Of a DNA stretch of 64,000 nt, positions 1 through 64,000 are shown one piece after another (positions within the stretch are counted from its first letter, which is position 1; the number at the start of each line of letters is the position of its first letter). Below the pieces are notes generated by a model. It had not been told where the DNA came from. It did no database searches and saw only the letters and a list, made by a program, of their open reading frames with translations. Origin of the DNA: an uncultured Candidatus Saccharibacteria bacterium (GTDB lineage: Bacteria; Patescibacteriota; Minisyncoccia; Phycocordibacterales; SBAW01). A program made the position numbers and the translations under genes. The stretch is from the NCBI GenBank assembly GCA_964650645.1, contig CAZYUH010000001.1, positions 219,032 through 283,031 of the forward strand. The letters run 5' to 3'.

Positions 1-131
1 AACGCGCCCCCCGCAGACTGTGCCAGGGTATGCGCGCACCATGCGCCGTACCCCACGACCGCGCAGATAATTAGAATCGCGGCGATTACCCCATGAAAGG
101 GACGCTCGCCGAACAAATGCTTATGATTCAT
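1..131 (-). CDS. hypothetical membrane protein, N-terminal part only (gene runs off the window start)
   Basis: Reverse-strand ATG at 129-131 preceded by a GGGAGGGGAG SD-like run. Hand translation is MNHKHLFGERPFHGVIAAILIICAVVGYGAW... with one hydrophobic helix. Absent from the ORF track because it is truncated. Confidence 0.3.
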   Translation of the reverse strand, partial: MNHKHLFGERPFHGVIAAILIICAVVGYGAWCAHTLAQSAGGA

Positions 132-306
132 GCTCCCCTCCCTAGGGAATTGGTGTGCAGGCCACTGCGGCCCACCTATTACCATTATATCACAAGTGGT
201 TAAAAAATGCAAGCCCCTTGAGGGCGCACTGCTGAGCGCCTTATTTTCAAGCCTTTTTCAGCTTTTTGGGGCATACTGAGCATGTAGCAGTAATATATCT
301 CCCACT

Positions 307-900
307 ATGGAATATTCCGCGAAAACGTTCTCCATCCCCCCGCTTGACGGCATCTCGGCCAAATCTATAGAAGAGCACATAGGCCTCTACCAGGGCTACG
401 TCAAGAACTTCAACGCCATCTCCAAGCTCATGCCGGAGTACGCCGGCGACATGGAGAAGCATGGGCTCGCGCTCGCCGAGCTCATCCGCCGCCGCTCGTT
501 TGAGTGGGGCGGCATGCGCCTGCACGAGCTGTACTTCGCCCAGCTTGAGGGCGGCGCGTCGGCGCTTTCTCCCGACAGCGCGCTTTCACAACAGCTCGAA
601 AAGGACTACGCGAACGCCGCGCACCTCGAACCCTACATGAAAGGCATCGGCGCCTTGCGCGGACCGGGCTGGGCGCTCTTGTACTGGGACCCGGAGGCCA
701 AGCAGCTGTTAGCGGGCTTCTCGGGCGAGCAGCACATGGGCCACTTCGCGACGCTCCCCGTCGTGCTCGCTTTAGACGTATGGGAGCACGCGTACCTTTT
801 AGATTACGGCGCTGCGGGCAAGGCCGCGTACATGGACGCATTCTTCAAGAACCTCAACTGGAAGGCGGTCGAGGAGCGCTTCGAAGCGCTGGCTAAGTAA
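307..900 (+). CDS. sod: Fe/Mn superoxide dismutase
   Basis: 197 aa ORF with the DVWEHAYLLDY motif and overall Fe/Mn-SOD family similarity. Confidence 0.9.
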   Translation: MEYSAKTFSIPPLDGISAKSIEEHIGLYQGYVKNFNAISKLMPEYAGDMEKHGLALAELIRRRSFEWGGMRLHELYFAQLEGGASALSPDSALSQQLEKDYANAAHLEPYMKGIGALRGPGWALLYWDPEAKQLLAGFSGEQHMGHFATLPVVLALDVWEHAYLLDYGAAGKAAYMDAFFKNLNWKAVEERFEALAK

Positions 901-2260
901 GCGGCTCGTCGCGCGGCGCGCGGCGCGCCCCGGCGTAGGCCCACAGCGCGAACGCGGTAAGCGGCGCGTAGGCCATGGCCGCCACCCACAGCGGGAACGG
1001 CGCCACTATCGCGGAAGCGACGGGCACCGACGCCGCAAGCTCGCTGATGCCTATGATGAGCCGCAGCATGAGCTGGGCCGCGAACGCGGGAACGAACGCG
1101 AAGAGCGGGTGCAGGAAGCCGAGCACCCCCGCGGCGAACCCGACGAGCATTACCAAGGGAACGACGGGCAGGACGAGCGCGTTGACGGGCAGGGAGAAGA
1201 GCGAGAACGTGCCCGAGGTGTACAGCAGGGCCGGCAGGATGAACAGCTCGACCGCTATAGTCGAGGCGACTATGGAGCGCAGGTTGAAATGCCTCCACGA
1301 CGGCAGGCGGGAGAGCTTCGACTCGATGAAGGGCGCGAGCGTGATGAGCCCGAAGGTCGCCAGGACGCTCAAGATGAAGCCGTTGTCGTAGAAGAGCACG
1401 AGAGGGTTCCACAGCGCCATGAGCGCGGCGGCGACTATGAGCGCGCGCAGGGCCGCGCGCGGCCGGCGCAGGTAGCGCGCGAGTATCGCTATGGCACCCA
1501 TGATGACCGCGCGCACCGTGGCCGCTCCCCCGCCCGCCATGCACGCGAAGAGGACAATGGCCGCGAAGCCCAGCGCGTACAGCCAGCCGCGCGGCAGGCC
1601 GCGCCACAATCCAAGGAGCCTGAACACCGCCTCGGCGATGATGGCGATGTTGCTTCCCGAGAGCACGACGATGTGCACGAGCCCCACGACAACGAACGCG
1701 TGCATGAGCTCGTTGCTGAACCCGCCGCGCTCGCCCAGGAGCATCCCTTCGAGCAGTGACACCTCGGGCTCGTCGATGTTCATTTCAAGCGACGTTTCAA
1801 ACAGGTGCTTGAGCGCGAACAGGGGGCCGAGCAGGGTGAGGCCCGCGGGCTCGCGGGAGCGCAGTTCGGCGCGCTCCATGACGGCCGAGATGCCGCGCAC
1901 GCGCAGGTAGCCGGGATAGTCGAACACGCGGCCGGTGTCGGTCTCGAAGCTCTCGGGCAATTTTACGAGCCCGCGCACCTCCACCCGCTCGCCGTACGCG
2001 AGCTTCGTCTCGCGCGGCAACAGGGCAAGCAGGGTGCCGTGCGGCGCGTCCTGGCCGTTTACCGTCCGCACCGCAACAGGCACGCGCACGGACGTCGCGC
2101 GCACGTCGGGGTCGCCCGCCACGGTTCCCGCCACGACCGCGGTGCGCTCCGCATAGCCCGCAAGCGAGGTGCGCGCCTCGAAGAACTCGAGGACCTGATA
2201 GCGCGCGAACACGAGCGCGGCGAGCGAGAGCGCGATGGCGCAATAGAGCTTGAGGTTCAC
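893..2260 (-). CDS. comEC: ComEC/Rec2-family DNA-uptake channel protein, short form
   Basis: 455 aa polytopic membrane protein with an N-terminal OB-like region followed by a ComEC_Rec2 competence membrane domain. It ends without a C-terminal metallo-beta-lactamase domain. Confidence 0.8.
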   Translation of the reverse strand: MNLKLYCAIALSLAALVFARYQVLEFFEARTSLAGYAERTAVVAGTVAGDPDVRATSVRVPVAVRTVNGQDAPHGTLLALLPRETKLAYGERVEVRGLVKLPESFETDTGRVFDYPGYLRVRGISAVMERAELRSREPAGLTLLGPLFALKHLFETSLEMNIDEPEVSLLEGMLLGERGGFSNELMHAFVVVGLVHIVVLSGSNIAIIAEAVFRLLGLWRGLPRGWLYALGFAAIVLFACMAGGGAATVRAVIMGAIAILARYLRRPRAALRALIVAAALMALWNPLVLFYDNGFILSVLATFGLITLAPFIESKLSRLPSWRHFNLRSIVASTIAVELFILPALLYTSGTFSLFSLPVNALVLPVVPLVMLVGFAAGVLGFLHPLFAFVPAFAAQLMLRLIIGISELAASVPVASAIVAPFPLWVAAMAYAPLTAFALWAYAGARRAPRDEPLT

Positions 2261-2322
2261 CTATTCACAATACCGCCTTACGGGAGGCGCGGGAACGCCT
2301 TTATATGAAAAAGCGCGGGGTG

Positions 2323-5214
2323 CTAGGCGCTCTCCGGCGCGGCGGGCGCCGGGGCAACAGGAGCGGGTTCGGGCTCGGGTTCGGGAGCGGCAGGCGTCTC
2401 GTCGGGAGCCTGCGCGCCGGCATCAGCGGGCGCCTCATCCGCATCCGCGTCGGCAGGGGTATCTGCGGGCGTTTCATCGGTGCCGGTATCGGCAGGCGCG
2501 TCCGCGGACGCTTCCGCATCAGCGTCGGGAACATCATCGCCGGTCCCGGAAGCCGGGGCCTCGCTTGTCCCAGGCACGGGCGGCGGAGTCGAGCCGCGCA
2601 TGCCCTGGCCGGAAAGCAGCTGCTGGAGCTCGTCGCCGGTCACGCATACGGGGGCGCCGGCGGATGTCTTGATACAGAGCTGGTCGGTCGTCACCTGCCT
2701 GCTCGTAAAGCTGTCCGCGAACCCGGCCACCGCCGCGGCGAGCGCGTCAATCTTGGAAGAGAGCGCTTGCACGGCCTTTATGATGGGCGCGATGAAGCCG
2801 ATGTAGTTGACGCCGAGCGTGCCGCCCGGAGTGAGCGCCGTGGGCGACGTGGTGGAGACGAGCGCCGGGAAGAGCTTCTGCACGTCCTGCGCGATGAAGC
2901 CTAGCTGCGGGCCGTCCTTCAGGCGGTCCTTCCACGCGAACGTGACGGGATCGAGGCGGTCTATGAGCGCGAGGGTGGACGAGGCGTCAAGCGACTCGAT
3001 ATCGGTCTTGAGCCGCTTGTCGGAGCTCTGGGTGAGCGTGCCGGAGAGCTGTGCATTGCCGCCGTTGAAGACCGCGAACACGGTGCTTGAGGCGCTGTTC
3101 ACTACGCTGAACGAAAGCGTCGAGGAGGCGGCGTCAGCGCCCCACACCGAGAGCCTTGCGTAGCCGGTGGTGGTGCCGACCGCGACGCGGTTGTTATCGA
3201 TGGTAACGGAGCCTCCGCCGCCGTTGAGCGTCAAAGACGACGACCCGAGGGTCGCGGTCGCGGTCGCGCTGCCGTCGGGACTGGTCTGTATGGTGACTGC
3301 GGGCGCAACCGAGTAATTGCCTGGCGAAATTATGGTGAAGGTGTTGACGAAATAGCGCGCGGACGAGAGCGTTGCGCCCGAGCCGGTGCCGCCCGTCAGC
3401 GTTATGGGCCCGAAGTTCGGCGAGGAGCACAGGCCTCCCGCGTTGCCGGTGGTGCCCGTTATGGCGCCGCCGCTGACCGACGTGACGCGGATTTGCGGCT
3501 GCGTGGAGCAGGTCCCTCCGGCGAGAGTGAGGACGTCGTTGACGCTGTAGCCCGTGCCGGCCGAACCGATAGTCCACTGCGAGAGCTTCATGGTGGCGAC
3601 CGCGGCGGACGCCTGCGACCCGCCTGAGGGCGGCGCGGCGATGTTCACGGTCGGGATGAACGAGTAGCTTCCCGTGGAGCCGACCGCGAGCGACGCCACG
3701 CCGCCCATCGCGCCGATGCTCGGGGTCGTCACCGACGAGGCGAACGCGCCGCCCAGCCCGTTGACGGAGAAGCCGGGCGAAGAGAACGGCTTGGAGGTGG
3801 AGGCCCATGTCCAGTTGTCCGAGAGGTCGATGCCGATGCCGCCGATGCAGCCGGTGTTGTACGAGTCCGCCACGCAGCCCAGTATCGTGGTGCTGGCGTT
3901 CGTCACGTTCTGCCCGCCGTCGGTCTTCCCGAGCTGGAATATGTGCTTCCACGGCGTGGTACCCACGAACGCCTCCGCAGCGTCGTCATAAATGCCCTGC
4001 ACGCCCTTTTTGGAGTGGAGGATGCCGAACGTGTGCCCCGAGCTGCTGCCCTCGTCGGCGCGCACGTCCACCTCTATGGGGTTGAGCGTGTACCAGTTCG
4101 TGGCATTGGGCCCGAGCTGGGCTATGGGATTGAAGGCGTTGCACGTTCCCGCCACGTTCGTGAAGCCCTCCGTGCCGTTGTCGTTGAAGCCGCAGTACAC
4201 GTAATCGGCGATGCCCACGTAGTACTGCCTGCCGTTGCCGGTGTTGCTCGTGGTGCCCTGCATGATCATGGAAATGTCGAGGCCGGCGCGCGACCCGGTC
4301 ATCCCGGCCCCGCCCCAGTTGCCGTCTATATGGACGACGCTGCCGTAATTGTCGCCCTGGTAGTCCAGGGTATCCGCGCTGCGGGTGAAGGAGACGCCGG
4401 CCAGGTGGTTGAACCCCGCGCCGCCGCTTCCCGAGAACCAGGTGACGATATTCGCCAGGTCCTTCGCGCCGTTCGCGAGCCCGGCGCTCATGGACAGCGT
4501 GCCGGCCTTCAAGCTCGTCGCGTACAGATTCGTCGAGGTGGCGTTCGTGGCGAAAAGCCGCGTACTCGTCGCGCTTGCCGCAAAGAAGTTCGTGCTCGTC
4601 GCGCTGGCGAATATGTTGCCGCCGGTGAAGGTGTGGTCCGCCGCCAAGTCGAAGGAAGAGCCGCTCGCTATCCCGAGGCTCGACGTGGACACGAGGGCGT
4701 AGCCGCCCGCGCCGTCGCCCATGAGGAGCTGCCCGTAAGCGGGAGCGGACGAGACGCCGGTGCCGCCCTGGGATACGCCGAGCAGCCCGGTCGCCGCGGC
4801 GAGGTCGGCGCCGGAGGAGTTGCTGGCGCGCGCGATGGAGCGGTGTATGGCGTCTATCTGGGCGCTGTACTGCGATTCGCTCAGCGCGGCAGGCGCGGCG
4901 GCAGGCGAGACATCGCCCGTCGCGGTTACCGCGAGCACCGAAGAAACGAGCACGGCGACGTCTTGGCGCAAGGCAAAGAGGCGCTGGTCGAGCTCATCCT
5001 GGCTGACAGGGCCGGTTGAAGCGCCGAGCACCGCTCCGGGCGCGGACGCCTCCGGGACGGCCTCGAAAGCAGCCGCTTGGGCGGCCGCCTGTACAGGCGC
5101 CGGAACCGGAGCGGCCGGCGCGGAATGGACAGGGACCATGACCGACGCGAAAGCGACAGCCGAAGTAATAAGGCCTGCGACTTTGATACTGAGAGAATGG
5201 AGCAGTTCGTGCAT
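2323..5214 (-). CDS. giant secreted fibre-like protein 1 with C-terminal Peptidase_S74 (endosialidase-type intramolecular chaperone) domain and acidic tail
   Basis: 963 aa with a signal peptide and a conserved N-module (DELDQRLFALRQDVA...SESQYSAQIDAIHRSI). The middle is Gly/Ser/Thr/Asn-rich and repetitive. The C-terminus has SSDKRLKTDIESL...GFIAQDVQKLFPALV...IGFIAPIIKAVQAL, typical of the S74 chaperone domain, then an 88-aa Asp/Pro/Ala/Glu-rich tail. Confidence 0.85.
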   Translation of the reverse strand: MHELLHSLSIKVAGLITSAVAFASVMVPVHSAPAAPVPAPVQAAAQAAAFEAVPEASAPGAVLGASTGPVSQDELDQRLFALRQDVAVLVSSVLAVTATGDVSPAAAPAALSESQYSAQIDAIHRSIARASNSSGADLAAATGLLGVSQGGTGVSSAPAYGQLLMGDGAGGYALVSTSSLGIASGSSFDLAADHTFTGGNIFASATSTNFFAASATSTRLFATNATSTNLYATSLKAGTLSMSAGLANGAKDLANIVTWFSGSGGAGFNHLAGVSFTRSADTLDYQGDNYGSVVHIDGNWGGAGMTGSRAGLDISMIMQGTTSNTGNGRQYYVGIADYVYCGFNDNGTEGFTNVAGTCNAFNPIAQLGPNATNWYTLNPIEVDVRADEGSSSGHTFGILHSKKGVQGIYDDAAEAFVGTTPWKHIFQLGKTDGGQNVTNASTTILGCVADSYNTGCIGGIGIDLSDNWTWASTSKPFSSPGFSVNGLGGAFASSVTTPSIGAMGGVASLAVGSTGSYSFIPTVNIAAPPSGGSQASAAVATMKLSQWTIGSAGTGYSVNDVLTLAGGTCSTQPQIRVTSVSGGAITGTTGNAGGLCSSPNFGPITLTGGTGSGATLSSARYFVNTFTIISPGNYSVAPAVTIQTSPDGSATATATLGSSSLTLNGGGGSVTIDNNRVAVGTTTGYARLSVWGADAASSTLSFSVVNSASSTVFAVFNGGNAQLSGTLTQSSDKRLKTDIESLDASSTLALIDRLDPVTFAWKDRLKDGPQLGFIAQDVQKLFPALVSTTSPTALTPGGTLGVNYIGFIAPIIKAVQALSSKIDALAAAVAGFADSFTSRQVTTDQLCIKTSAGAPVCVTGDELQQLLSGQGMRGSTPPPVPGTSEAPASGTGDDVPDADAEASADAPADTGTDETPADTPADADADEAPADAGAQAPDETPAAPEPEPEPAPVAPAPAAPESA
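2585..3165 (-). repeat. about 580-bp segment highly similar at DNA level to 17620-18265 (shared 3' coding block of the two giant genes; e.g. an identical 49-mer TTTTATGATGGGCGCGATGAAGCCGATGTAGTTGACGCCGAGCGTGCCG)
   Basis: Direct comparison of the two regions. The antisense ORFs in the track (2807-3163 vs 17824-18264) are also near-identical. Confidence 0.7.
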
Positions 5215-5221
5215 ACGGCAA

Positions 5222-5249
5222 AGGGCAGGGCCACGAGTGGCCCTGCCCT
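5222..5249. promoter_or_regulatory. perfect 28-nt palindrome (AGGGCAGGGCCAC..GTGGCCCTGCCCT) 7 nt upstream of the ATG of giant gene 1; a -10-like TATACT lies at 5260-5265 on the minus strand
   Basis: Read directly. Same architecture as upstream of giant gene 2 (22542-22569) and a related palindrome at 25679-25700. Confidence 0.6.
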
Positions 5250-5311
5250 GTTACCTGCTAGTATATGCCCTTCATGCGCGCGCAACCGCGGGCGTGGGGA
5301 TAACGCGCGAC

Positions 5312-6022
5312 CTACCGCGGCGACGAGAATTGCGCCACGATGGCCGCTTCGTCCGCCGGACTGATGGCCTTCTTGAACCGCGCGCGGCGGCCGCGCACAC
5401 GCGCCTCGCATTCGCGCCAGCTCTTGTGCACCAGCACTACGCCGCCCACCTCGCTTATATAAGAGAACGCCTTGGTCGTTGAGCGCGATTTGCCCGATGA
5501 CTTCCTCTCCTTAAGCACCGTGTCATGGGCGAGGTTGGCTATGTCCACCTCGTACTCCTCTATGGGGCCCTTGTAGAGCCTGACCGCATTGCCGAGCGCG
5601 TACTCGGAAGCAATGGTGTCCACGCGCTCGTTGCCCGCGATGCCGACATGCCCGCCCACGTACTCCCACGCGACCTGCTGGCCACTCGCGGCTTCTACCA
5701 GGTCGCTCCACAGGTCCTTATTCAAAACATCCTTCTTCTCCTTGGTCTGCCAGCCGTTCTTCTGCCAGCCGTGCACCCATTTGGTGATGCCGTTTATGAC
5801 GTAGGAAGAGTCGGTGCGCAGGATGCGCGGGCCGGGCGGGAGGCTCTTGGCGTGCTGAAGGCCCCTCAGCGCGGCCATGAGCTCCATGCGGTTATTGGTG
5901 GTGTGCCCCTCGGCCCCGCCGAGCTCCACCACTTTCCCATTCCCCGCGACAACGGCGCCCCAGCCCCCCTTCCCCGGGTTGCCCTTGGACGCGCCGTCGG
6001 TAAACAAAAGGATTTCCTGCAT
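5312..6022 (-). CDS. rnhA: ribonuclease HI with C-terminal hybrid-binding (caulimovirus viroplasmin-like) domain
   Basis: N-terminal LLFTDGASKGNPGKGGWGAVV...TNNRMEL is an RNase H fold. The C-terminal about 70 aa (KAFSYISEVGGVVLVHKSWRECEARVRGRRARFKKAISPADEAA) matches the HBD/Cauli_VI pattern. Confidence 0.8.
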   Translation of the reverse strand: MQEILLFTDGASKGNPGKGGWGAVVAGNGKVVELGGAEGHTTNNRMELMAALRGLQHAKSLPPGPRILRTDSSYVINGITKWVHGWQKNGWQTKEKKDVLNKDLWSDLVEAASGQQVAWEYVGGHVGIAGNERVDTIASEYALGNAVRLYKGPIEEYEVDIANLAHDTVLKERKSSGKSRSTTKAFSYISEVGGVVLVHKSWRECEARVRGRRARFKKAISPADEAAIVAQFSSPR

Positions 6023-6038
6023 AGGTGGAGTATAGCAA

Positions 6039-7703
6039 CTATAGAATATCGACGATGCGCACGCGCGGCGAGCCGCGCCAGTCGCGCTCGACGTGGCCCA
6101 CGACGTCTACCCTATCGCCCGTTGCGGCTTTTTTAGTGAACGACTCGGGCGTGGAGAAAAACGCGATGCCGTCCACGCGGGTGAACTCGTCCGCCAGGGA
6201 TACCTGCAGGTGGTTCTTCTGCTTGCCGAAGGTCTTTAAAGAGCCGACCGTCGCGTTGGGGAATATGAACAAGGGCTTCTGGTTGCCGATGCCGAAGGGT
6301 GCGAGCCGGTCGAGGTGGCCGAGCGTGCGCAGCAGCTCGGAGAGGTCGAGCTCGCGATCCACGACAACCTCTTTCGCGGAAGCGCCCTCTTTTTCCATCG
6401 CTTGGTACGCCCTGCTGAGCGCGCCGGGAAGCTCGTGCGCGCGCGACTCCTCAAGCGCGAACCCGCCCGACGCGGCGTGCCCGCCGCAGTGGTCGAACAC
6501 GCCCGCAGCGGCCTGCGCCGCATGCATCAGCTCGACGACGTTCGCAACGCCGTCCGAGCGGCAGCTGCCGCGCAGAAGCTCGCCGCCCTCGCGGCCCCAG
6601 ACGAACGCGGGCTTGCGGTGCGCCTCCACGAGCGAGTTGGCGACGAGCCCCAGTATCCCGGGCCGCCACGACGGGCTCCCTATGACGATGACTGGGCTTT
6701 CAGCCCCGCCGAGCGCGAGTCGCTTGTTGGCTTCCTTTACGGTCGTAGCAACGAGCGCCTTTCGCTCGTCGTTAATCTTGTTGCGCGCGCGCGCGAGCGC
6801 GCCCGCTTCCTCGGAGCTTTCCGTCGCAAGCAGCCGGGCCGCGGCCTCAGGGCTGTCCATGCGCGACGCGGCATTGATGCGCGGAGACACCATGAAGCCG
6901 ATGTCGTCCTCGGTGAGCGTGCGGGGCTGTATGCGCAAAAGCTTCAAGAGCGCCGCGAGCCCCGGCCTGCGCCCGCGGCGCATCACCCGCAGGCCGAACG
7001 CGCCCAGCATGCGGTTCTCTCCCACCAGGGGCACCATATCCGAAAGCGTGCCGATGCCCACCAAATCGAGGTACCATTTCTCCCTTCCTTCCGCGAATGT
7101 CTCCGGGCGGTATCTCGACAGCACGCCCTGCACCAGCTTCCACGCGACGCCCGCGCCGCACAGGCCGTCGAACGGGTACCTGCTCGCCTTGAGCTTAGGG
7201 TTGATGATCGCGAGCGCGTCGGGCAGGACGGCCGGCTCGAGGTGGTGGTCGGTGACGATGACGTCCATGCCGCGGGAATTCGCGTACGCTATCTGCTCTA
7301 CTTCAGTAGTGCCCAAATCGCAGGTAATAACGAGCTTGGTGCCCGCGGACGCCAGCTCCTCCAGTCCTTCTATATTGAGCCCGTAGCCCTCCTTGTGGCG
7401 GTGCGGGATGTAGTGGCGCACTGAAAGCCCCATCTCGCGCAGGAAGCCTGCGAGCATGACGCCGCCCGGCACGCCGTCGGCGTCGTAGTCGCTCCACACG
7501 CACACCGGCTCACTGCCCTTTATGGCAGCGATGATGCGCCCGACCGCCGCTTCCATGCCCGGCAATAAGAACGGGTCGTGGCTGTGCGCTACATAGTCGG
7601 GCTCCAGGAAGTCGGCGAAGCCCTCGGGCGCCACGCCGCGCGCGAGCATGAGGTGCTCGAGGAGGTTGTCGTGCAGCCGCTCCCGTACCACGTACTCTTT
7701 CAT
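6039..7703 (-). CDS. recJ: single-stranded-DNA-specific exonuclease RecJ
   Basis: 554 aa with DHH and DHHA1 motifs (VITDHH...). Confidence 0.85.
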   Translation of the reverse strand: MKEYVVRERLHDNLLEHLMLARGVAPEGFADFLEPDYVAHSHDPFLLPGMEAAVGRIIAAIKGSEPVCVWSDYDADGVPGGVMLAGFLREMGLSVRHYIPHRHKEGYGLNIEGLEELASAGTKLVITCDLGTTEVEQIAYANSRGMDVIVTDHHLEPAVLPDALAIINPKLKASRYPFDGLCGAGVAWKLVQGVLSRYRPETFAEGREKWYLDLVGIGTLSDMVPLVGENRMLGAFGLRVMRRGRRPGLAALLKLLRIQPRTLTEDDIGFMVSPRINAASRMDSPEAAARLLATESSEEAGALARARNKINDERKALVATTVKEANKRLALGGAESPVIVIGSPSWRPGILGLVANSLVEAHRKPAFVWGREGGELLRGSCRSDGVANVVELMHAAQAAAGVFDHCGGHAASGGFALEESRAHELPGALSRAYQAMEKEGASAKEVVVDRELDLSELLRTLGHLDRLAPFGIGNQKPLFIFPNATVGSLKTFGKQKNHLQVSLADEFTRVDGIAFFSTPESFTKKAATGDRVDVVGHVERDWRGSPRVRIVDIL

Positions 7704-7726
7704 GAGTATTTAGTATACTTAGGCGC

Positions 7727-8056
7727 ATGGACGACTGCATCTTTTGCAAGATAGCCAAAGGCGAAATCCCTTCGCAGAAGGTATATGAGGACGACACGGT
7801 GGTCGCGTTCCTCGATATACACCCTAAAGCGCCGGGCCACACGCTGCTTATACCCCGCGCGCACTACCATTGGTTTACCGACATGCCCGACGAGCTTTCA
7901 GACAAGGTGTTCCGCGCCGCGAAGCGCGTTGCCTTGGAGCTTAAGGAAAAGCACGACGCCGACTTCGTGCGCCTGGGGCTGGTGGGCACCGACGTGCCGC
8001 ACGTGCACGTGCACCTCATCCCGCAGAAGATGCACCAGACAGAGCCGCAGATATGA
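7727..8056 (+). CDS. HIT-family nucleotide hydrolase
   Basis: HVHVHLIP histidine-triad motif. The N-terminal CIFCKIAKGEIP is typical of HINT proteins. Confidence 0.85.
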   Translation: MDDCIFCKIAKGEIPSQKVYEDDTVVAFLDIHPKAPGHTLLIPRAHYHWFTDMPDELSDKVFRAAKRVALELKEKHDADFVRLGLVGTDVPHVHVHLIPQKMHQTEPQI

Positions 8057-8125
8057 AAAAACAGCCAGCCGCGGCCCGAAGGGGCCGCGGCTTTCGCGTT
8101 GCGGACGTCTTTTGCGGATTTCCGC

Positions 8126-8344
8126 CTAGCGCACCAAGTACACCACCGCCGCGGCAAGCACGATTACCAGCGCGACTGCGATTATATTCAGCCCTTGAGA
8201 ATCGTACAAGCGGTTCCCGGCGTTCCCGTCCTTGCGGAACGGGACAGGGTTCTTGTCCCACTCCCCGGTGTTCGGCTCGACGCGGGTATTGTCGTTCGCG
8301 CCGCGAATCCGGTAGTCGTGGCTCAGCTGCTTGCATCCCGGCAT
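8126..8344 (-). CDS. small C-terminally membrane-anchored protein (72 aa)
   Basis: A strong SD (AAAGGGAGGAAG) sits 2 nt before the ATG. The C-terminal hydrophobic helix is LNIIAVALVIVLAAAVVYLV. It lies downstream of pgk on the same strand. Confidence 0.4.
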   Translation of the reverse strand: MPGCKQLSHDYRIRGANDNTRVEPNTGEWDKNPVPFRKDGNAGNRLYDSQGLNIIAVALVIVLAAAVVYLVR

Positions 8345-8385
8345 TGCTTCCTCCCTTTACTGGGCTCTCTGCCGTAACTATATAC

Positions 8386-9513
8386 CTACTTGGAATTTTT
8401 CAAAGCCTCGATGCCCGGCAGCGTGCCCTCGGTCAGGAACTGGAGCATGGCGCCCCCGCCGGTCGAAAGGAAGACCTTCTGCGGATCGAACGAGTACTTG
8501 CCGAGCGCCGCGGCGGTGTCGCCGCCGCCCACGACCGCGCGCGCCTTCGAGCGCGACAGGGCCCGCGCCATGAGGTCGCTCGCCGCGGCATACCCTTCTT
8601 CATATACGCCCAAGGGGCCGTTCCACAGGACGAACGGCGCCTCCTCGGCCACTTGCGCCCATGCGTCGGCCGTAACGGGCCCGACGTCCACGATGCGCTC
8701 GTCGGCGCGCACGTCTACAACAAGCCCGGTGCGCGACTCCTTGGGACTATCAACGGGGCCGCCCACCTTCTCCATGACGGCGTCGGCCGCGACCGCGAGC
8801 TTCTCGTCGCTGGCAATGGCGACGCTCGCGGGAACGGATGACACGAGCGAGGCGCCCACCGGCAGGCCGCGCGCCTTTATGACGTCGTTGCCCAAAGCGC
8901 CCCCGAGGAGTATGCGCGCGTAGTGCGGCAGGAGCTTCTCTATCAGGGGCTGCTTGGTCTCGAACTTGGCGCCCCCGATTATCGCGAGCGCGCCCTGCGG
9001 CGGCGTGAGCGCCTCCTGGAGCTTGTCCGTTTCCTCCATGAGCCGAACGCCCGCGTAGCCGGGCAAGAGCTGCGGCACCCCCACGACAGACGCATGCGCG
9101 CGGTGGCTGTTGGAGAACGCCTCGTTCACGTACAGGTCGCCGTACGCCGCCAGCTCTTTTGCGAACCCCATGTCCCCCTCCTTCTCGCGCGGGTCGAAGC
9201 GCAGGTTCTCAAGCATCATGAAATCGCTCTCCTCGGGCGCGACCGTCACGCGGCGCTTCATGAGCTCGCCCAGGCGTCGCGCTATGGGCGCCACCTTCAG
9301 CTCTTCCACGACCTTCCCGCCCGGCCGGCCCACGTGCGTCATGACGGTTATCTTCGCGCCGCGCCCCGCCAGCAATTCGAGCGTGGGCAGGGCGGCGCGG
9401 ATGCGCGCGTCGTCAATTATGAGCCCGTCCCTCATCGGCACGTTGAAATCTACCGCTACGAGGACGCGCTTGCCGCTCACGTCCGCGTCCCTAATGCTTC
9501 TTATTCCTTGCAT
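8386..9513 (-). CDS. pgk: phosphoglycerate kinase
   Basis: 375 aa. N-terminal RVLVAVDFNVP and overall PGK similarity. Confidence 0.9.
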   Translation of the reverse strand: MQGIRSIRDADVSGKRVLVAVDFNVPMRDGLIIDDARIRAALPTLELLAGRGAKITVMTHVGRPGGKVVEELKVAPIARRLGELMKRRVTVAPEESDFMMLENLRFDPREKEGDMGFAKELAAYGDLYVNEAFSNSHRAHASVVGVPQLLPGYAGVRLMEETDKLQEALTPPQGALAIIGGAKFETKQPLIEKLLPHYARILLGGALGNDVIKARGLPVGASLVSSVPASVAIASDEKLAVAADAVMEKVGGPVDSPKESRTGLVVDVRADERIVDVGPVTADAWAQVAEEAPFVLWNGPLGVYEEGYAAASDLMARALSRSKARAVVGGGDTAAALGKYSFDPQKVFLSTGGGAMLQFLTEGTLPGIEALKNSK

Positions 9514-10285
9514 GGCTTGTCTTAACGGGCCCCACGGCCTTAAGTATTCCTATAAACGAATCGACATCGGCGCTGGCGTGGCCCACCAAGAACCCGTTGA
9601 CGCCGCCCTCCCGTATGAGCGCGCCGGCGTTCTCAGGCTCGACCGAGCCTCCGTACAGTATGGGCACCTTCGCCATCGCCTCGCGGCCCAATGCCTCCGA
9701 GAGGATTTTCCGTATGAATATGGCGGTCTCCTCGAGCTCCTCGCCGCGCATGGCCTCCTGCGCGCTCTTGCCTATCGCCCACACGGGCTCGTACGCCACG
9801 ATGAGCTTCCCTGCCGCGGGCGTTAGCCCGTGCAGGCCGCGATGCAATTGGTTGACGACCTGCGCCCAGTGCGAGCCGTCAGGCTCGCGCTCGGTCTCGC
9901 CCACGCACAGCACCGCGGTGAGGCCCGCGGACAGCGCCGCATGCACCTGGGCGCGGACCTGCTCGTCTGTTTCGCCCAGCGCGCGGCGCTCGGAGTGGCC
10001 GACTATGGCGAATGACGCGCCCAGCGCCTTGAGCATGGCGGCCGGCACCTCGCCGGTGTGCGCGCCTCCCGCGTGCGCGGAGACGGTTTGGGCGCCCGTC
10101 TTTATTGCCGAGCCCTTGAGCGCGGCGGCAAGCGAGGGGACGAGCGGGAACGCGGGCGCGAGCCACGCGTCAACGCCCTGCCAGGCCCGCGACCGCTTGC
10201 GCAGGGCGCCCGCGAACTTCTTCGCGGCGTCGGGCGACGTAACGTACATCTTCCAGTTGCCGATAACGAGGCGTTTCTTTGCCAC
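9491..10285 (-). CDS. tpiA: triosephosphate isomerase
   Basis: 264 aa with LVIGNWKMY and IVGHSERR motifs. It overlaps the pgk start by 23 nt. Confidence 0.9.
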   Translation of the reverse strand: MAKKRLVIGNWKMYVTSPDAAKKFAGALRKRSRAWQGVDAWLAPAFPLVPSLAAALKGSAIKTGAQTVSAHAGGAHTGEVPAAMLKALGASFAIVGHSERRALGETDEQVRAQVHAALSAGLTAVLCVGETEREPDGSHWAQVVNQLHRGLHGLTPAAGKLIVAYEPVWAIGKSAQEAMRGEELEETAIFIRKILSEALGREAMAKVPILYGGSVEPENAGALIREGGVNGFLVGHASADVDSFIGILKAVGPVKTSHARNKKH

Positions 10286-10328
10286 CTACGCACTATATCA
10301 TTCCGAAAAAGCGCGGAAGCGCATCCCC

Positions 10329-11888
10329 TTATTCGGCAGAAAGCCGTATCGCCTCTTCGGCGCTGGTGAGCCCCTGCGCGGCCTTGAAGAGGGCGTCTTC
10401 CGCAATATTCAACGTATCGAAACCGGGCGCTATGACCTCCTGGAGGCCCACGACGCCGCTGTAGCCGTCAGGATGCCCCGTTGAAGGGGTCGGGCGGGCG
10501 AAGGCGATATCCTTCCATGCGACGCCTTGCTCTATGACCTGCTCGTCCTTGAGCGCCTCGTACACGCGGGCGAAGTCGGCCGCCCCTTCAAGCGCGACAG
10601 ACTCGGGGCGGGAAAGCGGACGCGCGACAGCGAACTGGTCGGTCGCCAGCCGGCGCGCCAGCGCCACGCGCACGAGCGCGCCGGCCGCATCCGAAAGGAG
10701 GCCCTCGTCAGCGCTGTCTGACGCCGCCAGCACGAAGATGCCGCGCGCCGCCGCGGCGGCGGCGAGCGACGCACTCTCCTGGTCGCGCACGTGGCCGAGC
10801 AAAAGCACGTCGGGATGCTGGCGCAGGGCGGCGCGCAGGGCGGCCCCCGAGGAGATACCGTCCTTAAGCTCGGTCTGCGCCGCGTGCGGCAGGCGGCGCA
10901 GGATGCGCTCTTCCACGGTCGCCACGGAGACGCCCGGGTGCTGGAGGAGGTCGAGCATCGCGTACAGGAGCGCGCTCTTGCCCGAGCGCGGCGCGCCCGA
11001 CACTGCGACAAGCCCGCGGCGGCGCCCCAAACACAGACGCAGGGCGGCCAGGCCCTCGCCGTGGAGCCCCAGCGCCTCGAGCGTATAGCCCTCGGCACCC
11101 GAAGCGCGGCGCGCCAAGCGCATGTGGATGCGCTCGCCGCCGACCGTCGGCACCACGGAGACGTTCACATGCACCGTATCGCCATGCTTGTCCATCGCGA
11201 ACGCGCCCTGCTGGGGGCGGGCCACCGGCAGGAGCCGCGCCAGGATCTTCAATTCGCGCGCGAGCGCGTGGCCCGCCTGGGCCGGCAGGCGCATCGCCTC
11301 GTGTAATGCATGGCCCACCTGGTAGCGCACCAGGGCGCCATGGGTCGAGATATCGACATGCGCGCCCCCGGCGCGGCTGTAAAGCGCATGGCCTATGAGC
11401 GCCTCGGCGACGTGCCGGCCGTCGCTTAACAGCTCGCCGAACGTGTCCCTTAGATGCTTCTGGTACTTGAGGAGCGCGCGCTTGAGGGTCTCGCGGGTCG
11501 TCAGGTGCGGCACCACGCGCCGGCCGCCGAAGCCGCCGTCCGCTTCCAGCGCCGAGAGCGCATCAAGGTCGGCCAGATCGAGCACGGCAACGAGGACGCG
11601 CGCCTCGTCCGCCGCGAAGGCGATTATCTCCCGCGAGCGCGCGAGCGGCTCGGGAATGAGCGCCAGCGCCTCGACGGGAATGTCGTGCGGGTCCACCACG
11701 GCGAACGGGACGCCCAGCGCGTGGGCCTGCGCGCGGCGCACCTCGTCCTCGCCCATGAGCCCCAAGTCCACAAGCGTTTTTGAAAGCGGCGCGCTGCTGT
11801 GCGAGAGGTCGCCAAGCTGCGAGCGCGTGAGCAGGCCCGCATCCACCAAGAACTGCCCGAAAAGACGGTCGTCAGCGCGCATGTGCAC
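10329..11888 (-). CDS. GspE/PilB-family secretion/pilus ATPase homologue (orphan; catalytic motifs look degenerate)
   Basis: T2SE_Nter-like N-terminus. Walker A is GAPRSGKS. The Walker-B region reads HPDVLLLGHVRD where GspE/PilB has ...GEIRD, and the His-box reads AASDSAD instead of TLHTNDA. Confidence 0.7.
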   Translation of the reverse strand: MHMRADDRLFGQFLVDAGLLTRSQLGDLSHSSAPLSKTLVDLGLMGEDEVRRAQAHALGVPFAVVDPHDIPVEALALIPEPLARSREIIAFAADEARVLVAVLDLADLDALSALEADGGFGGRRVVPHLTTRETLKRALLKYQKHLRDTFGELLSDGRHVAEALIGHALYSRAGGAHVDISTHGALVRYQVGHALHEAMRLPAQAGHALARELKILARLLPVARPQQGAFAMDKHGDTVHVNVSVVPTVGGERIHMRLARRASGAEGYTLEALGLHGEGLAALRLCLGRRRGLVAVSGAPRSGKSALLYAMLDLLQHPGVSVATVEERILRRLPHAAQTELKDGISSGAALRAALRQHPDVLLLGHVRDQESASLAAAAAARGIFVLAASDSADEGLLSDAAGALVRVALARRLATDQFAVARPLSRPESVALEGAADFARVYEALKDEQVIEQGVAWKDIAFARPTPSTGHPDGYSGVVGLQEVIAPGFDTLNIAEDALFKAAQGLTSAEEAIRLSAE

Positions 11889-12027
11889 CTAAGTATACGG
11901 CACGATTGACAAATTGCCGGAGCGGGCGTAGGATAAGCGTATCTGAATGACTGCCCCGAGTGGGCGGTTTTTCTTTTTCTTAAGGAAAACCCTTCAGACT
12001 TACAAAGCTTAACCACCGCATCCGCAT

Positions 12028-13230
12028 ATGATGGATTTAAAGGTAATGAACTCGGTCCTCGGCGAGCTCGAGGAGGAGAAGGGCATCCCCCGCGCGCGCG
12101 TCATCGAGGCGATAGAGGCCGCGCTGGCGACCGCCTATAAGAAGGAATACGCGAAGAAGGGCCAGGTCATCCGCGCCCGCCTCGATATGAGCACCGGCAC
12201 GACCGAGTTCGAGCAGGTCAAGGAGGTCGTAGACGACACGACCGTGCGCATGGAGGAGGACGAAGCGCAGGAGGAGGCCGAGCCCGAGCTCGACGCCGAG
12301 GGCAACCCGGTCGAGAAGCTCCCCCTCTACAACCCCGAACAGCACATCCTTTTGGACGACGCCAAGTTCATCAAGCGCGACGTGCAGGTGGGCGAAGAGC
12401 TTGTCTTCCCGCTCGAAACAAAGGACGACTACGGCCGCATCGCCGCGCAGACCGCAAAGCAGGTCATCATCCAGAAGATCCGCGAGGCCGAGAAGGTGTC
12501 CGTGGTCGCCGAGTACGGAGCCAAGGAGGGCGACATCATCTCGGGCACGGTGCAGCGCATGGAGCGCGGCAACATCTACGTTGACCTCGGCCGCGCCACC
12601 GGCATACTCCCCTACGACGAGCAGATCCCCGGCGAGCGCTACCGCCAGGGCGAGCGCATCCGCGCGCTCCTCTACCAGGTAGAGGAGTCTCCCCGCGGCA
12701 TCTACCTGCGCATGTCGCGCGCGCATCCGGACTTCCTCAAGAAGCTCTTCGAGCTCGAGGTGCCCGAGGTGGCGCACGGCACGGTTGTCTTCAAGGCGAT
12801 TGCCCGCGAGGCCGGCAGCCGCTCCAAGGTGGCCGTCGCCTCAAGCGACCCGCACGTGGACCCGGTCGGCTCGCTTGTGGGCCAGCGCGGCGTGCGCGTC
12901 TCGACCGTCACCTCCGAGCTCGGCGGCGAGAAGATAGACATCATCGAGTGGAACGACGACACCAAGGCGTTCATCGAGGAGGCGCTCTCCCCGGCACGGA
13001 TACTGTCGGTGGACCTCGACGAGGACCAGCACCAGGCGAGCGTGCAGGTCGCGGACGACCAGCAGAGCCTCGCGATAGGCCGCGGCGGCCAGAACGTGCG
13101 CCTGGCGGCCAAGCTCACCGGCTGGAGGCTCGACATACAGTCGGTCGGCGGCAAGCCGGCAGACGATATCGTGGGCAAGGACGCCCCGAACCCAGCCGAC
13201 ATAGCGCCCCCGCCTTTGGAGGCCGAGTAA
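12028..13230 (+). CDS. nusA: transcription termination/antitermination factor NusA
   Basis: 400 aa with a NusA N-domain, S1 and two KH regions. Confidence 0.9.
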   Translation: MMDLKVMNSVLGELEEEKGIPRARVIEAIEAALATAYKKEYAKKGQVIRARLDMSTGTTEFEQVKEVVDDTTVRMEEDEAQEEAEPELDAEGNPVEKLPLYNPEQHILLDDAKFIKRDVQVGEELVFPLETKDDYGRIAAQTAKQVIIQKIREAEKVSVVAEYGAKEGDIISGTVQRMERGNIYVDLGRATGILPYDEQIPGERYRQGERIRALLYQVEESPRGIYLRMSRAHPDFLKKLFELEVPEVAHGTVVFKAIAREAGSRSKVAVASSDPHVDPVGSLVGQRGVRVSTVTSELGGEKIDIIEWNDDTKAFIEEALSPARILSVDLDEDQHQASVQVADDQQSLAIGRGGQNVRLAAKLTGWRLDIQSVGGKPADDIVGKDAPNPADIAPPPLEAE

Positions 13231-13246
13231 TACGGATAAAAAAAGA

Positions 13247-13276
13247 AAGCCGCCCCTTGCACGGGGCGGCTTTTTC
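13247..13276. terminator. rho-independent terminator after nusA (AGCCGCCCC-TTGCAC-GGGGCGGCT then TTTTT)
   Basis: GC stem-loop followed by a T-run, read directly. Confidence 0.7.
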
Positions 13277-13279
13277 GCT

Positions 13280-13603
13280 TTACGCTTGCGCGGGTTCGGG
13301 CGCGTACTTCCACTCCCACCACGGGAGCTTCCTCAGCAGCTTGAACGCGCGGCGCGTCGACGACGGCTCGATTACGCCGCAGAGTATCTTGTACTCGTAG
13401 CCGTCCTCGCCATCAGCCGGATAGAGGGCAAGGACCTCCAAGCGCACCCTGCCTTCGGCATACGCAAGAACGGCGCCGCGAGCGACGTCCCTTTCTTCGA
13501 ACTCCTGGACCGGACCCTCCACCCATCGCGCCTTGTCAATCTGGACTTCTCCCGACTGTGGCGCGCCCTTCTCGTAGGCATGGACTACACCGCGAATCTT
13601 CAA
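13280..13603 (-). CDS. hypothetical cytoplasmic protein (107 aa, TTG start)
   Basis: Excellent SD (AAGGAGGTG) 5 nt before the TTG start. No recognisable family. Confidence 0.5.
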   Translation of the reverse strand: MKIRGVVHAYEKGAPQSGEVQIDKARWVEGPVQEFEERDVARGAVLAYAEGRVRLEVLALYPADGEDGYEYKILCGVIEPSSTRRAFKLLRKLPWWEWKYAPEPAQA

Positions 13604-13690
13604 TTACACCTCCTTGGGGCATAGGCGCGCGATTGCGCTATCCAGCCCCACTATATATGATGAGTGGGTTATCAAGTCAACCTATTCTTT

Positions 13691-14227
13691 ATGAACCTCT
13701 GGCACGATGTACCGCTGGGCGATGACGCCCCCCAGGAGATAAACGTCATTATAGAAATCCCCAAAGGCTCGGCGAACAAGTACGAAGTGGACAAGGAGAC
13801 CGGGCTCATCAAGCTCGACCGCGCCAACTACTCCTCGGCGCCCTACCCGTTCGACTACGGCTTCGCGCCCCAGACCCTCTGGGAGGACGGCGACCCCCTC
13901 GACGTCGTCGTGCTCACGACCTTCCCCCTGCATCCGGGCATCCTGGTGGCCGTGCGCCCCGTGGCCGTCATGGACATGGTGGACGGCGGCGAATCCGACT
14001 ATAAAATCATCGCCGTGCCGGTCGAGGACAAGCGCTGGGAGGACGTGCAGGACCTGGCGGACGTCAACAAGCACAGCCTCAAGGAGTTCCAGCATTTCTT
14101 CGAGACCTACAAGGCGCTCAAGGGCAAGCCGGCCCCGGTCGAGATAAAAGGCGTCTATGACAAGGCGGCCGCGCTCGAGGCCGTCAAGAAGTCCGTCGAG
14201 CTCTACCGCCAAAAAATGGGCGCATAG
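13691..14227 (+). CDS. ppa: inorganic pyrophosphatase
   Basis: Family I PPase motifs (NVIIEIPKGSANKYEVDKETG, DGDPLDVVVL). Start taken at the internal ATG (MNLWHDVPLG). Confidence 0.9.
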   Translation: MNLWHDVPLGDDAPQEINVIIEIPKGSANKYEVDKETGLIKLDRANYSSAPYPFDYGFAPQTLWEDGDPLDVVVLTTFPLHPGILVAVRPVAVMDMVDGGESDYKIIAVPVEDKRWEDVQDLADVNKHSLKEFQHFFETYKALKGKPAPVEIKGVYDKAAALEAVKKSVELYRQKMGA

Positions 14228-14346
14228 CCCGCCCCGTTGAGCGCTTCTAAGCGCCGCTGTAACGTTCTCCCCAAATGCCCGTCTCAATAGGCGGGCATTT
14301 TCACGTATACTTTACCTACCTTCATATTCATTTAACCCAAACGACC

Positions 14347-15033
14347 ATGAAAAAGATAATCGCGCTCTCCCTGTCCCTCGCCGCGCTCGCTCCCGCATCC
14401 GCCCTCGCGCAGGCGCCGGCCCTGCGCGCTAGCGTGCAGGCCGAGGCCCAGGCTTCGACCACCAAGCCCGCCGCCCCCGGCTCGCTGCCCAAGCTCGGCC
14501 CTTCCGTGAAAAGCATCGCTTCCACGACCCGCGCGCTCGGCTCCACCACCGTCGGCATGGCCAGGGCGCGCGTCGCAGCCATCAAGGAGGCTATCGAGAA
14601 GAAGCGCGACGAGATGGAGAAGCGCGCCGACGGCGCCCGCTCCAAGGCCCGCGAGCGCTTCGGCGCGCGCGTAGAGGGGCTGGTGGGCCGCGTATCCGAC
14701 CGCCTCGCCGGCGCCTCGTCCAAGCTCGCCTCCATCGCCGACCGCATCGACGCGCACATCGACGCGCAGGCCGGAAAGGGCCATGACATGAGCGGCTCCA
14801 CGGAGATGCTCGCGACCGCGCGTGCCGACATTTCCGCCGCGAACGACAAGATACTCGCCGCCAACGCCGCGCTCGAGACCGCCATGGCCTCCGAGACCCC
14901 CAAAGCGGGCATTCCCGCCGTTCGCGCCGCCGTCAAGGCCGCAGAATCCGCGCTCGCCCTCGCAAAGAGCGACCTCATAAAAGCCCTGCATGCCGCCAAC
15001 GCCGAAGCTGGCATAACGACTGGTTCTAATTAA
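14347..15033 (+). CDS. secreted alanine-rich coiled-coil protein
   Basis: Signal peptide MKKIIALSLSLAALAPASALA then an Ala/Arg/Lys-rich helical repeat region. Confidence 0.55.
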   Translation: MKKIIALSLSLAALAPASALAQAPALRASVQAEAQASTTKPAAPGSLPKLGPSVKSIASTTRALGSTTVGMARARVAAIKEAIEKKRDEMEKRADGARSKARERFGARVEGLVGRVSDRLAGASSKLASIADRIDAHIDAQAGKGHDMSGSTEMLATARADISAANDKILAANAALETAMASETPKAGIPAVRAAVKAAESALALAKSDLIKALHAANAEAGITTGSN

Positions 15034-15056
15034 TTATCAGCATCATAATCATTTTT

Positions 15057-15383
15057 ATGGACACCCCGAACATCGAGCAGAACCAGAGCCCGTTCCCCGC
15101 AAAGCCGGCGCCCCGCTCCGGCAACATCGGCCCCCTGGCCGCGGCGGTAGTCATCGTGGCGATTCTCGCGGCGGGAGGATTCTACTTCTTCCGCGCCCAG
15201 CAGCAGAAGCAGCAGGCGCAGGACGCGGCCCAGGCGCTCCAGGCGACGCAGGAACAGCAGGAGGCGCAGGAGAGCGCCCCCGCTCCGGCCGCAAACGACG
15301 CCGCAGGCATAGAATCCGACCTCAACGCGACGCAGACGAGCGGCGGCGATGCCGACGTCTCGAGCCTCAACGACGCTTTGTAA
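15057..15383 (+). CDS. small membrane-anchored Gln/Ala-rich protein
   Basis: 108 aa with one TM helix (LAAAVVIVAILAAGGFYFF) then a Q/A/E-rich tail. Confidence 0.45.
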   Translation: MDTPNIEQNQSPFPAKPAPRSGNIGPLAAAVVIVAILAAGGFYFFRAQQQKQQAQDAAQALQATQEQQEAQESAPAPAANDAAGIESDLNATQTSGGDADVSSLNDAL

Positions 15384-15406
15384 AGCCGGCGCAAATCTGC
15401 TACTAT
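15378..15406 (+). promoter_or_regulatory. sigma70-type promoter TTGTAA-17-TACTAT, 7 nt upstream of the tig ATG (predicts a leaderless mRNA)
   Basis: Read directly. No SD before tig. Confidence 0.45.
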
Positions 15407-15413
15407 CGCCCGG

Positions 15414-16514
15414 ATGGAAACACCCGGGCGATCGCCGTCTTCGGACGGGAAGAAATTCACCGACATCGCGAAGCTCTTCGCGCGCTCGAACCTGCCCGAC
15501 TCGCAGGCGGAGCTTGCCGCCGACATCCCTTACGACGCCGTCGAGCCGTACCGCGCCCAGGCGCTCGCGCACCTGGCCGGGCGCATGACCCTGCCCGGGT
15601 TCCGCCCCGGCAAGGTACCCGCCGACATGGCGCTCAAGCAGGTCGGCGAAGTCGCCGTCCTCGAGGAGGCCGTCGAGCTGTTCATGAAGGATTTCTACAT
15701 CGAGCTCATACAGGAGCACGGCATAGATCCGGTGGGCCGCCCGAACATCGCCATTACCAAGCTCGCCCCGGGCAACCCGGTGGGCCTCGCCGTGCGCGTG
15801 CACGTCTACCCCTCGGTCGAGGCGCCCAAGGACTGGAAGAAGCTCCACGAGAAGACGCCGCTTGAAGAGGCCGAGCCCGCCACGCAGGAAGAGGTGGACA
15901 AGACGGTCGCCGACCTCCAGAAGAGCCGCGCTACCAAGGACGCAGAGGGCAAGGAAGTTCTTCCCGAGGTGACCGACGAGTTCGCCAAGTCGCTCGGCGC
16001 GTTCGACTCGCTAGCCGCCCTGCGCGAGCAGATAGCAAAGGGCATCACCGAAGAGAAGGCGCGCCAGGCGCGCGACAAGCGCCGCGGCAAGCTCATAGAG
16101 GCCCTGCTCGAGAAGTCGGACGCCGAGGTGCCCTCGATATTCGTCGAGAGCGAATTGCACAAGATACTCGCCCAGATGCGCGAGGACGTCGAGCGCATGG
16201 GGCTCACCATGGACGACTACCTCAAGCGCGCGAACAAGACCGAGGAGGACATAAAGAACGAGTTCCGCGACCAGGCCCGCAAGCGCGCCAAGCTCCAGCT
16301 CGTACTGAACAAAATCGCCGAAGACGAGAAAGTGGCAGCCGACGAGGCGGCGGTCGAGGCTGAAATAAAGCACGCCCTGGAGCACTTCCCCGACGCCAAG
16401 CCCGACCTGGTGCGCATCCACATAGAAACGGTGCTCCGCAACGAGAAGGTGCTCAAGCTCCTGGAGGGCGACACGAGCCCCGGCGAGCCCGCGGCGCACG
16501 ATCACGCGCACTAA
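15414..16514 (+). CDS. tig: trigger factor lacking the central PPIase domain
   Basis: GFRPGKVP ribosome-binding signature is present. The N- and C-domains are present but there is no FKBP-type segment between them (366 aa, versus about 430 aa for full-length trigger factor). Confidence 0.75.
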   Translation: METPGRSPSSDGKKFTDIAKLFARSNLPDSQAELAADIPYDAVEPYRAQALAHLAGRMTLPGFRPGKVPADMALKQVGEVAVLEEAVELFMKDFYIELIQEHGIDPVGRPNIAITKLAPGNPVGLAVRVHVYPSVEAPKDWKKLHEKTPLEEAEPATQEEVDKTVADLQKSRATKDAEGKEVLPEVTDEFAKSLGAFDSLAALREQIAKGITEEKARQARDKRRGKLIEALLEKSDAEVPSIFVESELHKILAQMREDVERMGLTMDDYLKRANKTEEDIKNEFRDQARKRAKLQLVLNKIAEDEKVAADEAAVEAEIKHALEHFPDAKPDLVRIHIETVLRNEKVLKLLEGDTSPGEPAAHDHAH

Positions 16515-16524
16515 CGCGGCAACC

Positions 16525-16550
16525 CCCCGGACGCGAGTCCGGGGTTTTTT
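16525..16550. terminator. rho-independent terminator after tig (CCCCGGAC-GCGA-GTCCGGGG then TTTTTT)
   Basis: Read directly. Confidence 0.75.
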
Positions 16551-16661
16551 ACACTCGTAGAACAAAAGAAAAAGAGGCCAGCCGAAGCTGACCTCTTTGA
16601 GAACCCGGAGGGTTCTTTCGAACGAAAGAACTGTCAGAGCCCTGTCCTTTTATTATCACGC

Positions 16662-16690
16662 TTGATAGTTGCATGGTCAAGCTCTATACT
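16662..16690 (+). promoter_or_regulatory. sigma70-type promoter TTGATA-17-TATACT, 6 nt upstream of the clpP ATG (leaderless)
   Basis: Read directly. Confidence 0.5.
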
Positions 16691-16696
16691 GGGCGC

Positions 16697-17326
16697 ATGA
16701 ATAACAACGATATCCGCGCCCAGCTCGTGCCCATGGTCATCGAGAAGTCGCCGTACGGCGAGCGCGCCTTCGATATCTTCTCGCGCCTCCTCAAGGAGCG
16801 CATCATCTTCCTCACCGGCCCCATAGAGGACGGCATGGCCAACCTCGTCATCGCCCAGCTCCTCTTCCTCGAATCGGAAGACCCGAAGAAGGACATTCAC
16901 CTGTATATAAACTCCCCGGGCGGCTCGGTCTCGGCCGGCCTCGCCATCCTCGACACCATGAACCACGTCAAGCCCGACGTCGCGACCGTGTGCGTCGGCA
17001 TGGCCGCATCGGCCGCCGCCGTCATTTTGGCCGCCGGCCAGAAGGGCAAGCGCTTCGCGCTCCCCAACGCCGAGGTCATGATCCACCAGCCGTGGGGCGG
17101 CGCCCAGGGCCAGGCGACCGACATCGAGATCACCGCCAAGCACATCATCGCCACCCGCGAGCGCCTCAACAAGATACTTTCAAAGGCCACCGGCCAGACG
17201 CTCGAGAAGATAGAGAAGGACGTCGACCGCGACTACTTCATGATGGCGGAAGACGCCAAGAAGTACGGCCTGGTGGACGCAATTTTCACCCAAAAGGGCC
17301 TCGCCACGCCTACCGCAAAGAAGTAA
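16697..17326 (+). CDS. clpP: ATP-dependent Clp protease proteolytic subunit
   Basis: [30 protein letters not shown] and the Ser-His-Asp triad context. Confidence 0.9.
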
Positions 17327-17333
17327 CCGGCTT

Positions 17334-20300
17334 TTACTGGGCCGCAGGAGCAGTCGCCGGTTCGGCGGCTGTTTCATTTGCGGCGGCGCTATCGCCCGAA
17401 GGGGCGGGCTCTTCAGCCGGCGCGGCCGGCTCTTCCTGCTCTGCATCCGCGCCCACGCTTGAGTCGGGCGCCTGCTCGGCAAGAGCCTCGTTTGCAGCCT
17501 CCTCGGAAGCGGGCGGCTCATCAGCGGCAGCATCATCTGACTCCGGGAACTGCGGCGTAGACGTCGCCTCAGAGGAAGGCTCTTCGGGCGCCGCGGGCTC
17601 GGGAGCGGGCGCAGGGGCCGAGCCCTGCATGCCCTGGCCCGCCAGGAGCCGCTGCAACTGCGCCTCGGTCACGCAGGTGCTGCCCACGCACAACTGGTCG
17701 GTCGCGTGCACCTCCTTGCTCGTAAAGCTCTCCGCGAATCCTGTCACGGCCGACGCGAGCATCTTTACCTGCTCGGCCAGGGCCTGGATGCCTTTTATGA
17801 TGGGCGCGATGAAGCCGATGTAGTTGACGCCGAGCGTGCCGTTGGGGGTGAGCGCCGTCGGCGACGTGGTGGAGACGAGGTCGGGGAACAATCTCTGCAC
17901 ATCCTGCGCGATGAAGCCTATCTGGAGCGCGCTCCCCTTGCTGCGGTCTATCCAGTTGAACGTGACCGGGTCGAGCTGCTCGAGCGCGGCCAGGGTAGTG
18001 GACGCGTCGAGCCCCACAACATTCTTCTTGAGCCTAGCGTCCGAGCTCTGGGTGAGCGTCCCCGAAAGCTGGGCATTGCCGCCGTTGAACACCGCGAACA
18101 CGGTGCTCGAGGCGCTGTTGACGATATTGAACGAAAGCGTGGAGGACGCTGCGTCCGAGCCCCACACGGTGAGCCTGCCGGAGGGCGAGGTAGTGCCGAC
18201 GCCGACGCTGCCCGCGGAAGTGATGCGCAGGCGCTCGTTGGCGTCCGCCGAGCCGCCGGTATAGAAGCGCAGGGCGCCCGCGCTGGCGCGCGCCATGACG
18301 GAGAGCCCGCCGGCAAGGGACGGACCGGAATCGATGAAGCCGCCGTTCTGGATGAACCCGCCCGATGTCGCCTTGCTTGCGCCGAACACGCCGACGCGCA
18401 GGGCGTTGCTGCTGCCAGCGGCGCTGCTGTTGCGCACCTGGAGCTCCGCCTGCCCTCCCGCGTTCGTGGCCGTAACATAGGACGCTATGGTGCTTGCCGT
18501 GCCGTACACCTCGAAGTTGGCCAGAGGCGAGTTCGTGCCCACGCCCACGGTTCCGCCCAGGTACGTATTGCCGGTGGTGGTGGCGTTGCCCGATATGACA
18601 AGGCCCGCAATGCCGTCGCCTATGGTCGAGGACGCGAACGCGGTAAGTCCGCCGTTGAACTGGGTCAAAGTCGAGGTCGCGTTGCCGGCAAGGCCGAACG
18701 GGTACGCCGCGCCGCTCCCGCCGCCCGCAGTGATGCACGTGCCGTTGACGGCAAAGCAGCCTGACGCGATGTTGATGCCGCCGGTGGTATTGAAGGTCGA
18801 GGTGGCGGTCGAAAAGTTGATGCCATTGCTGTTGCCGACCGAGAGGAGCGAGCCCGGCGTCGTGGTGCCGATGCCGACATTGCCGCCGGCGGCGAAGGTC
18901 GCGACGGTAGTGAGCGCGCCGCCGGAGCTCACCTGCTGGAGGTCGAAGCTTGCGTCATTGGTCGAGCGCGTATCGCTGTAGAACGCCCAGCCGTTCTTGC
19001 CGGTGTTGATGCGCTGGCCGCCCGTGCCGCTTGAATTGAAGTACAGGTTGAGGCCGAGGTTGGCCGCGGCGCCGCCGGAGCCGCCCACCTTGTAGCTGTA
19101 GATGAACGGGTTGGAGTTCGCATTGACCGTGTCGCGCGACACCAGGCCGATGCCGCCCACGCCGCTCCCGTGCGTGCTCGCCGCATCAAACGTACCCAGC
19201 GGGTTGGAGGTGCCGATGCCGACCCCGCCGCTCTTAGGCATCAGGCTTATGTTCACCGTCGCGTCGGTGCCGGTAGCGGCAAACGTGACCGCATTGCTCC
19301 CCGCCACGCCCGGCGTCAGCACGAAATAGTTGGTGTCTCCGGAGGTCGCGGGCGCGATGAGCTGGAGGAGCTTGTTCTCCTGCATGTAATCGGTCGACTT
19401 CACGCCGCGGATATCCAGGCCCGTCTTGGCGAATACGAGGTGCGTCTGGTTGTTCGGCGAGCCGCCGTTGGCCTGCGAGAATATCTGGCCGACCGTCGAG
19501 CTCGCGCCGCCTCCGTACTTGAAGTCGAGCATCTGGCCGTCGGCTATCTGCGCCCAAATTGAGCGATTGTTGGCATCCTCCAGGAGGGCGCCGTCCTGGA
19601 TCACGATGCCTTTCGCGAACACGTTGTCAGCAATAGCGCTCACCGAGTTAACGATGCCCAGCGCCACCGAGACCGGCTCTATGTCGTCCGCCGTATAGCC
19701 GTGGTACGTGTTGCCCGCAGCGACGTATGCGGCGTCCTCGCCGCCCACGCCCAGCCACAGGCCGGCCGTCGTGCCGTCCGAGCCCATGAGGTACGGGCTT
19801 ACGTTCACCAGCGGCTTGTAGGAGTTCGTGTCGAGCTCCATCGCGGTCGTGAACCTGTTGTCTTCCAGATGCGTCGCGTGGCCGTAGAACGCCCATGCCG
19901 TCTTCTTGGGCGTGCTCGTGCTGTTGTTAAGGGCGAACGCGGCGACGCCGATGGCGGCCGTATCGGTTGAGCTTCCGTCCACGTTGTCGGACGACCGGCT
20001 TGAGGCGGCTATGGCCACGCGCCCCTGGCCCGAAAGCACGCCCAATTGCGAGCGGGTGTCGTAGTAGCCCATGGTCGCCTCGCCGTCTATCCAGGACGCG
20101 ACGCCGTTAAGATACAGATCCCAGGTGTTCTTGTGGCCGGTGTTGCGGTAGTTGGAGCCGACAAAGAGGCGTCCGCCGACGCCCACGTTATTGACCGCGC
20201 CAGTGTCGGCCCAGTAGTTCGCGGTCGGCCTCGACAGTATCGAGCCGGTCGTCAGGCCCCCGCTGAAGTACCCGCTCCCCGTAACCGCGAAGGTGGCGCT

Positions 20301-22532
20301 CGGGGTGGTCGTTCCCACCGCGATGCTTCCGCCGAAGTACGCGTTGCCGGTGGTGGTCGCGCCGCCCGATATCGTAAGGCCGTTTGCCTGGGTACCGCTG
20401 CCTATAGTGGTGGAGGCGAGCGAGAGCAGGCCGCCGCTGAACGAAAGCCGGGTCGTAGTGGCATTGGAGGAGAACGGATAGGAGAATGCAAGCGCGCTGC
20501 CCGCGCTCAGGCACGTGCCGTTAACGGCGAAGCAGCCGCCCGCCAGGTTGATGCCGCCGGTCGAGTAAAAGGTCGAAGTAGCGGGCGTGAAGTTGGCGAC
20601 GCCGTTTACGGAGAGTATGGAGCCGGGCGTGGTGGTGCCAAGGCCGACAGAGCTTGCAACAAGGCTTCCGAAGCCTGAAGAGCCGTCCGTTACCTTGACG
20701 GAGGCCGCGCTGAGCCGCGCCAGGCCCGTATCGGCAGCGCCCGAAAACCCGAAGCCGGTCGCGCTGCTCCAGGAATACTGCCCGCCGGACGCCGTAACGA
20801 CCGTTCCGATATTATCCTGGTTGAAAAGCGTCCTGTACTCGGACAAGTCGGCATTCATGAAGCCGCCGCCGCTGCTGATAATAGGGTTGAACATCGCCAA
20901 CAGGCCGCTGAGCGTCAGCGATCCGTACTGCGCATCGTCGCCAGTGCGGACAACGAGGCCGTCGAGCCCTACGCTCGTATCGCTGGATTTAAGCTGGCCC
21001 GAATACAAGCCGTTAGCCAGCTTCACGCCGCCCGCATTGCCTATGTCGAGCCTTGCGGACGGGGCGCTGACGCCGATGCCCAGGTTCCCGCCTACATACG
21101 CGCTGCCGGTGGTGGTCGCGCCGCCCGAGACGGTGAGCCCGCCGGCCTGTGCGCCGCTCCCGACAGTGGTCGAGGCCAGGGAGAGAATGCCGCCGGAGAA
21201 CGTGAGCTTAGTGGACGTCGCATTCGAGACGAACGGGTACGCGGCGATAGCGGGGGTACCCGTGAGCTGGCCGTACGGCAGAGAGAGATTCGGGAGAGTG
21301 ATAATGCTCGCGACAGAGCTAGTGGCTGCAAGCTGGGTGACGAAGCGCGGGTCGAAGAGCGAGTTGAAGGTCGTGGTGTAGACCCCGTTGGTTACCGTGC
21401 CCGCGTTGCCGGTGATGGAGCCGGTGACGGTGTTGCTGAAGGTGTTGGTGCCACTGAACGTGTTGTTGTTTGCAAGGAGCGTGGAGGAGGCCGCCGCGAC
21501 GGTGATGTCCGCCGTGCCGTCGAAGGTGACGCCGTTGATGGTGCGAGGGGTCTGGAGGGCGGTGGCGGTCGAGGCGTTGCCGGTGAGCGAGCCGCTCAAT
21601 CCGCCACTGAACGTAATCAAAGTCGAAGTGGCGTTGCTGGGGAACGGGTACGCCGCCACGTCGGCAGACGTGAGGTAGTCGGTGCCCGCCACCGCGGCAG
21701 ACACGACGCCGCCGACGGTCTTCAGGAGCGCGCTTGGAATGCCCGAAACAGCCAAGCCGGCCGTCGAGACGTAATCAGCAGAAACGGCGGTAGTGCTCGC
21801 AAAGCCGACCGTGAGGCGGTCCGCGGCACTGTTGTAGGTAAAGCCCGCGTCGCCGCCGAAGTCGCCCGCGTCGTTGAACTGGACCTGCGCGCTGGACCCG
21901 CCCGGCGTGCCCGAGCCCGAGCCCGCAATGTCGTCGGCGCACACGACGTTGCCGGACGCGTCAGCGGTGAGCTTGCCGCCGTTATCAAGCGCGCTACAGT
22001 CGGCATTAAGCGCGATGCCCGCCAGGGTCGAGGTGGCCGAAACGGTGAGAGTGCCCGCAAGCGTCCCTCCTGAGAGCGGCAGGTAGTCGAGCGCCGGGAT
22101 GTCGGCGGCGGTAAGGCTTGAGAAATCAGCGATGCCGCCGGACGAAGAGCGGCTGATGGCCCGGTAAATCGAATCGATCTGCGACTCGTACTGGGATTCG
22201 GTTATAAAGGAAGGCTGGCTCTGGCCCCAGGAAAGCTGGACGATAAGCGAACCCGCAAGCGTCGCCACGTCCTGGCGCAATGCGTACAGCCGCTCATCGA
22301 GTTCTTTATGAGTAACGACATCGGACGTCTCTTCGCCCAGCACCTGCCCCGCCGAAGGGGCAACGGGGAACGTTCCGTACGCAGGCGCCGAATACGCGAT
22401 TCCAATCGCGAAAGGAGCCGGGGCCGGAGGAGCGGCAGGCGGCACTGCGGGAGCGAATATGGAAAGCGCGCCCAAAGCGGAAGCCGCCAGCGCGGCGAAC
22501 TTACCGGAAAGCGTATCGATAAAGGGATGCAT
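17334..22532 (-). CDS. giant secreted fibre-like protein 2 with C-terminal Peptidase_S74 intramolecular-chaperone domain and acidic tail (paralogue of 2323-5214)
   Basis: About 1732 aa. Start preferred at the ATG (MHPF...) by analogy with gene 1; the track begins 3 codons upstream at a TTG (22541). Same N-module (ELDERLYALRQDVA...ESQYESQIDSIYRAI), internally duplicated NATST / AAYPF..NAT.T.L.FSGG repeats, and a C-terminal SSDARLKKNVVGL...GFIAQDVQRLFPDLV... block followed by a 94-aa acidic tail. Confidence 0.85.
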   Translation of the reverse strand: MHPFIDTLSGKFAALAASALGALSIFAPAVPPAAPPAPAPFAIGIAYSAPAYGTFPVAPSAGQVLGEETSDVVTHKELDERLYALRQDVATLAGSLIVQLSWGQSQPSFITESQYESQIDSIYRAISRSSSGGIADFSSLTAADIPALDYLPLSGGTLAGTLTVSATSTLAGIALNADCSALDNGGKLTADASGNVVCADDIAGSGSGTPGGSSAQVQFNDAGDFGGDAGFTYNSAADRLTVGFASTTAVSADYVSTAGLAVSGIPSALLKTVGGVVSAAVAGTDYLTSADVAAYPFPSNATSTLITFSGGLSGSLTGNASTATALQTPRTINGVTFDGTADITVAAASSTLLANNNTFSGTNTFSNTVTGSITGNAGTVTNGVYTTTFNSLFDPRFVTQLAATSSVASIITLPNLSLPYGQLTGTPAIAAYPFVSNATSTKLTFSGGILSLASTTVGSGAQAGGLTVSGGATTTGSAYVGGNLGIGVSAPSARLDIGNAGGVKLANGLYSGQLKSSDTSVGLDGLVVRTGDDAQYGSLTLSGLLAMFNPIISSGGGFMNADLSEYRTLFNQDNIGTVVTASGGQYSWSSATGFGFSGAADTGLARLSAASVKVTDGSSGFGSLVASSVGLGTTTPGSILSVNGVANFTPATSTFYSTGGINLAGGCFAVNGTCLSAGSALAFSYPFSSNATTTRLSFSGGLLSLASTTIGSGTQANGLTISGGATTTGNAYFGGSIAVGTTTPSATFAVTGSGYFSGGLTTGSILSRPTANYWADTGAVNNVGVGGRLFVGSNYRNTGHKNTWDLYLNGVASWIDGEATMGYYDTRSQLGVLSGQGRVAIAASSRSSDNVDGSSTDTAAIGVAAFALNNSTSTPKKTAWAFYGHATHLEDNRFTTAMELDTNSYKPLVNVSPYLMGSDGTTAGLWLGVGGEDAAYVAAGNTYHGYTADDIEPVSVALGIVNSVSAIADNVFAKGIVIQDGALLEDANNRSIWAQIADGQMLDFKYGGGASSTVGQIFSQANGGSPNNQTHLVFAKTGLDIRGVKSTDYMQENKLLQLIAPATSGDTNYFVLTPGVAGSNAVTFAATGTDATVNISLMPKSGGVGIGTSNPLGTFDAASTHGSGVGGIGLVSRDTVNANSNPFIYSYKVGGSGGAAANLGLNLYFNSSGTGGQRINTGKNGWAFYSDTRSTNDASFDLQQVSSGGALTTVATFAAGGNVGIGTTTPGSLLSVGNSNGINFSTATSTFNTTGGINIASGCFAVNGTCITAGGGSGAAYPFGLAGNATSTLTQFNGGLTAFASSTIGDGIAGLVISGNATTTGNTYLGGTVGVGTNSPLANFEVYGTASTIASYVTATNAGGQAELQVRNSSAAGSSNALRVGVFGASKATSGGFIQNGGFIDSGPSLAGGLSVMARASAGALRFYTGGSADANERLRITSAGSVGVGTTSPSGRLTVWGSDAASSTLSFNIVNSASSTVFAVFNGGNAQLSGTLTQSSDARLKKNVVGLDASTTLAALEQLDPVTFNWIDRSKGSALQIGFIAQDVQRLFPDLVSTTSPTALTPNGTLGVNYIGFIAPIIKGIQALAEQVKMLASAVTGFAESFTSKEVHATDQLCVGSTCVTEAQLQRLLAGQGMQGSAPAPAPEPAAPEEPSSEATSTPQFPESDDAAADEPPASEEAANEALAEQAPDSSVGADAEQEEPAAPAEEPAPSGDSAAANETAAEPATAPAAQ
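17620..18265 (-). repeat. partner copy of the 2585-3165 repeat
   Basis: As above. Confidence 0.7.
18480..20624 (-). repeat. two about 125-aa internal coding repeats inside giant gene 2 (about 20268-20624 and about 18480-18863), plus a partial third copy near 21040-21250
   Basis: Protein-level repeat GS(I/L)LSV...F..ATSTF..TGGIN.A.GCFAVNGTC..AG...YPF...NAT.T.L.F.GGL...AS.TIG.G...GL.ISG.ATTTGN.Y.GG. Coordinates approximate. Confidence 0.6.
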
Positions 22533-22541
22533 ACACGGCAA

Positions 22542-22569
22542 AGGGCAGAGCCGTGCACGGCTCTGCCCT
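22542..22569. promoter_or_regulatory. perfect 28-nt palindrome (AGGGCAGAGCCGTG/CACGGCTCTGCCCT) 9 nt upstream of the ATG of giant gene 2; -10-like TATACT about 22580-22585 on the minus strand
   Basis: Read directly (coordinates +/-2). The arms differ from the gene-1 copy but stay self-complementary. Confidence 0.6.
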
Positions 22570-22727
22570 GATAGCGTTTAGTATATGGCCTTATTTTGCA
22601 AAGAAAAATCGTACATGGGGATAAGTACGGCCTACATTTTGACATACACCGTCTAGCGTTGCAGAGAGGGTGTTTTGTTGCTACTCTGAGGCTGTGCCTT
22701 TCACTAAAAAACTCATGATTCCTTTCT

Positions 22728-24257
22728 ATGTCATTAAAACTATTATTTACCCTCCTGGGCCTCGCGGCACTAGGGGGAGCGGCGCTCGGCTATGTCCTGC
22801 GCTGGCTCTTGGTGCTCGCCCGTAAAGGCTCAATCGAGATAGAGGTCAGGCAGATACTGCTCGACGCGCAGGTCCAGGCGCAAAAAACCACCGAAGAGGC
22901 CGATTCCAAGGCAAAGGAGATTGTCTCCGCAGCCGAGGCGACAGCCGCCGAGAAGACGGAAAAGGTCACCCGCGCCGAGGAGCGCGTATTCAAGCGCGAA
23001 GAGGCGCTGGACAAGAAACAGAGCGAGCTCGACCAGGAAATACAGGCCGTAAAGGGTAAAATAGAGGAAATTAAGGCCATAAAGGAGCGCGCAGACGCGC
23101 TTGTAACCGAGCGCGCCAGCGAGCTTGCCAAGGTCGCCGGACTCACCAAGGACGAGGCCCGCGCGGAGCTTATCCAGAAAATCGAGCGTGAAGCCGATGA
23201 GGACTTCATGATGCGCGCCGCCAAGCTGGAGCGCGACGGCCACGAGCGGCTTGAGCGCAAGGCGCGCGAAATCCTGACGACCGCCATACACCGCCTGGGC
23301 AACTCGGTAGCCTCCGACACCATGGCGACCGCTATCACCATCCCCAACGACGAGCTGAAGGGCAAGATTATCGGCAAAGAAGGCCGCAATATAAAGGCTT
23401 TTGAGCGCGCGACGGGCGTCGAGGTCATCATAGACGACACCCCCGGCTCCATCGTGCTTTCAAGCTACGACCCCCTGCGCCGCGCCATTGCCCGCATGGC
23501 CCTGGAGAACCTGATAGTCGACGGCCGCATCCAGCCCGCCAAAATCGAGGACATGGTCGAGAAGACCAAGGGCGAAGTGAACAAGATAATCAAGGAAAAG
23601 GCCGAAGCGGCCGCCTTCGAGACGGGCGTGCTCAACCTCGACCCCAAACTGCTCATGATCCTGGGCCGCCTCCATTTCCGCACCTCCTACGGGCAGTCAG
23701 TGCTCCAGCACTCGGTTGAAATGGCGCACATCGCGGGCATGCTTGCCGAGGAGCTGGGCGCCAACCCGGCCGTCGCGCGCGCGGGCGCCCTTTTGCACGA
23801 CATAGGCAAGGCGCTCGACCACGAGGTGCAGGGCACGCACGTGGAAATCGGCCGCCGCATCCTCCAGAAGTTCGGCGTCTCGGAAGAGGTCGTCAAGGCG
23901 ATGCAGGCCCACCACGAGGAGTACCCGTACGAGACGCCCGAGAGCTACATCGTGCAGGTGGCCGACGCCATATCAGGCGGCCGCCCGGGCGCGCGCCGCG
24001 ACTCCGTCGAGCAGTACATCAAGCGCCTTTCGGACATAGAGGATATCGCCAACTCCTTCGAGGGGGTCGAGAAGTCATACGCCATATCGGCCGGCCGCGA
24101 GGTGCGGGTGTTCGTCAAGCCCGACGAGATGACCGACTTCCAGGCGCGCGAGCTGGCCCGCAGCATCGCCCTGCGCATCGAGAACGAGCTCAAGTACCCC
24201 GGCGAAATCAAGGTGAACGTCATCCGCGAGCTCCGCGCGATAGAATTCGCCCGCTAA
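22728..24257 (+). CDS. rny: ribonuclease Y
   Basis: N-terminal TM helix, a coiled-coil, a KH domain, and an HD domain (HSVEMAHIAGMLAEELGANPAVARAGALLHDIGK). Confidence 0.9.
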   Translation: MSLKLLFTLLGLAALGGAALGYVLRWLLVLARKGSIEIEVRQILLDAQVQAQKTTEEADSKAKEIVSAAEATAAEKTEKVTRAEERVFKREEALDKKQSELDQEIQAVKGKIEEIKAIKERADALVTERASELAKVAGLTKDEARAELIQKIEREADEDFMMRAAKLERDGHERLERKAREILTTAIHRLGNSVASDTMATAITIPNDELKGKIIGKEGRNIKAFERATGVEVIIDDTPGSIVLSSYDPLRRAIARMALENLIVDGRIQPAKIEDMVEKTKGEVNKIIKEKAEAAAFETGVLNLDPKLLMILGRLHFRTSYGQSVLQHSVEMAHIAGMLAEELGANPAVARAGALLHDIGKALDHEVQGTHVEIGRRILQKFGVSEEVVKAMQAHHEEYPYETPESYIVQVADAISGGRPGARRDSVEQYIKRLSDIEDIANSFEGVEKSYAISAGREVRVFVKPDEMTDFQARELARSIALRIENELKYPGEIKVNVIRELRAIEFAR

Positions 24258-24400
24258 ACCAGCCTGCTTTTCCCTGCAAAAGCCAGCTTTCCAACGAAAG
24301 CTGGTTTTTGTCTATCCCCTGCGGCTCTGTTGCGCCATTTTATGAGCGGTATATACTAGCGGCGCAGGGCAAAACCTTTACCAGCCAGCATATTTTGACG

Positions 24401-24673
24401 ATGAACAAGCAAGATATAGCGGAAAAAGTGCACGATGTCCTGGGCACGACCAAGGCCGATGCCGAGCGCGCCGTCGAGGCGATGATCGACGCGATCGTGG
24501 CCGAGCTCAAGCGCGGCGGCGAGGTCTCGGTTGCCGGTCTCGGCATCTTCAAGACCAAGATGCGCGCGGCGCGCCAGGCGCGCAACCCGCGCACCGGCGC
24601 CACCGTACAGGTCCCCGCCATGCGGGTACCGAAGTTCCAGCCCGCAAAGGCGCTCAAGGAGGCCGTTAAATAG
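24401..24673 (+). CDS. hup: DNA-binding protein HU
   Basis: MNKQDIAEKV...GFGIFK...RNPRTG HU/IHF signature. Confidence 0.9.
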   Translation: MNKQDIAEKVHDVLGTTKADAERAVEAMIDAIVAELKRGGEVSVAGLGIFKTKMRAARQARNPRTGATVQVPAMRVPKFQPAKALKEAVK

Positions 24674-24691
24674 CATCCTCTCGAAAGAAAA

Positions 24692-24716
24692 ATCCCCGAC
24701 CAGTCGGGGATTTTTC
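24692..24716. terminator. bidirectional rho-independent terminator (ATCCCCGAC-CA-GTCGGGGAT flanked by A-run and T-run)
   Basis: Read directly. Lies between convergent hup and 24737-25528. Confidence 0.75.
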
Positions 24717-24736
24717 TTTTGGCGGCCCAGGAGCGG

Positions 24737-25528
24737 CTACATAATTCCGGGCTTAAGGATGCCCGAAATCTGCTCGCGCGGGATGCGGACCTCGAAGGAG
24801 CCCGCGGCATACGCGGCCACTTGGTACGGCGGAATGAGGAACACCAGCTCGTCGCCGTCGATGACGAAATTAGCGAAGTTACCCTCATCAGGGGCGGTTC
24901 CCTCGGCAAAGAAGCTGTCGCCGGGCGCGCCGCCGAGCCTGCGGGTCAGCTCGTCCTTTACCTGCGCAGTGGCAATCTCGGAAATGCGCGCGAGGTACGC
25001 GGTCGAACTGGCGGCAAACAGGTCGCCAAGCGCGAGCTGGTTCCCTTCCCGGTCGAACACGAAGGTCGCGTAATACAGGTTAGGGTGCGCGCCCAGGGTG
25101 TCGGCGTACGCCTGGTACGCGTACGAGACCGTGCCAGTGGAGGTCGCCTCTTGGTACTCCATTCCGAGCGCATACCGGCGCTCGGCGCTCAGGTTCTGCA
25201 TTTTCGCGTCTTCGGCGGTCAGCGTATCGAGCCCGCTGTCGCTCTTGAAGCGCGCAATCTCGGCGGCAATCCCCTGCTCTATGGCGGCGCGCGCCTTGCG
25301 ATCGGCCTCGGGCGCAAGCGGCGTCTTGGCGGGATACGCCGCTTGTATCGCGTAGTACTCCTTGTCCTCCGCGTACAAGTAGTCGCCCTGCTCGGTGAGC
25401 GTGCCCGCAAGCACGTGGGATTCCTCGACCGCAGGCCCTACAGGCTCGGCAAACGACGCGAAGAAAGCGAATACGGCGCCGAGCGCGAGGAGGATGCCCA
25501 GCGAATAGAGGATTTGTTTAGTAGTCAT
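24737..25528 (-). CDS. membrane-anchored DUF3298/DUF4163 (RsiV-like) domain protein
   Basis: N-terminal TM helix, then a region resembling the DUF4163+DUF3298 pair (weak, by family resemblance). Confidence 0.5.
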   Translation of the reverse strand: MTTKQILYSLGILLALGAVFAFFASFAEPVGPAVEESHVLAGTLTEQGDYLYAEDKEYYAIQAAYPAKTPLAPEADRKARAAIEQGIAAEIARFKSDSGLDTLTAEDAKMQNLSAERRYALGMEYQEATSTGTVSYAYQAYADTLGAHPNLYYATFVFDREGNQLALGDLFAASSTAYLARISEIATAQVKDELTRRLGGAPGDSFFAEGTAPDEGNFANFVIDGDELVFLIPPYQVAAYAAGSFEVRIPREQISGILKPGIM

Positions 25529-25560
25529 GGGGGCCAGTATAGCAAACCCCTTGTTTTTGT

Positions 25561-25630
25561 GCGGGACGGGAGAATCGAACTCCCGCTCTCAGTTTGGAAA
25601 ACTGATGTTCTACCATTAAACTAGTCCCGC
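25561..25630 (-). tRNA. tRNA-Trp (anticodon CCA)
   Basis: Cloverleaf read by hand. Acceptor stem GCGGGAC/GTCCCGC, anticodon loop TTCCAAA, T-arm GGAGTTCGATTCTCC. Confidence 0.8.
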
Positions 25631-25678
25631 TTACAGACCTAATCTATCAAGCAAGCGGGCTTTTGTATACAAAGCAAA

Positions 25679-25700
25679 AGGGCGGCCACATGGCCGCCCT
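25679..25700. promoter_or_regulatory. palindrome AGGGCGGCCA-CA-TGGCCGCCCT with the same AAAGGGC...GCCCTG flanks as the giant-gene palindromes, about 50 nt upstream of tRNA-Trp
   Basis: Read directly. Followed by TTTGC like the other two copies. Confidence 0.45.
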
Positions 25701-25932
25701 GTCGCACATACTCAGCCCGTGTATTTAGGGTCTTGTTCGCGCCAGTATTCCGAGCGCTCCCTTTCCTTCTCCTGCCTTTTACGGCGTGATTGCGTCTTCT
25801 CAAGGTCGCTTTCCTTCAAGGACGCTTCCCTGCTCTCTTTTTCTTCAGGCATCGTTCCCTCTTTCGATGGAAGTACTGTCTCACGCACGCGCACACTATC
25901 CTCAACCGATACTACCACCAATTATTCGCAAA

Positions 25933-26802
25933 TCAATTGCTCCACCGAGCGAATATGCCCGCCGGCAGGAGGCGACCGGCCCCCTTCTCCTCTATCGCGA
26001 GATCGCCGTATTCTATACCCCCTCCGAACTTCGCGCGCACGGCCTCAAGGCTGTACGCAAACGCCAGGGGCGAATAGCCCGACGCATAGCCGTTTATGAG
26101 CACGAATAGCGGCTCATCGCTTAAAAGCTCCCCGCACAGGGACACGAGCTCCAGGAAATGCTCTTCGAACTTCCACAACTCGTCGTGCGGCCCGCGGCCG
26201 AATGCCGGGGGATCCATAATGATGCCGTCGTACTTGGAGCCGCGCTTGAGCTCGCGGCGCAAGTAGGCAAGCACATCCTCGACAACCCACCGTATGGGCG
26301 CCTCCGTGAGCCCGTTTAATGCCGCGTTCTCGCGCGCCCACGCCACGGCAGTCTTGCTGGCGTCCACATGGGTTACCTCTGCGCCCGCTTTGGCGGCCGC
26401 CAGCGTGTAGCCTCCGGTATATCCGAAAAGATTGAGCACTCTTACTCCCCTTCCCCGCTTCGCAACCTGCTCCCCCACATACCTCCACCCCGGCACATGC
26501 TCAGGAAATACGCCCGTGTGCTTAAACGACGTAGGCTTTACCAGCATAGTTATTTCGCCCAGCTTAGCCGTCCACTCTTTAGGAATATTGCCGGTCCACT
26601 TCCCTTCCCCCGCATCCCGAACATAGGTTCCGGCGGCACGGCTCCACTCATATTCCCTTGTTTTAAGCCACAAAGCCTGTGGGTCGGGCCTGGCAAGCAC
26701 GACCTCGCCGAATCGCTCGAGCTTCTCTTCCCTGCCCGAGTCAATAAGCTCGTACCCCTCTTCCGCCTTGGTAATTAAAGTTATTCTGTCCATTTTCTCC
26801 AT
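25933..26802 (-). CDS. class I SAM-dependent rRNA methyltransferase (RlmI/YwbD-like)
   Basis: Rossmann motifs (VLNLFGYTGGYTLAAAKAGA; DPPAFGRG) and a PUA-like N-terminus. Confidence 0.7.
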   Translation of the reverse strand: MEKMDRITLITKAEEGYELIDSGREEKLERFGEVVLARPDPQALWLKTREYEWSRAAGTYVRDAGEGKWTGNIPKEWTAKLGEITMLVKPTSFKHTGVFPEHVPGWRYVGEQVAKRGRGVRVLNLFGYTGGYTLAAAKAGAEVTHVDASKTAVAWARENAALNGLTEAPIRWVVEDVLAYLRRELKRGSKYDGIIMDPPAFGRGPHDELWKFEEHFLELVSLCGELLSDEPLFVLINGYASGYSPLAFAYSLEAVRAKFGGGIEYGDLAIEEKGAGRLLPAGIFARWSN

Positions 26803-26875
26803 GGTCGGGGTGCCCAGAATCGAACTGGGTCAGCCTGCTCCCAAAGCAGGTGTACTACCGGTATACGACACCCCG
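26802..26875 (-). tRNA. tRNA-Pro (anticodon UGG), CCA encoded
   Basis: Hand-folded. Anticodon loop TTTGGGA. The 3' CCA overlaps the methyltransferase start codon by 1 nt. Confidence 0.8.
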
Positions 26876-26981
26876 TCTAAATGTTCCACCCCACACAAGC
26901 GCACTATCGGCACACGACACCCTGAAACACAGCCACTGTAGCACAAATTAACGATGTCCTTTATGTCCTTTACGAAAGGCA

Positions 26982-27401
26982 TTACAAAATAACGTTTTCT
27001 AACACCTCCACCTTTGCCTTACGGGAACCAAAGTCTAAATATACGCACGCTACGTCTATTTGCCACTCCCTTTCTTGTGGAACCTTATGATCTATAAGGT
27101 AGGTCTGAATGGCTCTATGGAGCCGTTTTAGCTTTGCCAGGTGGACGTTTTCTTCAGGGCGATAGGTTCCACGTGAACCATTTCCCTCCCCTGTTCCATG
27201 TGAAACTCCCCCACCATGGGTTACACTAACGCTTTTTACTTCAATAAAGTGAAGCTTGTGAGCTTTTTGGGCCACGATATCTATTTCGCCCCACGGCTTA
27301 AGGTAGTTACGTTCAAGCACGCAATATCCCCTATCCTTTAAATAGGTACAGGCAACACCCTCTCCCACATCCCCCACTTGTCGTTTAATAGTTTTAGCCA
27401 T
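26982..27401 (-). CDS. YraN/UPF0102-family endonuclease-like protein carrying an internal Gly-rich insertion
   Basis: GEIDIVAQK...FIEVKS core motifs are present. About 20 aa (VTHGGGVSHGTGEGNGSRGT) are inserted, encoded by two copies of a GTTCCA(C/T)GTGAAC motif. Local GC is clearly lower than the surrounding sequence. Confidence 0.55.
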   Translation of the reverse strand: MAKTIKRQVGDVGEGVACTYLKDRGYCVLERNYLKPWGEIDIVAQKAHKLHFIEVKSVSVTHGGGVSHGTGEGNGSRGTYRPEENVHLAKLKRLHRAIQTYLIDHKVPQEREWQIDVACVYLDFGSRKAKVEVLENVIL

Positions 27402-27770
27402 GTTCCACGTGAACCCTAACAGTATATTGTTTCATATGAAACATATATGCAGACTTAGACTTTAAAAGTCGCCTCAGAGACGTCTTTTAGTACACATGTC
27501 CCCAATTTTATCCACAGTTGTCCCCAAATGTCTTGTCCCTGAAGGGCTTTACTGTCCACACCTCTGGCGCGATAGGGGAAAGTGCTTTGTGGTAGTCGCG
27601 AGTCGGTACCGCAAGAAGGGACTTAGCGTCTTCTGGTCAGGCGTTCAAAAGCCGCCGTCGCGGCTTTTGCCGCACGACCCTGCCTCGCGGATTCGCCTGC
27701 TGGCGAATCAACGCTCCGGCTCACATCTAAGCACAAAACCTGCCGCAGGGCAGGTTTTGAGTCTAAGATG

Positions 27771-27843
27771 TGCGCTCGGAGGGACTCGAACCCCCAACCC
27801 CTTGGTTCGAAGCCAAGTACTCTATCCATTGAGCTACGAGCGC
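27771..27843 (-). tRNA. tRNA-Arg (anticodon UCG)
   Basis: Hand-folded. Acceptor GCGCTCG, anticodon loop CTTCGAA, T-arm GGGGTTCGAGTCCCT. Confidence 0.8.
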
Positions 27844-27903
27844 AGATTATACAATCCGTCAGGGCTAGTCTACCAGTAAAAACATGCTATAGTCATCTTC
27901 GAA

Positions 27904-27974
27904 GCGGTTATGGTTTAGTGGTAGAACACCTCCTTGCCAAGGAGGAGACGGGAGTTCGATTCTCCCTAACCGCA
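27904..27974 (+). tRNA. tRNA-Gly (anticodon GCC)
   Basis: Hand-folded. Acceptor GCGGTTA/TAACCGC, anticodon loop TTGCCAA. Confidence 0.8.
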
Positions 27975-27988
27975 CACTGAATTCGCCT

Positions 27989-29464
27989 ATGCACATACAG
28001 CCCAGCCTGATACCTCAAGAGGTGCGCGGGGTGACCGAAGCGCTCGAGAGGGCAGGGCACGAGGCCTATGTCGTAGGCGGGTGCGTGCGCGATCTCCTTT
28101 TGGGCCGCACCCCAAAAGACTGGGACGTCACCACCAACGCCACGCCCGAAGAGATCCAATCGCTGTTTGAGGAGACGTTTTACACCAACGAGTTCGGCAC
28201 CGTAGGCGTCGTAAACGCCGCCGTGAGCGACGAAAGGCTCAAGGTGGTAGAGGTAACACCATACCGCCTTGAAGGCCGCTACAGCGACGCCAGGAGGCCC
28301 GACAGCGTAGTTTTCAGCCAGACTATCGCCGATGACCTTAAAAGGCGCGACTTTACCGTCAACGCGCTCGCGTACAGCCCGGCAACGGGGGAGTTAATTG
28401 ACCTTTACGACGGGATAAAAGACATAGAGGGGCGGATACTGCGCGCAGTGGGGGAGCCTAAGGCCCGCTTCGAGGAGGATGCCTTGCGTTTGCTGCGCGC
28501 CGTGCGCATCGCGGCCGAGCTCGGTTTTGCCATAGAAGGGCACACCTTGGCTGCCATAGGAGAGACCGCCGGCCGGCTCGAGAAGATATCAAAGGAGCGC
28601 ATCCAGGCGGAGTTCGTGAGGATTATCAACTCTCCGAAGCCCATGGACGCGCTGGAGCTGTGCCAGAAGCTGGGCCTTTTGCGCTACATGGTGCCAGAGC
28701 TGGAGGAGGGGATAGGCGTCGAGCAGAACCAGGCCCACCGCTTTGACGTATGGGAGCACAACCTGCGCTCCCTCCAGCATGCCGCCGACAAGAACTGGCC
28801 CTTTAGCGTCCGCCTTGCCGCCCTGTTTCATGACATTGGAAAGCCCCGAAGCCGCCGCTACGACGAAGGCAAGAAGGATTGGACGTTCCACGGCCACGAC
28901 GTAGTAGGGGCCCGGATGACCAAAAAAGCGTTGGAAACCCTCAAGTTTCCACGTGAAACGGTGGCCCTGACGGTAAATTTAGTGCGTTGGCATATGTTTT
29001 TCAGCGACCCGGACAAGATTACGCTCTCGGCGGTGCGCCGCATCATACGCAACGTGGGGCCCGAGCACATAGAGGAGCTCATACATCTGCGCATCTGCGA
29101 CCGTATAGGCACCGGTCGCCCCAAGGAGCAGCCCTTTAGGCTCCGCAAGTACCAGGCCATGATAGACGAAGCCCTGCGCGACCCGATAAGCGTCGGCATG
29201 CTGAACATTGACGGCAAGCGCCTTATGGAGGTTACACGCGAAACGCCAGGCCCTAAGTTCGGCTGGACCCTGCATGCGCTTTTAGAAGAAGTGCTGGATG
29301 ACCCGAAGAAAAACACGCCCGAATACCTGGAGCGCAGGGCAGGGGAGCTTATGGCGCTTCCAGAGGCAGAACTCAAGGCGCTGGGTGCCGAAGGAAAGGA
29401 AAAGCAGGCCGAGGTAGAGGCGGCAGAAATAAAAGACATCCACAAGAAGCACTTTGTAGACTAG
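27989..29464 (+). CDS. cca: CCA-adding enzyme / poly(A) polymerase-family nucleotidyltransferase with HD domain
   Basis: GGCVRDLLLGRTPKDWDVTT head motif plus an HD domain (LFHDIGK). Confidence 0.85.
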   Translation: MHIQPSLIPQEVRGVTEALERAGHEAYVVGGCVRDLLLGRTPKDWDVTTNATPEEIQSLFEETFYTNEFGTVGVVNAAVSDERLKVVEVTPYRLEGRYSDARRPDSVVFSQTIADDLKRRDFTVNALAYSPATGELIDLYDGIKDIEGRILRAVGEPKARFEEDALRLLRAVRIAAELGFAIEGHTLAAIGETAGRLEKISKERIQAEFVRIINSPKPMDALELCQKLGLLRYMVPELEEGIGVEQNQAHRFDVWEHNLRSLQHAADKNWPFSVRLAALFHDIGKPRSRRYDEGKKDWTFHGHDVVGARMTKKALETLKFPRETVALTVNLVRWHMFFSDPDKITLSAVRRIIRNVGPEHIEELIHLRICDRIGTGRPKEQPFRLRKYQAMIDEALRDPISVGMLNIDGKRLMEVTRETPGPKFGWTLHALLEEVLDDPKKNTPEYLERRAGELMALPEAELKALGAEGKEKQAEVEAAEIKDIHKKHFVD

Positions 29465-29954
29465 AACTGTCCTTTCTGTCTTATAAACACAGTTATCCCC
29501 ACGGCTGTCCTTTACGTTGTCTTTTAAAGCGCGTACTATCAACTGCAGAGAGCGATTACATACTCACTCGAACCACTCTTCAAGTTGTTTGAATGACTAC
29601 CGTAAGTCAGGAGTTCTTTCCACAACAAGTTTTATGTCACGCCTTGCCCTGTGCGCAGACATAAGACAACAGGAATCTGCAGGTTCCTGGTGTCGCTTTA
29701 CGAACACTCTTTAGGAAGGAGGATGTAAATCCCTCACCCTTCTAAAAAATGGATTAACACATCCGCGCAACCGCTTGTCCGACCGAGGATCAACGGCCAA
29801 GTAAAAAAAGAATGCTCATAAAGTACCGACACGAAAACAAGCCACCGCACGAGGATACATAAAAACTCCACCCTCTACCGGTGGCTTTTGTATTTTCCAG
29901 GACCGCAGAAGTCGGAAGCCTTGAGTCCGGGGAAGGGAAGCGGTAACATCCCTT

Positions 29955-30467
29955 TTATACAAGCCCCTCAAGGCGAACCGAAAGGCTCCTCATTGCATCC
30001 CGCAGGGATTTCCGCTCAGAAAGGCTCAACTCTTCAAGACAGGCCTTGCCGGCATACCGGGCGACCTGCGCATACAGCTCTTTTTCGGGCACATGTCCCA
30101 AAATCGCGTCAAAATCCTGAATTAGGGAGGGTAAAGTGCTTTCAAGAGTCCTGTTTGCCTCTTTTGCCTCCTCTAGGCGCTTGTCGGTCAGCTTTTTTAG
30201 CTCAAGCGGATGAGTCGGGGCAAAAACGGATACTTTGCCCGGCTCGTCCTTTCTGGACACCAACCCCAGCGTTTCAAGCTCATCCAGCACCTTATAGCTG
30301 AGCGTTCGGGGCACCCCGGCCAAGAAGGCAAGGCGGGTGGCCTTCTGCGGTCCTCGCTGTATGAGCACTTCATAAATAGTAGCTTGATGGGTCGTAAGCC
30401 CCGCTTGAGCCAACGCGTGACGAACCCCCTCGCTAGTTGCCTTGTAGTCAATGGCCACGCAACCCAC
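29955..30467 (-). CDS. winged-helix transcriptional regulator (TrmB/MarR-like)
   Basis: N-terminal wHTH (ATIYEVLIQRGPQKATRLAFLAGVPRTLSYKVLDELETLGLVSR) with a coiled C-terminal domain. Sits in a lower-GC patch. Confidence 0.5.
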   Translation of the reverse strand: MGCVAIDYKATSEGVRHALAQAGLTTHQATIYEVLIQRGPQKATRLAFLAGVPRTLSYKVLDELETLGLVSRKDEPGKVSVFAPTHPLELKKLTDKRLEEAKEANRTLESTLPSLIQDFDAILGHVPEKELYAQVARYAGKACLEELSLSERKSLRDAMRSLSVRLEGLV

Positions 30468-30552
30468 TCTACACCCATTTTAGTATTTTGTCACAAACTA
30501 GTTACAAAAATATTTTTCAAATAGAAGCAAAGTATTTTGTTGGTATACAAAT

Positions 30553-31353
30553 TTATTTAAGCTCCAACACGACGGGGCAGTGGTCCGACCCCATGACATT
30601 GGCGAGGATTTTGGAGGATTTGACCCTTTTTTGGAGCGCCCTGGACACGAACCAGTAGTCGATGCGCCACCCCACGTTGCGCTCGCGGGACAGGGCAAAA
30701 TGGCTCCACCAGGTGTAGTGGCCCGGCCCCTTGGTAAAAAGCCGGAAGGTGTCTACGAACCCGGCCGCCAGCATAGCGTCGATGCCGGAGCGCTCCTCCT
30801 GCGTAAACCCCTTCTTTCCTTCGTTGGGTTTGGGGTTGGCGAGGTCGTCGGGGGTATGGGCCACATTGAGGTCGCCGCAGAAGGCTACCGGCTTTTCCTT
30901 GTCTAAACGCTTCATATACTCCAAAAATGCCGGGTCCCATTGCTTATGGCGCAAGGGGATGCGGGAAAGGTCGTCCTTGGAGTTAGGCGTATAGACGGTC
31001 ACCACGAAGAGGTCTTCAAGCTCAATGGCTATGACCCGGCCCTCCTTATTGGGGTCGCCGTACCCGTCCTCATGGAGCCTGTACTTCGCGCAGAGGTCCT
31101 CGGGCAGGCCGTGGATCTCGTCGAGGACCTCGATATCCTTTTTTATAAAGATGGCGGTGCCGCTGTAGCCCTTCTTTTCCGCGCTATTCCAGAACTCCTC
31201 GTACTGGAGCAGGTCTACCTGCGCCTGGCCGCGCTCGGCTTTGGTTTCCTGCAGGCAGATGACGTCGGGCTTCTCTTTTTTGACAAATTCCTGGAACGCG
31301 CCCTTTTTAACCACGGCGCGGATGCCGTTGACGTTCCACGACGCGAGCTTCAT
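30553..31353 (-). CDS. xth: exodeoxyribonuclease III
   Basis: MKLASWNVNGIRA...CLQETK and overall ExoIII/APE-family similarity. Confidence 0.9.
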   Translation of the reverse strand: MKLASWNVNGIRAVVKKGAFQEFVKKEKPDVICLQETKAERGQAQVDLLQYEEFWNSAEKKGYSGTAIFIKKDIEVLDEIHGLPEDLCAKYRLHEDGYGDPNKEGRVIAIELEDLFVVTVYTPNSKDDLSRIPLRHKQWDPAFLEYMKRLDKEKPVAFCGDLNVAHTPDDLANPKPNEGKKGFTQEERSGIDAMLAAGFVDTFRLFTKGPGHYTWWSHFALSRERNVGWRIDYWFVSRALQKRVKSSKILANVMGSDHCPVVLELK

Positions 31354-31450
31354 ACCGCAATACTAGCAGAAAAGGCGCGGCGATGGCGCGTTTGGGCGCA
31401 TGCGCGAACCTGTAACAGCGGCGCTTGCACACTTCCGAAGAAAAGGGTAG

Positions 31451-31753
31451 TTGTACTTGCTGGAACGAAAAGGGAGAATCCGCGTGACTGATTGCGCCAG
31501 GCTTACCGACTCGCAGCTGCTAGGCGAGCTGCACGAAAAGAGGGACTATCTTACAGGGGAGGTGTTCCGCGCCCTGTACGACAGGGACTACCGGAGGCAT
31601 TTCGACGCTTACAAGAAGAGCGGCGCGCTTCCGGCGCAGGCGCGAAAGGCCTGCGAAGCGTTCCTCGATAGCGGCACGCCGCTCGAAAATATTGCCGACC
31701 GGGTTTTGCCGGAGCCGAAACCGGCACGCTCACCACTTGCGGCAGTAGCCTGA
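31451..31753 (+). CDS. hypothetical protein
   Basis: 100 aa ORF with no recognisable family. Confidence 0.3.
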   Translation: MYLLERKGRIRVTDCARLTDSQLLGELHEKRDYLTGEVFRALYDRDYRRHFDAYKKSGALPAQARKACEAFLDSGTPLENIADRVLPEPKPARSPLAAVA

Positions 31754-31870
31754 GCGGCACCCCGGCAATAACACGCGCCAGGGCACAAGACAAACAAGCG
31801 GCTCCGAAACGAGCCGCTTTTGCTTTGCCATGGCGGCGCGCTACACGCGGCGCCGGCCGTGGAACCCCGC

Positions 31871-32803
31871 TTACTTCCTCCGTTTTCCATGAAAACGGTG
31901 ATGCACCTCGCGCAGGTGCTTGTCGGTCACGTGGGTGTAGACCTGGGTCGTCGCGATATTCTGGTGGCCTAAAAGCGCCTGCACGCTCCTTAAGTCGGCG
32001 CCGTTCTCAAGGAGGTCGGTAGCGAACGAGTGCCGGATGACGTGCGGAGTGACCTTGCGCGTGATGCCCGCCTTGACGGCGTAGCGCTTGATGATGCGCT
32101 CGATTGAGCGGGGAGTGAGCCGCAGGTCCTTGGCGTTTTTCGAGTTCTTGCCCATCTGCGCGAACAGGGCGTCGTCTATGTCGCCGCGCTTGTCGAGGTA
32201 CTTCCGTATAGCGTCCTTGGCGGCGGGGGAGAGGAACACGACGCGCACCTTCTCGCCCTTGCCGCGCACGGAAAACTCGTCGCGCGAAAGGTCGAGGTCG
32301 CGGTTAAGCCCGCAGAGCTCCGAGACGCGCAGGCCGGTCGAGAACAAAAGCTCGAGAATGGCCTTGTCGCGCAAGGCGGCAAGCATCGCGTTCCGGCTCT
32401 TGCCCTGCGCCGGGGCCGCGGGCCCCGCCATGAGACGCTCAAGCTCGCTTGCCGATATGAGGTCAAGGTCGCGCTGGCCGACCTTGGCAAGCTCGATGCG
32501 CTCCGGGTTGAGGCTTTCTATGTCGCGCCGGCGCAGGAACTTGAGGAACGCGCGCAGGGAAATCATGTAGTAGTTGATGGTCTTGAGCTTCATCGTCCCC
32601 GACGCGCCCGGCCGGCGGTTGAGGTGGATGCGGAACTCGCGTATAGCCTGCTCGGTGAGCTTCTGGGGGGAGGATATGCCCGAGTGGTCCAAAAAGCGCG
32701 AAAGGTAGCGGTCGTAGTTCTCGACCGTCTTTATCGAGCGGCCCTTTTCAATCTCCAAATACTCCAAAAACTGGGATTTAAGCTCCCTTAGGTCGGCGGC
32801 CAT
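31871..32803 (-). CDS. xerC: tyrosine site-specific recombinase XerC/XerD
   Basis: N-terminal SAM-like domain ([23 protein letters not shown]) and catalytic R..HxxR..Y in the C-domain ([12 protein letters not shown]...TQVYTH). Confidence 0.85.
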
Positions 32804-32929
32804 GCTTACAGTATACGTCGCAAAATATCGCGAGCCCGCCCCGGAGGCGGGCCGGGAAGGCCTTGCGTAAAAGTCCCGCCTGTGCTATGCTTATTGACAC
32901 AGGGCGAAAACGCTTCTGTTTATATAAAA

Positions 32930-33196
32930 ATGCTTACCAAGCAGAAAAAGGCGAAGACTATTAAGGACACCGGCATCCACGAGAAGGATACCGGCTCTCC
33001 CGAGGTGCAGGTTGCCCTCCTTTCCAAGAAGATAGACGAGCTTACGTCGCATCTTAAGAAGCACCTGAAGGACAAGCACAGCCGCCGCGGGCTTTTGCAG
33101 ATGGTGGCCGACCGCCGCACCCATTTGAAGTACCTGGAAGGCAAGGACAAGAAGCGCTACAACGCGCTTATAAAGAAGCTGGGCCTCAAGAAGTAA
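32930..33196 (+). CDS. rpsO: 30S ribosomal protein S15
   Basis: [45 protein letters not shown]... matches bS15. Start taken at the second in-frame start; the track ORF begins at a GTG 48 nt upstream. Confidence 0.9.
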
Positions 33197-33346
33197 TTTT
33201 CCGCCGCTTTGCGGTTCATGAAATATTGCGCCCGCCGGGTGTATACTCTAGCAGTACCTGTTCGATTTATTTTTTAGTTTCTCGCACGGCCCTGCGGCGC
33301 GCGGCGTATCGTTCGCCCGCTCCCTTGGCCGGAGCGGGCGTACCAT

Positions 33347-34021
33347 ATGGCTATCATCAAGCACAAAAGCCAGCGCGTCGGCGTATTCATTGACACGCAG
33401 AACCTTTATCACAGCGCCAAGAACCTGTACAAGGCCAAGGTGAACTTCGGCCAGGTCGTGAAGGAGGCGCTCGCGGGCCGCACGCTCATCCGCGCGGTGG
33501 CCTACGTCATACGCACCGAGTCCGAGGAGGAGAAGGGCTTCTTCGAGGCGCTCAACAAGCTCGGCATCGAGACGAAGGTGAAGGATATCCGCATCTTCGC
33601 CGGCGGGGCCAAGAAGGCCGACTGGGACCTGGGCACCGTCATAGACATGGTGGCCATGGCGCAGAAGCTCGACACGATAATACTGGCGACGGGCGACGGC
33701 GACTTCGTGCCCGTCGTCGAGTACCTCAAGTACGCGCACGGCTGCCAGGTCGAGGTCATCGCCTTCGGCAAGTCATCTTCAGGGCAGCTGCGCGAGGCGG
33801 CAGACGACTTTATCGACATGTGCGACGACCCGCGCAACTACCTCATCGGCTACCGCGGGGGCTCCAAGTGGATACCGGGCTTCGGCGCGGCAGGCCAGGA
33901 CCGCAACGGCGGCAGGGTGAACGCCGACACGAGCCCCGACACCACGGAAGCGCCCGCCGACACGCTGAAAGACTGGGAAGGGGAGGAGGACCCCGCGATA
34001 AAGATGTCCGGAGAGGAATAA
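33347..34021 (+). CDS. NYN-domain (LabA/Marf1-like) putative RNase
   Basis: VGVFIDTQNLYHSAK...ILATGDGDFVPVVEYLK are NYN/PIN-like catalytic-core motifs, with an acidic C-tail. Confidence 0.7.
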   Translation: MAIIKHKSQRVGVFIDTQNLYHSAKNLYKAKVNFGQVVKEALAGRTLIRAVAYVIRTESEEEKGFFEALNKLGIETKVKDIRIFAGGAKKADWDLGTVIDMVAMAQKLDTIILATGDGDFVPVVEYLKYAHGCQVEVIAFGKSSSGQLREAADDFIDMCDDPRNYLIGYRGGSKWIPGFGAAGQDRNGGRVNADTSPDTTEAPADTLKDWEGEEDPAIKMSGEE

Positions 34022-34084
34022 AAGGGCCTCCCGGAAAAAAGCCCGCGCTTCGCAAAGCGCGGGCTTTTTTGCTACTCTTCATCC

Positions 34085-35749
34085 ATGCAGGCAAAACGCT
34101 ACGCGCTTACTGTTGGGGGCAGGGAGATGGTCGCCGAGTTCACCGATATGGCCGAACAGGCTCACGGCTCGGTCATGCTCCGCTATGGCGACACGGTCGT
34201 GCTCGCGACCGCCGTCATGTCTTCCCGCGCGCGCGATGACATAGACTACGTCCCGCTGAGCGTCAGCTTCGAGGAGCGCCACTACGCCGCGGGCGCGATA
34301 CCCGGCAGCGGCAGCCGCCGCGAGGACGGCCAGACCGAGAGCGCGGTTACTTCCGGGCGCGCCGTGGACCGCGCCATACGCCCGCTTTTCAGCGCGCATG
34401 AGCGGCGCGAGACGCAGGTGGTAGTGACCGTGCTTGCCCTCGGCGAGGACGACCCCCAGCACGCCGCGATAAACGCCGCGTCTTTGGCGCTCGCAACCTC
34501 GCCCATACCGTGGGGCGGGCCGGTGGCCGCCGTGCGCATCGGCTCCGGGCAAGCGGTCAATCCGACTTATAAGGAACGGGAGGGCATGCGGCTCGATATG
34601 CTGGCATGCGGGAAGGGCGGCGCGATAACCATGATTGAAGCCGGGGCAGGGGAGGCGAGCGAGGAAGAAGTGGTGGAAGGGCTTGCGCGCGCGGCGCAGG
34701 AGCACGCCGCGATACTGGCGTGGCAGGAGGGAATCGTGCGGGACATAGGGAAGCCCAAGGCCGCCGTGCAGGCGCAGGAGATACCGGAGGCGCTCGCGGA
34801 CCTGTTTGAAAGCGGCTTTGCCGGGCGCGTGGAAGCGGCCCTGTTCTGCGGCGCGCCGGGCGGCGGCGCGCTCCGCGCGCTTAAGGACGAGTGGCTCAAG
34901 AGGGCGGGGGAGCGCGCGGAATTCGCGAGCGCGAAGGGCGCGGCCAAGCGCTTATTTGAAGACAAGGTAGACGCTGAAATCCGCCGCGGGGCGGTTGAAG
35001 GCAAGCGCGCCGACGCCCGCGCCATGGACGAGCTGCGCCCCCTGTACGCGAAAGCCGGCGGCATCTCGCCCGTCCTGCACGGCTCGGGCATCTTTTACCG
35101 CGGCGGCACGCACGTATTGTCCGCGCTCGCCTTGGGCAGCCTCGATAAGGCGCGGGCGCTGGACACGATGGAGAAGCGCGGGGCCTCGCAGAGGCTCATG
35201 CACCATTACAACTTCCCGCCGTACTCTACGGGCGAGACGGGGCGCACAGGCCCCAATCGCCGCGCCATCGGCCACGGCAGGCTCGCCGAAAAGGCGCTCG
35301 AAGCCGTGCTTCCGGACGAGCGCGCGTTCCCGTACGCCGTGCGCCTGGTGTCCGAATGCTTGTCCTCCAACGGCTCCACCTCCATGGCTTCCGTCTGCGC
35401 CTCCTCGCTCGCGCTCATGGACGGCGGCGTTCCCATAAAGGCGCATGTCGCGGGCATCGCGATGGGGCTCATGCTCGGCGAAGGCTACGCGCCCGGCAAC
35501 GGCGCATACAAGGTGCTGACCGACATACAGGGCCCTGAGGACGAGTTCGGCGACATGGATTTCAAGATTGCGGGCACGCGCGCGGGCATTACCGCCATGC
35601 AGATGGACACGAAGCTCGAAGGCGTCCCGCTTGCGATACTCGCCGAGGCGCTCGCGGGGGCGAAAGCGGCGCGGCTGGAGATTTTAGGCGTCATGGAAAA
35701 GGAGATTGCCCGTCCGCGCGCGCAGGTACGCCTGAAAGCGGCGCGCTAG
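34085..35749 (+). CDS. pnp: polynucleotide phosphorylase core (two RNase-PH domains), lacking C-terminal KH and S1 domains
   Basis: 554 aa. It aligns to PNPase through ...ILGVMEKEIARPR and then stops. No KH/S1-like sequence follows in any frame. Confidence 0.8.
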   Translation: MQAKRYALTVGGREMVAEFTDMAEQAHGSVMLRYGDTVVLATAVMSSRARDDIDYVPLSVSFEERHYAAGAIPGSGSRREDGQTESAVTSGRAVDRAIRPLFSAHERRETQVVVTVLALGEDDPQHAAINAASLALATSPIPWGGPVAAVRIGSGQAVNPTYKEREGMRLDMLACGKGGAITMIEAGAGEASEEEVVEGLARAAQEHAAILAWQEGIVRDIGKPKAAVQAQEIPEALADLFESGFAGRVEAALFCGAPGGGALRALKDEWLKRAGERAEFASAKGAAKRLFEDKVDAEIRRGAVEGKRADARAMDELRPLYAKAGGISPVLHGSGIFYRGGTHVLSALALGSLDKARALDTMEKRGASQRLMHHYNFPPYSTGETGRTGPNRRAIGHGRLAEKALEAVLPDERAFPYAVRLVSECLSSNGSTSMASVCASSLALMDGGVPIKAHVAGIAMGLMLGEGYAPGNGAYKVLTDIQGPEDEFGDMDFKIAGTRAGITAMQMDTKLEGVPLAILAEALAGAKAARLEILGVMEKEIARPRAQVRLKAAR

Positions 35750-35891
35750 CAAAAATCAACAGCGGCGCGCGCAAAGCGGCAGCCGAGAGGAAAGTCCGCG
35801 GTATGATAGGAGGGAAAGGCGACAAGGGCCGCGCGCAGCCTTCGCAGGAAGCGGCCGTTGCGCCGCCGGCAAAGGACCCGCTTAGCATTAC

Positions 35892-37379
35892 ATGCCACCA
35901 CATATTCCCGATCCGCTCAATCCGAGACAGAGGTTCGCTCCGGCACCCGTGCCGGGCTCCGCTTCCGCGCCTGCGCCTGCTCCCGTACCGGAACACGCGC
36001 CCGTTTCCGCTCCTGCAGCAGCTCCCGAACCCGCAACGCCGCCGCACCCCCTCGCGCCGGCTCACCCCGCGCCTGCGCCCATAGCGGCTCCTGCCCCTGC
36101 GCCCCAGCCGCCCGCGCCGCCGTCTGCTCCCGCGCCGCAGGCCGCTCCTTCCGCACCCCTCCCCGCATCTGCGCCAAGCGCGCCTGCCACGGCATCGGCG
36201 CATGTCGACCTCAGCAAGATAGTGCTCCCGAAGAAGCCGGGAAGCCCGTCGCTCGATTCGGCCCAGCGTGTCAATGCAGGCGTCTTGTTCGAGCAGGAGC
36301 AGGGCGCAACACTGCCCGTCCCGGAGAAGCCTGAGGCTCCGGCAGTGCCGGCGCCAAAAGCGGAGCGGCCGCTGGTAAAGCCCCTGCAGACCTACCAGGA
36401 CGACATCGAGAGCCTGGTCGGCGAAAAGCAGGTCTCGGTGGTGTCCATTGCCGCGGCAGAGGCGGAGCGCCGGGGCATGCAGGCCGTCTCGGAGAAAGTC
36501 CAGCCTAAGGAAGGGCGCGGGCACTGGCTTAGGAAGTCGCTTGTGTTCGCCTCGGGCGTCGTTCTTCTGGCCGCGGCGGGCGGGACCGGATTCTATATAT
36601 ATACGCGCCTCCAGCCGGTTCCCCTCGCAGACCAGTCTCCTTCGCCCTTCATTACGGTAGACGACACGAAGACCGTTGTCCTCGAGTTGGGCGGGTCGCG
36701 CGCCGACATCATGAATGCCCTGACAGAAGCGAAGGACGGCGTGGTCATTTCGCTCGGGCTCATGACCCGCCTCCAGGCGGCGAAGCCCGGCCCCTTAAAC
36801 GACGGCACGCTCCAGGAAGTGGGCGCGCCGGAGTTCCTCCAGGCGCTCGCGCCCTCGGTGCCCCCCGAGCTCGTGCGCACGCTGGAGCCGCAGATGCTTT
36901 TGGGCGTCCACAACTTCGGCGAGAACCAGGCTTTCATGATACTGAAGGCGGACTCGTACGAAACGGCCTACTCGGGAATGCTCGCCTGGGAAGAGAGCAT
37001 GTACGGCGGCCTGACGCCGCTCTTCAAGCGCATCCCCCCGGTGCGCGCGCTCCCTATGCCGCCCCCTGCGCCGGAAGTGCTCGCGGGCACGAGCACTCCC
37101 GGCCTGAACGCCGCGACAACGAGCCCTTCTGCCGCGACCACGACCGAGGCTTTGGCCACGACCACTGCGCCGGCGCAGGTGTTCCAGGGCAATTTCATAG
37201 ACCAGATAGTCGAGAACCGCGACGCGCGCGTCCTGCTCGATGCCGAAGGCAACATACTCATGCTGTGGACCTTCCTCGACCGCTCGACCATCGTCGTCGC
37301 CACCAACGAAGCGACCCTGCGCGAGATCATCTCGCGCCTCTCGCAGGCGAGCGTCCTCTCGCTCCCGCCAAGCAGGTAG
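35892..37379 (+). CDS. Pro/Ala-rich single-pass membrane protein
   Basis: The N-terminal about 150 aa are PAPAP-rich and low-complexity. The TM helix is SLVFASGVVLLAAAGGTGFYIY, followed by a globular C-domain. Start uncertain (see rejected notes). Confidence 0.45.
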   Translation: MPPHIPDPLNPRQRFAPAPVPGSASAPAPAPVPEHAPVSAPAAAPEPATPPHPLAPAHPAPAPIAAPAPAPQPPAPPSAPAPQAAPSAPLPASAPSAPATASAHVDLSKIVLPKKPGSPSLDSAQRVNAGVLFEQEQGATLPVPEKPEAPAVPAPKAERPLVKPLQTYQDDIESLVGEKQVSVVSIAAAEAERRGMQAVSEKVQPKEGRGHWLRKSLVFASGVVLLAAAGGTGFYIYTRLQPVPLADQSPSPFITVDDTKTVVLELGGSRADIMNALTEAKDGVVISLGLMTRLQAAKPGPLNDGTLQEVGAPEFLQALAPSVPPELVRTLEPQMLLGVHNFGENQAFMILKADSYETAYSGMLAWEESMYGGLTPLFKRIPPVRALPMPPPAPEVLAGTSTPGLNAATTSPSAATTTEALATTTAPAQVFQGNFIDQIVENRDARVLLDAEGNILMLWTFLDRSTIVVATNEATLREIISRLSQASVLSLPPSR

Positions 37380-37413
37380 CCTCGCGAACCCGCTCTGGTA
37401 TACTCGGTACTAT

Positions 37414-37767
37414 ATGAATACCGAGCATTTCAAGGAGCGATTGGAGGAAGAGCGCGCGCTTATAGCCAGGCAGCTCGGGGATATCGCGGTGGAAGGGGAC
37501 GACGGCCTGTGGTCCGCGAAGGACCCGCGCATGGACGTTGCATCGCCGCAGGCGGAAGCCAACGAGGCCGCCGACAAGCAGGAGGAAATGGAGGAGCGCG
37601 GCGAGGAAGTGTCCGCGCTCTCGGAGCGCCTCGCCGACGTCAGCGCGGCGCTCGCGAGCATCGAGGCCGGCACCTACGGTGCGTGCGAAGTTTGCGGAAA
37701 GGACATAGAAGGGGAGCGCCTCGAGGCGAACCCCGCCGCCCGCACCTGCACGGAGCACATGCAATAA
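37414..37767 (+). CDS. DksA/TraR-family C4-type zinc-finger protein
   Basis: Coiled-coil N-terminus then CEVCGKDIEGERLEANPAARTCTEH. Confidence 0.7.
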   Translation: MNTEHFKERLEEERALIARQLGDIAVEGDDGLWSAKDPRMDVASPQAEANEAADKQEEMEERGEEVSALSERLADVSAALASIEAGTYGACEVCGKDIEGERLEANPAARTCTEHMQ

Positions 37768-37789
37768 AGCGCCCGAATTTTGACGCGGA

Positions 37790-37815
37790 GCCCCCGTGTT
37801 GCACGGGGGTTTTTC
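37790..37815. terminator. rho-independent terminator (CCCCCGTG-TTGC-CACGGGGG then TTTTT)
   Basis: Read directly. Confidence 0.75.
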
Positions 37816-37833
37816 TTTGGTAAGCTCTGGCCC

Positions 37834-39411
37834 ATGCAGTACGCAAAGGTGCACGGGGCGCAGACCTCCCTGCTTTCGCCCTACATCGTTTCCGTGGAAA
37901 CCGACCTGTCGCGGGGCCTGCACAGCTTTACGGTGGTGGGGCTTCCGGACAAGGCGGTGGAGGAAAGCCGCGACCGCGTCGCGGCGGCCATAAAGCATGC
38001 GGGCTTTGAGAGTCCGAAGAGCCGCAACCAAAAGATAGTCGTCTCCTTGTCGCCGGCCGATTTGAAAAAAGAAGGGCCGATGTTCGATTTGCCCATCGCG
38101 CTCTCGTACCTACTGGCGGCGGGGGACATACGCTTCAATCCGGAGCCGTACCTGTTCGTGGGCGAGCTTTCTTTGGACGGCGCGCTCCAGCCGGTGCGCG
38201 GCGTCCTTCCCTTGGTCGCAGAGGCGAAGAAAAGAGGGAAGAAGGGCGTGTTCGTGCCGAAAGAAAACGAGGAAGAGGCAGCGCTCGTGGGCGGCATAGA
38301 CGTGTACGGCGCCGCGAGCCTGCACGAGGTCGTTGATTTTCTAAACGAGAAGAAGGATGCCGTCGCGAAGAAGGGGAGGAAAGCCGCGGCGAAATTGGAA
38401 GCCGCGGCGCAGACGCGCATCGCGCCGGAGTTCGGCGACGCTCAGTTCGCCCTGGAAGACATACGCGGACAGGAGTCGGCGAAGCGCGCCGCGATTATCG
38501 CGGCCGCGGGCGGGCACAACCTGGGGCTTTCCGGGCCGCCCGGCACGGGAAAGACCATGCTCGCGCGCGCCGTCGCGTCCATTCTGCCGCCGCTCAATTT
38601 CGACGACATGCTCGAAGTAAATGGCATACATTCGGTGGCCGGAACGCTGCCCAAGTCGGGGCACGGCGTCACCATCATGACCCTCCCGCCGTTCCGCGCG
38701 CCGCACCACACCAGCTCGTACGTTTCCATTGTCGGCGGAGGCGCCACCCCGAGACCGGGCGAGGCGACGCTCGCGCACAAGGGCGTTTTGTTCTTAGACG
38801 AATTCCCTGAGTTCGAGCGGCGCGTCATCGAGGCGCTGCGCCAGCCGCTCGAGGACCGCACCGTGTCCGTGGCGCGCGCGAAAGGCACCGCGGTGTTTCC
38901 CGCGCGCTTTACATTGGTCGCCGCAATGAACCCGTGCCCGTGCGGCAACTACGGGCATCCGGAAATAGCCTGCACCTGCGCGCCCTTGGCGCTTGAAAAA
39001 TACGGCAAGAAAATATCGGGGCCCATAGCCGACCGCATCGACCTATGGAGCGCGATGGGCCCGGTCGAACTGGGCGAGCTTGGCAAGCGAAACAGGGAAG
39101 GGACGGAAACGAGCGCGGCGCGCGAGAAGGTACTGAAGGCGCGCGCCGCCCAGAAAGAAAGGTTCGCGGGCACCGCGGCGCCGCACAAGACCAACAGCGA
39201 GCTGTCGCCGCGCGAGCTCGACGAGCTGGTGCCGCTCGCCGCAGGCGTGCGCTCGACGCTTGAGCGTGCCGCGTCGCGCCTCGCGCTTTCCCCGCGCGCG
39301 TACCACCGCGTGATAAAAGTCGCGCGGACCATTGCGGATATTGACGGCGCGCGGGATATTTCCGACGCGCACGTGCTTGAAGCGCTCCAGTACCGCGAGC
39401 GGAAAAGCTAA
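37834..39411 (+). CDS. comM: ComM/YifB Mg-chelatase-like AAA+ ATPase (competence-associated)
   Basis: ChlI N-domain, Walker A GPPGTGKTMLA, and Walker B LFLDEFPEF. Start taken at the internal ATG (MQYAKV). Confidence 0.85.
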   Translation: MQYAKVHGAQTSLLSPYIVSVETDLSRGLHSFTVVGLPDKAVEESRDRVAAAIKHAGFESPKSRNQKIVVSLSPADLKKEGPMFDLPIALSYLLAAGDIRFNPEPYLFVGELSLDGALQPVRGVLPLVAEAKKRGKKGVFVPKENEEEAALVGGIDVYGAASLHEVVDFLNEKKDAVAKKGRKAAAKLEAAAQTRIAPEFGDAQFALEDIRGQESAKRAAIIAAAGGHNLGLSGPPGTGKTMLARAVASILPPLNFDDMLEVNGIHSVAGTLPKSGHGVTIMTLPPFRAPHHTSSYVSIVGGGATPRPGEATLAHKGVLFLDEFPEFERRVIEALRQPLEDRTVSVARAKGTAVFPARFTLVAAMNPCPCGNYGHPEIACTCAPLALEKYGKKISGPIADRIDLWSAMGPVELGELGKRNREGTETSAAREKVLKARAAQKERFAGTAAPHKTNSELSPRELDELVPLAAGVRSTLERAASRLALSPRAYHRVIKVARTIADIDGARDISDAHVLEALQYRERKS

Positions 39412-39471
39412 GGCCGGATTAGATACGCGCACGCAAAAAGCGCCGCGGCATGCCGCGGCGCTTTCCATGCA

Positions 39472-39822
39472 TTAGAAATCCTTTCCGTTCACTTTCGTAA
39501 TTTCGAGCGCCGCAAGATCAACGCCGTCGAGGCAGCGCACGTTGACGCATACGAGATCTTCGTCCTTCTGGTTTCGCCCGCGCGCGAACGACTGCACGCC
39601 GCACGCCGTGCAGAACAGGTGCTGGATTTTCTTTGTATTGAAGCGGTACTCCTGCTGCGCGGACTCGCCTGAGAGGAGCTTGAATTTCTCGGGCTCGACG
39701 AAAGCAAGCACCATGCCTTTCTTGTGGCAGTGCGAGCAATTGCACTCTATGACTTTCGCCAAATCCGTTTCCACCTCGTACGCGACCGCGCCGCAATGGC
39801 ATCCTCCCTTGTATGTTGTCAT
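39472..39822 (-). CDS. GFA-family (glutathione-dependent formaldehyde-activating / CENP-V-like) zinc protein
   Basis: CHCGAV...CNCSHC...C.AC cysteine pattern. Confidence 0.8.
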   Translation of the reverse strand: MTTYKGGCHCGAVAYEVETDLAKVIECNCSHCHKKGMVLAFVEPEKFKLLSGESAQQEYRFNTKKIQHLFCTACGVQSFARGRNQKDEDLVCVNVRCLDGVDLAALEITKVNGKDF

Positions 39823-39864
39823 GCGCGCATTGTAGCAAATCCGATAAAAAAATAAGCTCCGGTA

Positions 39865-40125
39865 TTACCCGGAGCCTTTGCGCTTGTTTTTCCTGCGCCG
39901 CCGTTCAGCAGCGTCGGCGGCGGCACTAATCATTTTCCTGCCGACCTTTTTCGTAACGCCGTCCGGGTCCGAGGCACCCTGCGCACGCTCATATTTTGAT
40001 TTTCCCGCCTCATGCGTTTCGGCAAATTTCTTCGCCTCACTGCCCTTCATGGGCTTCCGGACAAGGCTGAGAGCGACCGGCAAAAGGTCGAAAAACTGTT
40101 CGCGAGTGATAGGCGTATTGGCCAT
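39865..40125 (-). CDS. small basic hypothetical protein (86 aa)
   Basis: Strong SD AGGAAGGAG before the internal ATG (MANTPITREQ...). The track ORF extends further 5'. Confidence 0.5.
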   Translation of the reverse strand: MANTPITREQFFDLLPVALSLVRKPMKGSEAKKFAETHEAGKSKYERAQGASDPDGVTKKVGRKMISAAADAAERRRRKNKRKGSG

Positions 40126-40213
40126 GGGGAGCTCCTTCCTGTTCCGCTTCGCATTGTACAGCAACCGGAATATTTGTGTACCGCAGAACACGCAGCCGGG
40201 GTATGATGCCCGC

Positions 40214-40831
40214 ATGGCCGCGCAGCCGTTTCACGAATCGATGGAATTCTTAAAGAAGGACGCGTGCCTTGGCGCGTTCGTGAAATCGCACGGGCCGATA
40301 CGGCATCGCCGTCGGCACGCGGGCGGCGCGTTCCAATCATTAGCCGAAGCGATCATATACCAGCAGCTCTCCGGCAAGGCGGCGGACACGATACTCAGGC
40401 GGTTCGTTGCGCTGTTTCGTAACGCGGAATTTCCGGCACCCGACGACGTGCTCAAGGTGCGAGAGGAGAAGCTGCGTGCCGCCGGACTTTCGGGGCAGAA
40501 GGCGGGCTACCTCAAAGACCTTGCGAGCAAGTTCAAGGACGGAACGATAGACCCGAAGCTCTTCAAGGACATGAGTGATGCGGACATTATCGCGCACGTC
40601 ACAGCGGTCAAGGGAATAGGGGAGTGGACCGCGCAGATGTTCCTCATGTTTACCCTGCATCGCCCCGACGTCCTGCCGACCGGCGACCTTGGCATACAGA
40701 AGGGTTTCCAGAGGTTATTCAGGCTCAAGGCGCGGCCGAGCGCGGCACAGATGGAAAAGCTCGCGCGCCCCTGGGCGGGGCACCGCACGCTGGCGTGCAT
40801 GTACCTCTGGCGGCTTCTTGAAAAGGAGTGA
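40214..40831 (+). CDS. alkA: DNA-3-methyladenine glycosylase II-like HhH-GPD base-excision enzyme
   Basis: HhH-GPD motif (VKGIGEWTAQMFLMF...D) and AlkA-like fold. Start at the internal ATG (MAAQPFHES). Confidence 0.8.
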   Translation: MAAQPFHESMEFLKKDACLGAFVKSHGPIRHRRRHAGGAFQSLAEAIIYQQLSGKAADTILRRFVALFRNAEFPAPDDVLKVREEKLRAAGLSGQKAGYLKDLASKFKDGTIDPKLFKDMSDADIIAHVTAVKGIGEWTAQMFLMFTLHRPDVLPTGDLGIQKGFQRLFRLKARPSAAQMEKLARPWAGHRTLACMYLWRLLEKE

Positions 40832-41180
40832 GTACGGGTAACGGACTTGTGTTACACAAGTGCATGTACAGCGCCATATTTTCGACGCGTTTCATTTAAA
40901 AAAGTCGGCGGCCCTTGGGCCGCCGACACTGTCCGCTACTGCGAAGAAAAACGCGAATAAATCGCCACCACTACGCACGCCGCTACCAGGGCGGCGGCTA
41001 TCGCGCCGGGCTGGGTGTGCAGTATTTAGGACAGAGCAATTGCAACGAGCGGTATCATGGCCTCCTCCTCCACAAGCGTCGCTAACGCGCGACCGCCGCC
41101 ATTTAACCACTAGTATTTTAAAACGCAAGCGCCCCGTTGCGCTGACAAACGCCCGCGCGTTTGCTACTATGCCGTGACGA

Positions 41181-42047
41181 ATGAAGCGCGTCTTTAAATG
41201 GGCAGCCATAGCGATAGTGCTCGCGCTCGCGGCAGCGGGCGCCGCGTTCATTAGCGTGTTTTTCCTGATGCGCTACGGGCTCCTCAATGTGCGCGGATCG
41301 GCTGCCGAGCGCGACGCGTTCTTCGCCGCGGCATCGACCGCCGCTCCGGCGGCGACGACGCCAGCATCCGCGTCCGCATGCATCGATGCGCAGCTCGCCG
41401 AGTGCGGCTGGAATGAGACGCCGGAGTGGGAGGCGATACGCGGAGGCCTGCTGAAGGACGCGGGCGCGCTCGCGCGCGTGTCGCAGGAAACCGGCGTGAG
41501 CGCCCGCATGATAGCGGCCGTTATCGTGCCCGAGCAGACGCGATTCTTCACGTCCAACCGCGAGGTGTTCAAGCGCTACTTCGAGCCGCTCAAGATCCTC
41601 GGGTCGCTGTCGCAATTCTCGCTGGGGGTGTCCGGCATCAAGCAGGAGACCGCGGAACAAATCGAGGAGTACGCCAACGACCCGTCCTCGCCGTTCTATC
41701 CGGGCCCGGGCATGAGCGAGCTGATCGCGTACGAGGACGGCGCCGACCATGACGCCGAATTGTTCGCGCGGCTTACCGATGCGAAGGACCATTACTACTC
41801 CCTTCTCTACACCGCGCTGTACATCAGGGAAATTGAAGAGCAGTGGAAGCGCGCGGGGTTTGACATTTCGAATAATCCAGAAGCGGTCGCGACGCTGTTC
41901 AACATCGGCTTCAAGGCATCGAACCCGAATGCGCATCCGCGCGCGGCGGGCTCCGTCATACAGACCGGCGGGCGCGCGTATTCCTACGGCGCGCTCGGCG
42001 GGCTGTTCTACGAGTCGGGCGAGCTTGCCGGCGAGTTCCCGCGCTAG
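41181..42047 (+). CDS. secreted/membrane-anchored hypothetical protein
   Basis: Signal/anchor MKRVFKWAAIAIVLALAAAGAAF. No family recognised. Confidence 0.45.
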   Translation: MKRVFKWAAIAIVLALAAAGAAFISVFFLMRYGLLNVRGSAAERDAFFAAASTAAPAATTPASASACIDAQLAECGWNETPEWEAIRGGLLKDAGALARVSQETGVSARMIAAVIVPEQTRFFTSNREVFKRYFEPLKILGSLSQFSLGVSGIKQETAEQIEEYANDPSSPFYPGPGMSELIAYEDGADHDAELFARLTDAKDHYYSLLYTALYIREIEEQWKRAGFDISNNPEAVATLFNIGFKASNPNAHPRAAGSVIQTGGRAYSYGALGGLFYESGELAGEFPR

Positions 42048-42064
42048 CCCGCGGTGCGCGCACG

Positions 42065-42093
42065 AAAAAAGCCCGGCTGGTGCCGGGCTTTTT
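42065..42093. terminator. bidirectional rho-independent terminator (GCCCGGC-TGGT-GCCGGGC flanked by A6 and T5)
   Basis: Read directly. Lies between convergent 41181-42047 and 42099-43292. Confidence 0.75.
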
Positions 42094-42098
42094 AAAAT

Positions 42099-43292
42099 TT
42101 ATATCCGCGCCCCTTCGCCGTACGCGCCGAGCGGATTCGTCGCGCCGCGCACCTCGAAGTGCAGGTGGTTGCCGGTCGACTCGCCGGTCGACCCGACGCG
42201 GCCGATGTTCGCGCCCTGCGTGACGGTCGCGCCGACCGTAGTAAGCACGCTGCTCATGTGCGCGTACAAAGTCTGCGCGCCGTTGGGGTGCCTGATGACG
42301 ACGTAGCTTCCGTACCCGCCATTGTAGCCGCCGGTCTTCGCGACGATGACCGTGCCGCCCGCCGCCGCGTACACGGGCGTGCCGTTCGGCGCGCCGATGT
42401 CGATGCCGTTGTAGCCGTGGATGGACTGCGTGATGATGCCGTGCACCGGAAGGCCGAAGTAGCCGGAGAGCGCGAGGCCCGTTCCGCTGGCGCCCGGCTC
42501 GGGCTTCTTCGCGGGCGTCGCGCTCTTTGCGGGCGCGGCGGCCTTCTTCGCAACCGACGGGCTCTTCGCCGCGGCGGGCGTCGCGACCGACGTCTCGACG
42601 TTGGGGATGAGTATGGACGCGCCCGCGACGAGGTCGGCATCGGAGCCCAGGTCGTTGTACTGCCGGATGTCGTACGCGTCGGACTTCATATCCTTCGCGA
42701 TTCCGGCGATGGTGTCGCCCGCTTTTACCGTGTAGCGCACGCCGGTAATGGGGAGGATGACGAGCTCCTGGCCCGGATGAATGGGCTTGCCCTGGAGCTC
42801 GTTGGCGCCGGTAATGGTGCCGACCGTAACGCCGAACATGTGCGCGATGCCCGAGAGCGTGTCGCCTTCGCGCACGGTGTAGACGGAGATGCTGTAGGAC
42901 ACGGGACGGGCGCCGATGTCGGCCGAGGTGCCTGAAGGGCCGTCCTGGGGCACCAGCGCGGAGCCGTCCACCACATGGATGTCGCCGCCGCCGACCGACG
43001 GGTTAGGGTCGAGGTTGGTGGCCGGGGCCAGTATGGGCACGGTCTGGGAGTTAAAGGATTCAGACTGCGCGCTCGCCTGGGGAATGATGCTCGAAAGGAG
43101 GGATGCTATGGAAAAGAAGCCGGCAGAGGCTACCGCGGGAGCGAAGAGTCCCCAAGACGACCCGCCGACCAAGGCAAGGCACATAAAGGCTTTTTTGAAC
43201 TTCGCCACGAGCGATTGCCGATCCGCCGGAGAAGGAATGGGGGGTTTAGGTAACAATGGGTGTTTTGGCCTGATTCCTGCGTTATTCCGCAA
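42099..43292 (-). CDS. M23-family peptidoglycan endopeptidase with LysM domains
   Basis: Two LysM repeats (YTVREGDTLSGIA..., YTVKAGDTIAGIA...). M23 motifs HGYNGIDIGAPNGTPVYAAAGGTV and HLHFEV. Confidence 0.85.
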   Translation of the reverse strand: MRNNAGIRPKHPLLPKPPIPSPADRQSLVAKFKKAFMCLALVGGSSWGLFAPAVASAGFFSIASLLSSIIPQASAQSESFNSQTVPILAPATNLDPNPSVGGGDIHVVDGSALVPQDGPSGTSADIGARPVSYSISVYTVREGDTLSGIAHMFGVTVGTITGANELQGKPIHPGQELVILPITGVRYTVKAGDTIAGIAKDMKSDAYDIRQYNDLGSDADLVAGASILIPNVETSVATPAAAKSPSVAKKAAAPAKSATPAKKPEPGASGTGLALSGYFGLPVHGIITQSIHGYNGIDIGAPNGTPVYAAAGGTVIVAKTGGYNGGYGSYVVIRHPNGAQTLYAHMSSVLTTVGATVTQGANIGRVGSTGESTGNHLHFEVRGATNPLGAYGEGARI

Positions 43293-43457
43293 AATATGGC
43301 TCTATTGAGCCATATTTAGCTCCCTCACCTGTACATATACAACTGTAGCCAGCATGAATTGGGGCGTCAACTGCCTAAAATGAACAGCCCCCGCAAAACG
43401 GGGGTAAAAAGTGGAAAAATCCTAGTAAATAAAGGGGTTTCGGGGTACTTTAGATAT

Positions 43458-45359
43458 ATGAACCCGCACGAGGGATTAAACACTGCGCAACAGAAAGCTG
43501 TAATGACAATAGACGGGCCGCTCTTGGTCCTTGCCGGGGCAGGGGCCGGCAAGACCCGGGTCATCGCCCACCGGATTTTGGAGATTGTGCGGCGGGGAAA
43601 CGAGCCGCGGAGCGTGCTCGCAATCACGTTTACCAACAAGGCGGCGGGGGAGATGCGCGAGCGGGTCGTCGGCCTGCTTGAGAAGCACGGCCAGGGCGGG
43701 GGGCACCCGCCGTTCGTCTCCACGTTCCACTCTTTAGGGCTCTCTATTATTAAGGAGCACTCGAAGCTCCTAGGGTACAAGCGCACTCCGGCCATTTACG
43801 ACCGCGCCGACTGCCTGCGCGAGATAAAGAGCGCGCTCAAGGCCATTGGGGAGGCGGAGTTCGAGCCGCGCGCGGTATTGGGCGCCATATCGCGGGCGAA
43901 AGGGGACGGCATGACGCTTGGCGGGTATACCGAGAGCGCCGTGAGCTTCAGGGAGCGGACCGTGGCCGCCGCCTGGGCGCTGTACGAGAAGGCGTTGCGC
44001 GAGGACGGGGCCGTGGACTTCGACGACCTCCTCTTGAAGGCGGTCGAGCTGCTGGGAAAGCATACGGATGTTCGCGACGCCTACCGGAAGCGCTGGCGCT
44101 ACATACATATAGATGAATACCAGGACACCAACGTCATACAGGACCGGATGGCCGACCTTTTGGTCGGGCCCGAGAAGAACATCTGCGTGGTGGGCGACCC
44201 CGACCAGACCATATACGGCTGGCGCGGCGCCAAGATAGAGAACATATTGCACTTCGAGAAGAAGTATCCGGACGCCGCTATCGTCCTTTTGGAAGAGAAC
44301 TACCGCTCGACCAAGACCATACTCGACGCCGCGAACCGCCTCATTTCAAACAACAGGAACCGCCCGTCCAAGAACCTGTTTACGGGGCAGGGCGCGGGGG
44401 AACCCATTTCCTTGTACGTTGCGGGCGACGGCGGGGACGAGGCGCTGTTCGTGGCGCGCACGATAGGGGAGCTGAGGCAGGAGGGCGTGCGGCCCCAGCA
44501 CATCGCGATACTCTACCGCGCCAACTTCCAGTCCCGCGCGCTTGAGGAGAAGCTGCTGGACGCGGACGTCCCGTACCAGGTGCTAGGCACGCGCTTCTTC
44601 GAGCGCAAGGAAGTGAAGGACGCGCTCTCGTTCATCCGCGCGGCTATACACGAGACGCCCGCGGACCTGGGCCGCGTGCTCGATACCATGCCGGGCATCG
44701 GCAAGGTCAGCAAGCTGAAAATCCTTTCGGGGCAGGAAGCGGCCCTGCCAGCGAAGATGCGCGAGAAGGTCGCCGGGGTGCGTTCGCTCCTGCGCACCAT
44801 AAAGGAAAGCGCGCTCATCGCGCCGCCGTCGGAGCTTTTGCGCCTTGTGATAACGAAGAGCGGGATGGAGAAGGCGTTCAAGGAGGACAAGGTCGAGGGC
44901 GAGGAGCGCCTCTTGAACCTCGCCGAGCTCGTGTCGCTCTCGACCCGCTACGACAAGCTGCCCCCGCCGGAAGGCCTGGAGCTGTTCCTGGAGAGCGCCG
45001 CTTTGGCGAGCGACCAGGACGAGATAAAGGAGGAGCAGAACCGCGTGCGGCTCATGACCGTGCATGCGGCAAAAGGGCTCGAGTTCGCGTACGTGTTCAT
45101 CGTGGGGCTTGAAGAAGGCCTGTTCCCGTACGCCCGCGAGGGCGAGGCGGCGGGGAGCGGCACCGAAGAGGAGCGCCGGCTCATGTACGTGGCGCTCACG
45201 CGCGCGCAGAAGAAGCTATACCTCTCCTTCGCGATGATGCGCACCGTGTTCGGCAACCTCGACATGCGCACCGCCTCGTCGTTCCTCGAGGAATTGCCGG
45301 GCGAGCTTTTGCGCGCCGAAGCGCCGGAAAAGATTGGCCGCACCATATACCTAGACTAA
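43458..45359 (+). CDS. uvrD: ATP-dependent DNA helicase UvrD/PcrA
   Basis: Motif I AGAGAGKTRV; TFTNKAA; later SF1 motifs. Confidence 0.9.
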   Translation: MNPHEGLNTAQQKAVMTIDGPLLVLAGAGAGKTRVIAHRILEIVRRGNEPRSVLAITFTNKAAGEMRERVVGLLEKHGQGGGHPPFVSTFHSLGLSIIKEHSKLLGYKRTPAIYDRADCLREIKSALKAIGEAEFEPRAVLGAISRAKGDGMTLGGYTESAVSFRERTVAAAWALYEKALREDGAVDFDDLLLKAVELLGKHTDVRDAYRKRWRYIHIDEYQDTNVIQDRMADLLVGPEKNICVVGDPDQTIYGWRGAKIENILHFEKKYPDAAIVLLEENYRSTKTILDAANRLISNNRNRPSKNLFTGQGAGEPISLYVAGDGGDEALFVARTIGELRQEGVRPQHIAILYRANFQSRALEEKLLDADVPYQVLGTRFFERKEVKDALSFIRAAIHETPADLGRVLDTMPGIGKVSKLKILSGQEAALPAKMREKVAGVRSLLRTIKESALIAPPSELLRLVITKSGMEKAFKEDKVEGEERLLNLAELVSLSTRYDKLPPPEGLELFLESAALASDQDEIKEEQNRVRLMTVHAAKGLEFAYVFIVGLEEGLFPYAREGEAAGSGTEEERRLMYVALTRAQKKLYLSFAMMRTVFGNLDMRTASSFLEELPGELLRAEAPEKIGRTIYLD

Positions 45360-46100
45360 ATGCTCAAGAAGAAATCGCTCGGCCAGCACTTCCTGCACAA
45401 CCGCCATTACCTCGCGGCAGTCGCGGACGCGGCCGGCATACGGAAAGGGGACACGGTAGTGGAAATAGGCCCCGGCGAGGGCGCGCTCACCGCCGTTTTG
45501 CTCGAGCGGGGCGCGAAGGTCATCGCGCTCGAGAAGGACGCGCGACTCATCGAGGTTTTGCGCGAGAAGTTCAAGGGCGAGGCGCTCGAGGTGATAGAGG
45601 GCGATGCGCTCGACTACGAGCCGGCGCCCGGAAAGTACACGCTGGTCGGCAACGTCCCGTACTACATTACCGGCGCCCTGTTCAGGAAATTCCTGAGCGC
45701 CCGCGCCCAGCCGCAGGTACTCGTGTTTCTTATACAGAAGGAAGTCGCCGAGCGCATCGCCCGCAGCAAGAAAGAGAGCATCCTGTCGCTTTCAATAAAA
45801 GCGTACGGCGCGCCCGCGTATATAAAGAGCGTGCCCGCGGGCGCGTTCACCCCGCCGCCCAAGGTGGACTCAGCGATACTCGCGGTAAGGGGCGTATCGC
45901 GGAGCAATTTTGAAAGCAGGGAGCACGAAGAGCGGTTTTTCGAATTGCTCAAGGCGGGGTTCGCCCAGAAGCGCAAGCTGCTCGCGGGCAACCTCAAGGG
46001 CCTCGCCGATGCGGCCGCGCTGGAACGCGCGGGAATAGGCGCGAAAGCGCGGGCGGAGGACGTGCCTCTCGAGGCGTGGCTGGAGCTCGCCCGATCCTAG
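45360..46100 (+). CDS. rsmA: 16S rRNA (adenine1518/1519-N6)-dimethyltransferase
   Basis: LGQHFLHN...VVEIGPGEGALT KsgA signature. Confidence 0.9.
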   Translation: MLKKKSLGQHFLHNRHYLAAVADAAGIRKGDTVVEIGPGEGALTAVLLERGAKVIALEKDARLIEVLREKFKGEALEVIEGDALDYEPAPGKYTLVGNVPYYITGALFRKFLSARAQPQVLVFLIQKEVAERIARSKKESILSLSIKAYGAPAYIKSVPAGAFTPPPKVDSAILAVRGVSRSNFESREHEERFFELLKAGFAQKRKLLAGNLKGLADAAALERAGIGAKARAEDVPLEAWLELARS

Positions 46101-46456
46101 AAACGGGCAGGGATAGGGGCGCTCGTGCCCACGAGCTGCATGCGCATGCCGGTCAACACAGCAACCCCTATCTTGCAGACGAACGGCGTATCAGCGACGC
46201 CCAGCACCTGCATGCCCGGCGACGCCGGAGGCCCTATAAGCTTGGTAATGGTTGCGGGAGTCCAGATGAGCGGCGTTACGAACGTGAACGGCGCCGGCGC
46301 GGTAATAACATAGAACGAGGGACCGAGCGCGCTCACGCAGGGAACGGAGCTTATGACCTTGCCGCCGAACGAGACGCCGAGCGCCGAGGCGGAAAAAGGG
46401 AAGGCGAACGCGCCCGCCATGACGGCTATCGCCATAAATTTAGTGAATGTCGGCAT
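46097..46456 (-). CDS. small secreted Cys-containing protein (119 aa)
   Basis: Signal peptide MPTFTKFMAIAVMAGAFAFPFSASA. Divergent from the membrane-protein cluster. Confidence 0.4.
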   Translation of the reverse strand: MPTFTKFMAIAVMAGAFAFPFSASALGVSFGGKVISSVPCVSALGPSFYVITAPAPFTFVTPLIWTPATITKLIGPPASPGMQVLGVADTPFVCKIGVAVLTGMRMQLVGTSAPIPARF

Positions 46457-46478
46457 CTTTCCATTATATACTGGACGC

Positions 46479-47360
46479 ATGAGCCCACGCAGCTACCTGC
46501 CTTCGGCGCAGTTCATGGTCATTGTCGGCTCCTTGCTGGTTGCGGGAGGCGCCGTCGCGGCGGCCCAGCACTACACTTCCGCGAAGAACGCGCCTGCCAC
46601 GCTCGCGAGCGCCGGCAAGAATGCGGGAACAGAGGAGTGGGAAAAGTCGCTTGCCGATATCCAGGCGCAAAGCGGCGTCGACTTGCCCGACGCGCCCGAC
46701 CCTAACGCGGTCAACACCCTCATAAGCCTCTCCCAGAGCGACAACCTGACCGACAGCGTCGGCCGGGGCATTTTGGCGCGCATCACGACGGCCAACATGC
46801 AGGGACTGGGGGACGACGCGCCCACCCAAGACAGCATTATCGCCGCAGCATCCGCCCAAGTGAACGCTTCAGCAAGAGAAGTCCCGCCTCCGGCCCTCAC
46901 GCTGGTCGAGCCGACCCTGGAGAGCCAGCGCGCGTTCGGCAACGCCGTCATGGAGGCCCTTAACCGCCACCCGAAGGCGAACTCCAACGACACCATGGGC
47001 ATACTCGCCAAGGCGACCGATACGCGCATTACCGCCCCCCTCTCGGGACTGCCTGCCATAGGGAAGGAGTACGCGGCGCTTGCGCGCGACCTGGCGGCCA
47101 TACCGGTCCCCTCGACCCTCGCTCCTTTATATAAGGAAGCGGTGGCGAACTTCTCGGCGATAGCGGCGCTGTATCCGGACATGGGAAAAGTAGTGGATGA
47201 CCCGATAAAAGGCATCGCCGCGCTGCAGCAGTACCAGGCGCTCCTGGCCGAAACGGGCGGCGTGTTCACAAACATGGCCCAGTCTCTCAAGAATGGCGGT
47301 ATACTTTTCACTAAGGACGAACCCGGAAGCGCGTGGGAATTTTTCCTGTCCGCGTCCTAA
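46479..47360 (+). CDS. N-terminally membrane-anchored protein (first gene of the T4SS-like cluster; VirB8-like topology)
   Basis: One TM helix (FMVIVGSLLVAGGAVAAA) then a 250-aa external domain. TATACT lies 6 nt before the ATG. Confidence 0.45.
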   Translation: MSPRSYLPSAQFMVIVGSLLVAGGAVAAAQHYTSAKNAPATLASAGKNAGTEEWEKSLADIQAQSGVDLPDAPDPNAVNTLISLSQSDNLTDSVGRGILARITTANMQGLGDDAPTQDSIIAAASAQVNASAREVPPPALTLVEPTLESQRAFGNAVMEALNRHPKANSNDTMGILAKATDTRITAPLSGLPAIGKEYAALARDLAAIPVPSTLAPLYKEAVANFSAIAALYPDMGKVVDDPIKGIAALQQYQALLAETGGVFTNMAQSLKNGGILFTKDEPGSAWEFFLSAS

Positions 47361-47377
47361 ACGCCCGCCATCACTCA

Positions 47378-49372
47378 ATGCCACGGAAGATCATCCTCAT
47401 AATAGTCGGCGCGTTGCTCTTCCTGGCCCTCTTGGCGCTCTTGTGGTTCTGGTTTTTACACCGCTCGCCCGCGGCCGACACCGCGACTCCAGGCGGCTTC
47501 GCCACGTCGAGCGACCGCACGCAGGGCAGGGGCACCGGCCAAGCCCAAGGCAACACGCCGTCCGGCGTACTGCCGGGCGGCGCTACCGGCCAGCAGGTAG
47601 ACAACGGTGACGGTATCGACATTACCGGAGGCGGCATCGGCACGGCCGGTGGCATCGGTACCGGCGGGCTGGGCGGCGTTGGCACCGGCGGAAGCGGCAT
47701 CGGCATGAACGGGAGCGGCATAGACATGGGCTCGTCGAGCAGTTCAGGCGCGGGTACCGGGTCGCAGGCGGGCACCACCACCGACGCGGGCGGCGTAACC
47801 ACCGGCGCCTGGCTCGGAAGCAGCGTATCGGAGCGCATATTCAGCCCGAGCGACATCGCCGACCTCAATAATCCGGGCGCCCTGGGCGGCACGCCGTTCA
47901 TATCGACCACGCCCCAGCCGGCAAGCCTCGGCAATTCCGGGCTCGTGCTCGGGCTTACGGCGGCGGGCTGCCTGGCGCAGTGGGCCGCCAACCAGATAGC
48001 CGGCACCGTCGCGACCGCGGTCGACCCGGGGACCATAGGCGGCGCGGCCATAGGAGTCGTCACGGCCGACATCGGCGCGGCGAAGCAGCGCAACGAGTCC
48101 AAGAGCCAGACGGTAATGCAATGCATCGTGAAGTCGATAGCCCAGGCGGCCATAGACCAGATCACGCGCAGCGTCGTCAACTGGATAAACTCCGGCTTCA
48201 ACGGCCAGCCGTCGTTCGTGACCAACTTCAACCAGTACTTCGCCAACGTGGCCGACCAGGCGGCGGGGCAGTTCATAAAGGGCTCGGCGCTCTCGTTTTT
48301 GTGCAGCCCGTTCGCGCCGCAGATAAAGATAGCCATCGCGCAGAGCTACGCCAACCGCAACGGCTCGTCCGGGGCGTCCTGCTCGCTCTCCAGGGTGACC
48401 AATAACATCAACGGCTTCCTCGGCGGCAACTGGGGCGCGGGCGGCTGGAGCAGCCTCCTGCAGTTCACGACCGTGCCCACCAACAACCCCTACGGCGCGT
48501 ACGCCTACGCGCAGATAGGGCTCAACGGCGCCATCGCGAACGCGCAGAACAACGCCAACCGCAACATATCGCCGGGCGGGTTCATATCGGTGCAGAAATG
48601 CGACAACGTGCCCCTGGTGACGGCCGGCACCGGCGCGATGCAGACCCGCAAGAACTGCAAGGTGACCACGCCGGGGCAGGTCATAGAGGACTCGCTGAAG
48701 GCGAGCCAGAACTCGTCCATAAACCAGCTCAACATCGCCCAGGACATCAACTCGATAATCAACGCGCTCACCAACCAGATGGTGCTCAAGACCCTGTACG
48801 GCGGGCTCGCCAACGCGAATAGCGGCGTCACCAACCCGCTCGCGCCCGCCATAGACCAGGCCGCGAGCGCGCAGGCCAAGGACATGCTGGCCAGCCTGCA
48901 GGCGAGCGCGAACTACGCGGTGCAGTACGGCTCGGCCAAGCAGGGAAGCGCCTCGGACATCCAGCAGGTCCAGCAGAACTTCAATACGCTCTACAACTGC
49001 TGGCAGACCGCCGCGTCGTCGACAGCGCTCACCCCCGACAAGCAGGCGCAGGGGGCGCAGGGGGCTACGACCGCCGACACGCAGATACTCCAGCTCCAGG
49101 CGCAGATAGACGCGCTCAACGCCGACATCACGCGCGCCAACGCGGCCATGGCGACGATACAGAACCTCCAGTCGCAGGTGCTCTTCGCGGCCACGCCCGG
49201 CGACATATCGGCGGCCGCCTACGCCATACAGGCCGCAGGCCCGTCGCTCATGACCCAGGCGGACGTCACCACCGCCCAGCAGAACCGCGCGAGCCTCCAG
49301 ACCCAGCTGACCGCCACCAACCAAATGGCCCAGAGCGGGCTCGCGCAGTGCCGCGCCGTCCTGGGCGCATAA
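47378..49372 (+). CDS. membrane-anchored Gly-rich/large ectodomain protein
   Basis: TM helix (ILIIVGALLFLALLALLWFWFL), a GGIGTGG glycine-rich linker, a 450-aa Asn/Gln/Ala-rich domain, and a C-terminal coiled-coil. Confidence 0.5.
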   Translation: MPRKIILIIVGALLFLALLALLWFWFLHRSPAADTATPGGFATSSDRTQGRGTGQAQGNTPSGVLPGGATGQQVDNGDGIDITGGGIGTAGGIGTGGLGGVGTGGSGIGMNGSGIDMGSSSSSGAGTGSQAGTTTDAGGVTTGAWLGSSVSERIFSPSDIADLNNPGALGGTPFISTTPQPASLGNSGLVLGLTAAGCLAQWAANQIAGTVATAVDPGTIGGAAIGVVTADIGAAKQRNESKSQTVMQCIVKSIAQAAIDQITRSVVNWINSGFNGQPSFVTNFNQYFANVADQAAGQFIKGSALSFLCSPFAPQIKIAIAQSYANRNGSSGASCSLSRVTNNINGFLGGNWGAGGWSSLLQFTTVPTNNPYGAYAYAQIGLNGAIANAQNNANRNISPGGFISVQKCDNVPLVTAGTGAMQTRKNCKVTTPGQVIEDSLKASQNSSINQLNIAQDINSIINALTNQMVLKTLYGGLANANSGVTNPLAPAIDQAASAQAKDMLASLQASANYAVQYGSAKQGSASDIQQVQQNFNTLYNCWQTAASSTALTPDKQAQGAQGATTADTQILQLQAQIDALNADITRANAAMATIQNLQSQVLFAATPGDISAAAYAIQAAGPSLMTQADVTTAQQNRASLQTQLTATNQMAQSGLAQCRAVLGA

Positions 49373-49378
49373 CCTATC

Positions 49379-51847
49379 GTGAATAGCAAACTGCAAAAAC
49401 TGAAAGACATATGCCGCACGATGGTTCTCGCGCTTCTCATGCTGGGGATAGCGGGAGGGGTGCTTCCCATACCCGCGCCCAGGGCTGAGGCCCAGGGCAT
49501 ATCGGAAACCGCATCAAGCGTAGGGAATGTCATAAATGACACTCCCGGATCATGCGCGCAGCGCGGCGGCACATGGAACGGAGTCACTGGCGCAGGGTAC
49601 TGCTCCGTATCCCCCAACAGCCCCGCCGGCCGCGTACAAGGGGGGTTCGACGCCCTTAAAGAGGACTCGTCCGTGTGCCCCATAACCAGCCCAAGCGTCT
49701 GTCTCAGCAATATTGTGTACGTGTTTACCGTAGGTTTGGGTAGCGGCCTTGCCTATATAAGCGCGTTCATGCTCGACACCAGCGTCTCGCTGTCGCTTAA
49801 CAGCGCCGCGTACGCGCTCACGTTCCTCTCCGCGGGATGGACCACCACGCGCGACCTCGCCAACATGGCGTTCATACTCATACTGGTCTACCTTGCCTTC
49901 ACCATCATGTTCCGCGCGGAGACCACCAACACCATTCGCACGCTCGCATGGGTCATATTCATCGCGCTCATCATAAACTTCAGCTTCTTTTTTACGCGCG
50001 TCGTCATAGACGCGGGCAACATACTGGCGGTGCAGTTCTACAACAGCGTCGGCACCGGGCCAAACGGGAAGACGGTCACGATGGCGGAGACCTTCGCCGC
50101 CACCAACAGCGGCACCGGGGCGCTCGCCAACACCGCCACGGGCGCCATAAGCTACGTTATGCCGAACGGCACCCTGGAGAACACCAAGGACCTGACCGCG
50201 AGCATTATGCACGGGCTCAACGTGCAGGAGCTTCTGAACACCAAGGGCTTCAAGAGCTTCGAGAGCAACAGCGGATTCCTCGCCAAATTCATCACGCTCT
50301 CGCTCTTGTACCTTACAGTCGGCGCATGCTACTTCATACTCGCCGCCATGTTCCTCGCGGTGGGCGTCAAGTTCATCATCCGCATCGCGGTGCTCTGGTT
50401 CCTCATCATCGCCTCGCCTTTAGCGTTCGTGTGCAAGGCGGTGCCCAACAAGCCACACATATCGGGCCAGTACGACAAGTGGCAGAGCATGCTGGTGCAC
50501 CACGCCTTCTACCCGGCGTTCTTCCTGTTCATCTTCTTCTTCCTCTCCGTCATCATGACCAGCATGAACGCGGACGGCGGCATCATGGGCAACCTGGCGA
50601 AGGACCTCAACGCATTGGCGTCCAACCCCAACCTGGGCGGCGGCACCTACCTCCTGAACCTCATCGCCGTGGTATTCATCCGCCTCGGCCTCGTCATCGC
50701 GATGCTCTACATCGCGCTCAAGGCTTCCGAGGCTTTGAGCGTGAAGGGAAGCGAGGTGGCGCGCAGCGTGACGGGCTTCGCGTTCAGCCAGACCGGCAGG
50801 CTCGCCGGCGCGCCGGTGGGCTACTTCGCCCGCAACACCATAGGCAGGGGAGGCGCCGCGATGGCCAACAAGAGCGCTGATTTCGAGCGAAAGGCGGTGA
50901 AGGCGCCTTTTCTCAAGAAGCTGGCCTTTAACGGGGCCGCAAAGGCGACAAAGTCGGTAGGAACCTCGCTCGGTACGGCCACGTTCGACCCGCGCAACGC
51001 TCCCGGGGCAAGCATACTCAAGAAGGGGGTGCAGAATATTACCAGCGGCCCCATCAACGCGGGCAGCCCGCCCGCCGGCGGCTACATAGCGCAGGAAAAG
51101 GAGCGTAACGAGAAACGCAAAGCGGCGGAAATAGAAGAGAAGAAAAAGGACCGCGAAGCGAGCAACCAGAAGGCACTGCAGGACCTCATAGAAAAGAGCG
51201 CGCGCCATGACGAGCTTGAGGCCAAGGAAAAGGCGGGGACCATTACGCAGATTGAAAGGGACCAGAAACACATGCTTAAGCGCCAGATAGGCGGTCTTGA
51301 GAGCAAGATAAACGGGCTAAATAAGGGCGAAATAGACAGCTATAAGCTGGCCGACCTCCAGAAAGCAGTGAAGCACCTGAATAAGGATACGGTAAAGAAA
51401 ATAAATGAGAGTGACAAGCACGACGAGAAAGGCAAGGAGGATCTCCGCATGACGCACACTCTCGCTATGCAGGAAAAAACCGGCAAAATAAGCATCGAGA
51501 AGTCCCAGGAGATCATTAACGAGATCAGGGGCCTGCACGCATCACTCTCCAACATAGCCAAAGTGCCTGTAGCTATGACGGCAAAGATAGAGCGCGCGGT
51601 CGCCGCAGGAAAAGCACTCAATCCGCAGGTCATTAGCGAAGCGAACAGGGAAGCTAAGAAGCTTAAGGCCGTGTACGCCCATAAGCAGAGCAGCGGGAGA
51701 TCGAAGCTAGATAGAGATGACGCCAAGGCCGCCGTCGACACCCTTAACGAGGTCATACCTCATCTGGAAAAGCTCAAGGGGCATATAGAAGACGTGCCGG
51801 AGACCCTAGGCGGCACACCCAATGAAAAGGAATTTATAATGGCATAA
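49379..51847 (+). CDS. polytopic membrane protein with C-terminal charged coiled-coil (VirB6/TrbL-like by architecture)
   Basis: 822 aa. Signal peptide, Cys-containing ectodomain, at least 6 hydrophobic helices, and a Lys/Glu-rich C-terminus. GTG start. Confidence 0.5.
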   Translation: MNSKLQKLKDICRTMVLALLMLGIAGGVLPIPAPRAEAQGISETASSVGNVINDTPGSCAQRGGTWNGVTGAGYCSVSPNSPAGRVQGGFDALKEDSSVCPITSPSVCLSNIVYVFTVGLGSGLAYISAFMLDTSVSLSLNSAAYALTFLSAGWTTTRDLANMAFILILVYLAFTIMFRAETTNTIRTLAWVIFIALIINFSFFFTRVVIDAGNILAVQFYNSVGTGPNGKTVTMAETFAATNSGTGALANTATGAISYVMPNGTLENTKDLTASIMHGLNVQELLNTKGFKSFESNSGFLAKFITLSLLYLTVGACYFILAAMFLAVGVKFIIRIAVLWFLIIASPLAFVCKAVPNKPHISGQYDKWQSMLVHHAFYPAFFLFIFFFLSVIMTSMNADGGIMGNLAKDLNALASNPNLGGGTYLLNLIAVVFIRLGLVIAMLYIALKASEALSVKGSEVARSVTGFAFSQTGRLAGAPVGYFARNTIGRGGAAMANKSADFERKAVKAPFLKKLAFNGAAKATKSVGTSLGTATFDPRNAPGASILKKGVQNITSGPINAGSPPAGGYIAQEKERNEKRKAAEIEEKKKDREASNQKALQDLIEKSARHDELEAKEKAGTITQIERDQKHMLKRQIGGLESKINGLNKGEIDSYKLADLQKAVKHLNKDTVKKINESDKHDEKGKEDLRMTHTLAMQEKTGKISIEKSQEIINEIRGLHASLSNIAKVPVAMTAKIERAVAAGKALNPQVISEANREAKKLKAVYAHKQSSGRSKLDRDDAKAAVDTLNEVIPHLEKLKGHIEDVPETLGGTPNEKEFIMA

Positions 51848-51851
51848 CAAC

Positions 51852-52583
51852 ATGGCACGAAAGGTATACTCGCAGGAAGAGATAGAGAGGCGTATGGACG
51901 CGCTGCCTGAGGCCGCAGCGGACTTCCTCTATAGCAGCGAAATGAACGGCATTATAAAGAGCATTGCCGACAAGCACGCGCTGCATATAGACCAAATGGG
52001 CCTCCTGGGGGCAGAGGCAGGGCAGCTCATATTAGGACTCACCGAGCCGCAGGACTTTGCGCCGTATATCGCCGAGAGCCTGAATATTGGAGCGGACAAG
52101 GCGGCCACCATAGCAAAGGACGTAAACGACCAGCTTATGTCCAAGATACGGGCATCAATGGGGCACCCGTCGAGCGCTGGGCCCGAATCAAAGCCGTCCG
52201 CGCCCTCGTTCGCGCCTTCTACGCCCATGCCGGCCGCCGCGTCACCGTCTCCTTCAGTCGTGATGCCTTCATCCGTTGCTTCCGCTGCTCCTGCCGCCGG
52301 CGCACCGACCCCGCCCGCTGGCACGCCCCCTTTCGCGCAGAGCGCCTCTGCCACGCAAGCGCCGACCCCCGCTCCCGCGCCGAGATCTCCTGCACCAGCG
52401 CCGAATCTCGGAGCTGCGGATGCCATATTGACCGAGAAAAAAGTCACGCCGCCCGCTCCAGCGCCCGCGAGCGCCCCTTCCGCTCCCGCGCCGGTTGCCC
52501 ATGCGGCGGCGCCAGCGCCGAAACCCGACCCGGCCCAGCCGAAACCCTATACCGCCGATCCGTACCGCGAGCCTGTTGAATAA
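51852..52583 (+). CDS. hypothetical protein with Pro/Ala-rich C-terminus
   Basis: 243 aa ORF packed between cluster genes. Confidence 0.45.
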   Translation: MARKVYSQEEIERRMDALPEAAADFLYSSEMNGIIKSIADKHALHIDQMGLLGAEAGQLILGLTEPQDFAPYIAESLNIGADKAATIAKDVNDQLMSKIRASMGHPSSAGPESKPSAPSFAPSTPMPAAASPSPSVVMPSSVASAAPAAGAPTPPAGTPPFAQSASATQAPTPAPAPRSPAPAPNLGAADAILTEKKVTPPAPAPASAPSAPAPVAHAAAPAPKPDPAQPKPYTADPYREPVE

Positions 52584-52604
52584 ACAGGATATATACTAAA
52601 GGGG

Positions 52605-53048
52605 ATGGCGCAGTACCAAGTACCCCAGTTCATCGAGGTCGAAGACAAGATATTCGGCCCGCTTACCCTCAAGCAGTTCATCTACCTCGCCGGCGCGGGT
52701 GGGCTCGCGCTCCTGTGCTTCACGCTCCTGCCGCTCTTCCTCGCCCTGCCGCTTGCCGGCCTTGCAGGCGGCATCGGGGCAGGGTTCGCGTTCTATAAAG
52801 TGAACGGAAGGCCGCTCATCGTCGCCGCAGAGCACGGCTTCAGCTACCTCTTGGGCAACAAGCTCTACCTGTGGAAGCAGCGCGAGGCGAGGGCGGAGCC
52901 GGTTGAAGCGAAGAAAGAGGCCGCCGACCCGTCCACCATTACCGTGCCGAGGCTCAGCCAGAGCCGGCTCAAGGACCTGTCCTGGTCGCTCAACATCAAG
53001 GACCAGAACCAGCCCCAGAACGCCGCGCGCGGCAATCTCCAACTATAA
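52605..53048 (+). CDS. small two-TM membrane protein (VirB3/PrgI-like)
   Basis: 147 aa with a hydrophobic hairpin LKQFIYLAGAGGLALLCFTLLPLFLALPLAGLAGGIGAGFAFY. It sits immediately upstream of the VirB4 ATPase, as VirB3 does. Confidence 0.5.
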   Translation: MAQYQVPQFIEVEDKIFGPLTLKQFIYLAGAGGLALLCFTLLPLFLALPLAGLAGGIGAGFAFYKVNGRPLIVAAEHGFSYLLGNKLYLWKQREARAEPVEAKKEAADPSTITVPRLSQSRLKDLSWSLNIKDQNQPQNAARGNLQL

Positions 53049-53050
53049 CC

Positions 53051-53704
53051 ATGGCAACCCAAGCATCCCAGGCTAAGGCGGCGCAGGACTTCGTCCCCAT
53101 AAAGGAGGTGCGCAACGGCATCGTGATACTTAAGGACGGCAGCCTGCGCGCGCTCCTCATGGCCTCCTCCATAAACCTCGCGCTCAAGTCCCAGGACGAG
53201 CAGCAGGCGATAATCGGGCAGTTCCAGAACTTCCTCAACTCGCTCGAGTTCACGGCGCAGTTCTTCGTCGAGAGCCGCGACCTCGACATCCGCCCCTACA
53301 TCGCCCTCCTGGAGGACCGTTACGCCAAGGAGCTCGACGACCTCATGCGCATCCAGATACGCGAGTACATCGCGTTCATCAAGGACTTCACCGAGCGCGC
53401 CAACATCATGTCGAAGAACTTCTTCATCGTCGTGCCGTACGACCCGGCGTTCGCCGCGCGCGGGAAGGGGATCTCGTCGGTGTTCTCGGGCGGCGGCGCG
53501 GCCTCCGCGGCCATGAGCGACGAGCAGTTCGAGCAGTACCGCACCCAATTGGAGCAGCGCGTCGCGGTCGTCGAGCAGGGGCTGGTCCGCACCGGCGTGC
53601 GCGTCGTCGAGCTGGGCACCGAGGAGGTCATCGAGCTCTTCTACAAGCTCTTCAACCCCGGGGAGCTCGAAAAGCCGCTCCAGGTAACGCAGATACCCCG
53701 CTAA
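53051..53704 (+). CDS. VirB4/TrbE-family ATPase, N-terminal domain encoded as a separate ORF
   Basis: KEVRNGIVILKDGSLRALLMASSINLALKSQDEQ... matches the conserved VirB4 N-domain (CagE_TrbE_VirB). Stops 10 nt before the ATPase ORF, which is in another frame. Confidence 0.6.
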   Translation: MATQASQAKAAQDFVPIKEVRNGIVILKDGSLRALLMASSINLALKSQDEQQAIIGQFQNFLNSLEFTAQFFVESRDLDIRPYIALLEDRYAKELDDLMRIQIREYIAFIKDFTERANIMSKNFFIVVPYDPAFAARGKGISSVFSGGGAASAAMSDEQFEQYRTQLEQRVAVVEQGLVRTGVRVVELGTEEVIELFYKLFNPGELEKPLQVTQIPR

Positions 53705-53714
53705 GCACAGACCT

Positions 53715-55529
53715 ATGGCACTACTCGATTTCCTCAAGACCAAGCAGGACCCGAAAAGCTCTCCCGTGGCGCCCATCATGCCCGAGCAGATCTACAAGCA
53801 GGGCGTCCTCGAGCTCCAGGACGTCATCGCGCCCTCGGCGCTCAAGATCACCCCGCGCGAGATAAACCTCGGCGACAAGATAGCGCGCACGTTCTTCGTT
53901 ATGTCGTACCCGCGCGTCCTCTCCGACTCGTGGTTCGCGCCCATCATCAACCTCGACCGCGTCATGGACATGTCGGTGTTCATACACCCCATAGACTCGG
54001 CCGACATCCTCAAGAAGTTCCAGAAGAAGGTGGCCGAGGTGCAGAGCCAGATAATGGCCCGCGAGGAGAAGGGCCTCGTGCGCGACCCGGTGCTCGACAC
54101 CGCCTACCAGGACCTCGAGAACCTGCGCGACCAGCTCCAGCAGGCGCAGGAGAAGCTCTTCGACGTCGGCGTCTACATCACCATTTACGGCGCCACGGTC
54201 GAGGAGCTCGACAAGGTGGAAAGCGAGATAAAGTCCATGCTCGAAAGCAGGCTGGTGTACGTGAAGCCGGCGCTCTTCCAGCAGGAGCAGGGCTTCAAGT
54301 CGGTCCTGCCGCTCGGCCGCGACGAGCTCTCGGTGCTCTCCAAGCTCAACTCCTCGCCCCTTTCGTCCATCTTCCCGTTCGTGTCCTTCGACCTCACCTC
54401 CGACAAGGGCATCCTCTACGGCGTCAACCGCCACAACGCCTCGCTGGTCCTCTTCGACCGCTTCTCGCTCGAGAACTACAACTCGGTGATATTCGCCAAG
54501 TCGGGCTCGGGCAAGTCCTACATGACCAAGCTCGAGATACTGCGCACGCTCATGTTCGATACCGAGGTCATCGTCATCGACCCCGAGCGCGAGTACGAAT
54601 TCCTGGCCCAGGCGGTAGGGGGGCGCTATTTCAACATCAGCCTCAACTCCGAGCACCACATCAACCCCTTCGACCTGGCGCCCCCGCGCGAGGACGAGTC
54701 GGCGGCGGACATTTTGCGCTCCAACATCGTGGCGCTGGTGGGCATGTTCCGCATCATGCTCGGGGGCCTCACGCCCGAGGAGGACGCGATAATAGACAAG
54801 GCGATAACCGAGACGTACGCGCTCAAGGACATCACCATAGACAGCAACTTCGCCGAAGTGGAGCCGCCGCTCCTGAGCGACTTCGAGCTGGTGCTCTCGG
54901 GCATGCAGGGCTCGGAGTCGCTGGTCCAGCGCCTCTCCAAGTACACCAAGGGCACCTGGAGCGGGTTCATCAACCAGCCGACCAACGTGGACCTCAACAA
55001 GAAGTTCGTCGTGTTCTCGGTGCGCGACATGGAGGACGACCTCAAGCCGGTCGCCATGTACCTCATTACGCACTACATATGGAACGCGGTGCGCAAGAAC
55101 CTCAAGAAGCGCCTCATGGTCATTGACGAAGCCTGGTGGATGATGAAGAGCGAGGACACCGCCTCCTTCCTCTACGGCATGGCCAAGCGCGGCCGCAAGT
55201 ACTACCTGGGGCTCGCGACCATTACGCAGGACGTGGACGACTTCCTCAAGTCGCCGTACGGATTGCCCATGATATCCAACTCGTCCATCCAGATACTGCT
55301 CAAGCAGTCGCCCACGACCATAGATACCCTCCAGAAGACCTTCAACCTCTCCGACGAGGAGAAATACCTCCTTTTGGAGTCGGACGTGGGGGAGGGGATA
55401 TTCTTCGCGGGCCTCAAGCACGTGGCCATAAAGGTGATAGCCTCATACACCGAAGACCAGATAATTACCTCCGACCCCTCGCAGGTGTTGGCATTGCGCA
55501 AGCAAAAGACCGAAGCCGTGGCACAATAG
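53715..55529 (+). CDS. VirB4/TrbE-family type IV secretion ATPase (C-terminal ATPase part)
   Basis: Walker A FAKSGSGKSYMTK, Walker B LMVIDEAWWMM, and VirB4-like motifs throughout. Confidence 0.85.
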   Translation: MALLDFLKTKQDPKSSPVAPIMPEQIYKQGVLELQDVIAPSALKITPREINLGDKIARTFFVMSYPRVLSDSWFAPIINLDRVMDMSVFIHPIDSADILKKFQKKVAEVQSQIMAREEKGLVRDPVLDTAYQDLENLRDQLQQAQEKLFDVGVYITIYGATVEELDKVESEIKSMLESRLVYVKPALFQQEQGFKSVLPLGRDELSVLSKLNSSPLSSIFPFVSFDLTSDKGILYGVNRHNASLVLFDRFSLENYNSVIFAKSGSGKSYMTKLEILRTLMFDTEVIVIDPEREYEFLAQAVGGRYFNISLNSEHHINPFDLAPPREDESAADILRSNIVALVGMFRIMLGGLTPEEDAIIDKAITETYALKDITIDSNFAEVEPPLLSDFELVLSGMQGSESLVQRLSKYTKGTWSGFINQPTNVDLNKKFVVFSVRDMEDDLKPVAMYLITHYIWNAVRKNLKKRLMVIDEAWWMMKSEDTASFLYGMAKRGRKYYLGLATITQDVDDFLKSPYGLPMISNSSIQILLKQSPTTIDTLQKTFNLSDEEKYLLLESDVGEGIFFAGLKHVAIKVIASYTEDQIITSDPSQVLALRKQKTEAVAQ

Positions 55530-55535
55530 GGGTAC

Positions 55536-56201
55536 ATGAACCTCGGATTGCGCGTCTTCGCCGGACTCATCGACCTCCTGCAGTTCATATTCTTCATAGT
55601 ATTTTTGGCGTTCCAGCTGATGACGCCCGCGGGCGGGGGCGCGGCAGGCGCGGCAGGCGGCGCCTACGCGTGCTGGTCGCTCTCGGGCGGGATACTAGAG
55701 GGCATAGCCAACGCGGTAGCTTGCGCGGCAGCCGGGGGCATCGGAGGCGCGCTGCTCAGCGCCTTCGCTATCCCCTTAGGGATAGCCATAGACATGACTC
55801 TCAGCTGGACGCTTGGCCTCCTCCTTATCATCGCGCTAGTGGTAACCGGGCGGTTCTCATTCATGGCGGTCGTTGCGGGCTTTACCGTCGAGATGATGCC
55901 GGGCCTCAACGCGTTCATACCCGGCTGGAGCCTGCTCGTGCACCGCTCACTGCAGGCGCACAAACTCAAGCGGCAGGGCGTCGGCTTGGCAGGGCGGACC
56001 ATGCTTAGCGTGGCGGGAAGCGCCGCGGGCCTGGTGCCCGGAGGCAGCATCGCCAAAGCCGCCCTCAAGCCCGCCCTGGGCGCCGCCGCATATGGCATAA
56101 GCGCCGCCACGACCCCTCTTCGCGATACCGGGCGGGTGCCCCTTAAGAATTTCGACGGCATACGCCCGGCAAGCGGCGCAAACCCTAAAGCATATGCATA
56201 A
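55536..56201 (+). CDS. Gly/Ala-rich multi-TM membrane protein
   Basis: 221 aa with 3-4 hydrophobic helices and GGAAGAAGG tracts. Confidence 0.45.
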   Translation: MNLGLRVFAGLIDLLQFIFFIVFLAFQLMTPAGGGAAGAAGGAYACWSLSGGILEGIANAVACAAAGGIGGALLSAFAIPLGIAIDMTLSWTLGLLLIIALVVTGRFSFMAVVAGFTVEMMPGLNAFIPGWSLLVHRSLQAHKLKRQGVGLAGRTMLSVAGSAAGLVPGGSIAKAALKPALGAAAYGISAATTPLRDTGRVPLKNFDGIRPASGANPKAYA

Positions 56202-57210
56202 GCGCCTTAAATTACTCGCATACGCGCTCCTGTTCGCAACTCCTGCGCTCGCCGGCGCCCAGTTCGCGCCCGACCCCGTACAGTACGTCATAACCCCCGA
56301 AGTGCCCGGGCCCGGCCAGACCGTCACCATAGAAGCGCAGGGGATAGGCGCCTTCCTGGGAGACGCCGCTATTACCTGGACGAAAGACGGGAAAGCGGCG
56401 CAATCGGGCGCAGGGCTGCGCTCGTACTCCTTCGTGACCGGAAGCATAGGCTCGGTCACCAAGGTCCGTGTCGACATACGGTCGTCATCCAACGGCTCGT
56501 TCAGCAAGGAGTTCGTATTCCGCCCGTCGGCGGTCAATCTCGTATGGGAGGCGGACACCTCGGCGCCGCCGCTGTTTGCGGGCAAGACGCTTTATTCGGC
56601 CGGCTCGTCGCTTAAAGTGGTCGCGTTTCCCACGGTCGTCGTGAACGGCGCGCGCGTCGCGGCCCAGAGCCTCTCGTACCAGTGGACGCGGGGCGACCAG
56701 GCCCTGCCGGCGCAATCGGGGCTCGGCCGCAGCACGCTGTCGCTCGAAGGCGACCAGCTCCAGCCCGGGGAGGAGGTGTACGTAAAGCTGTACCTTGGCG
56801 CCAGCCTGGTGGCAGAGGGCGCCGTCGCGATACCCGCCACGGAGCCGCAGCTGCGCTTGTACGAGCGCAACGCCCTGCGCGGCGTCCTGTACGATACCGC
56901 CCTCCCAGACGGGATAGCGCTCAGCGACAAGGAGATAACCGTCGCCGCGCAGCCGTACTACTTCTCTAACGCCGCGCTCAAGGCCGGCGCGCTCCAGTAC
57001 GCCTGGATGCTCGACGGCAACGAGATAAGTGGCCCCACGTCGGCGGAGGGCATACTCACCCTGCGCCAGACCGGCGGGGGCGCGGGCCGCTCGACGCTCT
57101 CGGCGTCGCTCCAGAACACCAACAGCGACCAGCTGGTGCAGTCGGCCACCGCGCTCATTACCATACTCTTCGGCCAGCAGGCGTCAGGCGGCTCATTCCT
57201 CGGACTATGA
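56194..57210 (+). CDS. secreted beta-rich protein with three internal about 100-aa repeats (Ig-like)
   Basis: Signal peptide MHKRLKLLAYALLFATPALAGA. Repeated W(T/M)xDG motifs. Confidence 0.5.
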   Translation: MHKRLKLLAYALLFATPALAGAQFAPDPVQYVITPEVPGPGQTVTIEAQGIGAFLGDAAITWTKDGKAAQSGAGLRSYSFVTGSIGSVTKVRVDIRSSSNGSFSKEFVFRPSAVNLVWEADTSAPPLFAGKTLYSAGSSLKVVAFPTVVVNGARVAAQSLSYQWTRGDQALPAQSGLGRSTLSLEGDQLQPGEEVYVKLYLGASLVAEGAVAIPATEPQLRLYERNALRGVLYDTALPDGIALSDKEITVAAQPYYFSNAALKAGALQYAWMLDGNEISGPTSAEGILTLRQTGGGAGRSTLSASLQNTNSDQLVQSATALITILFGQQASGGSFLGL

Positions 57211-57908
57211 AAAAAGCGGCTTACATAGCGATTCTTTTCCTTCTTTTCGGGATAAGCCCGGTTTCTTCTGCGCAGTCGACGACGGCCGAGTGCCAGCAGC
57301 GATACGGGCAAAATTACGCATACAACCAGCAGTCGGGTACCTGCGTGCAAAGAGTGCTCATTAACAACATCGGCAACACCGCAGCCGACAACAGCGACAG
57401 CAACGCCTTCTGCAAGGGCGGCGCGTGCACTTACGTGCCGCTCGAGCCCCTGCCGACCCTGCCCGGATGCTACGGGCCCAACCCGCCCGCCAACTGCGTC
57501 AATCCCTCGACGCAGTCCTTCGCGAGCGCCATGCCGAGCATCTTCAAGCTCCTCATAGGCGCGGGCGCCCTGGTCGCCATCATCATACTGGTCCTGGGCG
57601 CGCTCACCTACATGTTCTCGGACATCGCGGGCAACAAGAAGAGGGCCATAGACCGCATCCGCAATGCCATGTGGGCCATAGTGCTCCTCCTGTCCTCGTA
57701 CCTCATCCTCTACACCGTCAACCCGGATCTCGTGATGTTCAAGCTCGACCTCGGCGGCACGAGCAACTTCGACACCTCGCCGGCCGCTCCGGGCACGGCG
57801 CTCCCGCAGCAGATGACCCAGGCGCAGCTGCAGGCGCAGCAGAACCAGTGTGCCAACGGCGGCAAGAGCGTGCGCTTCGGGCCTGACGGGTCGCTGATTT
57901 GCCAATAA
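57207..57908 (+). CDS. secreted Cys-rich protein with two C-terminal TM helices (candidate pilin/VirB2-like subunit)
   Basis: Signal peptide, 8 Cys in the ectodomain, then a hydrophobic hairpin (LLIGAGALVAIIILVLGALTYMF / AMWAIVLLLSSYLILYTV). Confidence 0.45.
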   Translation: MKKAAYIAILFLLFGISPVSSAQSTTAECQQRYGQNYAYNQQSGTCVQRVLINNIGNTAADNSDSNAFCKGGACTYVPLEPLPTLPGCYGPNPPANCVNPSTQSFASAMPSIFKLLIGAGALVAIIILVLGALTYMFSDIAGNKKRAIDRIRNAMWAIVLLLSSYLILYTVNPDLVMFKLDLGGTSNFDTSPAAPGTALPQQMTQAQLQAQQNQCANGGKSVRFGPDGSLICQ

Positions 57909-59176
57909 GTATGCAGAACCTCAACTGGAAACTGGCAGCGGAAATAATAGGCGGGACGCTCTTCATCGCGCTTCTGGCGTGGTTCTTCCTCTTCCGATCG
58001 CCCGGGCTCGAGCCCGCCGAAACGGCGCCCCAGCAGACCTTCGTCGGGCAGGAGAGCGTGACCGCCGACGCGCCTGCCGGAAGCGGCGATGGCGCGAACG
58101 CGGCCGAGCGGATACCGTCGCCCGTCTCGAAGCAGAAAGTGTTCAAGATAAGCGACGGGCCCGTCGCGGGCGCCGCCTTCATGCAGGACCTGCGCCCCAC
58201 CACGACCGTCGCCCGGTTCGTCATGCAGCAGAACGGCCACGTGCTCGACCTGGCCATAGACAGCCCGGGTGCGGTGGCGCGCGCCGTCTCGAACACCACC
58301 ATACCGGGGGCGGTGCGGGTAACGTGGGGGATACAGAACGCATCCCTGCGCCAGGTTGCGTCCGGGGCGGTGCTCCAGTACATCGACGCGGGCGCGATAA
58401 AGACCGTCGCGCTCCTGTTCCCTTCCGCTACGACGACCGCCTCCTCGACCATGCCGGCGCCCGTGCGCATACAGTTCCTGCCCGACAACATACGCTCCGT
58501 TGACACTTCGCCCGACGGCCTTTCGCTCGCGTACCTCATAGCGGCCCCGGGCGGCTCGGATATTTACACGGCGCGCGCCGACGGCTCGAACCCGAAGAAA
58601 ATCGCCTCGCTTCCGCTCTCGCAGGTAACGCTCTCGTGGCCGTCGCCCCAGACCCTGCTCGCCGTTTCCGCGCCCGCCACGGGCGTGCCAGGCATCGCGT
58701 TCTCCGTGAACGCGGCGTCGGGCGCCGTCTCGCCGCTCCTGTACTCCCCAGGCCTCGCCGCCACGGCCAACCGGAGCTTCAGCCAGGTGGTGTACCAAAG
58801 CTCATCGCCCGACAGCCGCCTGACCTACTCCCACAACACCGCCACCAACCTCGACCACGCGCTCTCGTTCGACCCCATGCCCGAGAAGTGCGTATGGAGC
58901 CGCCTCCAGGAGAGCGTCGTAGTGTGCGCCGTGCCGCTCGCGTACACCGCGCCGGGGTATGCCGACCTGTGGCGCCAGGGAGCGGCGTCGGTAGCCGACT
59001 CCATCGTGGCGTACAACCTCCTGACCGGGCAGGCGACCATCATCACCACTCCGGGCGGGCCCGACGGGGGCGTGCCTTCGGACATCATGCAAATGGCGCT
59101 CTCCGCCGACGAGAACTACCTGCTCTTCGTTTCAAAAGGGACCCGCAGCCTGTGGGGCGTGCGGCTTAGGGAGTAA
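57899..59176 (+). CDS. membrane-anchored beta-propeller-like (TolB/PD40-like) protein
   Basis: N-terminal TM helix. Repeated ...DGS...YL/ VS segments are suggestive of PD40 blades. Confidence 0.45.
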   Translation: MPISMQNLNWKLAAEIIGGTLFIALLAWFFLFRSPGLEPAETAPQQTFVGQESVTADAPAGSGDGANAAERIPSPVSKQKVFKISDGPVAGAAFMQDLRPTTTVARFVMQQNGHVLDLAIDSPGAVARAVSNTTIPGAVRVTWGIQNASLRQVASGAVLQYIDAGAIKTVALLFPSATTTASSTMPAPVRIQFLPDNIRSVDTSPDGLSLAYLIAAPGGSDIYTARADGSNPKKIASLPLSQVTLSWPSPQTLLAVSAPATGVPGIAFSVNAASGAVSPLLYSPGLAATANRSFSQVVYQSSSPDSRLTYSHNTATNLDHALSFDPMPEKCVWSRLQESVVVCAVPLAYTAPGYADLWRQGAASVADSIVAYNLLTGQATIITTPGGPDGGVPSDIMQMALSADENYLLFVSKGTRSLWGVRLRE

Positions 59177-59183
59177 GAGGGGA

Positions 59184-59651
59184 TTAGGGGCGGGACGGCT
59201 TGGGGCGTTGGTACTTCAGCACGATATGGCGGGACTTACCCTCGCCTGCGGACTCGGTCTTGATCTCCTCGTCGTCCGCGAACAGCTCGTGCACCACCAG
59301 GCGCTCGTAGGATGAGAGCGGGGGCATCTCGACGTCATGCTTGAAGAGCCGCGCGCGCTGGGCGAGCATCCGCGCCTCCTGGCGCACGCGCTCCATCTTC
59401 CCCTCGTGGTAGCCGTTGACGTCCACGAGGAACGCGGCCGCGTCGGCGCCGTGCGCCTTTTCCACCATGCGGCGCGCAACGGCGTTAAGGGCGCGCAAAT
59501 GCTCGCCATCCGGCCCCACAAGGGCGGACGGGTCGCTTACCCGCACCGCAACGACGGTGCGGTGTCCCCTTGAGACCTCGACAGACTCGGCTTCGTGCCC
59601 CATGCTTCGCAGGAATTCCGATATGAAAGCATGCAGATCGAGCGGCTCCAT
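59184..59651 (-). CDS. jag: Jag/KhpB-like R3H RNA-binding protein
   Basis: KH-like plus R3H (LSSYERLVVHELFADD) domains, in the conserved yidC-jag position. Confidence 0.7.
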   Translation of the reverse strand: MEPLDLHAFISEFLRSMGHEAESVEVSRGHRTVVAVRVSDPSALVGPDGEHLRALNAVARRMVEKAHGADAAAFLVDVNGYHEGKMERVRQEARMLAQRARLFKHDVEMPPLSSYERLVVHELFADDEEIKTESAGEGKSRHIVLKYQRPKPSRP

Positions 59652-59703
59652 AAAGCCACTATAAACCAGAGCGCGGGCGCACAACAGTGGACGGGGGCCG
59701 TTT

Positions 59704-60414
59704 TTAGTTCTCCTTTTGCTTCTGGCGCTTGAGGATGTACTCCTGCAGGAGCGATACGAGGTTGCTGGTGACGAAATACACGCCGACCCCGGCCGGGAAG
59801 GTGTAGGACACGACCGCCATGAGCGACGGCATGAAATAGAGCATCATGGCTGACTGCACCTTGTGCGCCGTTTCCTTGTCCGGATTCGTGGGGGAGGGGG
59901 TGCGGCGCAAAGTGAGCCGTATGGCCAGGTACTGCGTAGCGCCCACGAGTATAGCCAAGGCGACGTGGTGCGGCTCGAGGATGTTTATAAGGCCGAAGAA
60001 CGTGGTCGACACCTGCGCCGGCGCGTGCACAACGCCGTACAAAAGCTCCTCCTTTATGACAGGGAACCCCTCGCGGAACAGCGCGAAATAGAGCGCAATG
60101 AGCACCACCAGCTGGATTATGAGCGCGCCGAAGGCGGCGAAGGGGTTTACCTTGTACTTCTTGAGGAGCGCCATGCGCTCGCGGGTCAGCGCCTCCTTGT
60201 TGCCCTTATGCTTCTGCTCTGCGGCGTCCAGCTCGGGCTGCATGGCCTGCATGCCCATTTGCGTGCGTATGGAAGAGGTAAAGACGGGGTAGAGGACCGC
60301 GCGCATGATGAGGGTCATAACGACAATGGCCAGGACCGCGTCGCCCTGCGGCATGAGCCCCAGCAGGAACACGAACAGGTTGTAAATCGGCTGTACTAGG
60401 AAAGTCGTGAACAT
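59704..60414 (-). CDS. yidC: membrane protein insertase YidC (short, Gram-positive/CPR type)
   Basis: 236 aa with 5 TM helices and the YidC/Oxa1 motif ...PLQTKM...-like (TSSIRTQMGMQAMQPEL). Confidence 0.85.
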   Translation of the reverse strand: MFTTFLVQPIYNLFVFLLGLMPQGDAVLAIVVMTLIMRAVLYPVFTSSIRTQMGMQAMQPELDAAEQKHKGNKEALTRERMALLKKYKVNPFAAFGALIIQLVVLIALYFALFREGFPVIKEELLYGVVHAPAQVSTTFFGLINILEPHHVALAILVGATQYLAIRLTLRRTPSPTNPDKETAHKVQSAMMLYFMPSLMAVVSYTFPAGVGVYFVTSNLVSLLQEYILKRQKQKEN

Positions 60415-60689
60415 AGCTGTATGACGGCTTCAGGCTCTATATCGGCCGATTGCACAAAGAGTACCATATGAACCAAAGGGAGAGGGGAGGGGAGGCTCCG
60501 GTAGACCAGGCGCCTCAGGCGGGCGCGCTCTACGGCCCCGCGGGCGACCTTCTTGCTTACGACAACCGCCGCTTTCGGCTCGGTACCGGCCTCGTAGCGG
60601 GCCGAAATACCCGCTCCCCGGACCGGCCGGCCGGCGCGCATAACCTGGCGAACTTCGGCGGCTGATAAGCGAGAGCGCTTAGGGAGCAT
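60396..60689 (-). CDS. rnpA: ribonuclease P protein component
   Basis: Basic 97-aa protein (LPKRSRLSAAEVRQV...) in the canonical rpmH-rnpA-yidC context. Its start abuts the rpmH stop. Confidence 0.7.
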   Translation of the reverse strand: MLPKRSRLSAAEVRQVMRAGRPVRGAGISARYEAGTEPKAAVVVSKKVARGAVERARLRRLVYRSLPSPLPLVHMVLFVQSADIEPEAVIQLCSRLS

Positions 60690-60828
60690 TTAGGCCGTGG
60701 TGAGGCGGGCCCGTCCGCGGCGGGCGCGGCGCTTGAGCACCTGGCGGCCGGCCGGGGTGGCGTTGCGCTTAAGGAAGCCGTGGGAACGGGCCCTTTTGCG
60801 CTTCTTGGGCTGGTATGTCTGTGACATG
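60690..60828 (-). CDS. rpmH: 50S ribosomal protein L34, interrupted by an apparent single-base (+1) frameshift
   Basis: Hand translation gives [16 protein letters not shown] in one frame and (G)[28 protein letters not shown] in the next. The join is a CCCACCGG run where CCCACGG would restore the frame. The span is 139 nt where 138 are needed. Confidence 0.6.
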
Positions 60829-60906
60829 GCACCACTATAGCCCAGATGCACTACTAAGTAAACTCATGCGCATAGCGGTAGGATTTTTGAAATCGGACGA
60901 AAAGAA

Positions 60907-60966
60907 CTATCCACATACTATCCACACCTTATGCACTTTGTGGCGTTTTTTGACGGGTTATCCACA
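60907..60966. promoter_or_regulatory. DnaA-box cluster upstream of dnaA (CTATCCACA x2, TTATCCACA x1)
   Basis: Boxes at 60907-60915, 60918-60926 and 60958-60966, read directly. Confidence 0.75.
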
Positions 60967-60994
60967 GGCGAGTATCCTTACGGAGTACCTTCCT

Positions 60995-62335
60995 ATGACA
61001 ACCACGAAAGAGCTTTGGGAAAACGCATTAGTAGAGCTTGAGCTCACGATTTCGAAGCCTAATTTCAATACCTGGTTCAAGGATACGCACATCGTGAGGG
61101 TAGAGGACGGAACCGTATTCCTGGGCGTGCCCTCGCAGTTCGCCCGCGACTGGCTCTCGACCAAGTTCCACAAGGACATCGTGCGCTCGCTCCGCATGCT
61201 CTCGGAGTCGGTGCGCAACGTCGAATACGTCATATCAAGGAGCCAGAAGCGCGCCCAGGAGGAGCCCCGGGTCGTCCCGCCGCCGCCCCAAGAGCTTGCC
61301 CTAGAGCCGGTGCACCAGAAAACGAGCCTTAATCCGCGCTTCACCTTCTCGTCCCTGGTCGTTGGACCCTTCAACGAGCTCGCCCATGCGGCCGCCCAGG
61401 CGGTGGTGCGCAAGCCGGGCATCGCGTACAACCCGCTCTTCATTTACGGCCCCACCGGGCTGGGGAAAACCCACCTCATACAGGCGATAGGGAACCACTT
61501 CAGGACGCAGGCGCCCGACCGCAAGGTGTATTACGTCACCTCGGAGCGCTTCTCTATGGACTACGTGTCCGCCCTGCAGGGCGGGAAAGTCCAGAGCTTC
61601 AAGGAGAAATACCGCCAATACGACCTCCTTGTCATGGACGACGTCCAGTTCCTCGCCGGGCGCGACAAGATAAAAGAGGAGTTCTTCCACCTGTTCAATT
61701 ACCTACATGACAACAACAAGCAGCTGGTGTTCTCATCCGACCAGCACCCTAACGTCATACAGAACCTCGAGGACCGCCTTAAATCGCGCTTCAATGCCGG
61801 CATGATAGTGTCCGTCACCCCGCCCGACCACCAGTCGCGCCTAGCCATCATCCGCACCAAGGCGGCGGCGCACAACTTCATCCTCGCCGACGACGTGCTT
61901 GAATACCTGGCCACCACCATAGAAGGGAACGTCCGCGAACTGGAAGGGGCGCTCAACACCCTCATGGTCCAGTTCGAGATGCGCGGGGAGCCTTTGACCA
62001 TAAACGACGTGAAGACCCTCTTGCGCGGGTCGGGCGCCGCGGCGAAGAAAGCCGTGTCGGTGCAGGAAGTGGTCAAGACCATAGCCAATTTCTACGGGGT
62101 AGAGGAGGGGAGCATTTATGAGAAGACCCGCCGCAAGGAGGTCGTGCGCCCGCGGCAGGTCATCATGTTCCTCTTGCGCGAGGATTTCCGCATATCCTTC
62201 CCCACCATAGGCGACAAGCTGGGCGGCCGCGACCACACGACCGTTATACACTCCTGCGAGAAGATAAAGAACGACCTGCGCTCCGACTCGGTCCTCTCAA
62301 ACGAGCTCCATCAGATCCGCCTCATGTTGAAATGA
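60995..62335 (+). CDS. dnaA: chromosomal replication initiator DnaA
   Basis: AAA+ Walker A GPTGLGKTHL; Walker B LLVMDDVQFL; C-terminal HTH. Start at the internal ATG (MTTTKELWENAL). Confidence 0.9.
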   Translation: MTTTKELWENALVELELTISKPNFNTWFKDTHIVRVEDGTVFLGVPSQFARDWLSTKFHKDIVRSLRMLSESVRNVEYVISRSQKRAQEEPRVVPPPPQELALEPVHQKTSLNPRFTFSSLVVGPFNELAHAAAQAVVRKPGIAYNPLFIYGPTGLGKTHLIQAIGNHFRTQAPDRKVYYVTSERFSMDYVSALQGGKVQSFKEKYRQYDLLVMDDVQFLAGRDKIKEEFFHLFNYLHDNNKQLVFSSDQHPNVIQNLEDRLKSRFNAGMIVSVTPPDHQSRLAIIRTKAAAHNFILADDVLEYLATTIEGNVRELEGALNTLMVQFEMRGEPLTINDVKTLLRGSGAAAKKAVSVQEVVKTIANFYGVEEGSIYEKTRRKEVVRPRQVIMFLLREDFRISFPTIGDKLGGRDHTTVIHSCEKIKNDLRSDSVLSNELHQIRLMLK

Positions 62336-62567
62336 TGTGGATATTCATGGGGATATGTGGCTAATAAGGGAGGGGATAAGCGGGGGTACAAGGAAACGGG
62401 AGTGTTGATAAGAAACAATGAAAACATATTATGCACAGGGATATTCTTCCCGTCTCCACAGGCAAAAAGGATAAAAGGCGCCAAAAAAGCGCTGTAAATA
62501 AGGACATCTCGGCTTATCCAGCGTATCCACACCCCTAATAGTAGTAATAGTTTATATATAAAGAATT
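62336..62567. promoter_or_regulatory. candidate oriC: DnaA boxes (TGTGGATAT, TGTGGCTAA, TTATCCAGC, GTATCCACA) plus AT-rich DUE between dnaA and dnaN
   Basis: Boxes at 62336-62344, 62356-62364, 62514-62522 and 62523-62531. AT-rich runs at 62395-62500 and 62536-62566. Confidence 0.65.
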
Positions 62568-63665
62568 ATGAACTTCGAGACCACGCCCGAAATACTGAGC
62601 CAAGCGGTCGCGACCGCGAGCCGGTTCTCTGAACGGAGGGCTAACCTGCCGGTACTCGGATGCGTGCTCTTGAGCGCAGAAGGCTCTACATTGACGCTAC
62701 GCGCGACGAACCTCGAATGCGGGGTGGAGATAGCAGTACCGGCAAAAGTGGCCGCAGAAGGCGTTGTAGCGGTTCCAGCGGGCATTCTTAACGGATTCCT
62801 CAGCAACACCAAAGGAAAGACGGTGCGCGCCTCGCTCGCGGGCGAGGTGTTCAAGCTTGAGAGCGAGCGCGCCAACGCCTCCATAAAGACCATTCCGCAT
62901 GAAGACTTCCCGATACTTCCCCGGGTATCCGCCGATACGTCTTTCACTCTCAAGTCCCACGACTTAGTGCGCGCCATACGCTCGGTCGCGTATTGCGCCT
63001 CGCTTTCCGCCGTTAAGCCGGAGCTCCAGAGCGTGCTCTTGTACGGCGATGCGGGCAAATTGACCGCGGTTGCGACGGATTCCTTCCGGTTGGCGGAAAA
63101 GCAGGTGCCGCTCGCGTCCACCGGCTCCATTCCGCAGCTCCTGGTGCCGGCGCGCAACGCCGCCGAGCTGGTGCGCGTGCTCGATGGCATTAAGGGCGAT
63201 ATAGAGGTCAATTACAACGATAACCAGCTTTCGACCCAGGCTGGCGATATCTACTACACGTCGCGCCTGCTCGACGGATCGTTCCCTAATTACCGCCAGA
63301 TACTCCCCAAGGAGTTCTCGACCGAAGGGCTCGTACTGCGCGAGGATATGTCGAGCGCGCTCAAGTCCCTTTCGATATTCGCGGACAAGTTCGCGCAGGT
63401 ATCACTTTCCCTGGACCCCGAGAAGAAGGCCCTCTTCCTCTCGTCGCGCAATCCGGATGTGGGCGAGCAGGTGTCGACCGTCAAGGCGACGGTGTCGGGC
63501 GACGCGGTGTCAGTGTCGTTTAATGGGCGCTATCTGGCCGACAGCCTGCAGTCCATCGCCGGGGACAGTGTGCGCCTTCACTCAAACGGCGCCGGCAAGC
63601 CGATGCTCATAAAGGATGCCTCGGACGACTCGTTCCTCTACCTGGCGATGCCGATGAACCGCTAG
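62568..63665 (+). CDS. dnaN: DNA polymerase III beta sliding clamp
   Basis: 365 aa with three-domain beta-clamp similarity, downstream of dnaA. Confidence 0.9.
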   Translation: MNFETTPEILSQAVATASRFSERRANLPVLGCVLLSAEGSTLTLRATNLECGVEIAVPAKVAAEGVVAVPAGILNGFLSNTKGKTVRASLAGEVFKLESERANASIKTIPHEDFPILPRVSADTSFTLKSHDLVRAIRSVAYCASLSAVKPELQSVLLYGDAGKLTAVATDSFRLAEKQVPLASTGSIPQLLVPARNAAELVRVLDGIKGDIEVNYNDNQLSTQAGDIYYTSRLLDGSFPNYRQILPKEFSTEGLVLREDMSSALKSLSIFADKFAQVSLSLDPEKKALFLSSRNPDVGEQVSTVKATVSGDAVSVSFNGRYLADSLQSIAGDSVRLHSNGAGKPMLIKDASDDSFLYLAMPMNR

Positions 63666-63680
63666 GAAGAATGCGCTAAG

Positions 63681-63709
63681 CAAAAAACCGCCCTAGGGCG
63701 GTTTTTTGC
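63681..63709. terminator. bidirectional rho-independent terminator (A6-CCGCCC-TAG-GGCGG-T6)
   Basis: Read directly. Lies between dnaN and a convergent minus-strand gene. Confidence 0.8.
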
Positions 63710-63720
63710 TTGGGTGCGGC

Positions 63721-64000
63721 CTGGGCGGCTAGCGCGGGACGGTACCGTTGTTCGGCGGATTGTTCCTGTTCGATCTCCCGTTGTTGAAGTCGCTCGGGGA
63801 GGTCTGTCCGGGGATGCACTCGTTCGTCCGCGGGTCGATGAAGCAATCTTCCTGTCCGCCGGGAAGGGCGACCGCCCCGCCGTTGCCGGCGACCCACGCC
63901 TGTATGGGGTACTCCCAGTAGCGGTATTGCGCATCGTTCGTGCTCGGCGGCGTCGAGCCTTGCGGGTCGTTCTTGTTGACCCAGTAGAGGATGCTGTGGA
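63721..64000 (-). CDS. C-terminal end of a secreted protein whose gene starts beyond the window (possible pilin-like disulfide-loop C-terminus)
   Basis: Hand translation of the minus strand gives ...HSILYWVNKNDPQGSTPPSTNDAQYRYWEYPIQAWVAGNGGAVALPGGQEDCFIDPRTNECIPGQTSPSDFNNGRSNRNNPPNNGTVPR*. No start codon lies in the window, so it is absent from the track. Confidence 0.3.

What the first reader, a model, noticed from the sequence alone, without database searches (positions are those of the whole stretch)
2323..22541. Two paralogous giant secreted proteins ending in a phage tail-fibre-type S74 intramolecular-chaperone domain, with no phage context
Genes 2323-5214 (963 aa) and 17334-22532 (about 1732 aa) share a domain layout: a signal peptide; a conserved about 110-aa N-module (DELDxRL(F/Y)ALRQDVA ... 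ESQYxxQIDxIxRxI); a divergent Gly/Ser/Thr/Asn-rich repetitive middle with NATST and AAYPF..NAT.T.L.FSGG repeats; and a near-identical about 180-aa C-terminal block. The C-terminal block has S-S-D-x-R-L-K ... GFIAQDVQxLFPxLV ... IGFIAPIIK, the hallmark of Pfam Peptidase_S74, the auto-cleaving trimerisation chaperone of phage endosialidases, tail spikes and long tail fibres. No capsid, terminase, portal or baseplate genes lie nearby. Flanks are core genes (rnhA/comEC on one side, clpP/tig/rny on the other). They therefore look like host-encoded, trimeric beta-helical surface fibres or adhesins, plausibly for attachment to another cell or surface. This is an unusual use of a phage module in what appears to be a reduced-genome bacterium.
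Basis: partly seen in the sequence, partly recalled or inferred. Interest (0 to 1): 0.8.

Follow-up and report, generated by a model that had tools for sequence, protein, structure and literature searches.

The report
Phage-like surface fibres in a CPR bacterium
Two chromosomal genes of a small-genome (Patescibacteria-like) bacterium encode exported proteins built from phage tail-fibre parts and ending in the self-cleaving S74 assembly domain. They are most likely cell-surface fibres like those a predatory bacterium uses to grip prey, which makes them a new variant of a known kind rather than something unprecedented.

Summary
ORFs 2323-5214 (A, 963 aa) and 17334-22532 (B, 1732 aa), both on the minus strand, match Pfam Peptidase_S74 (E about 1e-16), with the Ser/Lys dyad motif SDxRLK intact. 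They share an N-module (42% identity) and a C-block (70% over 200 aa, not "near-identical"). Core genes surround them, the synteny is kept in related strains, and I found no phage structural genes.

The phage ancestry is not limited to the C-terminus. B's centre matches a myophage baseplate-region protein (Phage_tail_beta). A carries repeats shared with a phage gene that follows a tape-measure gene. B's distal repeats match crystallised Bdellovibrio MAT fibres (Bd2133, E=5e-7).

Unlike viral S74 proteins, both have an N-terminal hydrophobic export or anchor segment and closely paired cysteines. Both also carry about 130 extra C-terminal residues: a conserved Cys-loop module and an acidic Pro/Ala tail. 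That extension was absent from all 76 viral S74 ORFs examined. Among cellular genomes it occurred almost only in Patescibacteria.

Strain comparison shows patchy recombination, not positive selection.

Cell-encoded S74 fibres are common in bacteria and were characterised in Bdellovibrio in 2024, so "unusual" is overstated. Both structure predictions failed. Trimerisation, self-cleavage and adhesion are therefore inferred, not shown.

The parts
2323..5214 (-). Gene A: 963-aa exported fibre protein ending in S74
   Evidence: ORF. Pfam PF13884 E=1.4e-16. Orthologues of 74-99% identity sit in the same RNase H / ComEC slot.
5215..5303 (-). Upstream region of A, shared with B: TTATCCCCA box (5295-5303), CATATACTA box (5259-5267) and a 12-bp GC hairpin (5222-5249) ending about 8 nt before the ATG
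   Evidence: Sequence and alignment. RNA fold -34.3 kcal/mol, z=-5.6. One compensatory stem change relative to B.
5125..5214 (-). A residues 1-30: the only hydrophobic segment in the protein (signal peptide or signal anchor), followed by a Pro/Ala-rich linker
   Evidence: Kyte-Doolittle 19-residue maximum 1.8 at residues 8-30, with no other such segment. The same feature is seen in 37 of 55 cellular S74 ORFs but only 1 of 44 viral ones.
4765..5037 (-). A residues 60-150: N-module (DELDQRLFALRQDVA ... ESQYSAQIDAIHRSIARAS)
   Evidence: 42% identical to B. A profile of it finds only its own cluster among 1.84 billion representative proteins. Weak matches at the same position in Adlerbacteria and Kaiserbacteria proteins.
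3715..4512 (-). A residues 235-500: globular 'domain X' of unknown fold
   Evidence: 48-50% identical to the N-terminal part of secreted CBM60-containing proteins P0006 and P0023, which come from about 4.3 Mb genomes in a non-phage context. The AlphaFold model failed.
3205..3714 (-). A residues 501-670: about 70-aa GGxGYxVNDxLTxxGG repeats of phage-tail type
   Evidence: Shared with P0025-P0049. P0037 lies directly after a tape-measure gene in a phage tail module. PHROG tail fibre families phrog_1980 (E=8e-21) and phrog_6921.
3025..3186 (-). A residues 677-730: pre-cleavage shaft block (VAVGTTTGYARLSVWG...NGGNAQLSGTLTQS), the predicted tip of the mature fibre
   Evidence: Most conserved stretch between A and B, also conserved in Adlerbacteria and Kaiserbacteria relatives.
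2725..3024 (-). A residues 731-830: S74 intramolecular chaperone/protease domain, with predicted nucleophile Ser731 and Lys736 (SDKRLK)
   Evidence: Pfam. S, D, R, L and K are invariant in alignment A1. Profile matches to a phage tail fibre (8jov), the MyRF ICA domain (7dc3), a long tail fibre (6f45) and phi29 gp12 (3gud).
2593..2724 (-). A residues 831-874: post-chaperone helix plus Cys-loop module (FADSFTS..V.T.QLC-x9-C-VTGDELQQLL)
   Evidence: Alignment of 29 sequences. Present in 27 of 79 genome loci, Patescibacteria-type. Absent from 0 of 76 viral ORFs.
2323..2592 (-). A residues 875-963: acidic Pro/Ala-rich low-complexity tail (22 D+E, no K or R)
   Evidence: Composition.
17334..22532 (-). 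Gene B: 1732-aa exported fibre protein ending in S74 (the TTG at 22541 is a possible alternative start)
   Evidence: ORF. Pfam E=9e-16. A 97%-identical, 1732-aa orthologue sits between ClpP and RNase Y in related contigs.
22533..22624 (-). Upstream region of B: TTATCCCCA (22616-22624), CATATACTA (22579-22587) and hairpin (22542-22569)
   Evidence: RNA fold -28.3 kcal/mol, z=-4.7. The upstream neighbour (RNase Y) is divergent, so the hairpin is not that gene's terminator.
22062..22340 (-). B N-module (residues 68-160 in TTG numbering)
20322..22061 (-). B proximal shaft: AYPF/NATST repeats and a classic phage tail-fibre repeat (GNASTATALQTPRTINGVTFDGTADITV)
   Evidence: Repeat positions. PHROG tail fibre phrog_1833 at residues 313-366, E=5.5e-8.
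18972..20321 (-). B residues 741-1190: central domain homologous to phage tail proteins
   Evidence: 36-37% identity over 70-85% of the query to P0050-P0053. P0050 carries PF27114 Phage_tail_beta and lies between wedge-like and tail-fibre genes. The AlphaFold model failed.
18045..18971 (-). B residues 1191-1499: distal shaft with (L)RFYT..ERLRIT..G.VG(V/I)GT..P...L.V repeats
   Evidence: phmmer matches to crystallised Bdellovibrio MAT fibres: 8OND Bd2133 (5.4e-7, three repeats), 8OML Bd1334 (1.6e-4) and 8OL4 Bd2439 (6e-3) (entry identities).
17742..18044 (-). B S74 domain (SDARLK; Ser1497 and Lys1502 in ATG numbering)
17334..17741 (-). B post-chaperone helix, Cys-loop (QLCVGSTCVTEAQLQRLL) and acidic Pro/Ala tail (23 D+E, no K or R)

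Best explanation
A and B are chromosomal, vertically inherited genes of a Patescibacteria (CPR) bacterium related to Ca. Adlerbacteria and Kaiserbacteria. They encode cell-surface fibres assembled from phage receptor-binding-protein modules. They are the CPR counterpart of the Bdellovibrio 'mosaic adhesive trimer' (MAT) fibres.

Proposed mechanism:
1. The single N-terminal hydrophobic segment sends each chain through Sec. It probably stays as a membrane anchor, with the Pro/Ala linker spanning the wall and the helical N-module forming the base (inferred).
2. The C-terminal S74 domains of three chains associate outside the membrane and nucleate folding of the trimeric shaft from the C-terminus towards the N-terminus. 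This is inferred from what is established for the S74 family in endosialidase, T5 pb1, MyRF and Bd3182.
3. The Ser/Lys dyad (A Ser731/Lys736; B Ser1497/Lys1502) cuts the chain in front of the Ser. This frees a 233-236-aa fragment and exposes the fibre tip (motif shown, cleavage inferred).
4. The mature fibres (about 700 and 1,470 aa) project from the cell and bind surface structures of another cell, most plausibly the host of this presumed episymbiont. The phage-derived central domains and the tip would act as the binding, or possibly glycan-cleaving, parts (inferred).
5. The CPR-specific post-chaperone extension (Cys-loop module plus acidic disordered tail, replaced or extended by an Ig-like domain in relatives) is an adaptation to assembly outside the cell. 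It could be a tether, a solubility module or a transient cap. Its role is unknown.

Variation between strains arises from patchwise recombination of allelic segments.
For: - S74 domain with intact SDxRLK and profile matches to solved S74 domains.
- B's shaft repeats match the sequences of Bd2133, Bd1334 and Bd2439, three crystallised Bdellovibrio MAT fibres.
- Phage-tail homology of the middle regions.
- Export signature: one N-terminal hydrophobic segment and four closely spaced Cys pairs in each protein.
- N-terminal hydrophobic segments occur in 37 of 55 cellular S74 ORFs but 1 of 44 viral ones.
- Core-gene neighbourhood and conserved synteny in related strains.
- Shared upstream region with a covarying hairpin, which suggests co-regulation.
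- Closest C-blocks are in CPR genomes at 58-68% identity, against at most about 47% in viral contigs.
- Mosaic alleles: gene A has dS 0.42 while the ComEC, SOD, RecJ, PGK and NusA flanks have dS 0.008-0.056 (adjacent RNase H is 0.45). Segment values range from 0.07 to 0.9, and P0017 is a three-way mosaic. B has divergent patches at codons 561-800 and 1121-1280.
- Experimental precedent for the mechanism exists in Bdellovibrio: Bd3182 self-cleaves at S782, and MAT proteins were found on the predator cell surface (PMC10769870).
Against: - There is no structural support. Both AlphaFold2 models, of A 225-520 and B 741-1190, had mean pLDDT of 28-32.
- Trimerisation, cleavage, surface retention and binding were not tested and cannot be tested here.
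- It is unresolved whether the N-terminal segment is cleaved (giving a released protein) or kept as an anchor. A has a possible AFA|S signal-peptidase site, and both proteins have Pro just after the hydrophobic stretch (reading).
- The N-module has no detectable relatives outside this lineage, so it is not a family-wide anchor domain like the one in MAT proteins.
- dN/dS is about 0.2, so there is no signature of diversifying selection.
- The organism's lifestyle and host are unknown.
- The function of the conserved post-chaperone extension is unexplained.
Confidence: 0.6

Rival explanations
1. A and B are exported S74 fibres as described, but their job is not host attachment. They could form a protective or structural surface coat, serve as a receptor decoy against phages, or act as tailspike-like enzymes that cut polysaccharide for nutrient access or for passage through a host capsule.
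For: - B's central domain and its phage homologues share many invariant polar residues (D, E, H, R, K, N, S in DRLFVGD, YYDTRSQ, SRSSD, YGHA, E.D, GVGGE), as an enzyme active site might.
- A's domain X is shared with secreted proteins that carry a carbohydrate-binding module, CBM60.
- B is 97% conserved between strains, more like a structural component than a specificity determinant.
Against: - No catalytic family could be assigned. Pfam, NCBIfam and PDB profile searches were empty for both middle domains.
- The architecture and the shaft repeats match fibres shown experimentally to bind prey glycans.
- A shows the allelic mosaicism that is typical of recognition proteins.
Confidence: 0.2
2. 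The proteins are secreted and released rather than anchored. The N-terminal segment is a cleaved signal peptide, and the trimers act as soluble lectin-like or bacteriocin-like factors, or bind back to the producer's wall through the N-module.
For: - A has a plausible AxA signal-peptidase site (AFA22|S).
- No sortase motif, lipobox or C-terminal anchor is present.
- Bdellovibrio MAT proteins have a cleaved signal peptide and are thought to be held on the cell by their N-terminal domain.
Against: - The hydrophobic stretch is about 20 residues long with a Kyte-Doolittle score of 1.8-1.9, which is in the transmembrane range, and Pro follows it directly in both proteins.
- B has no convincing AxA site at the right distance.
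- No signal-peptide predictor could be run.
Confidence: 0.1
3. They are orphan tail-fibre genes left by a degraded prophage, or fibres for a tailocin or extracellular contractile injection system encoded elsewhere in the genome. In that case they would be assembled in the cytoplasm onto a particle.
For: - Every recognisable module has phage relatives.
- S74-ended fibres are also reported for eCIS (titles and abstracts).
- Only 64 kb of the genome is visible.
Against: - There is an N-terminal export segment, whereas 43 of 44 viral S74 ORFs lack one.
- The Cys pairs imply an oxidising extracytoplasmic location.
- The two genes lie 12 kb apart, each among core genes, at positions kept in related strains.
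- No capsid, portal, sheath, tube or baseplate gene was found in the window or in the extended flanks.
- dN/dS of about 0.2 and intact ORFs argue against decay.
Confidence: 0.07
4. The S74 domain here has lost protease activity and serves only as a permanent trimerisation or C-terminal domain. That would explain why a conserved extension has been added after it.
For: - The post-S74 extension is conserved across distant CPR lineages and sometimes carries an Ig-like domain, which is odd for a fragment that is simply discarded.
- P0007 has two S74 domains in tandem.
Against: - The motif residues S, D, R, L and K are invariant in all aligned members, and GFxAQ is nearly so.
- 27 of the 29 family ORFs with the extension, including A and B, have the standard SDxxLK motif; L020 and L042 read CTSDINLKK and CSSDINLKK.
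Confidence: 0.03

Closest known systems
Bdellovibrio bacteriovorus MAT (mosaic adhesive trimer) fibres, S74 subgroup, e.g. Bd3182 (Caulton et al. 2024, PMC10769870)
   Same: - Cell-encoded, not phage-encoded.
- An N-terminal export signal and a long shaft.
- A C-terminal S74 domain with the SDxxxK motif.
- Mosaic middle and tip regions, and several paralogues per genome.
- B's shaft repeats match the Bd2133, Bd1334 and Bd2439 sequences directly.
   Different: - The host organism is a CPR bacterium, not a diderm predator.
- The conserved, roughly 130-aa beta-rich N-terminal domain of MATs is not detectable. The N-module here looks helical and is private to the lineage.
- There is a post-chaperone extension of about 130 aa (Cys-loop plus acidic tail). 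The Bdellovibrionales S74 ORFs I sampled end 78-120 aa after GFxAQ, against 192-194 aa here.
- There is no experimental evidence for these proteins.
Phage S74 (CIMCD) tail spikes and fibres: K1F/endoNF endosialidase, T5 pb1, phi29 gp12, long tail fibre distal subunits
   Same: - The same chaperone/protease domain and motif.
- Phage tail-fibre repeats and phage tail-protein domains in the shaft.
   Different: - Phage proteins have no export signal (1 of 44).
- They end 49-78 aa after GFxAQ.
- They lack the Cys-loop extension (0 of 76; no cultured-phage match beyond query residue 153 of 210).
- They sit in tail modules.
- Identity to A and B is at most about 47%.
MyRF (myelin regulatory factor) ICA domain
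   Same: - A cellular, non-viral use of the same domain.
- One of the best PDB matches (7dc3, E=4.7e-12).
- Cleavage separates a trimer from a fragment that carries further sequence after the chaperone.
   Different: - It is a eukaryotic ER-membrane transcription factor.
- There the membrane anchor is C-terminal to the ICA domain, so cleavage releases the N-terminal part. Here the only hydrophobic segment is N-terminal, so cleavage would release the C-terminal part.
S74-ended 'tail fiber domain-containing' proteins of other Patescibacteria (unpublished as a family as far as I could find)
   Same: - The same architecture: an N-terminal hydrophobic segment, NATSTN-type repeats, S74, the Cys-loop module and a low-complexity tail.
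- 58-68% identity in the C-block for Adlerbacteria and Kaiserbacteria.
   Different: - The middle regions are almost entirely different.
- Some relatives add a Bact_surface_Ig-like (PF16403) domain after the Cys-loop.
- The N-module is recognisable only weakly, and only in Adlerbacteria and Kaiserbacteria.

Membership tests
Pfam PF13884 Peptidase_S74 / intramolecular chaperone auto-processing (ICA) domain | Significant match to the family profile above the curated threshold | tested here: met
   A scores 61 bits and B 58.3 bits against a cut-off of 22 bits. Both matches start at profile position 1.
Pfam PF13884 Peptidase_S74 / intramolecular chaperone auto-processing (ICA) domain | Catalytic Ser-Lys dyad in the motif S-D-x-x-x-K | tested here: met
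   A has S731-D-K-R-L-K736 and B has S-D-A-R-L-K. S, D, R, L and K are invariant in alignment A1.
Pfam PF13884 Peptidase_S74 / intramolecular chaperone auto-processing (ICA) domain | Helical C-terminal part of the chaperone following the GFxAQ core | tested here: met
   The profile alignment runs through IGFIAPIIKAVQALS...DAL, matched to the helices of 8jov and 7dc3 (query positions up to about 125).
Pfam PF13884 Peptidase_S74 / intramolecular chaperone auto-processing (ICA) domain | Trimerisation-dependent autoproteolysis that releases the domain | not testable with these tools
   This needs expression of wild-type and S-to-A constructs, or proteomics.
Bdellovibrio-type MAT fibre superfamily (PMC10769870) | Encoded by the cell and exported (signal peptide) | tested here: met
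   Core-gene context and synteny. A single N-terminal hydrophobic segment and Cys pairs. Whether the segment is cleaved is unknown.
Bdellovibrio-type MAT fibre superfamily (PMC10769870) | Conserved beta-rich N-terminal domain of about 130 aa right after the signal peptide, shared by all members | tested here: not met
   A profile of the A/B N-module found only its own cluster among 1.84 billion representatives at E<=0.001. It gave no hit in the Bdellovibrionales ORFs apart from a non-significant one (L048, E=0.027). The MAT N-domain sequence itself was not available for a direct comparison.
Bdellovibrio-type MAT fibre superfamily (PMC10769870) | Trimeric beta-helical shaft with recurring 'capping loop' repeats (V-G-G/N-pi-x-x-P-x-x-x-L) | tested here: inconclusive
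   At the sequence level, B 1400-1470 matches three repeats of Bd2133 (8OND, 5.4e-7), plus Bd1334 and Bd2439. VG(V/I)GTTxPxxxL units recur at five sites in B and one in A. The fold and the trimer could not be checked because the models had pLDDT of 28-32.
Bdellovibrio-type MAT fibre superfamily (PMC10769870) | Variable adhesive tip, or an S74 terminus | tested here: met
   Both end in S74. The middle regions are unrelated between A and B and differ from other family members.
Bdellovibrio-type MAT fibre superfamily (PMC10769870) | Surface localisation and binding to another cell | not testable with these tools
   This needs microscopy and binding assays.
Prophage, tailocin or eCIS tail fibre | Located in, or functionally linked to, a cluster of tail or particle genes | tested here: not met
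   Pfam and PHROGs scans of all sizeable ORFs in the 64 kb found no such genes, nor did the extended flank of L001. The rest of the genome was not seen.

The most novel reading that the evidence does not exclude
Patescibacteria (CPR) episymbionts choose and grip their host cells with domesticated phage receptor-binding proteins. These would be exported, membrane-anchored S74 fibres whose binding modules are reshuffled by recombination. Their CPR-specific post-chaperone extension (Cys-loop module plus acidic tail or Ig domain) would be a new device for assembling, or transiently capping, a phage-type trimer outside the cell. The near-identical C-blocks found in Alphaproteobacterial contigs would then record gene flow between symbiont and host.
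Probability: 0.3. Interest if true: 0.75.

Novelty: new variant of a known kind. Interest (0 to 1): 0.5.

Why it matters
How ultrasmall CPR/Patescibacteria recognise and bind their hosts is largely unknown. The abstract of bioRxiv 10.1101/2024.11.25.624915 (listed) says so explicitly, and so far mainly type IV pili have been implicated.

These genes give concrete candidates for host-range determinants that can be tested. They have a predictable processing site (A Ser731, B Ser1497), a defined mature fibre, and naturally occurring mosaic alleles.

They also extend the idea of a cell-encoded phage fibre from a diderm predator (Bdellovibrio) to a monoderm-like symbiont lineage. In addition, they reveal a conserved C-terminal add-on that phage and Bdellovibrio S74 proteins lack, which may bear on how a C-to-N folding trimer is assembled after Sec export.

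The finding is less surprising than first scored. S74 domains are abundant in bacterial chromosomes, and the Bdellovibrio precedent already exists.

Tried and rejected
- **Structure prediction.** AlphaFold2 on A 225-520 (9-sequence alignment) and B 741-1190 (5-sequence alignment) gave mean pLDDT of 27.8 and 31.7. Both job slots were used and the models are unusable, so I ran no fold search.
- **PDB profile searches of the two middle domains.** Only spurious hits: designed beta-trefoils and ATP synthase epsilon.
- **NCBIfam.** No hit for either protein. Pfam gave nothing beyond S74 even at E<=1 for the middle domains.
- **N-module profile against 1.84 billion representatives.** It found only its own cluster, so the idea of a widespread anchor domain is rejected.
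- **Full-length homology search.** It was swamped by low-complexity words, with 12 hits among 8000 candidates. Sub-region searches worked better.
- **Cultured-phage database.** No match for A's middle region, and one weak Vibrio phage match for B's middle region.
- **Positive selection as the cause of A's divergence.** Rejected, because dS rises together with dN and dN/dS is about 0.2. Recombination explains the pattern better.
- **Leader hairpin as an intrinsic terminator or part of a sigma-70 consensus promoter.** The simple scans call neither. B has no co-directional upstream gene to terminate.
- **Literature searches for S74 in CPR/Patescibacteria.** Nothing found.
- **Rfam.** Only four tRNAs in the window and no rRNA for taxonomy.

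Full report
**1. The observation**

The window has about 64% G+C. It carries two long ORFs on the minus strand: A at 2323-5214 (963 aa) and B at 17334-22541. B's first in-frame ATG is at 22532, giving 1732 aa. Gene callers on related contigs use that start.

Both proteins match Pfam PF13884 Peptidase_S74 from profile position 1. A matches at residues 731-786 (E=1.4e-16) and B at 1500-1556 (E=9e-16), against a curated cut-off of 22 bits.

BLASTP of A against B gives two homologous blocks. The C-terminal block is 70% identical over 200 residues, and the N-terminal module is 42% identical over 100 residues. The long middle regions are unrelated. tblastn finds no third copy in the window.

**2. 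Genomic context**

Pfam scans of about 50 ORFs across the window find only cellular genes:
- SOD, ComEC, RNase H, RecJ, HIT, PGK, TIM, a PilB-like ATPase, NusA, pyrophosphatase, trigger factor, ClpP, RNase Y, HU and the CCA-adding enzyme;
- a Xer-like recombinase, a PNPase-like protein, an M23/LysM peptidase, UvrD and KsgA;
- a PrgI/VirB4-type secretion cluster;
- DnaA and DnaN.

PHROGs scans of the unannotated large ORFs are empty. The one exception is a partial, probably spurious, terminase-family match inside the secretion cluster, 30 kb away from B.

Related metagenomic contigs keep A between RNase H and ComEC, and then continue into ribosomal protein and EF-G genes. They keep B between ClpP and RNase Y. 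The refutation condition "sits inside a prophage" is therefore not met for the sequence that can be seen.

RNase Y and the monoderm-type secretion cluster point to a Patescibacteria/CPR organism. So does the finding that the closest C-blocks lie in Ca. Adlerbacteria and Kaiserbacteria MAGs at 58-68% identity. No rRNA gene is available in the window to confirm this.

**3. Anatomy of the two proteins**

Each protein has exactly one hydrophobic segment, at the N-terminus (Kyte-Doolittle about 1.8-1.9 over 19 residues). A Pro/Ala-rich linker follows it, then the shared N-module. All eight cysteines in each protein occur as closely spaced pairs, as expected for an extracytoplasmic protein.

A then has the following parts:
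- three ATSTN-type decapeptide repeats;
- a 265-residue "domain X" that is 48-50% identical to the N-terminal part of secreted CBM60 proteins from 4.3-Mb genomes in a non-phage context;
- about 70-residue GGxGYxVNDxLTxxGG repeats. These are shared with proteins such as P0037, whose gene directly follows a tape-measure gene in a phage tail module. They also match PHROG tail-fibre families (phrog_1980, E=8e-21).

B has the following parts:
- a proximal shaft with four AYPF/NATST units and a classic phage tail-fibre repeat (phrog_1833);
- a 450-residue central domain that is 36-37% identical to phage proteins carrying PF27114 Phage_tail_beta. One of these lies between wedge-like and tail-fibre genes;
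- a distal shaft whose repeats (RFYT..ERLRIT..GSVGVGTTSPSGRLTV) match the crystallised Bdellovibrio MAT fibres Bd2133 (8OND, E=5.4e-7, three repeats), Bd1334 (8OML) and Bd2439 (8OL4) (entry identities).

The phage ancestry therefore runs through the whole of both proteins, not just the C-terminus.

**4. The S74 domain and what follows it**

The motif is SDKRLK in A (Ser731, Lys736) and SDARLK in B. S, D, R, L and K are invariant in an alignment with distant relatives.

A profile of the C-block matches four solved structures:
- a phage tail fibre, 8jov (4.5e-12);
- the MyRF ICA domain, 7dc3 (4.7e-12);
- a long tail fibre distal subunit, 6f45 (1e-9);
- phi29 gp12, 3gud.

The region after the chaperone is new relative to phage proteins. 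In 76 viral S74 ORFs from IMG/VR, the protein ends 49-78 residues after the GFxAQ core, and none has further conserved sequence. In cultured phages, no match goes beyond residue 153 of the 210-residue query. A and B continue for 192-194 residues after GFxAQ. This extra sequence is a longer helix (…AVAGFADSFTS…), then a conserved module T-x-x-L-C-[VI]-x(3-10)-C-[VI]-T-x-x-Q-L-x-x-L-L, then an 89-95-residue acidic Pro/Ala tail without a single Lys or Arg.

Among 79 loci from species-representative genomes, 27 carry this Cys-loop module. By record label they are:
- 17 Patescibacteria (Adler-, Kaiser-, Nomurabacteria, Paceibacterota, Saccharibacteria, Minisyncoccia and others);
- 5 records named only "bacterium";
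- 3 MAG contigs labelled Alphaproteobacteria and 1 labelled Proteobacteria.

None of the ORFs from Bdellovibrionales, Bacteroidota, Acidobacteriota, Omnitrophota or Myxococcales has it. Some relatives add a Bact_surface_Ig-like domain after the module.

**5. Exported versus cytoplasmic assembly**

I scored the first 70 residues of complete ORFs for a strongly hydrophobic segment. One is present in 14 of 19 cellular Cys-loop ORFs and 23 of 36 other cellular S74 ORFs, but in only 1 of 44 viral S74 ORFs. A scores 1.92 and B scores 1.88. This separates cell-encoded S74 proteins, as a class, from phage fibres that assemble in the cytoplasm.

**6. Evolution between strains**

In contigs whose ComEC, SOD and RecJ are 97.6-99.8% identical to the window, the A orthologue is only 82% identical. 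Sliding-window comparison shows mosaics. For example, P0017 resembles A at the N-terminus, P0002 in the middle and P0003 at the C-terminus.

Nei-Gojobori estimates for A give dN=0.087 and dS=0.417. Five nearby flanking genes (ComEC, SOD, RecJ, PGK, NusA) have dS of 0.008-0.056. Segments of A range from dS 0.07 to 0.9, and the adjacent RNase H gene is also divergent (dS 0.45). dN/dS is about 0.2. B is 97% identical overall, but has divergent patches (dS 0.3-0.56) at codons 561-800 and 1121-1280.

This is the signature of imported allelic segments, that is recombination, under purifying selection. It is not the signature of positive selection.

**7. Shared upstream region**

A and B share about 90 bp upstream of the ATG:
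- a TTATCCCCA box;
- a CATATACTA box that resembles a -10 element;
- a 12-bp GC-rich hairpin, CAGGGCAG(R)GCC-N6-GGC(Y)CTGCCCT, with one compensatory change between the copies. It ends 8-10 nt before the start codon.

The hairpins fold at -34 and -28 kcal/mol, with z-scores of -5.6 and -4.7. Simple consensus scans call neither a sigma-70 promoter nor a terminator there. B's upstream neighbour is divergent, so the hairpin cannot be that gene's terminator.

I read this region as a common leader that implies co-regulation or mRNA stabilisation. That reading is an inference.

**8. Mechanism**

The S74 family is well studied in endosialidase, T5 pb1, MyRF and Bd3182. There the domain trimerises, templates the folding of the preceding triple beta-helix, and then cuts itself off at the Ser of SDxxxK (PMC10769870).

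Applied here, the steps would be:
1. Sec export through the N-terminal segment.
2. Probable retention by that segment, with the Pro/Ala linker crossing the wall.
3. Trimer nucleation at the C-terminus outside the membrane.
4. Cleavage that releases residues 731-963 of A and 1497-1732 of B (ATG numbering).
5. Mature fibres that present phage-derived binding or enzymatic domains.

Shown here: the domain, the motif, the export signature, homology with the MAT shaft, the phage-module content, the core-gene context and the mosaicism.

Inferred: trimerisation, cleavage, anchoring and host binding.

The post-chaperone extension remains unexplained. I suggest it acts as a tether, a solubility module or a transient cap. 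Chaperone "caps" have been described for Alteromonas phage fibres (PMC10579305, title and abstract).

**9. Comparison with what is known, and novelty**

The closest known system is the Bdellovibrio MAT family: 21 fibres, 13 ending in S74, all with a signal peptide and a conserved N-terminal domain, found on the predator cell surface, with one shown to bind prey glycans.

A and B work like MAT fibres and share shaft repeats with them. They fail one defining feature, the conserved MAT N-terminal domain. They also add a C-terminal extension and come from a different, monoderm-like lineage.

S74 domains in bacterial chromosomes are common. A single peptide pattern found at least 408 loci. I found no paper that describes S74 fibres in CPR bacteria.

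My verdict is a new variant of a known kind, of moderate interest. These are good candidates for host-recognition proteins in a group where that question is open, but they are not a conceptual surprise.

**10. Limits**

- Both structure predictions failed, so I ran no fold searches.
- The folds of domain X and of B's central domain are unknown.
- I could not run a signal-peptide predictor.
- The organism's identity rests on the nearest relatives and on gene content.

Noticed in passing
window 5215-5303 and 22533-22624 (minus strand): Both fibre genes share an upstream region: a TTATCCCCA box, a CATATACTA box and a very stable 12-bp GC hairpin with one compensatory base-pair change, ending 8-10 nt before the ATG. 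No Shine-Dalgarno sequence is visible. A similar hairpin (CAGGGCAGATCGC...GCGATCTGCCCTTT) lies upstream of the S74 ORF in L019. TATCCCC boxes lie upstream of the fibre genes in L008, L012, L016 and L021.
   Followed up: partly
L005, L009, L010, L015 (MAG contigs of 0.28-2.0 Mb labelled uncultured Alphaproteobacteria); also L014: CPR-type C-blocks (55-66% identical to A in L005, L009 and L010; 50-51% in L015 and L014), with the Cys-loop module in all but L015 and the Ig-like domain in L005, L009 and L010, occur in contigs with genuinely proteobacterial flanks (AraC regulator, protoglobin-MCP chemoreceptor, IS21 transposase). L005, L009 and L015 are truncated or frameshifted. This is either horizontal transfer between a CPR lineage and a possible host lineage, or chimeric assembly.
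   Followed up: partly
window 2323-6022, compared with L001: Gene A and the adjacent RNase H gene form a divergence island (dS 0.42-0.45), while genes on either side have dS of 0.01-0.05. The recombination tract extends beyond the fibre gene.
   Followed up: yes
window 52605-59176: A secretion cluster of monoderm conjugation type (PrgI-like 52605-53048; VirB4/TraG-like ATPase 53715-55529) with several large unannotated ORFs nearby (47333-49372, 49379-51847, 56194-57210, 57899-59176). ORF 53051-53704 gives a partial PHROG match to a 'terminase large subunit' family (profile positions 4-89 of 555, E=2e-7). This is probably a shared N-terminal segment rather than a terminase.
   Followed up: no
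window about 25500-32800: G+C drops to 0.53-0.57, against about 0.64 elsewhere. The stretch holds four tRNA genes (Gly-TCC, Pro-TGG, Arg-TCG, Gly-GCC), the CCA-adding enzyme, an Exo_endo_phos nuclease and a tyrosine recombinase (31871-32803). It may be an integrated element or simply an RNA-gene-rich region.
   Followed up: no
window 10329-11888 (minus strand): A PilB/T2SSE-type ATPase gene lies between the two fibre genes. Type IV pili are the attachment organelles implicated so far in cultivated Patescibacteria, so the two systems may act together.
   Followed up: no
P0007 (residues 834 and 1004); L067: Some CPR relatives carry two S74 domains in tandem within one protein (P0007). One locus holds three S74 ORFs (L067). 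This implies serial cleavage or local gene amplification.
   Followed up: no
window 18972-20321 (B residues 741-1190) with P0050-P0053: The central domain shares about 70 invariant residues with its phage homologues. They include clustered polar motifs (DRLFVGD, YYDTRSQ, SRSSD, KK..WA.YGHA, E.D, GVGGE, KGIV.Q). This could be an uncharacterised tailspike-type enzyme or binding site. No solved or annotated relative was found.
   Followed up: partly

What the first reader, a model, noticed from the sequence alone, without database searches (positions are those of the whole stretch)
5215..5265. Shared, SD-less leader architecture upstream of both giant genes: -10 TATACT, then 9-10 nt, then a perfect 28-nt palindrome, then TTTGCCGT(GT)ATG; arms show compensatory changes
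Upstream of gene 1 (5222-5249) and gene 2 (22542-22569) sit perfect palindromes, AGGGCAGGGCCAC/GTGGCCCTGCCCT and AGGGCAGAGCCGTG/CACGGCTCTGCCCT. The outer halves are identical (AAAGGGCAG ... CTGCCCTG). The inner halves differ but both remain self-complementary. Each is followed by TTTGCCGT and then the ATG 7-9 nt later. Each is preceded by a -10-like TATACT, which puts the hairpin at or near the mRNA 5' end. No Shine-Dalgarno is present. A third member, AGGGCGGCCA-CA-TGGCCGCCCT at 25679-25700, has the same AAAGGGC/GCCCTG flanks plus TTTGC. Preservation of pairing despite sequence change argues for a selected RNA stem-loop (5' stabiliser, translational gate or thermosensor) or a dimeric operator, co-regulating the two fibre genes.
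Basis: seen in the sequence. Interest (0 to 1): 0.65.

Follow-up and report, generated by a model that had tools for sequence, protein, structure and literature searches.

The report
Terminator-like leader hairpin before fibre genes
Two large surface-fibre genes of a tiny-genome (CPR/Patescibacteria) bacterium share a conserved control module: a DnaA-box-like site, a promoter, then a very stable terminator-shaped RNA hairpin at the start of the message, just before the start codon. It is a real, previously undescribed but structurally simple regulatory element whose exact job is still open.

Summary
On the minus strand, gene 1 (2323-5214, 963 aa) and gene 2 (17334-22532, 1732 aa) both carry a Peptidase_S74 C-terminal domain. 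Each is preceded by TATACT, 10 nt, a 12-bp GC-rich hairpin (about -26 kcal/mol), TTTGCCGT(GT), then ATG.

The module is longer than reported. An invariant TTATCCCCA lies 29-30 nt upstream of the -10. It matches the DnaA-box type that clusters around dnaA/dnaN in this same window.

Relatives keep the box, the -10, the 9-10 nt spacing and the hairpin. These are four strain-level orthologues of gene 1 and three copies in a 49-51% GC contig. They show compensatory pairs and G·U pairs on the sense strand only, so this is an RNA element rather than an operator or a REP element.

The genome is mostly leaderless and lacks Shine-Dalgarno sites, so "SD-less" is not special here. What is special is the order promoter, then terminator-like hairpin, then AUG.

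All nine copies score as intrinsic terminators, and weaker stems carry longer U-tails. The best reading is a leaky terminator/insulator that also caps the mRNA 5' end. The split between these two roles is unresolved.

The "third member" (25679-25700) is an ordinary terminator. There is no Rfam match.

The parts
5295..5303 (-). TTATCCCCA box (DnaA-box-like), 29 nt upstream of the gene 1 -10. It is the upstream edge of the conserved module.
   Evidence: Invariant in all six aligned leaders. Exact TTATCCMCA occurs 5 times in the window against 0.25 expected. The same box type clusters around dnaA/dnaN.
5260..5265 (-). -10 hexamer TATACT of the gene 1 promoter. The predicted TSS is about 5251-5253.
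   Evidence: TATACT occurs 20 times against 5.9 expected. The same hexamer sits 6-8 nt before the start codon of many leaderless genes here. It is conserved as TATACT, TACAAT, TATGTT or TATAGT in relatives.
5222..5249 (-). Leader hairpin of gene 1: 12 bp plus a CUCG loop, with the base of the stem being A-GGGCAG...CUGCCC-U.
   Evidence: CM hit of 61.5 bits.
5215..5221 (-). U-rich tail (U)UUGCCGU between the hairpin and the AUG of gene 1.
   Evidence: Terminator discriminant score.
2323..5214 (-). Gene 1: a 963-aa surface fibre protein with an N-terminal signal anchor and a C-terminal Peptidase_S74 domain.
   Evidence: Syntenic orthologues.
22616..22624 (-). TTATCCCCA box, 30 nt upstream of the gene 2 -10, in the divergent intergenic region shared with rny (RNase Y).
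   Evidence: Strain-level divergence stops just 5' of the box; only the 3 nt directly upstream of it (TAC) are also invariant.
22580..22585 (-). -10 hexamer TATACT of the gene 2 promoter. The predicted TSS is about 22571-22573.
22542..22569 (-). Leader hairpin of gene 2: a perfect 28-nt palindrome that folds as 12 bp plus a UGCA loop.
   Evidence: CM hit of 58.3 bits. Invariant in 10 strain contigs.
22533..22541 (-). U-rich tail (U)UUGCCGUGU between the hairpin and the AUG of gene 2.
17334..22532 (-). Gene 2: a 1732-aa surface fibre protein with a signal anchor, repeated fibre modules and a C-terminal Peptidase_S74 domain.
   Evidence: The C-terminal 200 aa are 70% identical to gene 1, and part of the N-terminal region is 42% identical.
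25679..25700 (-). Not part of the module. This is an ordinary intrinsic terminator (GGGCGGCCA-UG-UGGCCGCCC + UUUUGCUUUG) after a 69-aa ORF (25712-25921) and before the tRNA-Gly promoter.
   Evidence: (24 bits).

Best explanation
The element is a cis-acting RNA hairpin of the intrinsic-terminator type. A conserved promoter places it at the very 5' end of each fibre mRNA.

The module reads: DnaA-box-like site (about -50 to -42), then a -10 (TATACT), then a TSS predicted 7-9 nt further on, then 2-3 unpaired nt, then a 12-13 bp GC-rich stem-loop, then a U-run, then AUG 6-9 nt after the stem.

Proposed mechanism:
1. RNA polymerase starting at the fibre promoter, or reading through from the upstream rnhA operon in the case of gene 1, meets a hairpin + U-tract within the first 40 nt. 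A fraction of transcripts end there. This is a leaky gate or insulator that keeps these very long, costly genes at a set, low or factor-dependent level.
2. Transcripts that pass keep a 5'-terminal stem-loop with only 2-3 free nucleotides. This is the known recipe for protection against 5'-end-dependent decay by RppH, RNase J, RNase E or RNase Y.
3. Translation starts without an SD on the unstructured U-rich stretch.
4. The upstream box probably gives both genes a common transcriptional input, with DnaA as the obvious candidate.

Shown: the sequence anatomy, conservation, covariation, strand asymmetry, terminator-like scores, and restriction to fibre genes.

Inferred: the TSS position, actual termination, stabilisation, and DnaA binding.
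For: Promoter:
- TATACT is 3.4-fold enriched.
- It lies 6-8 nt upstream of the start codon of at least 13 leaderless genes in this window. The same hexamer 10 nt before the hairpin therefore predicts a TSS 2-3 nt before the stem.
- The -10 keeps TAnnnT in all nine copies, and the spacer keeps 9-10 nt while its sequence diverges.

RNA hairpin:
- Stability is -19 to -27 kcal/mol in eight copies and -16 in one degenerate copy.
- Double compensatory changes occur at stem positions 8, 9, 11 and 12.
- There are G·U pairs only on the sense strand, and the antisense fold is 2.3-4.8 kcal/mol weaker wherever the palindrome is imperfect.

Terminator shape:
- UUU directly after the stem is invariant.
- All nine copies score positive (17-37) on a d'Aubenton-Carafa-type discriminant (formula recalled from memory). 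Ten genuine 3'-end terminators of the same genomes score 19-52.
- Stem strength and U-tail score are inversely related (r = -0.95, n = 9, not independent). This holds even among contigs of 62-65% GC, as expected if overall termination strength is held in a range.
- For gene 1 and its orthologues, no other terminator lies between the rnhA stop and the hairpin.

Specificity:
- There are only two copies in 64 kb, both before fibre genes, and one per 17-23 kb in syntenic loci.
- Three more copies lie before fibre-type genes in a 49-51% GC contig labelled Candidatus Saccharibacteria.

Footprint:
- In 10 strain contigs, divergence upstream of gene 2 stops just 5' of the box (3 nt before it).
- Gene 1 spacers are almost randomised between strains, but the box, -10 and hairpin persist.

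Background on 5' hairpins and RppH/RNase J requirements: PMC3997798.
Against: - There are no transcript data. The TSS is inferred only by analogy with the leaderless genes.
- In this window's own genome the U-tract is poor (UUUGCCGU, 4 U in 8) and fails a simple terminator scan, so termination may be weak here.
- A strong terminator directly after its own promoter (U6-U7 in L006, L007 and L192) would nearly silence the gene unless an unknown antitermination factor exists.
- No alternative structure is possible in such a short leader, so any regulation would need a trans factor that I could not identify.
- Gene 2 has no co-directional upstream gene, so an insulator role cannot be the whole story.
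- The strong sequence conservation of the outer stem (CAGGGCAG/CUGCCCUU in 8 of 9 copies) is needed neither for termination nor for stabilisation, and it remains unexplained.
- The nine copies are phylogenetically few: effectively two lineages.
- The fibre genes on three other CPR contigs examined (L189, L191, L193) lack the module. A fourth, L190, keeps a TTATCCACA box but no hairpin.
Confidence: 0.5

Rival explanations
1. Pure 5'-terminal mRNA stabiliser. The hairpin exists only to block 5'-end-dependent decay of very long transcripts, and the U-rich stretch is just an unstructured, SD-independent ribosome landing site. Termination is negligible.
For: The -10 to hairpin spacing is fixed at 9-10 nt in all nine copies despite diverged spacer sequence. 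This is predicted by a need for 3 or fewer free 5' nt, but not by attenuation. The genes are 2.9-6 kb long. RNase Y is encoded next door. The principle is established (PMC3997798). The U-tract is weak in the window genome.
Against: It does not explain the invariant UUU abutting the stem, the U6-U7 runs in GC-rich relatives, or the inverse relation of stem strength and U-tail. It also does not explain conservation of the outer stem sequence.
Confidence: 0.25
2. Factor-dependent attenuator. The hairpin is an efficient terminator, and fibre expression needs a dedicated antiterminator, for example one recruited at the conserved box, in the way that Q acts at lambdoid PR'-tR', or a NusG paralogue.
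For: Several copies have terminator-grade scores with U6-U7 tails. The outer stem and the upstream box are conserved in sequence, suggesting recognition by a factor. The genes are long and related to phage tail fibres (S74 domain).
Against: No candidate antiterminator was found in the window. Loop sequences are not conserved (CUCG, UGCA, UUCG, AUCC, GCGA). The box is more simply explained as a DnaA box.
Confidence: 0.12
3. DNA operator. A dimeric repressor binds the inverted half-sites AGGGCAG/CTGCCCT, which overlap +3 to +30.
For: The outer 7-8 bp are conserved as sequence in 8 of 9 copies. The position just downstream of the TSS is typical for a roadblock repressor.
Against: The inner 10-14 nt keep complementarity through compensatory and G·U changes, which a protein site does not require. 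The half-site spacing varies, with total length 28, 29 or 30 nt. G·U asymmetry favours the sense RNA. The T-run lies on one side only.
Confidence: 0.07
4. Nothing special. The hairpins are ordinary terminators of upstream genes or members of a generic palindromic repeat (REP-like), and the TATACT is coincidental.
For: Ordinary terminators in these genomes can look similar, with CAGGGC...GCCCTTTTGCTTT. Gene 1's hairpin is the only terminator candidate after rnhA.
Against: Gene 2's copy has a divergent upstream gene (rny), so there is nothing to terminate. The usual order in this lineage is terminator, then TATACT, then start codon; here it is reversed in all nine copies, with fixed spacing. There are only two copies in 64 kb, both before fibre genes.
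Confidence: 0.05

Closest known systems
5'-terminal stabilising stem-loops (E. coli ompA and papA leaders; B. subtilis aprE- and ermC-type 5' stabilisers)
   Same: A stable hairpin within a few nucleotides of the predicted 5' end of the mRNA. The expected effect is a block to RppH/RNase J/RNase E entry (PMC3997798).
   Different: Here the stem sequence is conserved across paralogues and lineages. The hairpin is followed directly by a U-run and ends only 6-9 nt before an SD-less AUG. The 5' end is predicted, not mapped.
Intrinsic (Rho-independent) terminators and leader attenuators (e.g. S10, trp, pyr and bgl leaders)
   Same: A GC-rich stem, a U-tract immediately 3' of it, and discriminant scores in the range of genuine terminators of the same genomes.
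   Different: It sits at about +3 to +40, right after its own promoter. There is no room for an alternative antiterminator fold and no leader peptide. One copy (gene 2) has no upstream gene to terminate.
Lambdoid phage late-gene control (PR' promoter, nearby terminator tR', Q antiterminator bound at a promoter-proximal DNA site)
   Same: A promoter followed closely by a terminator ahead of long structural, tail-fibre-type genes, with a conserved DNA box next to the promoter. This comparison rests on my own knowledge, not on a tool result.
   Different: No Q-like protein was identified. The distance is much shorter. The box looks like a DnaA box. The analogy is a lead only.
DnaA boxes and DnaA-controlled promoters
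   Same: TTATCCCCA or TTATCCACA matches the 9-mer consensus TTATCCACA. The same variants cluster around dnaA/dnaN in this window.
   Different: It is a single box at about -45 of a surface-protein gene, not a cluster. Binding was not tested.
REP/BIME-type repeated extragenic palindromes
   Same: A GC-rich imperfect palindrome in an intergenic region.
   Different: There are two copies in 64 kb, both 5' of fibre genes with a fixed promoter spacing. They are not scattered at 3' ends.

Membership tests
Intrinsic terminator | GC-rich stem-loop immediately followed by a U-tract on the transcribed strand | tested here: met
   All nine copies have an invariant UUU abutting the stem, with 4-7 U in the first 8 nt. 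Discriminant scores are 17-37, against 19-52 for ten genuine terminators. The two window copies are the weakest and fail the stricter scan.
Intrinsic terminator | Lies at the 3' end of a transcription unit | tested here: inconclusive
   The gene 1 copy follows rnhA on the same strand with no other terminator in between. The gene 2 copy follows a divergent gene. In all copies a -10 lies upstream of the hairpin.
Intrinsic terminator | Causes transcript release | not testable with these tools
   Needs Term-seq or in-vitro transcription.
5'-terminal mRNA stabiliser stem-loop | Hairpin begins within about 0-4 nt of the mRNA 5' end | tested here: inconclusive
   The -10 to stem distance is 9-10 nt in nine copies. 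Leaderless genes of the same genome place the start 6-8 nt after the -10, so 2-3 free nt are predicted. The TSS is not mapped.
5'-terminal mRNA stabiliser stem-loop | Lengthens mRNA half-life | not testable with these tools
   Needs decay measurements with stem mutants.
Palindromic operator of a dimeric DNA-binding protein | Conserved half-sites at a fixed spacing, with a spacer free to vary without keeping complementarity | tested here: not met
   The half-sites are conserved. However, total length is 28, 29 or 30 nt, and the inner part keeps pairing through compensatory and G·U changes.
REP-like or mobile repeated palindrome | Many dispersed copies, typically at gene 3' ends | tested here: not met
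   CM search gives two strong hits in 64 kb and one each in the 17-kb and 23-kb syntenic loci, all 5' of fibre genes. The whole genome was not available.
RNA thermometer or start-codon-masking gate | SD or AUG sequestered in a marginally stable structure | tested here: not met
   The AUG lies 6-9 nt 3' of the stem and stays unpaired in the centroid fold of every copy (a few MFE folds add a weak extra helix over it). The stem is 12 GC-rich bp at about -26 kcal/mol.
Any described RNA family (Rfam 15) | Match at or near a family's gathering score | tested here: not met
   At the gathering threshold the window gives only tRNAs. Permissive scans of both leaders give only chance hairpin matches at 12-22 bits against cut-offs of 45-100.
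DnaA box | 9-mer matching TTATCCACA, of the type used at the organism's own origin or dnaA region | tested here: met
   TTATCCCCA is present upstream of both genes, and TTATCCACA in the lower-GC relative. Seven box-like 9-mers lie in 62336-62531 (dnaA-dnaN spacer), including ATATCCCCA and TTATCCCCT, and three lie in 60907-60966. Binding itself is not testable here.

The most novel reading that the evidence does not exclude
The module is a dedicated expression switch for the attachment fibres of ultra-small (CPR) bacteria. A promoter-proximal terminator keeps the long fibre genes off. A factor recruited at the conserved box opens the gate and makes RNA polymerase processive over 3-6 kb. That factor could be DnaA itself, coupling fibre production to the replication cycle, or a Q/RfaH-like antiterminator inherited with the phage-tail-fibre-like genes.
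Probability: 0.15. Interest if true: 0.7.

Novelty: new variant of a known kind. Interest (0 to 1): 0.45.

Why it matters
Almost nothing is known about gene regulation in CPR/Patescibacteria, which mostly cannot be grown alone. Their large surface fibres are prime candidates for host attachment.

This module is compact and conserved: box, promoter, terminator-like 5' hairpin, SD-less AUG. It sits in front of fast-evolving fibre genes in a genome that otherwise uses leaderless mRNAs. That gives a concrete, testable handle on how these genes are controlled.

It also shows an unusual arrangement, with a terminator-shaped hairpin placed at the first nucleotides of the transcript. Finally, the leaderless TATACT promoter rule seen here is useful for annotating such genomes.

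Tried and rejected
1. A protein search with the N-terminal 172 aa of gene 2 gave no hit.
It returned only unrelated hairpins and terminators; none had the -10, box and ATG together. The viral scan gave the same result.
3. The GTDB scan with the TATACT-anchored pattern found a single contig. The exact-match pattern will miss diverged copies, such as those in L007 and L192.
4. MAFFT alignments of the hairpins were not structure-consistent for copies of different stem length. I therefore counted pairs from per-sequence folds instead of using count of structure pairs.
5. The fibre genes on three other CPR contigs examined (L189, L191, L193) lack the module. L190 has a TTATCCACA box but no hairpin.
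6. Rejected readings: REP or mobile element; recombinase site (recombination between the two copies would delete or invert 17 kb of housekeeping genes); RNase III site (the stem is too short, by my own knowledge); thermosensor.
7. The apparent upstream GTAGG similarity between the two window copies is not conserved among strains.

Full report
**What is there**

The features lie on the minus strand. Gene 1 (2323-5214, 963 aa) and gene 2 (17334-22532, 1732 aa) encode proteins with an N-terminal signal anchor, fibre-like repeats and a C-terminal Peptidase_S74 (endosialidase-chaperone) domain. Their C-terminal 200 aa are 70% identical, and part of the N-terminal region is 42% identical.

Read in gene direction, both have this layout:

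| Element | Gene 1 | Gene 2 |
|---|---|---|
| TTATCCCCA box | 5303-5295 | 22624-22616 |
| Distance box to -10 | 29 nt | 30 nt |
| -10 TATACT | 5265-5260 | 22585-22580 |
| Spacer | 10 nt | 10 nt |
| Hairpin | 5249-5222 | 22569-22542 |
| Tail | UUGCCGU | UUGCCGUGU |
| AUG | 5214 | 22532 |

The gene 2 palindrome is a perfect 28-mer. The gene 1 palindrome is 13+2+13. Both fold as 12 bp plus a tetraloop at -25.5 to -26.3 kcal/mol for the leader RNAs (59-60-nt constructs give z about -4.4 to -4.5, and no shuffle of 200 is as stable).

**Is it more than chance?**

A loose pattern, AGGGC-N10-24-GCCCT, is not enriched by itself (4 found, 2.5 expected). The full architecture is unique, however:
- A covariance model scores the two sites at 61.5 and 58.3 bits. 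The next sense hit in the window scores 24 bits.
- A generic scan for a -10-like hexamer followed at 7-12 nt by a stem of at least 9 bp finds the canonical version only at these two genes.
- Exact TTATCCMCA occurs 5 times against 0.25 expected.

**Genomic setting**

The window is ordinary chromosome from a small-genome bacterium:
- The genes include recJ, rnhA, pgk, tpiA, a type IV pilus ATPase, nusA, tig, clpP, rny, hup, tRNAs, a T4SS-like cluster, yidC, dnaA and dnaN.
- The same proteins occur on a 754,089-bp NCBI contig.
- Relatives of the fibre proteins are labelled Patescibacteria, Paceibacterota or Kaiserbacteria.
- The only GTDB representative contig with the exact motif is labelled Candidatus Saccharibacteria.

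The genome is largely leaderless. TATACT is enriched 3.4-fold. At least 13 genes have a TATACT/TACTAT/TACAAT-type -10, often preceded by TTGC, ending 6-8 nt before the start codon, with hardly any Shine-Dalgarno sequences anywhere. So "SD-less" is the background state. What sets the fibre genes apart is that the same -10 is followed by a hairpin-containing leader instead of by the start codon.

**Conservation**

Gene 1 has syntenic orthologues (rnhA, fibre, comEC) at 74-84% aa identity. The neighbouring PGK and RNase Y are 90-100% identical, so these are close strains with a fast-evolving fibre locus.

Among these strains the intergenic spacers are almost randomised. Even so, TTATCCCCA is invariant, the -10 is TATACT (TACAAT in L007), the spacing is 9-10 nt, and the hairpin is kept.

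For gene 2, ten strain contigs show divergence that stops just 5' of the box; only the 3 nt directly upstream of it are also invariant. The hairpin itself is invariant.

A contig of 49-51% GC carries three further copies in front of tandem fibre-type genes:
- L008:160-192 and L008:417-449 have the same outer stem (CAGGGCAG...CUGCCCUUU), a different inner stem, and an ATG 8 nt after the conserved CUGCCCUUU.
- One of those two has TTATCCACA 40 nt before TATACT.
- L192:484-524 is a degenerate copy with a U7 tail.

The fibre genes on three other CPR contigs examined lack the module.

**RNA, not DNA**

Per-sequence folds give these pair types:

| Stem position | Pair types seen |
|---|---|
| 8 | G-C, A-U, G·U |
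| 9 | G-C, G·U, U-A |
| 11 | C-G, G-C |
| 12 | A-U, G-C, C-G |

Five copies contain G·U pairs on the sense strand. In exactly these five, the antisense fold is weaker by 2.3-4.8 kcal/mol. The four perfect palindromes are equal on both strands within 0.5 kcal/mol. The T-run is on the sense side only. Total length varies between 28, 29 and 30 nt. Together these points argue against a protein operator and for a sense-strand RNA structure.

**Terminator shape**

UUU directly after the stem is invariant. Several relatives have U6-U7. On a d'Aubenton-Carafa-type discriminant (formula from memory, used only for relative comparison), all nine leaders score 17-37. Ten genuine 3'-end terminators from the same genomes score 19-52.

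Stem strength and U-tail score are inversely related (r = -0.95, n = 9, not independent), even among contigs of 62-65% GC. This suggests that overall termination strength is held within a range.

Ordinary terminators of this lineage can look similar (CAGGGC...GCCCUUUUGCUUU). They occur in the usual order: terminator, then TATACT, then leaderless start. In the fibre leaders the order is reversed. It follows a 69-aa ORF and precedes the tRNA-Gly promoter.

**Mechanism**

I commit to a terminator-type hairpin placed at the extreme 5' end of the transcript, with two roles:
- It acts as a leaky gate or insulator. For gene 1 it is also the only terminator candidate for the upstream recJ-rnhA unit.
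- It caps read-through mRNAs with a 5' stem-loop that leaves only 2-3 free nucleotides, a known protection against 5'-end-dependent decay (PMC3997798).

The two pieces of evidence pull in different directions, and I cannot separate them in silico:
- The fixed -10 to stem spacing is what a 5'-end function predicts.
- The invariant, compensating U-tail is what a termination function predicts.

The strong sequence conservation of the outer stem is explained by neither. It may point to a trans factor.

The upstream box matches the DnaA-box consensus. The same variants, including CCCC forms, cluster in the dnaA-dnaN spacer (seven in 62336-62531) and at 60907-60966. DnaA is therefore the obvious candidate for a shared transcriptional input, though this is untested.

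**Comparison with known systems**

There is no Rfam family match. Full-text searches found no paper on leaderless or leader architecture or on S74 fibres in CPR bacteria.

The element works like a 5' stabiliser hairpin and/or a leader terminator. It is a new, narrowly distributed motif with an unusual placement, not a new principle. A Q/RfaH-like antitermination switch remains possible but unsupported.

**Verdict**

- Interest is moderate.

Noticed in passing
window-wide, e.g. 6029-6034(-), 7712-7717(-), 25536-25541(-), 32810-32815(-), 52592-52597(+): The genome is largely leaderless. A (TTGC)TATACT-type -10 sits 6-8 nt before the start codon of at least 13 genes, and Shine-Dalgarno sequences are almost absent. 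This is useful for start-codon annotation in this lineage.
   Followed up: partly
window 62336-62531 and 60907-60966: There are clusters of DnaA-box-like 9-mers. Seven lie in the dnaA-dnaN spacer, which is probably oriC. Three lie inside the 5' part of the longest dnaA ORF (60815-62335), which suggests the real dnaA start codon is further downstream.
   Followed up: partly
window 27508-27526 and 29493-29501: Further exact boxes occur here: TTATCCACA next to TTGTCCCCA, and TTATCCCCA. They lie in lower-GC stretches without convincing ORFs, about 27410-27770 and 29465-30550. The first ends in a terminator-like hairpin just before tRNA-Arg. Neither has an Rfam match, so unannotated non-coding RNAs are possible.
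   Followed up: partly
window 43289-43320: An AT-rich palindrome, AAATATGGCTC-N4-GAGCCATATTT, sits exactly between the divergent M23-peptidase and uvrD-like genes and abuts both TTG start codons. It could be an operator.
   Followed up: no
proteins P0020, P0021, P0025, P0028-P0031, P0098 and others; L008:456-4373: Many related CPR fibre proteins begin with a conserved cytoplasmic HTH-like domain (...DYIxxLCRxGKI...WYVD..., Pfam HTH_17 in some), followed by a membrane segment and a giant extracellular fibre. That is a membrane-tethered DNA-binding architecture. The two window genes lack this domain.
   Followed up: no
window 2323-5214 versus L002, L005, L006, L007: Gene 1 is hypervariable between strains (74-84% aa identity, intergenic spacers randomised), while the neighbouring PGK and RNase Y are 90-100% identical. 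This is consistent with diversifying selection or recombination at the fibre locus.
   Followed up: partly
L192:6640-7140 = L008:1-480: This is a tandem duplication of the leader module. The first copy is followed by only a truncated 5' remnant of a fibre ORF, and the second by the full 1305-aa gene. The 3' end and 3' UTR of the fibre genes are also repeated (L192:200-262 and 6640-6700).
   Followed up: partly
window 52605-59176: A type IV secretion-like cluster is present, with PrgI-like, VirB4/TraG-type ATPase and T4SS pilin proteins plus several proteins without Pfam matches. Other fibre-gene contigs (L189, L191, L193) carry relaxase, ArdC and TrwB-like genes.
   Followed up: no
window 14260-14311: The longest-ORF start ATG at 14275 lies inside a terminator hairpin (AAATGCCCGTC...GGCGGGCATTT), which is followed by TATACT at 14306-14311. 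The real start of this gene is probably downstream.
   Followed up: no

What the first reader, a model, noticed from the sequence alone, without database searches (positions are those of the whole stretch)
46097..59176. 13-kb operon-like cluster of membrane/secreted proteins with a VirB4 ATPase: a T4SS-like (possibly ComB-like DNA-uptake) system beside oriC
Eleven co-directional, tightly packed genes (46479-59176) plus a divergent small secreted protein. They encode almost exclusively signal-peptide or TM proteins with no recognisable enzymatic families, except an unmistakable VirB4/TrbE ATPase (53051-55529). Architecture-based candidates are: a VirB8-like bitopic protein (46479); a large Gly-rich anchored ectodomain protein (47378); a VirB6/TrbL-like polytopic protein with a C-terminal charged coiled-coil (49379); a VirB3-like two-TM protein directly upstream of VirB4 (52605); a Gly-rich multi-TM protein (55536); an Ig-repeat secreted protein (56194); a Cys-rich two-TM pilin-like protein (57207); and a membrane-anchored beta-propeller protein (57899). 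No VirD4 coupling protein, relaxase or oriT is visible. The same window holds comEC, comM and a PilB-like ATPase. The system may therefore import DNA, like Helicobacter ComB, or mediate cell-cell contact, rather than conjugate. Most components have no assignable family.
Basis: partly seen in the sequence, partly recalled or inferred. Interest (0 to 1): 0.75.

Follow-up and report, generated by a model that had tools for sequence, protein, structure and literature searches.

The report
Patescibacteria-type type IV secretion locus
This is a real, tightly packed gene cluster for the chromosomal type IV secretion machine that ultra-small CPR/Patescibacteria keep beside their replication origin; the system was described in 2023-2025, so this copy is ordinary, although about half of its parts still have no known family.

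Summary
Eleven co-directional, abutting ORFs (46479-59176, + strand) with coding-type GC3 encode mostly membrane or secreted proteins around a VirB4 ATPase, next to jag-yidC-dnaA-dnaN and a DnaA-box cluster.

"VirB4 53051-55529" is two genes: a 217-aa TrsD-like protein, which is the detached VirB4 N-terminus, and a 604-aa CD1110-family VirB4. The split is kept in all 76 related loci where both genes could be delimited. The "VirB8-like" protein (46479) is predicted all-alpha, not the NTF2 fold.

Supported parts are PrgI/VirB3 (52605), an extended VirB6/TrbL-like protein (49379, by transitive homology) and a VirB2-like T4SS pilin (57207). The other parts are lineage-specific: a protein with a Cys-rich domain and helical bundle (47378), from a family of more than 5,000 clusters with no Pfam model; three Ig-like repeats (56194); and a membrane-anchored TolB-like propeller (57899).

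The order uvrD-ksgA-[cluster]-jag-yidC-dnaA-dnaN is kept in 80 Paceibacteria species genomes. No VirD4 was found within ±10 kb of virB4 in any of them. This matches the Patescibacteria T4SS clade published in Microb Genom 2025 and Cell 2023.

The likely role is a pilus-bearing device for contact with, or transport to and from, the host cell, not conjugation. ComB-like DNA uptake is possible but unsupported. I rate it a new member of a known kind, of modest interest.

The parts
46097..46480 (-). Divergent small secreted protein of 127 aa as drawn. It is probably 119 aa, starting at M9 (about 46456). Whether it belongs to the system is uncertain.
   Evidence: It has a signal-peptide-like N-terminus and GC3 of 0.73. 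tblastn found it in the same place in 16 of 80 related loci, in the same orientation in 15. A close relative calls it as 119 aa. No family was found.
46479..47360 (+). Bitopic membrane protein of 293 aa, with one N-terminal TM helix and an all-alpha ectodomain. It is a lineage-restricted accessory and is not VirB8-like.
   Evidence: One TM helix at residues 10-28. There are 106 homologs, all unnamed CPR proteins, mostly 293 aa. The AF2 model has pLDDT 76 (above 90 for residues 140-290), with 12 helices and no sheet. Foldseek against PDB found nothing below E 0.2. hhalign against R388 VirB8 found nothing. tblastn detected it in only 14 of 80 loci.
47378..49372 (+). Anchored surface protein of 664 aa. 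It has an N-terminal TM helix, a Gly-rich linker (32% Gly over residues 50-175), a conserved Cys-rich domain (about 230-480) and a C-terminal long-helix bundle (about 492-662). It is a candidate adhesin or pilus-associated (VirB5-like?) component.
49379..51847 (+). Extended VirB6/TrbL-like polytopic membrane protein of 822 aa (808 aa from M15 at 49421 in databases). It has about 7-8 TM helices and a roughly 320-aa charged C-terminal tail.
   Evidence: TM prediction. The tail is 34% K/R/D/E. Pfam TrbL/VirB6 hits occur in 5 of 45 orthologs, best E 1.6e-4. Homologs at 41-48% identity carry PF04610, and one is named 'type IV secretion system protein'. hhalign to the 779-aa protein in the equivalent position of a Pontibacillus T4SS gave probability 85%, E 6e-6. 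hhalign to R388 TrwI was weak, E 0.0027. The window protein itself has no direct Pfam hit.
51852..52583 (+). Cytoplasmic protein of 243 aa with no TM helix. It has a conserved N-terminal domain of about 100 aa and a Pro/Ala-rich tail. Role unknown.
   Evidence: No TM helix. The N-terminal 100 aa are conserved on the + strand in 38 loci, including low-GC genomes. No family was found.
52605..53048 (+). PrgI-family (VirB3-like) small membrane protein, 147 aa.
   Evidence: Pfam PrgI E 3.9e-9, 37.4 bits against a cutoff of 27. Present in 77 of 80 loci. BLASTP to the Pontibacillus protein in the same position gave E 5e-5.
53051..53704 (+). TrsD-like protein of 217 aa. It is the detached N-terminal segment of VirB4.
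   Evidence: NCBIfam TrsD/TraD family E 3.3e-9. It also aligns to the N-termini of VirB4 models: CD1110 positions 2-114, Mbov_0397 99-233, TrbE 9-169. hhalign to residues 20-199 of a 797-aa Clostridium VirB4 gave probability 82.5%. hhalign to the 274-aa ORF upstream of a short Pontibacillus VirB4 gave probability 99.5%, E 8e-23. A close relative carries the precomputed Pfam family PF26593 TraC-like. Present in 78 of 80 loci.
53715..55529 (+). VirB4 ATPase of 604 aa, the short form that lacks the first ~180 residues or so. Walker A AKSGSGKS is at residue 261 and Walker B LMVIDE at 467.
   Evidence: NCBIfam conju_CD1110 E 1e-116, model positions 181-733 of 752. Pfam P-loop_TraG E 2e-27. PDB 4AG5 E 5.5e-42. 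TrwK E 3e-11, aligning residue 112 to TrwK residue 286. Motifs.
55536..56201 (+). Gly-rich small polytopic membrane protein of 221 aa with 3 TM helices. It is a variable accessory.
   Evidence: TM prediction. No family was found. A positional analogue is present in 37 of 72 loci, and the neighbouring genes abut in about 25.
56194..57210 (+). Secreted protein of 338 aa with three tandem Ig-like repeats.
   Evidence: Signal-peptide-like N-terminus. Invariant Trp residues at 62, 164 and 271, about 100 aa apart. The ortholog profile matches the Ig-like Hoc protein 3shs at E 3.8e-4. Weak Ig_3 and BiPBP_C hits occur in orthologs. Present in 78 of 80 loci.
57207..57908 (+). VirB2-like T4SS pilin of 233 aa. 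It has a signal peptide, a Cys-rich N-terminal extension, a two-TM hairpin at 103-172 and a C-terminal extension.
   Evidence: Pfam T4SS_pilin E 2e-5 (25.0 bits, just under the cutoff of 26.6) and TrbC/VirB2 E 1.3e-3. NCBIfam Mbov_0395 pilin-like E 5e-4. Of 38 orthologs, 34 hit T4SS_pilin (best 2.4e-10) and 8 hit TrbC. Eight Cys residues.
57899..59176 (+). Membrane-anchored TolB-like beta-propeller protein, 425 aa.
   Evidence: One N-terminal TM helix. The ortholog profile matches TolB structures at E 3.7e-5. NCBIfam propeller_TolB E 3e-3. Present in 64 of 80 loci.
42099..43292 (-). LysM + M23 peptidoglycan peptidase, 3 kb upstream of the cluster. It may stand in for VirB1. This is an inference only.
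   Evidence: Pfam Peptidase_M23 E 1.3e-29 and LysM E 1.1e-23. It occupies the same position in a close relative. It is 35% identical over the M23 domain to the endopeptidase that follows virB4 in Pontibacillus.
62336..62531 (.). DnaA-box cluster in the dnaA-dnaN spacer, the probable oriC. It defines the chromosomal context.
   Evidence: Five near-consensus boxes lie here and three more at 60907-60966. The window has 14 in total against 4.3 expected.

Best explanation
The cluster is the chromosomal, vertically inherited Patescibacteria-type type IV secretion system, as found in class Paceibacteria (Parcubacteria). It derives from the conjugation machinery of single-membrane bacteria (MPF-FATA type).

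Membrane core:
- a VirB4 ATPase made of two polypeptides, TrsD-like 53051 and short VirB4 53715
- a PrgI/VirB3-like anchor (52605)
- an extended VirB6/TrbL-like channel or platform protein (49379)

A VirB2-like pilin (57207) indicates that the machine probably builds a pilus-like filament.

The remaining parts are lineage-specific and lie outside the cytoplasm. They probably form the wall-spanning and host-contacting portions:
- the all-alpha bitopic protein (46479)
- the Cys-rich protein with a helical bundle (47378)
- the protein with three Ig-like repeats (56194)
- the membrane-anchored TolB-like propeller (57899)

There is no coupling protein or relaxase nearby, and the position among housekeeping genes is fixed. 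The system is therefore not a conjugative element. Its most likely use is contact with a host cell and transfer of macromolecules, outward or inward, in an episymbiotic lifestyle.

Shown here: component homologies, the split VirB4, synteny, and the absence of VirD4 nearby. Inferred: the pilus, the roles of the unassigned proteins, and the host-directed function.
For: - VirB4: CD1110-family hit above the curated cutoff, matches to PDB VirB4 structures, intact Walker motifs.
- TrsD-like protein equals the VirB4 N-terminus.
- PrgI.
- VirB6/TrbL, through orthologs and homologs.
- T4SS pilin in 34 of 38 orthologs.
- The order VirB6-like, x, PrgI, TrsD, VirB4 matches a Firmicute (Pontibacillus) T4SS that also has a pilin-like gene.
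- The closest plasmid VirB4s are from Firmicutes and Actinobacteria, at 28-36% identity.
- At least 589 relatives were found. The best 80 are all Patescibacteria/Paceibacteria MAGs at 76-93% identity.
- Synteny uvrD-ksgA-cluster-jag-yidC-dnaA-dnaN is kept across the 80 species.
- VirB4 identity tracks DnaA identity, rho 0.51.
- GC content does not differ from the flanks.
- No VirD4 in the window or within ±10 kb of virB4 in the 80 loci. No relaxase or T4CP among the Pfam-scanned window ORFs.
- Literature: the same component set and origin-proximal context are described for Patescibacteria (PMC12102498). The T4SS and its pilins are essential for epibiotic growth of Southlakia epibionticum (PMC10633639, PMC12857230). 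Tubular structures that may be T4SS pili were seen at a Minisyncoccota-host interface (bioRxiv 10.64898/2026.06.21.733656).
Against: - No function has been tested in any Paceibacteria, and the experimental support comes from another class (Saccharimonadia).
- The window's own VirB6-like and pilin proteins fall below the curated family cutoffs. They are assigned through orthologs.
- No VirB8-like protein was found in the cluster. No peptidoglycan hydrolase lies inside it either.
- Six of the twelve ORFs have no family-level assignment at all.
- The rest of the genome could not be searched for VirD4 or a relaxase. The published survey finds VirD4-like genes far from virB4 in most Patescibacteria.
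Confidence: 0.85

Rival explanations
1. The cluster is a ComB-like or Ced-like DNA-uptake machine. It imports DNA from the environment or from a host cell and hands it to ComEC/ComM for nucleotide scavenging or transformation.
For: - No relaxase or coupling protein lies nearby.
- comEC, comM, recJ and a PilB-like ATPase are in the same window.
- The VirB4 P-loop shows distant similarity to the archaeal DNA importer CedB, E 4.4e-9.
- The authors of PMC12102498 themselves propose import of DNA or other macromolecules as a hypothesis.
Against: - The competence genes lie 8-45 kb away, interspersed with glycolysis, RNA-processing and repair genes. They are not part of the conserved cluster.
- ComB has VirB7/9/10-type core proteins, and none is present here.
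- In Southlakia, competence depends on ComEC and type IV pili. A comEC deletion abolishes transformation but not viability, whereas the T4SS is essential. The essential role of the T4SS therefore does not run through ComEC (PMC12857230; PMC10633639).
- The CedB similarity is confined to the ATPase motifs, at 35 bits against a cutoff of 700.
Confidence: 0.1
2. The cluster is the transfer module of an integrated conjugative element, or a remnant of one, that happens to sit near oriC.
For: - The closest non-CPR relatives of the VirB4, TrsD and PrgI genes are on conjugative or mobilizable Firmicute plasmids.
- A tyrosine recombinase gene lies at 31871-32803, in a lower-GC stretch.
Against: - The same gene order between the same housekeeping genes is kept in 80 species-level genomes.
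- VirB4 is better conserved than DnaA in those genomes, and its identity correlates with DnaA identity.
- GC content equals that of the flanks.
- No VirD4 or relaxase was found.
- The recombinase is 14 kb away, with housekeeping genes in between.
Confidence: 0.03
3. The VirB4/TrsD/PrgI/VirB6 core is a T4SS, but the flanking unassigned genes (46097, 46479, 47378, 56194, 57899) are unrelated envelope proteins. They are merely co-located and co-transcribed near the origin.
For: - None of these genes has a T4SS family hit.
- 46479 and 46097 are detectable in only 14 and 16 of 80 loci.
- Origin-proximal regions of small genomes are densely packed.
Against: - 56194 is detected in 78 and 57899 in 64 of the 80 loci, and 47378 in 40 of the 80. 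Each sits in the same position relative to virB4 and the pilin gene, which lies between 56194 and 57899.
- Start and stop codons overlap across 56194-57207-57899.
- All of them are extracytoplasmic, as expected for the outer parts of the machine.
Confidence: 0.2

Closest known systems
Patescibacteria-clade T4SS (Quinonero-Coronel et al. 2025, PMC12102498; Southlakia epibionticum SEML1_0006-0019, Wang et al. 2023, PMC10633639)
   Same: It has the same component set: TrsD, PrgI/VirB3, VirB4, VirB6 and a VirB2-like pilin, with no relaxase nearby. The context is the same too, next to dnaA, dnaN and ksgA, which the paper describes as typical for Paceibacteria. The nearest 80 VirB4 relatives are all Patescibacteria.
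   Different: This copy has a single pilin gene, not an array of 2-11. No peptidase or lysozyme follows virB4 directly, as it does in Southlakia. The conserved Paceibacteria accessory genes (47378, 56194, 57899, 51852) are drawn as unannotated genes in that work. The phylogenetic placement of this VirB4 inside the published clade was not recomputed here.
pGO1/pSK41-type Trs system and CD1110-family T4SSs of Firmicutes (MPF-FATA), for example the Pontibacillus sp. ALD_SL1 megaplasmid cluster NZ_CP062975
   Same: Both have a split TrsD-like protein plus a short (about 600-620 aa) VirB4, a PrgI-like gene immediately upstream, a large polytopic VirB6-like protein before that, and a pilin-like gene in the cluster.
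   Different: VirB4 is only 34% identical. The Firmicute systems carry a large peptidoglycan hydrolase directly after virB4. Those on conjugative plasmids also carry VirD4 and a relaxase. They are plasmid or ICE genes, not fixed chromosomal genes.
Mycoplasma ICE transfer genes (Mbov_0395 pilin-like, Mbov_0396, Mbov_0397 VirB4)
   Same: This is another wall-less or monoderm lineage in which a VirB4 of this branch sits with a VirB2-like pilin-like protein. The window proteins hit these NCBIfam models: VirB4 at E 1.3e-78, TrsD-like at 2.2e-8 and the pilin at 5e-4.
   Different: All scores are below the equivalog cutoffs. The Mycoplasma systems are mobile elements that conjugate.
Helicobacter pylori ComB and archaeal Ced DNA-import systems
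   Same: Both are VirB4-containing machines without a relaxase that import DNA, so they are functional analogues of one hypothesis for this locus.
   Different: ComB has a diderm core (ComB7/9/10) and belongs to the MPF-T branch. Similarity to Ced is limited to the ATPase P-loop. No evidence here links this cluster to DNA.
Minimised Gram-negative VirB/D4 system (R388 Trw)
   Same: Both have functional equivalents of VirB2, VirB3, VirB4 and VirB6. The VirB4 C-terminal two-thirds align at E 3e-11.
   Different: There are no VirB7/9/10/11 equivalents. Profile-to-sequence comparisons with R388 VirB5, VirB6, VirB8 and the VirB4 N-terminus were not significant.

Membership tests
Type IV secretion system (general) | VirB4-family ATPase with intact nucleotide-binding motifs | tested here: met
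   NCBIfam CD1110 E 1e-116, above the cutoff. PDB 4AG5 E 5.5e-42. Walker A at residue 261 and Walker B at 467.
Type IV secretion system (general) | VirB3-like small membrane protein adjacent to virB4 | tested here: met
   Pfam PrgI E 3.9e-9, above the gathering score. It ends 2 nt before the TrsD-like gene.
Type IV secretion system (general) | VirB6/TrbL-like polytopic membrane protein | tested here: inconclusive
   The window protein has no direct hit. TrbL hits occur in 5 of 45 orthologs, best E 1.6e-4. PF04610 is recorded on homologs at 41-48% identity. hhalign to the Pontibacillus counterpart gave probability 85%. hhalign to R388 TrwI gave probability 11%. Topology and position fit.
Type IV secretion system (general) | VirB8-like (NTF2-fold) bitopic protein | tested here: not met
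   The candidate 46479 is predicted all-alpha. It has no structural or profile match to VirB8-family proteins. No other candidate was found in the cluster.
Type IV secretion system (general) | Peptidoglycan hydrolase (VirB1-like) in the cluster | tested here: not met
   No hydrolase domain occurs in the twelve ORFs. A LysM-M23 peptidase lies 3 kb upstream at 42099-43292.
Patescibacteria-clade T4SS (PMC12102498) | TrsD homologue associated with virB4 | tested here: met
   NCBIfam TrsD/TraD E 3.3e-9 and hhalign results. Adjacent to virB4 in 78 of 80 loci.
Patescibacteria-clade T4SS (PMC12102498) | VirB2-like pilin gene near virB4 | tested here: met
   T4SS_pilin in 34 of 38 orthologs. The window protein scores E 2e-5, 1.6 bits under the cutoff.
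Patescibacteria-clade T4SS (PMC12102498) | VirB4 falls in the monophyletic Patescibacteria clade nested in MPF-FATA | not tested
   No tree was built. Indirect evidence: the best 80 of at least 589 relatives are all Patescibacteria at 76-93% identity, and the nearest plasmid VirB4s are Firmicute/Actinobacterial at 36% identity or less.
Patescibacteria-clade T4SS (PMC12102498) | Chromosomal, near dnaA/dnaN/ksgA, with no relaxase nearby | tested here: met
   ksgA lies at 45360-46100, and jag, yidC, dnaA and dnaN lie downstream. The context is conserved in 80 loci. DnaA boxes are present. No relaxase domain was seen among the scanned ORFs.
Conjugative element (plasmid/ICE transfer module) | Coupling protein (VirD4/TcpA) and relaxase with oriT | tested here: not met
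   tblastn with two CD1115 VirD4 proteins found nothing in the window or the 80 loci. Pfam of window ORFs showed none. The rest of the genome was not available.
Conjugative element (plasmid/ICE transfer module) | Variable presence and insertion-site boundaries | tested here: not met
   The cluster is fixed between ksgA and jag/yidC in every locus with enough flank. There is no compositional difference from the flanks.
ComB-type DNA-uptake T4SS | VirB7/9/10-like core proteins and a functional link to ComEC-dependent transformation | not testable with these tools
   No VirB9/10-like hits were found. The functional link cannot be tested in silico. The literature on a relative argues against ComEC dependence of the essential role.

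The most novel reading that the evidence does not exclude
Paceibacteria T4SSs may carry a conserved, so far unannotated outer module. It would consist of the 47378 family (more than 5,000 50%-identity clusters, no Pfam model, with a Cys-rich domain and a VirB5-like long-helix bundle, sometimes decorated with lectin or Ig domains), a three-Ig protein and a membrane-anchored TolB-like propeller. Together with the VirB2-like pilin, this module would build a pilus with a tip adhesin on a single-membrane cell. That would make it a monoderm counterpart of the VirB2/VirB5/VirB6 stalk. The cell would use it as a feeding or exchange conduit into a host cell. The pattern of conservation fits: the motor (VirB4, 78% median identity) is conserved more tightly than DnaA (54%), while the exposed parts diverge fast (26-37%).
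Probability: 0.2. Interest if true: 0.6.

Novelty: new member of a known kind. Interest (0 to 1): 0.3.

Why it matters
Patescibacteria make up a large share of bacterial diversity, and they appear to live off other cells. The T4SS is one of the few machines that nearly all of them keep, and in one cultured species it is essential. What it transports is an open question. This window adds no new kind of system.

It does give a clean, complete example of the Paceibacteria version. It also shows which parts remain unassigned: a very large uncharacterised surface-protein family, an Ig-repeat protein and a TolB-like propeller. The ATPase is under stronger constraint than the replication initiator. 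These points give structural and genetic work on the system concrete targets.

Tried and rejected
- VirB8 assignment of 46479: rejected. AF2 predicts an all-alpha protein. There was no Foldseek or hhalign match.
- PDB sequence-profile searches for the TrsD-like, VirB6-like and 47378 families gave nothing useful.
- tblastn of the VirB6-like TM region against plasmids found no match.
- hhalign of the VirB6-like profile against a 260-aa Clostridium CD1112 VirB6 found nothing.
- Frameshift or pseudogene explanation for the VirB4 split: rejected. The split is conserved in 76 loci, with variable spacing and frames.
- A minus-strand reading of 51852-52583, as called in one relative: rejected, because the + frame is conserved in 38 loci.
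- The promoter and terminator scan of the cluster gave counts no higher than shuffled sequence.
- Two unassigned window ORFs (35892-37379 and 41181-42047) were checked against PDB as possible T4CP or relaxase genes. There were no hits.

Full report
**1. What is in the sequence**

Between 46479 and 59176 the + strand carries eleven ORFs, separated by -10 to +21 nt. Ten have GC3 of 0.77-0.93. The Pro/Ala-rich ORF at 51852 has 0.66. The window is about 63% GC, so these values indicate real coding.
- Single N-terminal TM helices in 46479, 47378 and 57899.
- About 7-8 TM helices in 49379, followed by a 320-aa tail that is 34% charged.
- A hairpin-type hydrophobic stretch in 52605.
- Three TM helices in 55536.
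- Signal-peptide-like N-termini in 56194 and 57207. The latter is followed by two more hydrophobic helices.

The divergent ORF 46097-46480 (-) is also real in the sense of being conserved. tblastn finds it in 16 related loci, and in 15 of them it lies on the same strand and in the same place. Its start probably lies 8 codons further in.

**2. Correction: VirB4 is two genes**

The downstream 604-aa ORF is a VirB4:
- NCBIfam CD1110 family, E 1e-116, 391 bits against a cutoff of 325. It aligns to model positions 181-733 of 752.
- PDB 4AG5 (VirB4 C-terminal domain), E 5.5e-42.
- R388 TrwK, E 3e-11, with residue 112 aligned to TrwK residue 286.
- Walker A (AKSGSGKS, residue 261) and Walker B (LMVIDE, residue 467) are intact.

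It therefore lacks the first ~180 residues or so of a standard VirB4. The upstream 217-aa ORF supplies them:
- It hits the TrsD/TraD family (E 3.3e-9) and the N-terminal ends of four different VirB4 models.
- Its ortholog profile aligns to residues 20-199 of a 797-aa Clostridium VirB4 (hhalign probability 82.5%).
- It aligns to a 274-aa ORF directly upstream of a short (621-aa) VirB4 on a Pontibacillus megaplasmid (probability 99.5%, E 8e-23).
- A close relative's copy carries the precomputed Pfam family PF26593, TraC-like.

The split is present in all 76 related loci where both genes could be delimited. Spacers are mostly 1-16 nt, and all three relative frames occur. It is therefore the native architecture, not a sequencing error or a programmed frameshift.

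**3. The other recognisable T4SS parts**
- 52605 is a PrgI-family (VirB3-like) protein, above Pfam's gathering score.
- 57207 has a two-helix hairpin at residues 103-172. Three independent pilin models hit it: Pfam T4SS_pilin at E 2e-5, Pfam TrbC/VirB2 at 1.3e-3 and NCBIfam Mbov_0395 pilin-like at 5e-4. Of its 38 positional orthologs, 34 hit T4SS_pilin (best 2.4e-10) and 8 hit TrbC.
- 49379 has no direct family hit. Five of its 45 orthologs hit TrbL/VirB6. Several database homologs at 41-48% identity carry PF04610, and one is named "type IV secretion system protein". The ortholog profile also aligns over the conserved TM core to the 779-aa protein in the equivalent position in Pontibacillus (probability 85%). 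With its long hydrophilic tail it fits what the 2025 review calls an extended VirB6 (PMC12857230). I treat this assignment as likely but not proven.

**4. The unassigned parts**

- I predicted its structure from 61 homologs. The model has pLDDT 76 (above 90 for residues 140-290), twelve helices and no beta-sheet.
- VirB8, PrgL, TcpC and TraM all have an NTF2-like alpha+beta fold.
- Foldseek found no PDB match below E 0.2. hhalign against R388 VirB8 found nothing.
- The VirB8 label is rejected. The gene is also the least widely detectable part, found in 14 of 80 loci.

47378:
- It has a TM anchor, a Gly-rich linker, a conserved domain with seven invariant cysteines, and a C-terminal bundle of four long helices predicted with pLDDT above 95.
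- Its family is very large. A profile search of 1.84 billion representatives found 5,188 at E<=1e-3 and 2,089 at E<=1e-30. It has no Pfam model, and sources name its members only "hypothetical protein".
- Some members carry discoidin, Ig-like, Big_2 or PKD domains. This suits a surface adhesin.

The remaining unassigned genes:
- 56194 is a secreted protein with three repeats of about 100 aa, each with an invariant Trp. Its profile matches Ig-like Hoc.
- 57899 is a membrane-anchored TolB-like beta-propeller (profile against TolB structures, E 3.7e-5).
- 51852 is cytoplasmic, with a conserved N-terminal domain of about 100 aa.
- 55536 is a variable slot. A small polytopic ORF is present in 37 of 72 loci.

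**5. Context and relatives**

A scan of one genome per species with the VirB4 found at least 589 relatives. The best 80 are all Patescibacteria MAGs, labelled Kaiser-, Adler-, Nomura-, Campbell-, Taylor- or Zambryskibacteria, Paceibacterota and similar, at 76-93% identity.

tblastn of all window proteins against these loci shows a single conserved order: uvrD, ksgA, (46097), 46479, 47378, 49379, 51852, PrgI, TrsD, VirB4, (55536), 56194, pilin, 57899, jag, yidC, dnaA, dnaN.

No VirD4-like gene occurs in the window or within ±10 kb of virB4 in any of these loci. Pfam annotation of 26 window ORFs outside the cluster shows housekeeping genes only. They include comEC, recJ, pgk, tpi, a PilB-like ATPase, nusA, tig, rny, a CCA-adding enzyme, a Xer-type recombinase, a PNPase-like protein, comM, a LysM-M23 peptidase and uvrD.

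GC content of the cluster does not stand out. DnaA boxes cluster around dnaA. VirB4 identity correlates with DnaA identity across genomes (rho 0.51). This is a fixed chromosomal locus, not a mobile element.

**6. Comparison with what is known**

Everything above matches the system described by Quinonero-Coronel et al. 2025 (PMC12102498). That paper reports:
- VirB4 in about 80% of 3,035 Patescibacteria genomes, forming a clade nested in the monoderm MPF-FATA class.
- TrsD, PrgI/VirB3, VirB6 and VirB2-like pilins near virB4.
- VirB8 and VirB1 rarely detectable.
- Relaxases almost absent, and T4CP genes distant from virB4.
- In Paceibacteria and Microgenomatia, a location beside dnaA, dnaN, rnpA, ksgA and rpmH.

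Wang et al. 2023 (PMC10633639) showed by Tn-seq that the equivalent cluster and its pilins are essential for epibiotic growth of a Saccharibacterium, and noted the lack of a coupling protein and relaxase.

The window's own proteins are already in public databases, on a 754-kb NCBI contig. IMG names both the 217-aa and the 604-aa proteins "type IV secretory pathway VirB4 component". The finding is thus a further member of a described system.

**7. How it most likely works**
- Shown: the homologies of the cytoplasmic-membrane core (split VirB4, PrgI, VirB6-like) and of the pilin, and the absence of conjugation-specific genes nearby.
- Inferred from established T4SS biology: VirB4 hexamers docked on VirB3 and VirB6 energise extraction of pilin from the membrane and its polymerisation on a VirB6 platform. 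The lineage-specific extracytoplasmic proteins take the place of the missing VirB8/VirB1/adhesin functions across the wall and at the tip.
- Inferred from the Saccharibacteria genetics and from imaging of another Minisyncoccota: the device acts at the interface with a host cell. Direction and cargo are unknown.

In Southlakia, however, competence runs through type IV pili and ComEC, and removing comEC does not relieve the need for the T4SS. I therefore give DNA uptake as the main role a low probability.

**8. Observation made in passing**

In the same 80 genomes VirB4 is markedly better conserved than housekeeping neighbours. Median identities to the window proteins are:

| Protein | Median identity to window |
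|---|---|
| VirB4 | 78% |
| TrsD-like | 61% |
| DnaA | 54% |
| KsgA | 47% |
| DnaN | 41% |
| 47378 | 37% |
| YidC | 33% |
| 56194 | 30% |
| 49379 | 26% |
| 57899 | 26% |

The loci were chosen by VirB4 similarity, which inflates the VirB4 figure somewhat. The plateau at 76-80% over ranks 9-80 suggests the effect is real. A highly constrained motor with fast-evolving exposed parts is what one expects of a host-interaction machine.

**9. Verdict**

Two component assignments are corrected. I rate it a new member of a known kind, with interest about 0.3. The residual novelty lies in the unassigned but conserved outer components.

Noticed in passing
window 53715-55529 compared with 60815-62335, and loci L001-L080: VirB4 is more conserved across 80 Paceibacteria species than the housekeeping neighbours in the same genomes. 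Median identities are 78% for VirB4 against 54% for DnaA, 41% for DnaN and 33% for YidC. The extracytoplasmic T4SS parts are only 26-37% identical. The loci were selected by VirB4 similarity, which biases the VirB4 figure upward.
   Followed up: partly
window 47378-49372: This protein belongs to a very large uncharacterised family with no Pfam model: 5,188 representatives of 50%-identity clusters at E<=1e-3. AlphaFold2 could not model its highly conserved Cys-rich domain from 59 sequences.
   Followed up: partly
window 24000-33000: This stretch has lower GC (0.53-0.60 against 0.63-0.69 elsewhere). It contains a SAM methyltransferase (25933-26802, -), a CCA-adding enzyme, an Exo_endo_phos nuclease (30553-31353, -) and a Xer/phage-integrase-type recombinase (31871-32803, -). 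An isolated perfect DnaA box lies at 27508.
   Followed up: no
window 42099-43292 (-): A LysM + M23 peptidoglycan peptidase lies 3 kb upstream of the cluster, in the same position as in a close relative (L085). Firmicute relatives of this T4SS carry an M23 or NlpC/P60 hydrolase directly after virB4, so it could be the missing wall-opening enzyme.
   Followed up: partly
window 46456-46481: The divergent genes 46097-46480 (-) and 46479 (+) have overlapping start codons as drawn. Even with the shorter start, only 22 nt separate them. Promoters for both must therefore lie inside coding sequence. The sigma-70 consensus scan found nothing there.
   Followed up: partly
window 35892-37379 and 41181-42047: Two sizeable ORFs (495 aa and 288 aa) with coding-type GC3 have no PDB sequence match, and the 495-aa one has no Pfam match. 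The 288-aa ORF was not put through a family scan here, and its relative in L085 has only a faint DUF1402 hit.
   Followed up: partly
L082 (Pontibacillus sp. ALD_SL1 plasmid NZ_CP062975, 351801-361354): A Firmicute megaplasmid typed 'non-mobilizable' carries the nearest non-CPR counterpart: a pilin-like gene, a 779-aa polytopic protein, a PrgI-like protein, a TrsD-like protein, a short VirB4 and a large M23 endopeptidase. Several of these are annotated only as hypothetical.
   Followed up: partly
window 34085-35749: A PNPase-like protein with two RNase PH domains lies in the window. A 2026 preprint links PNPase and VirB4 as jointly ancient in Minisyncoccota that feed on host RNA.
   Followed up: no
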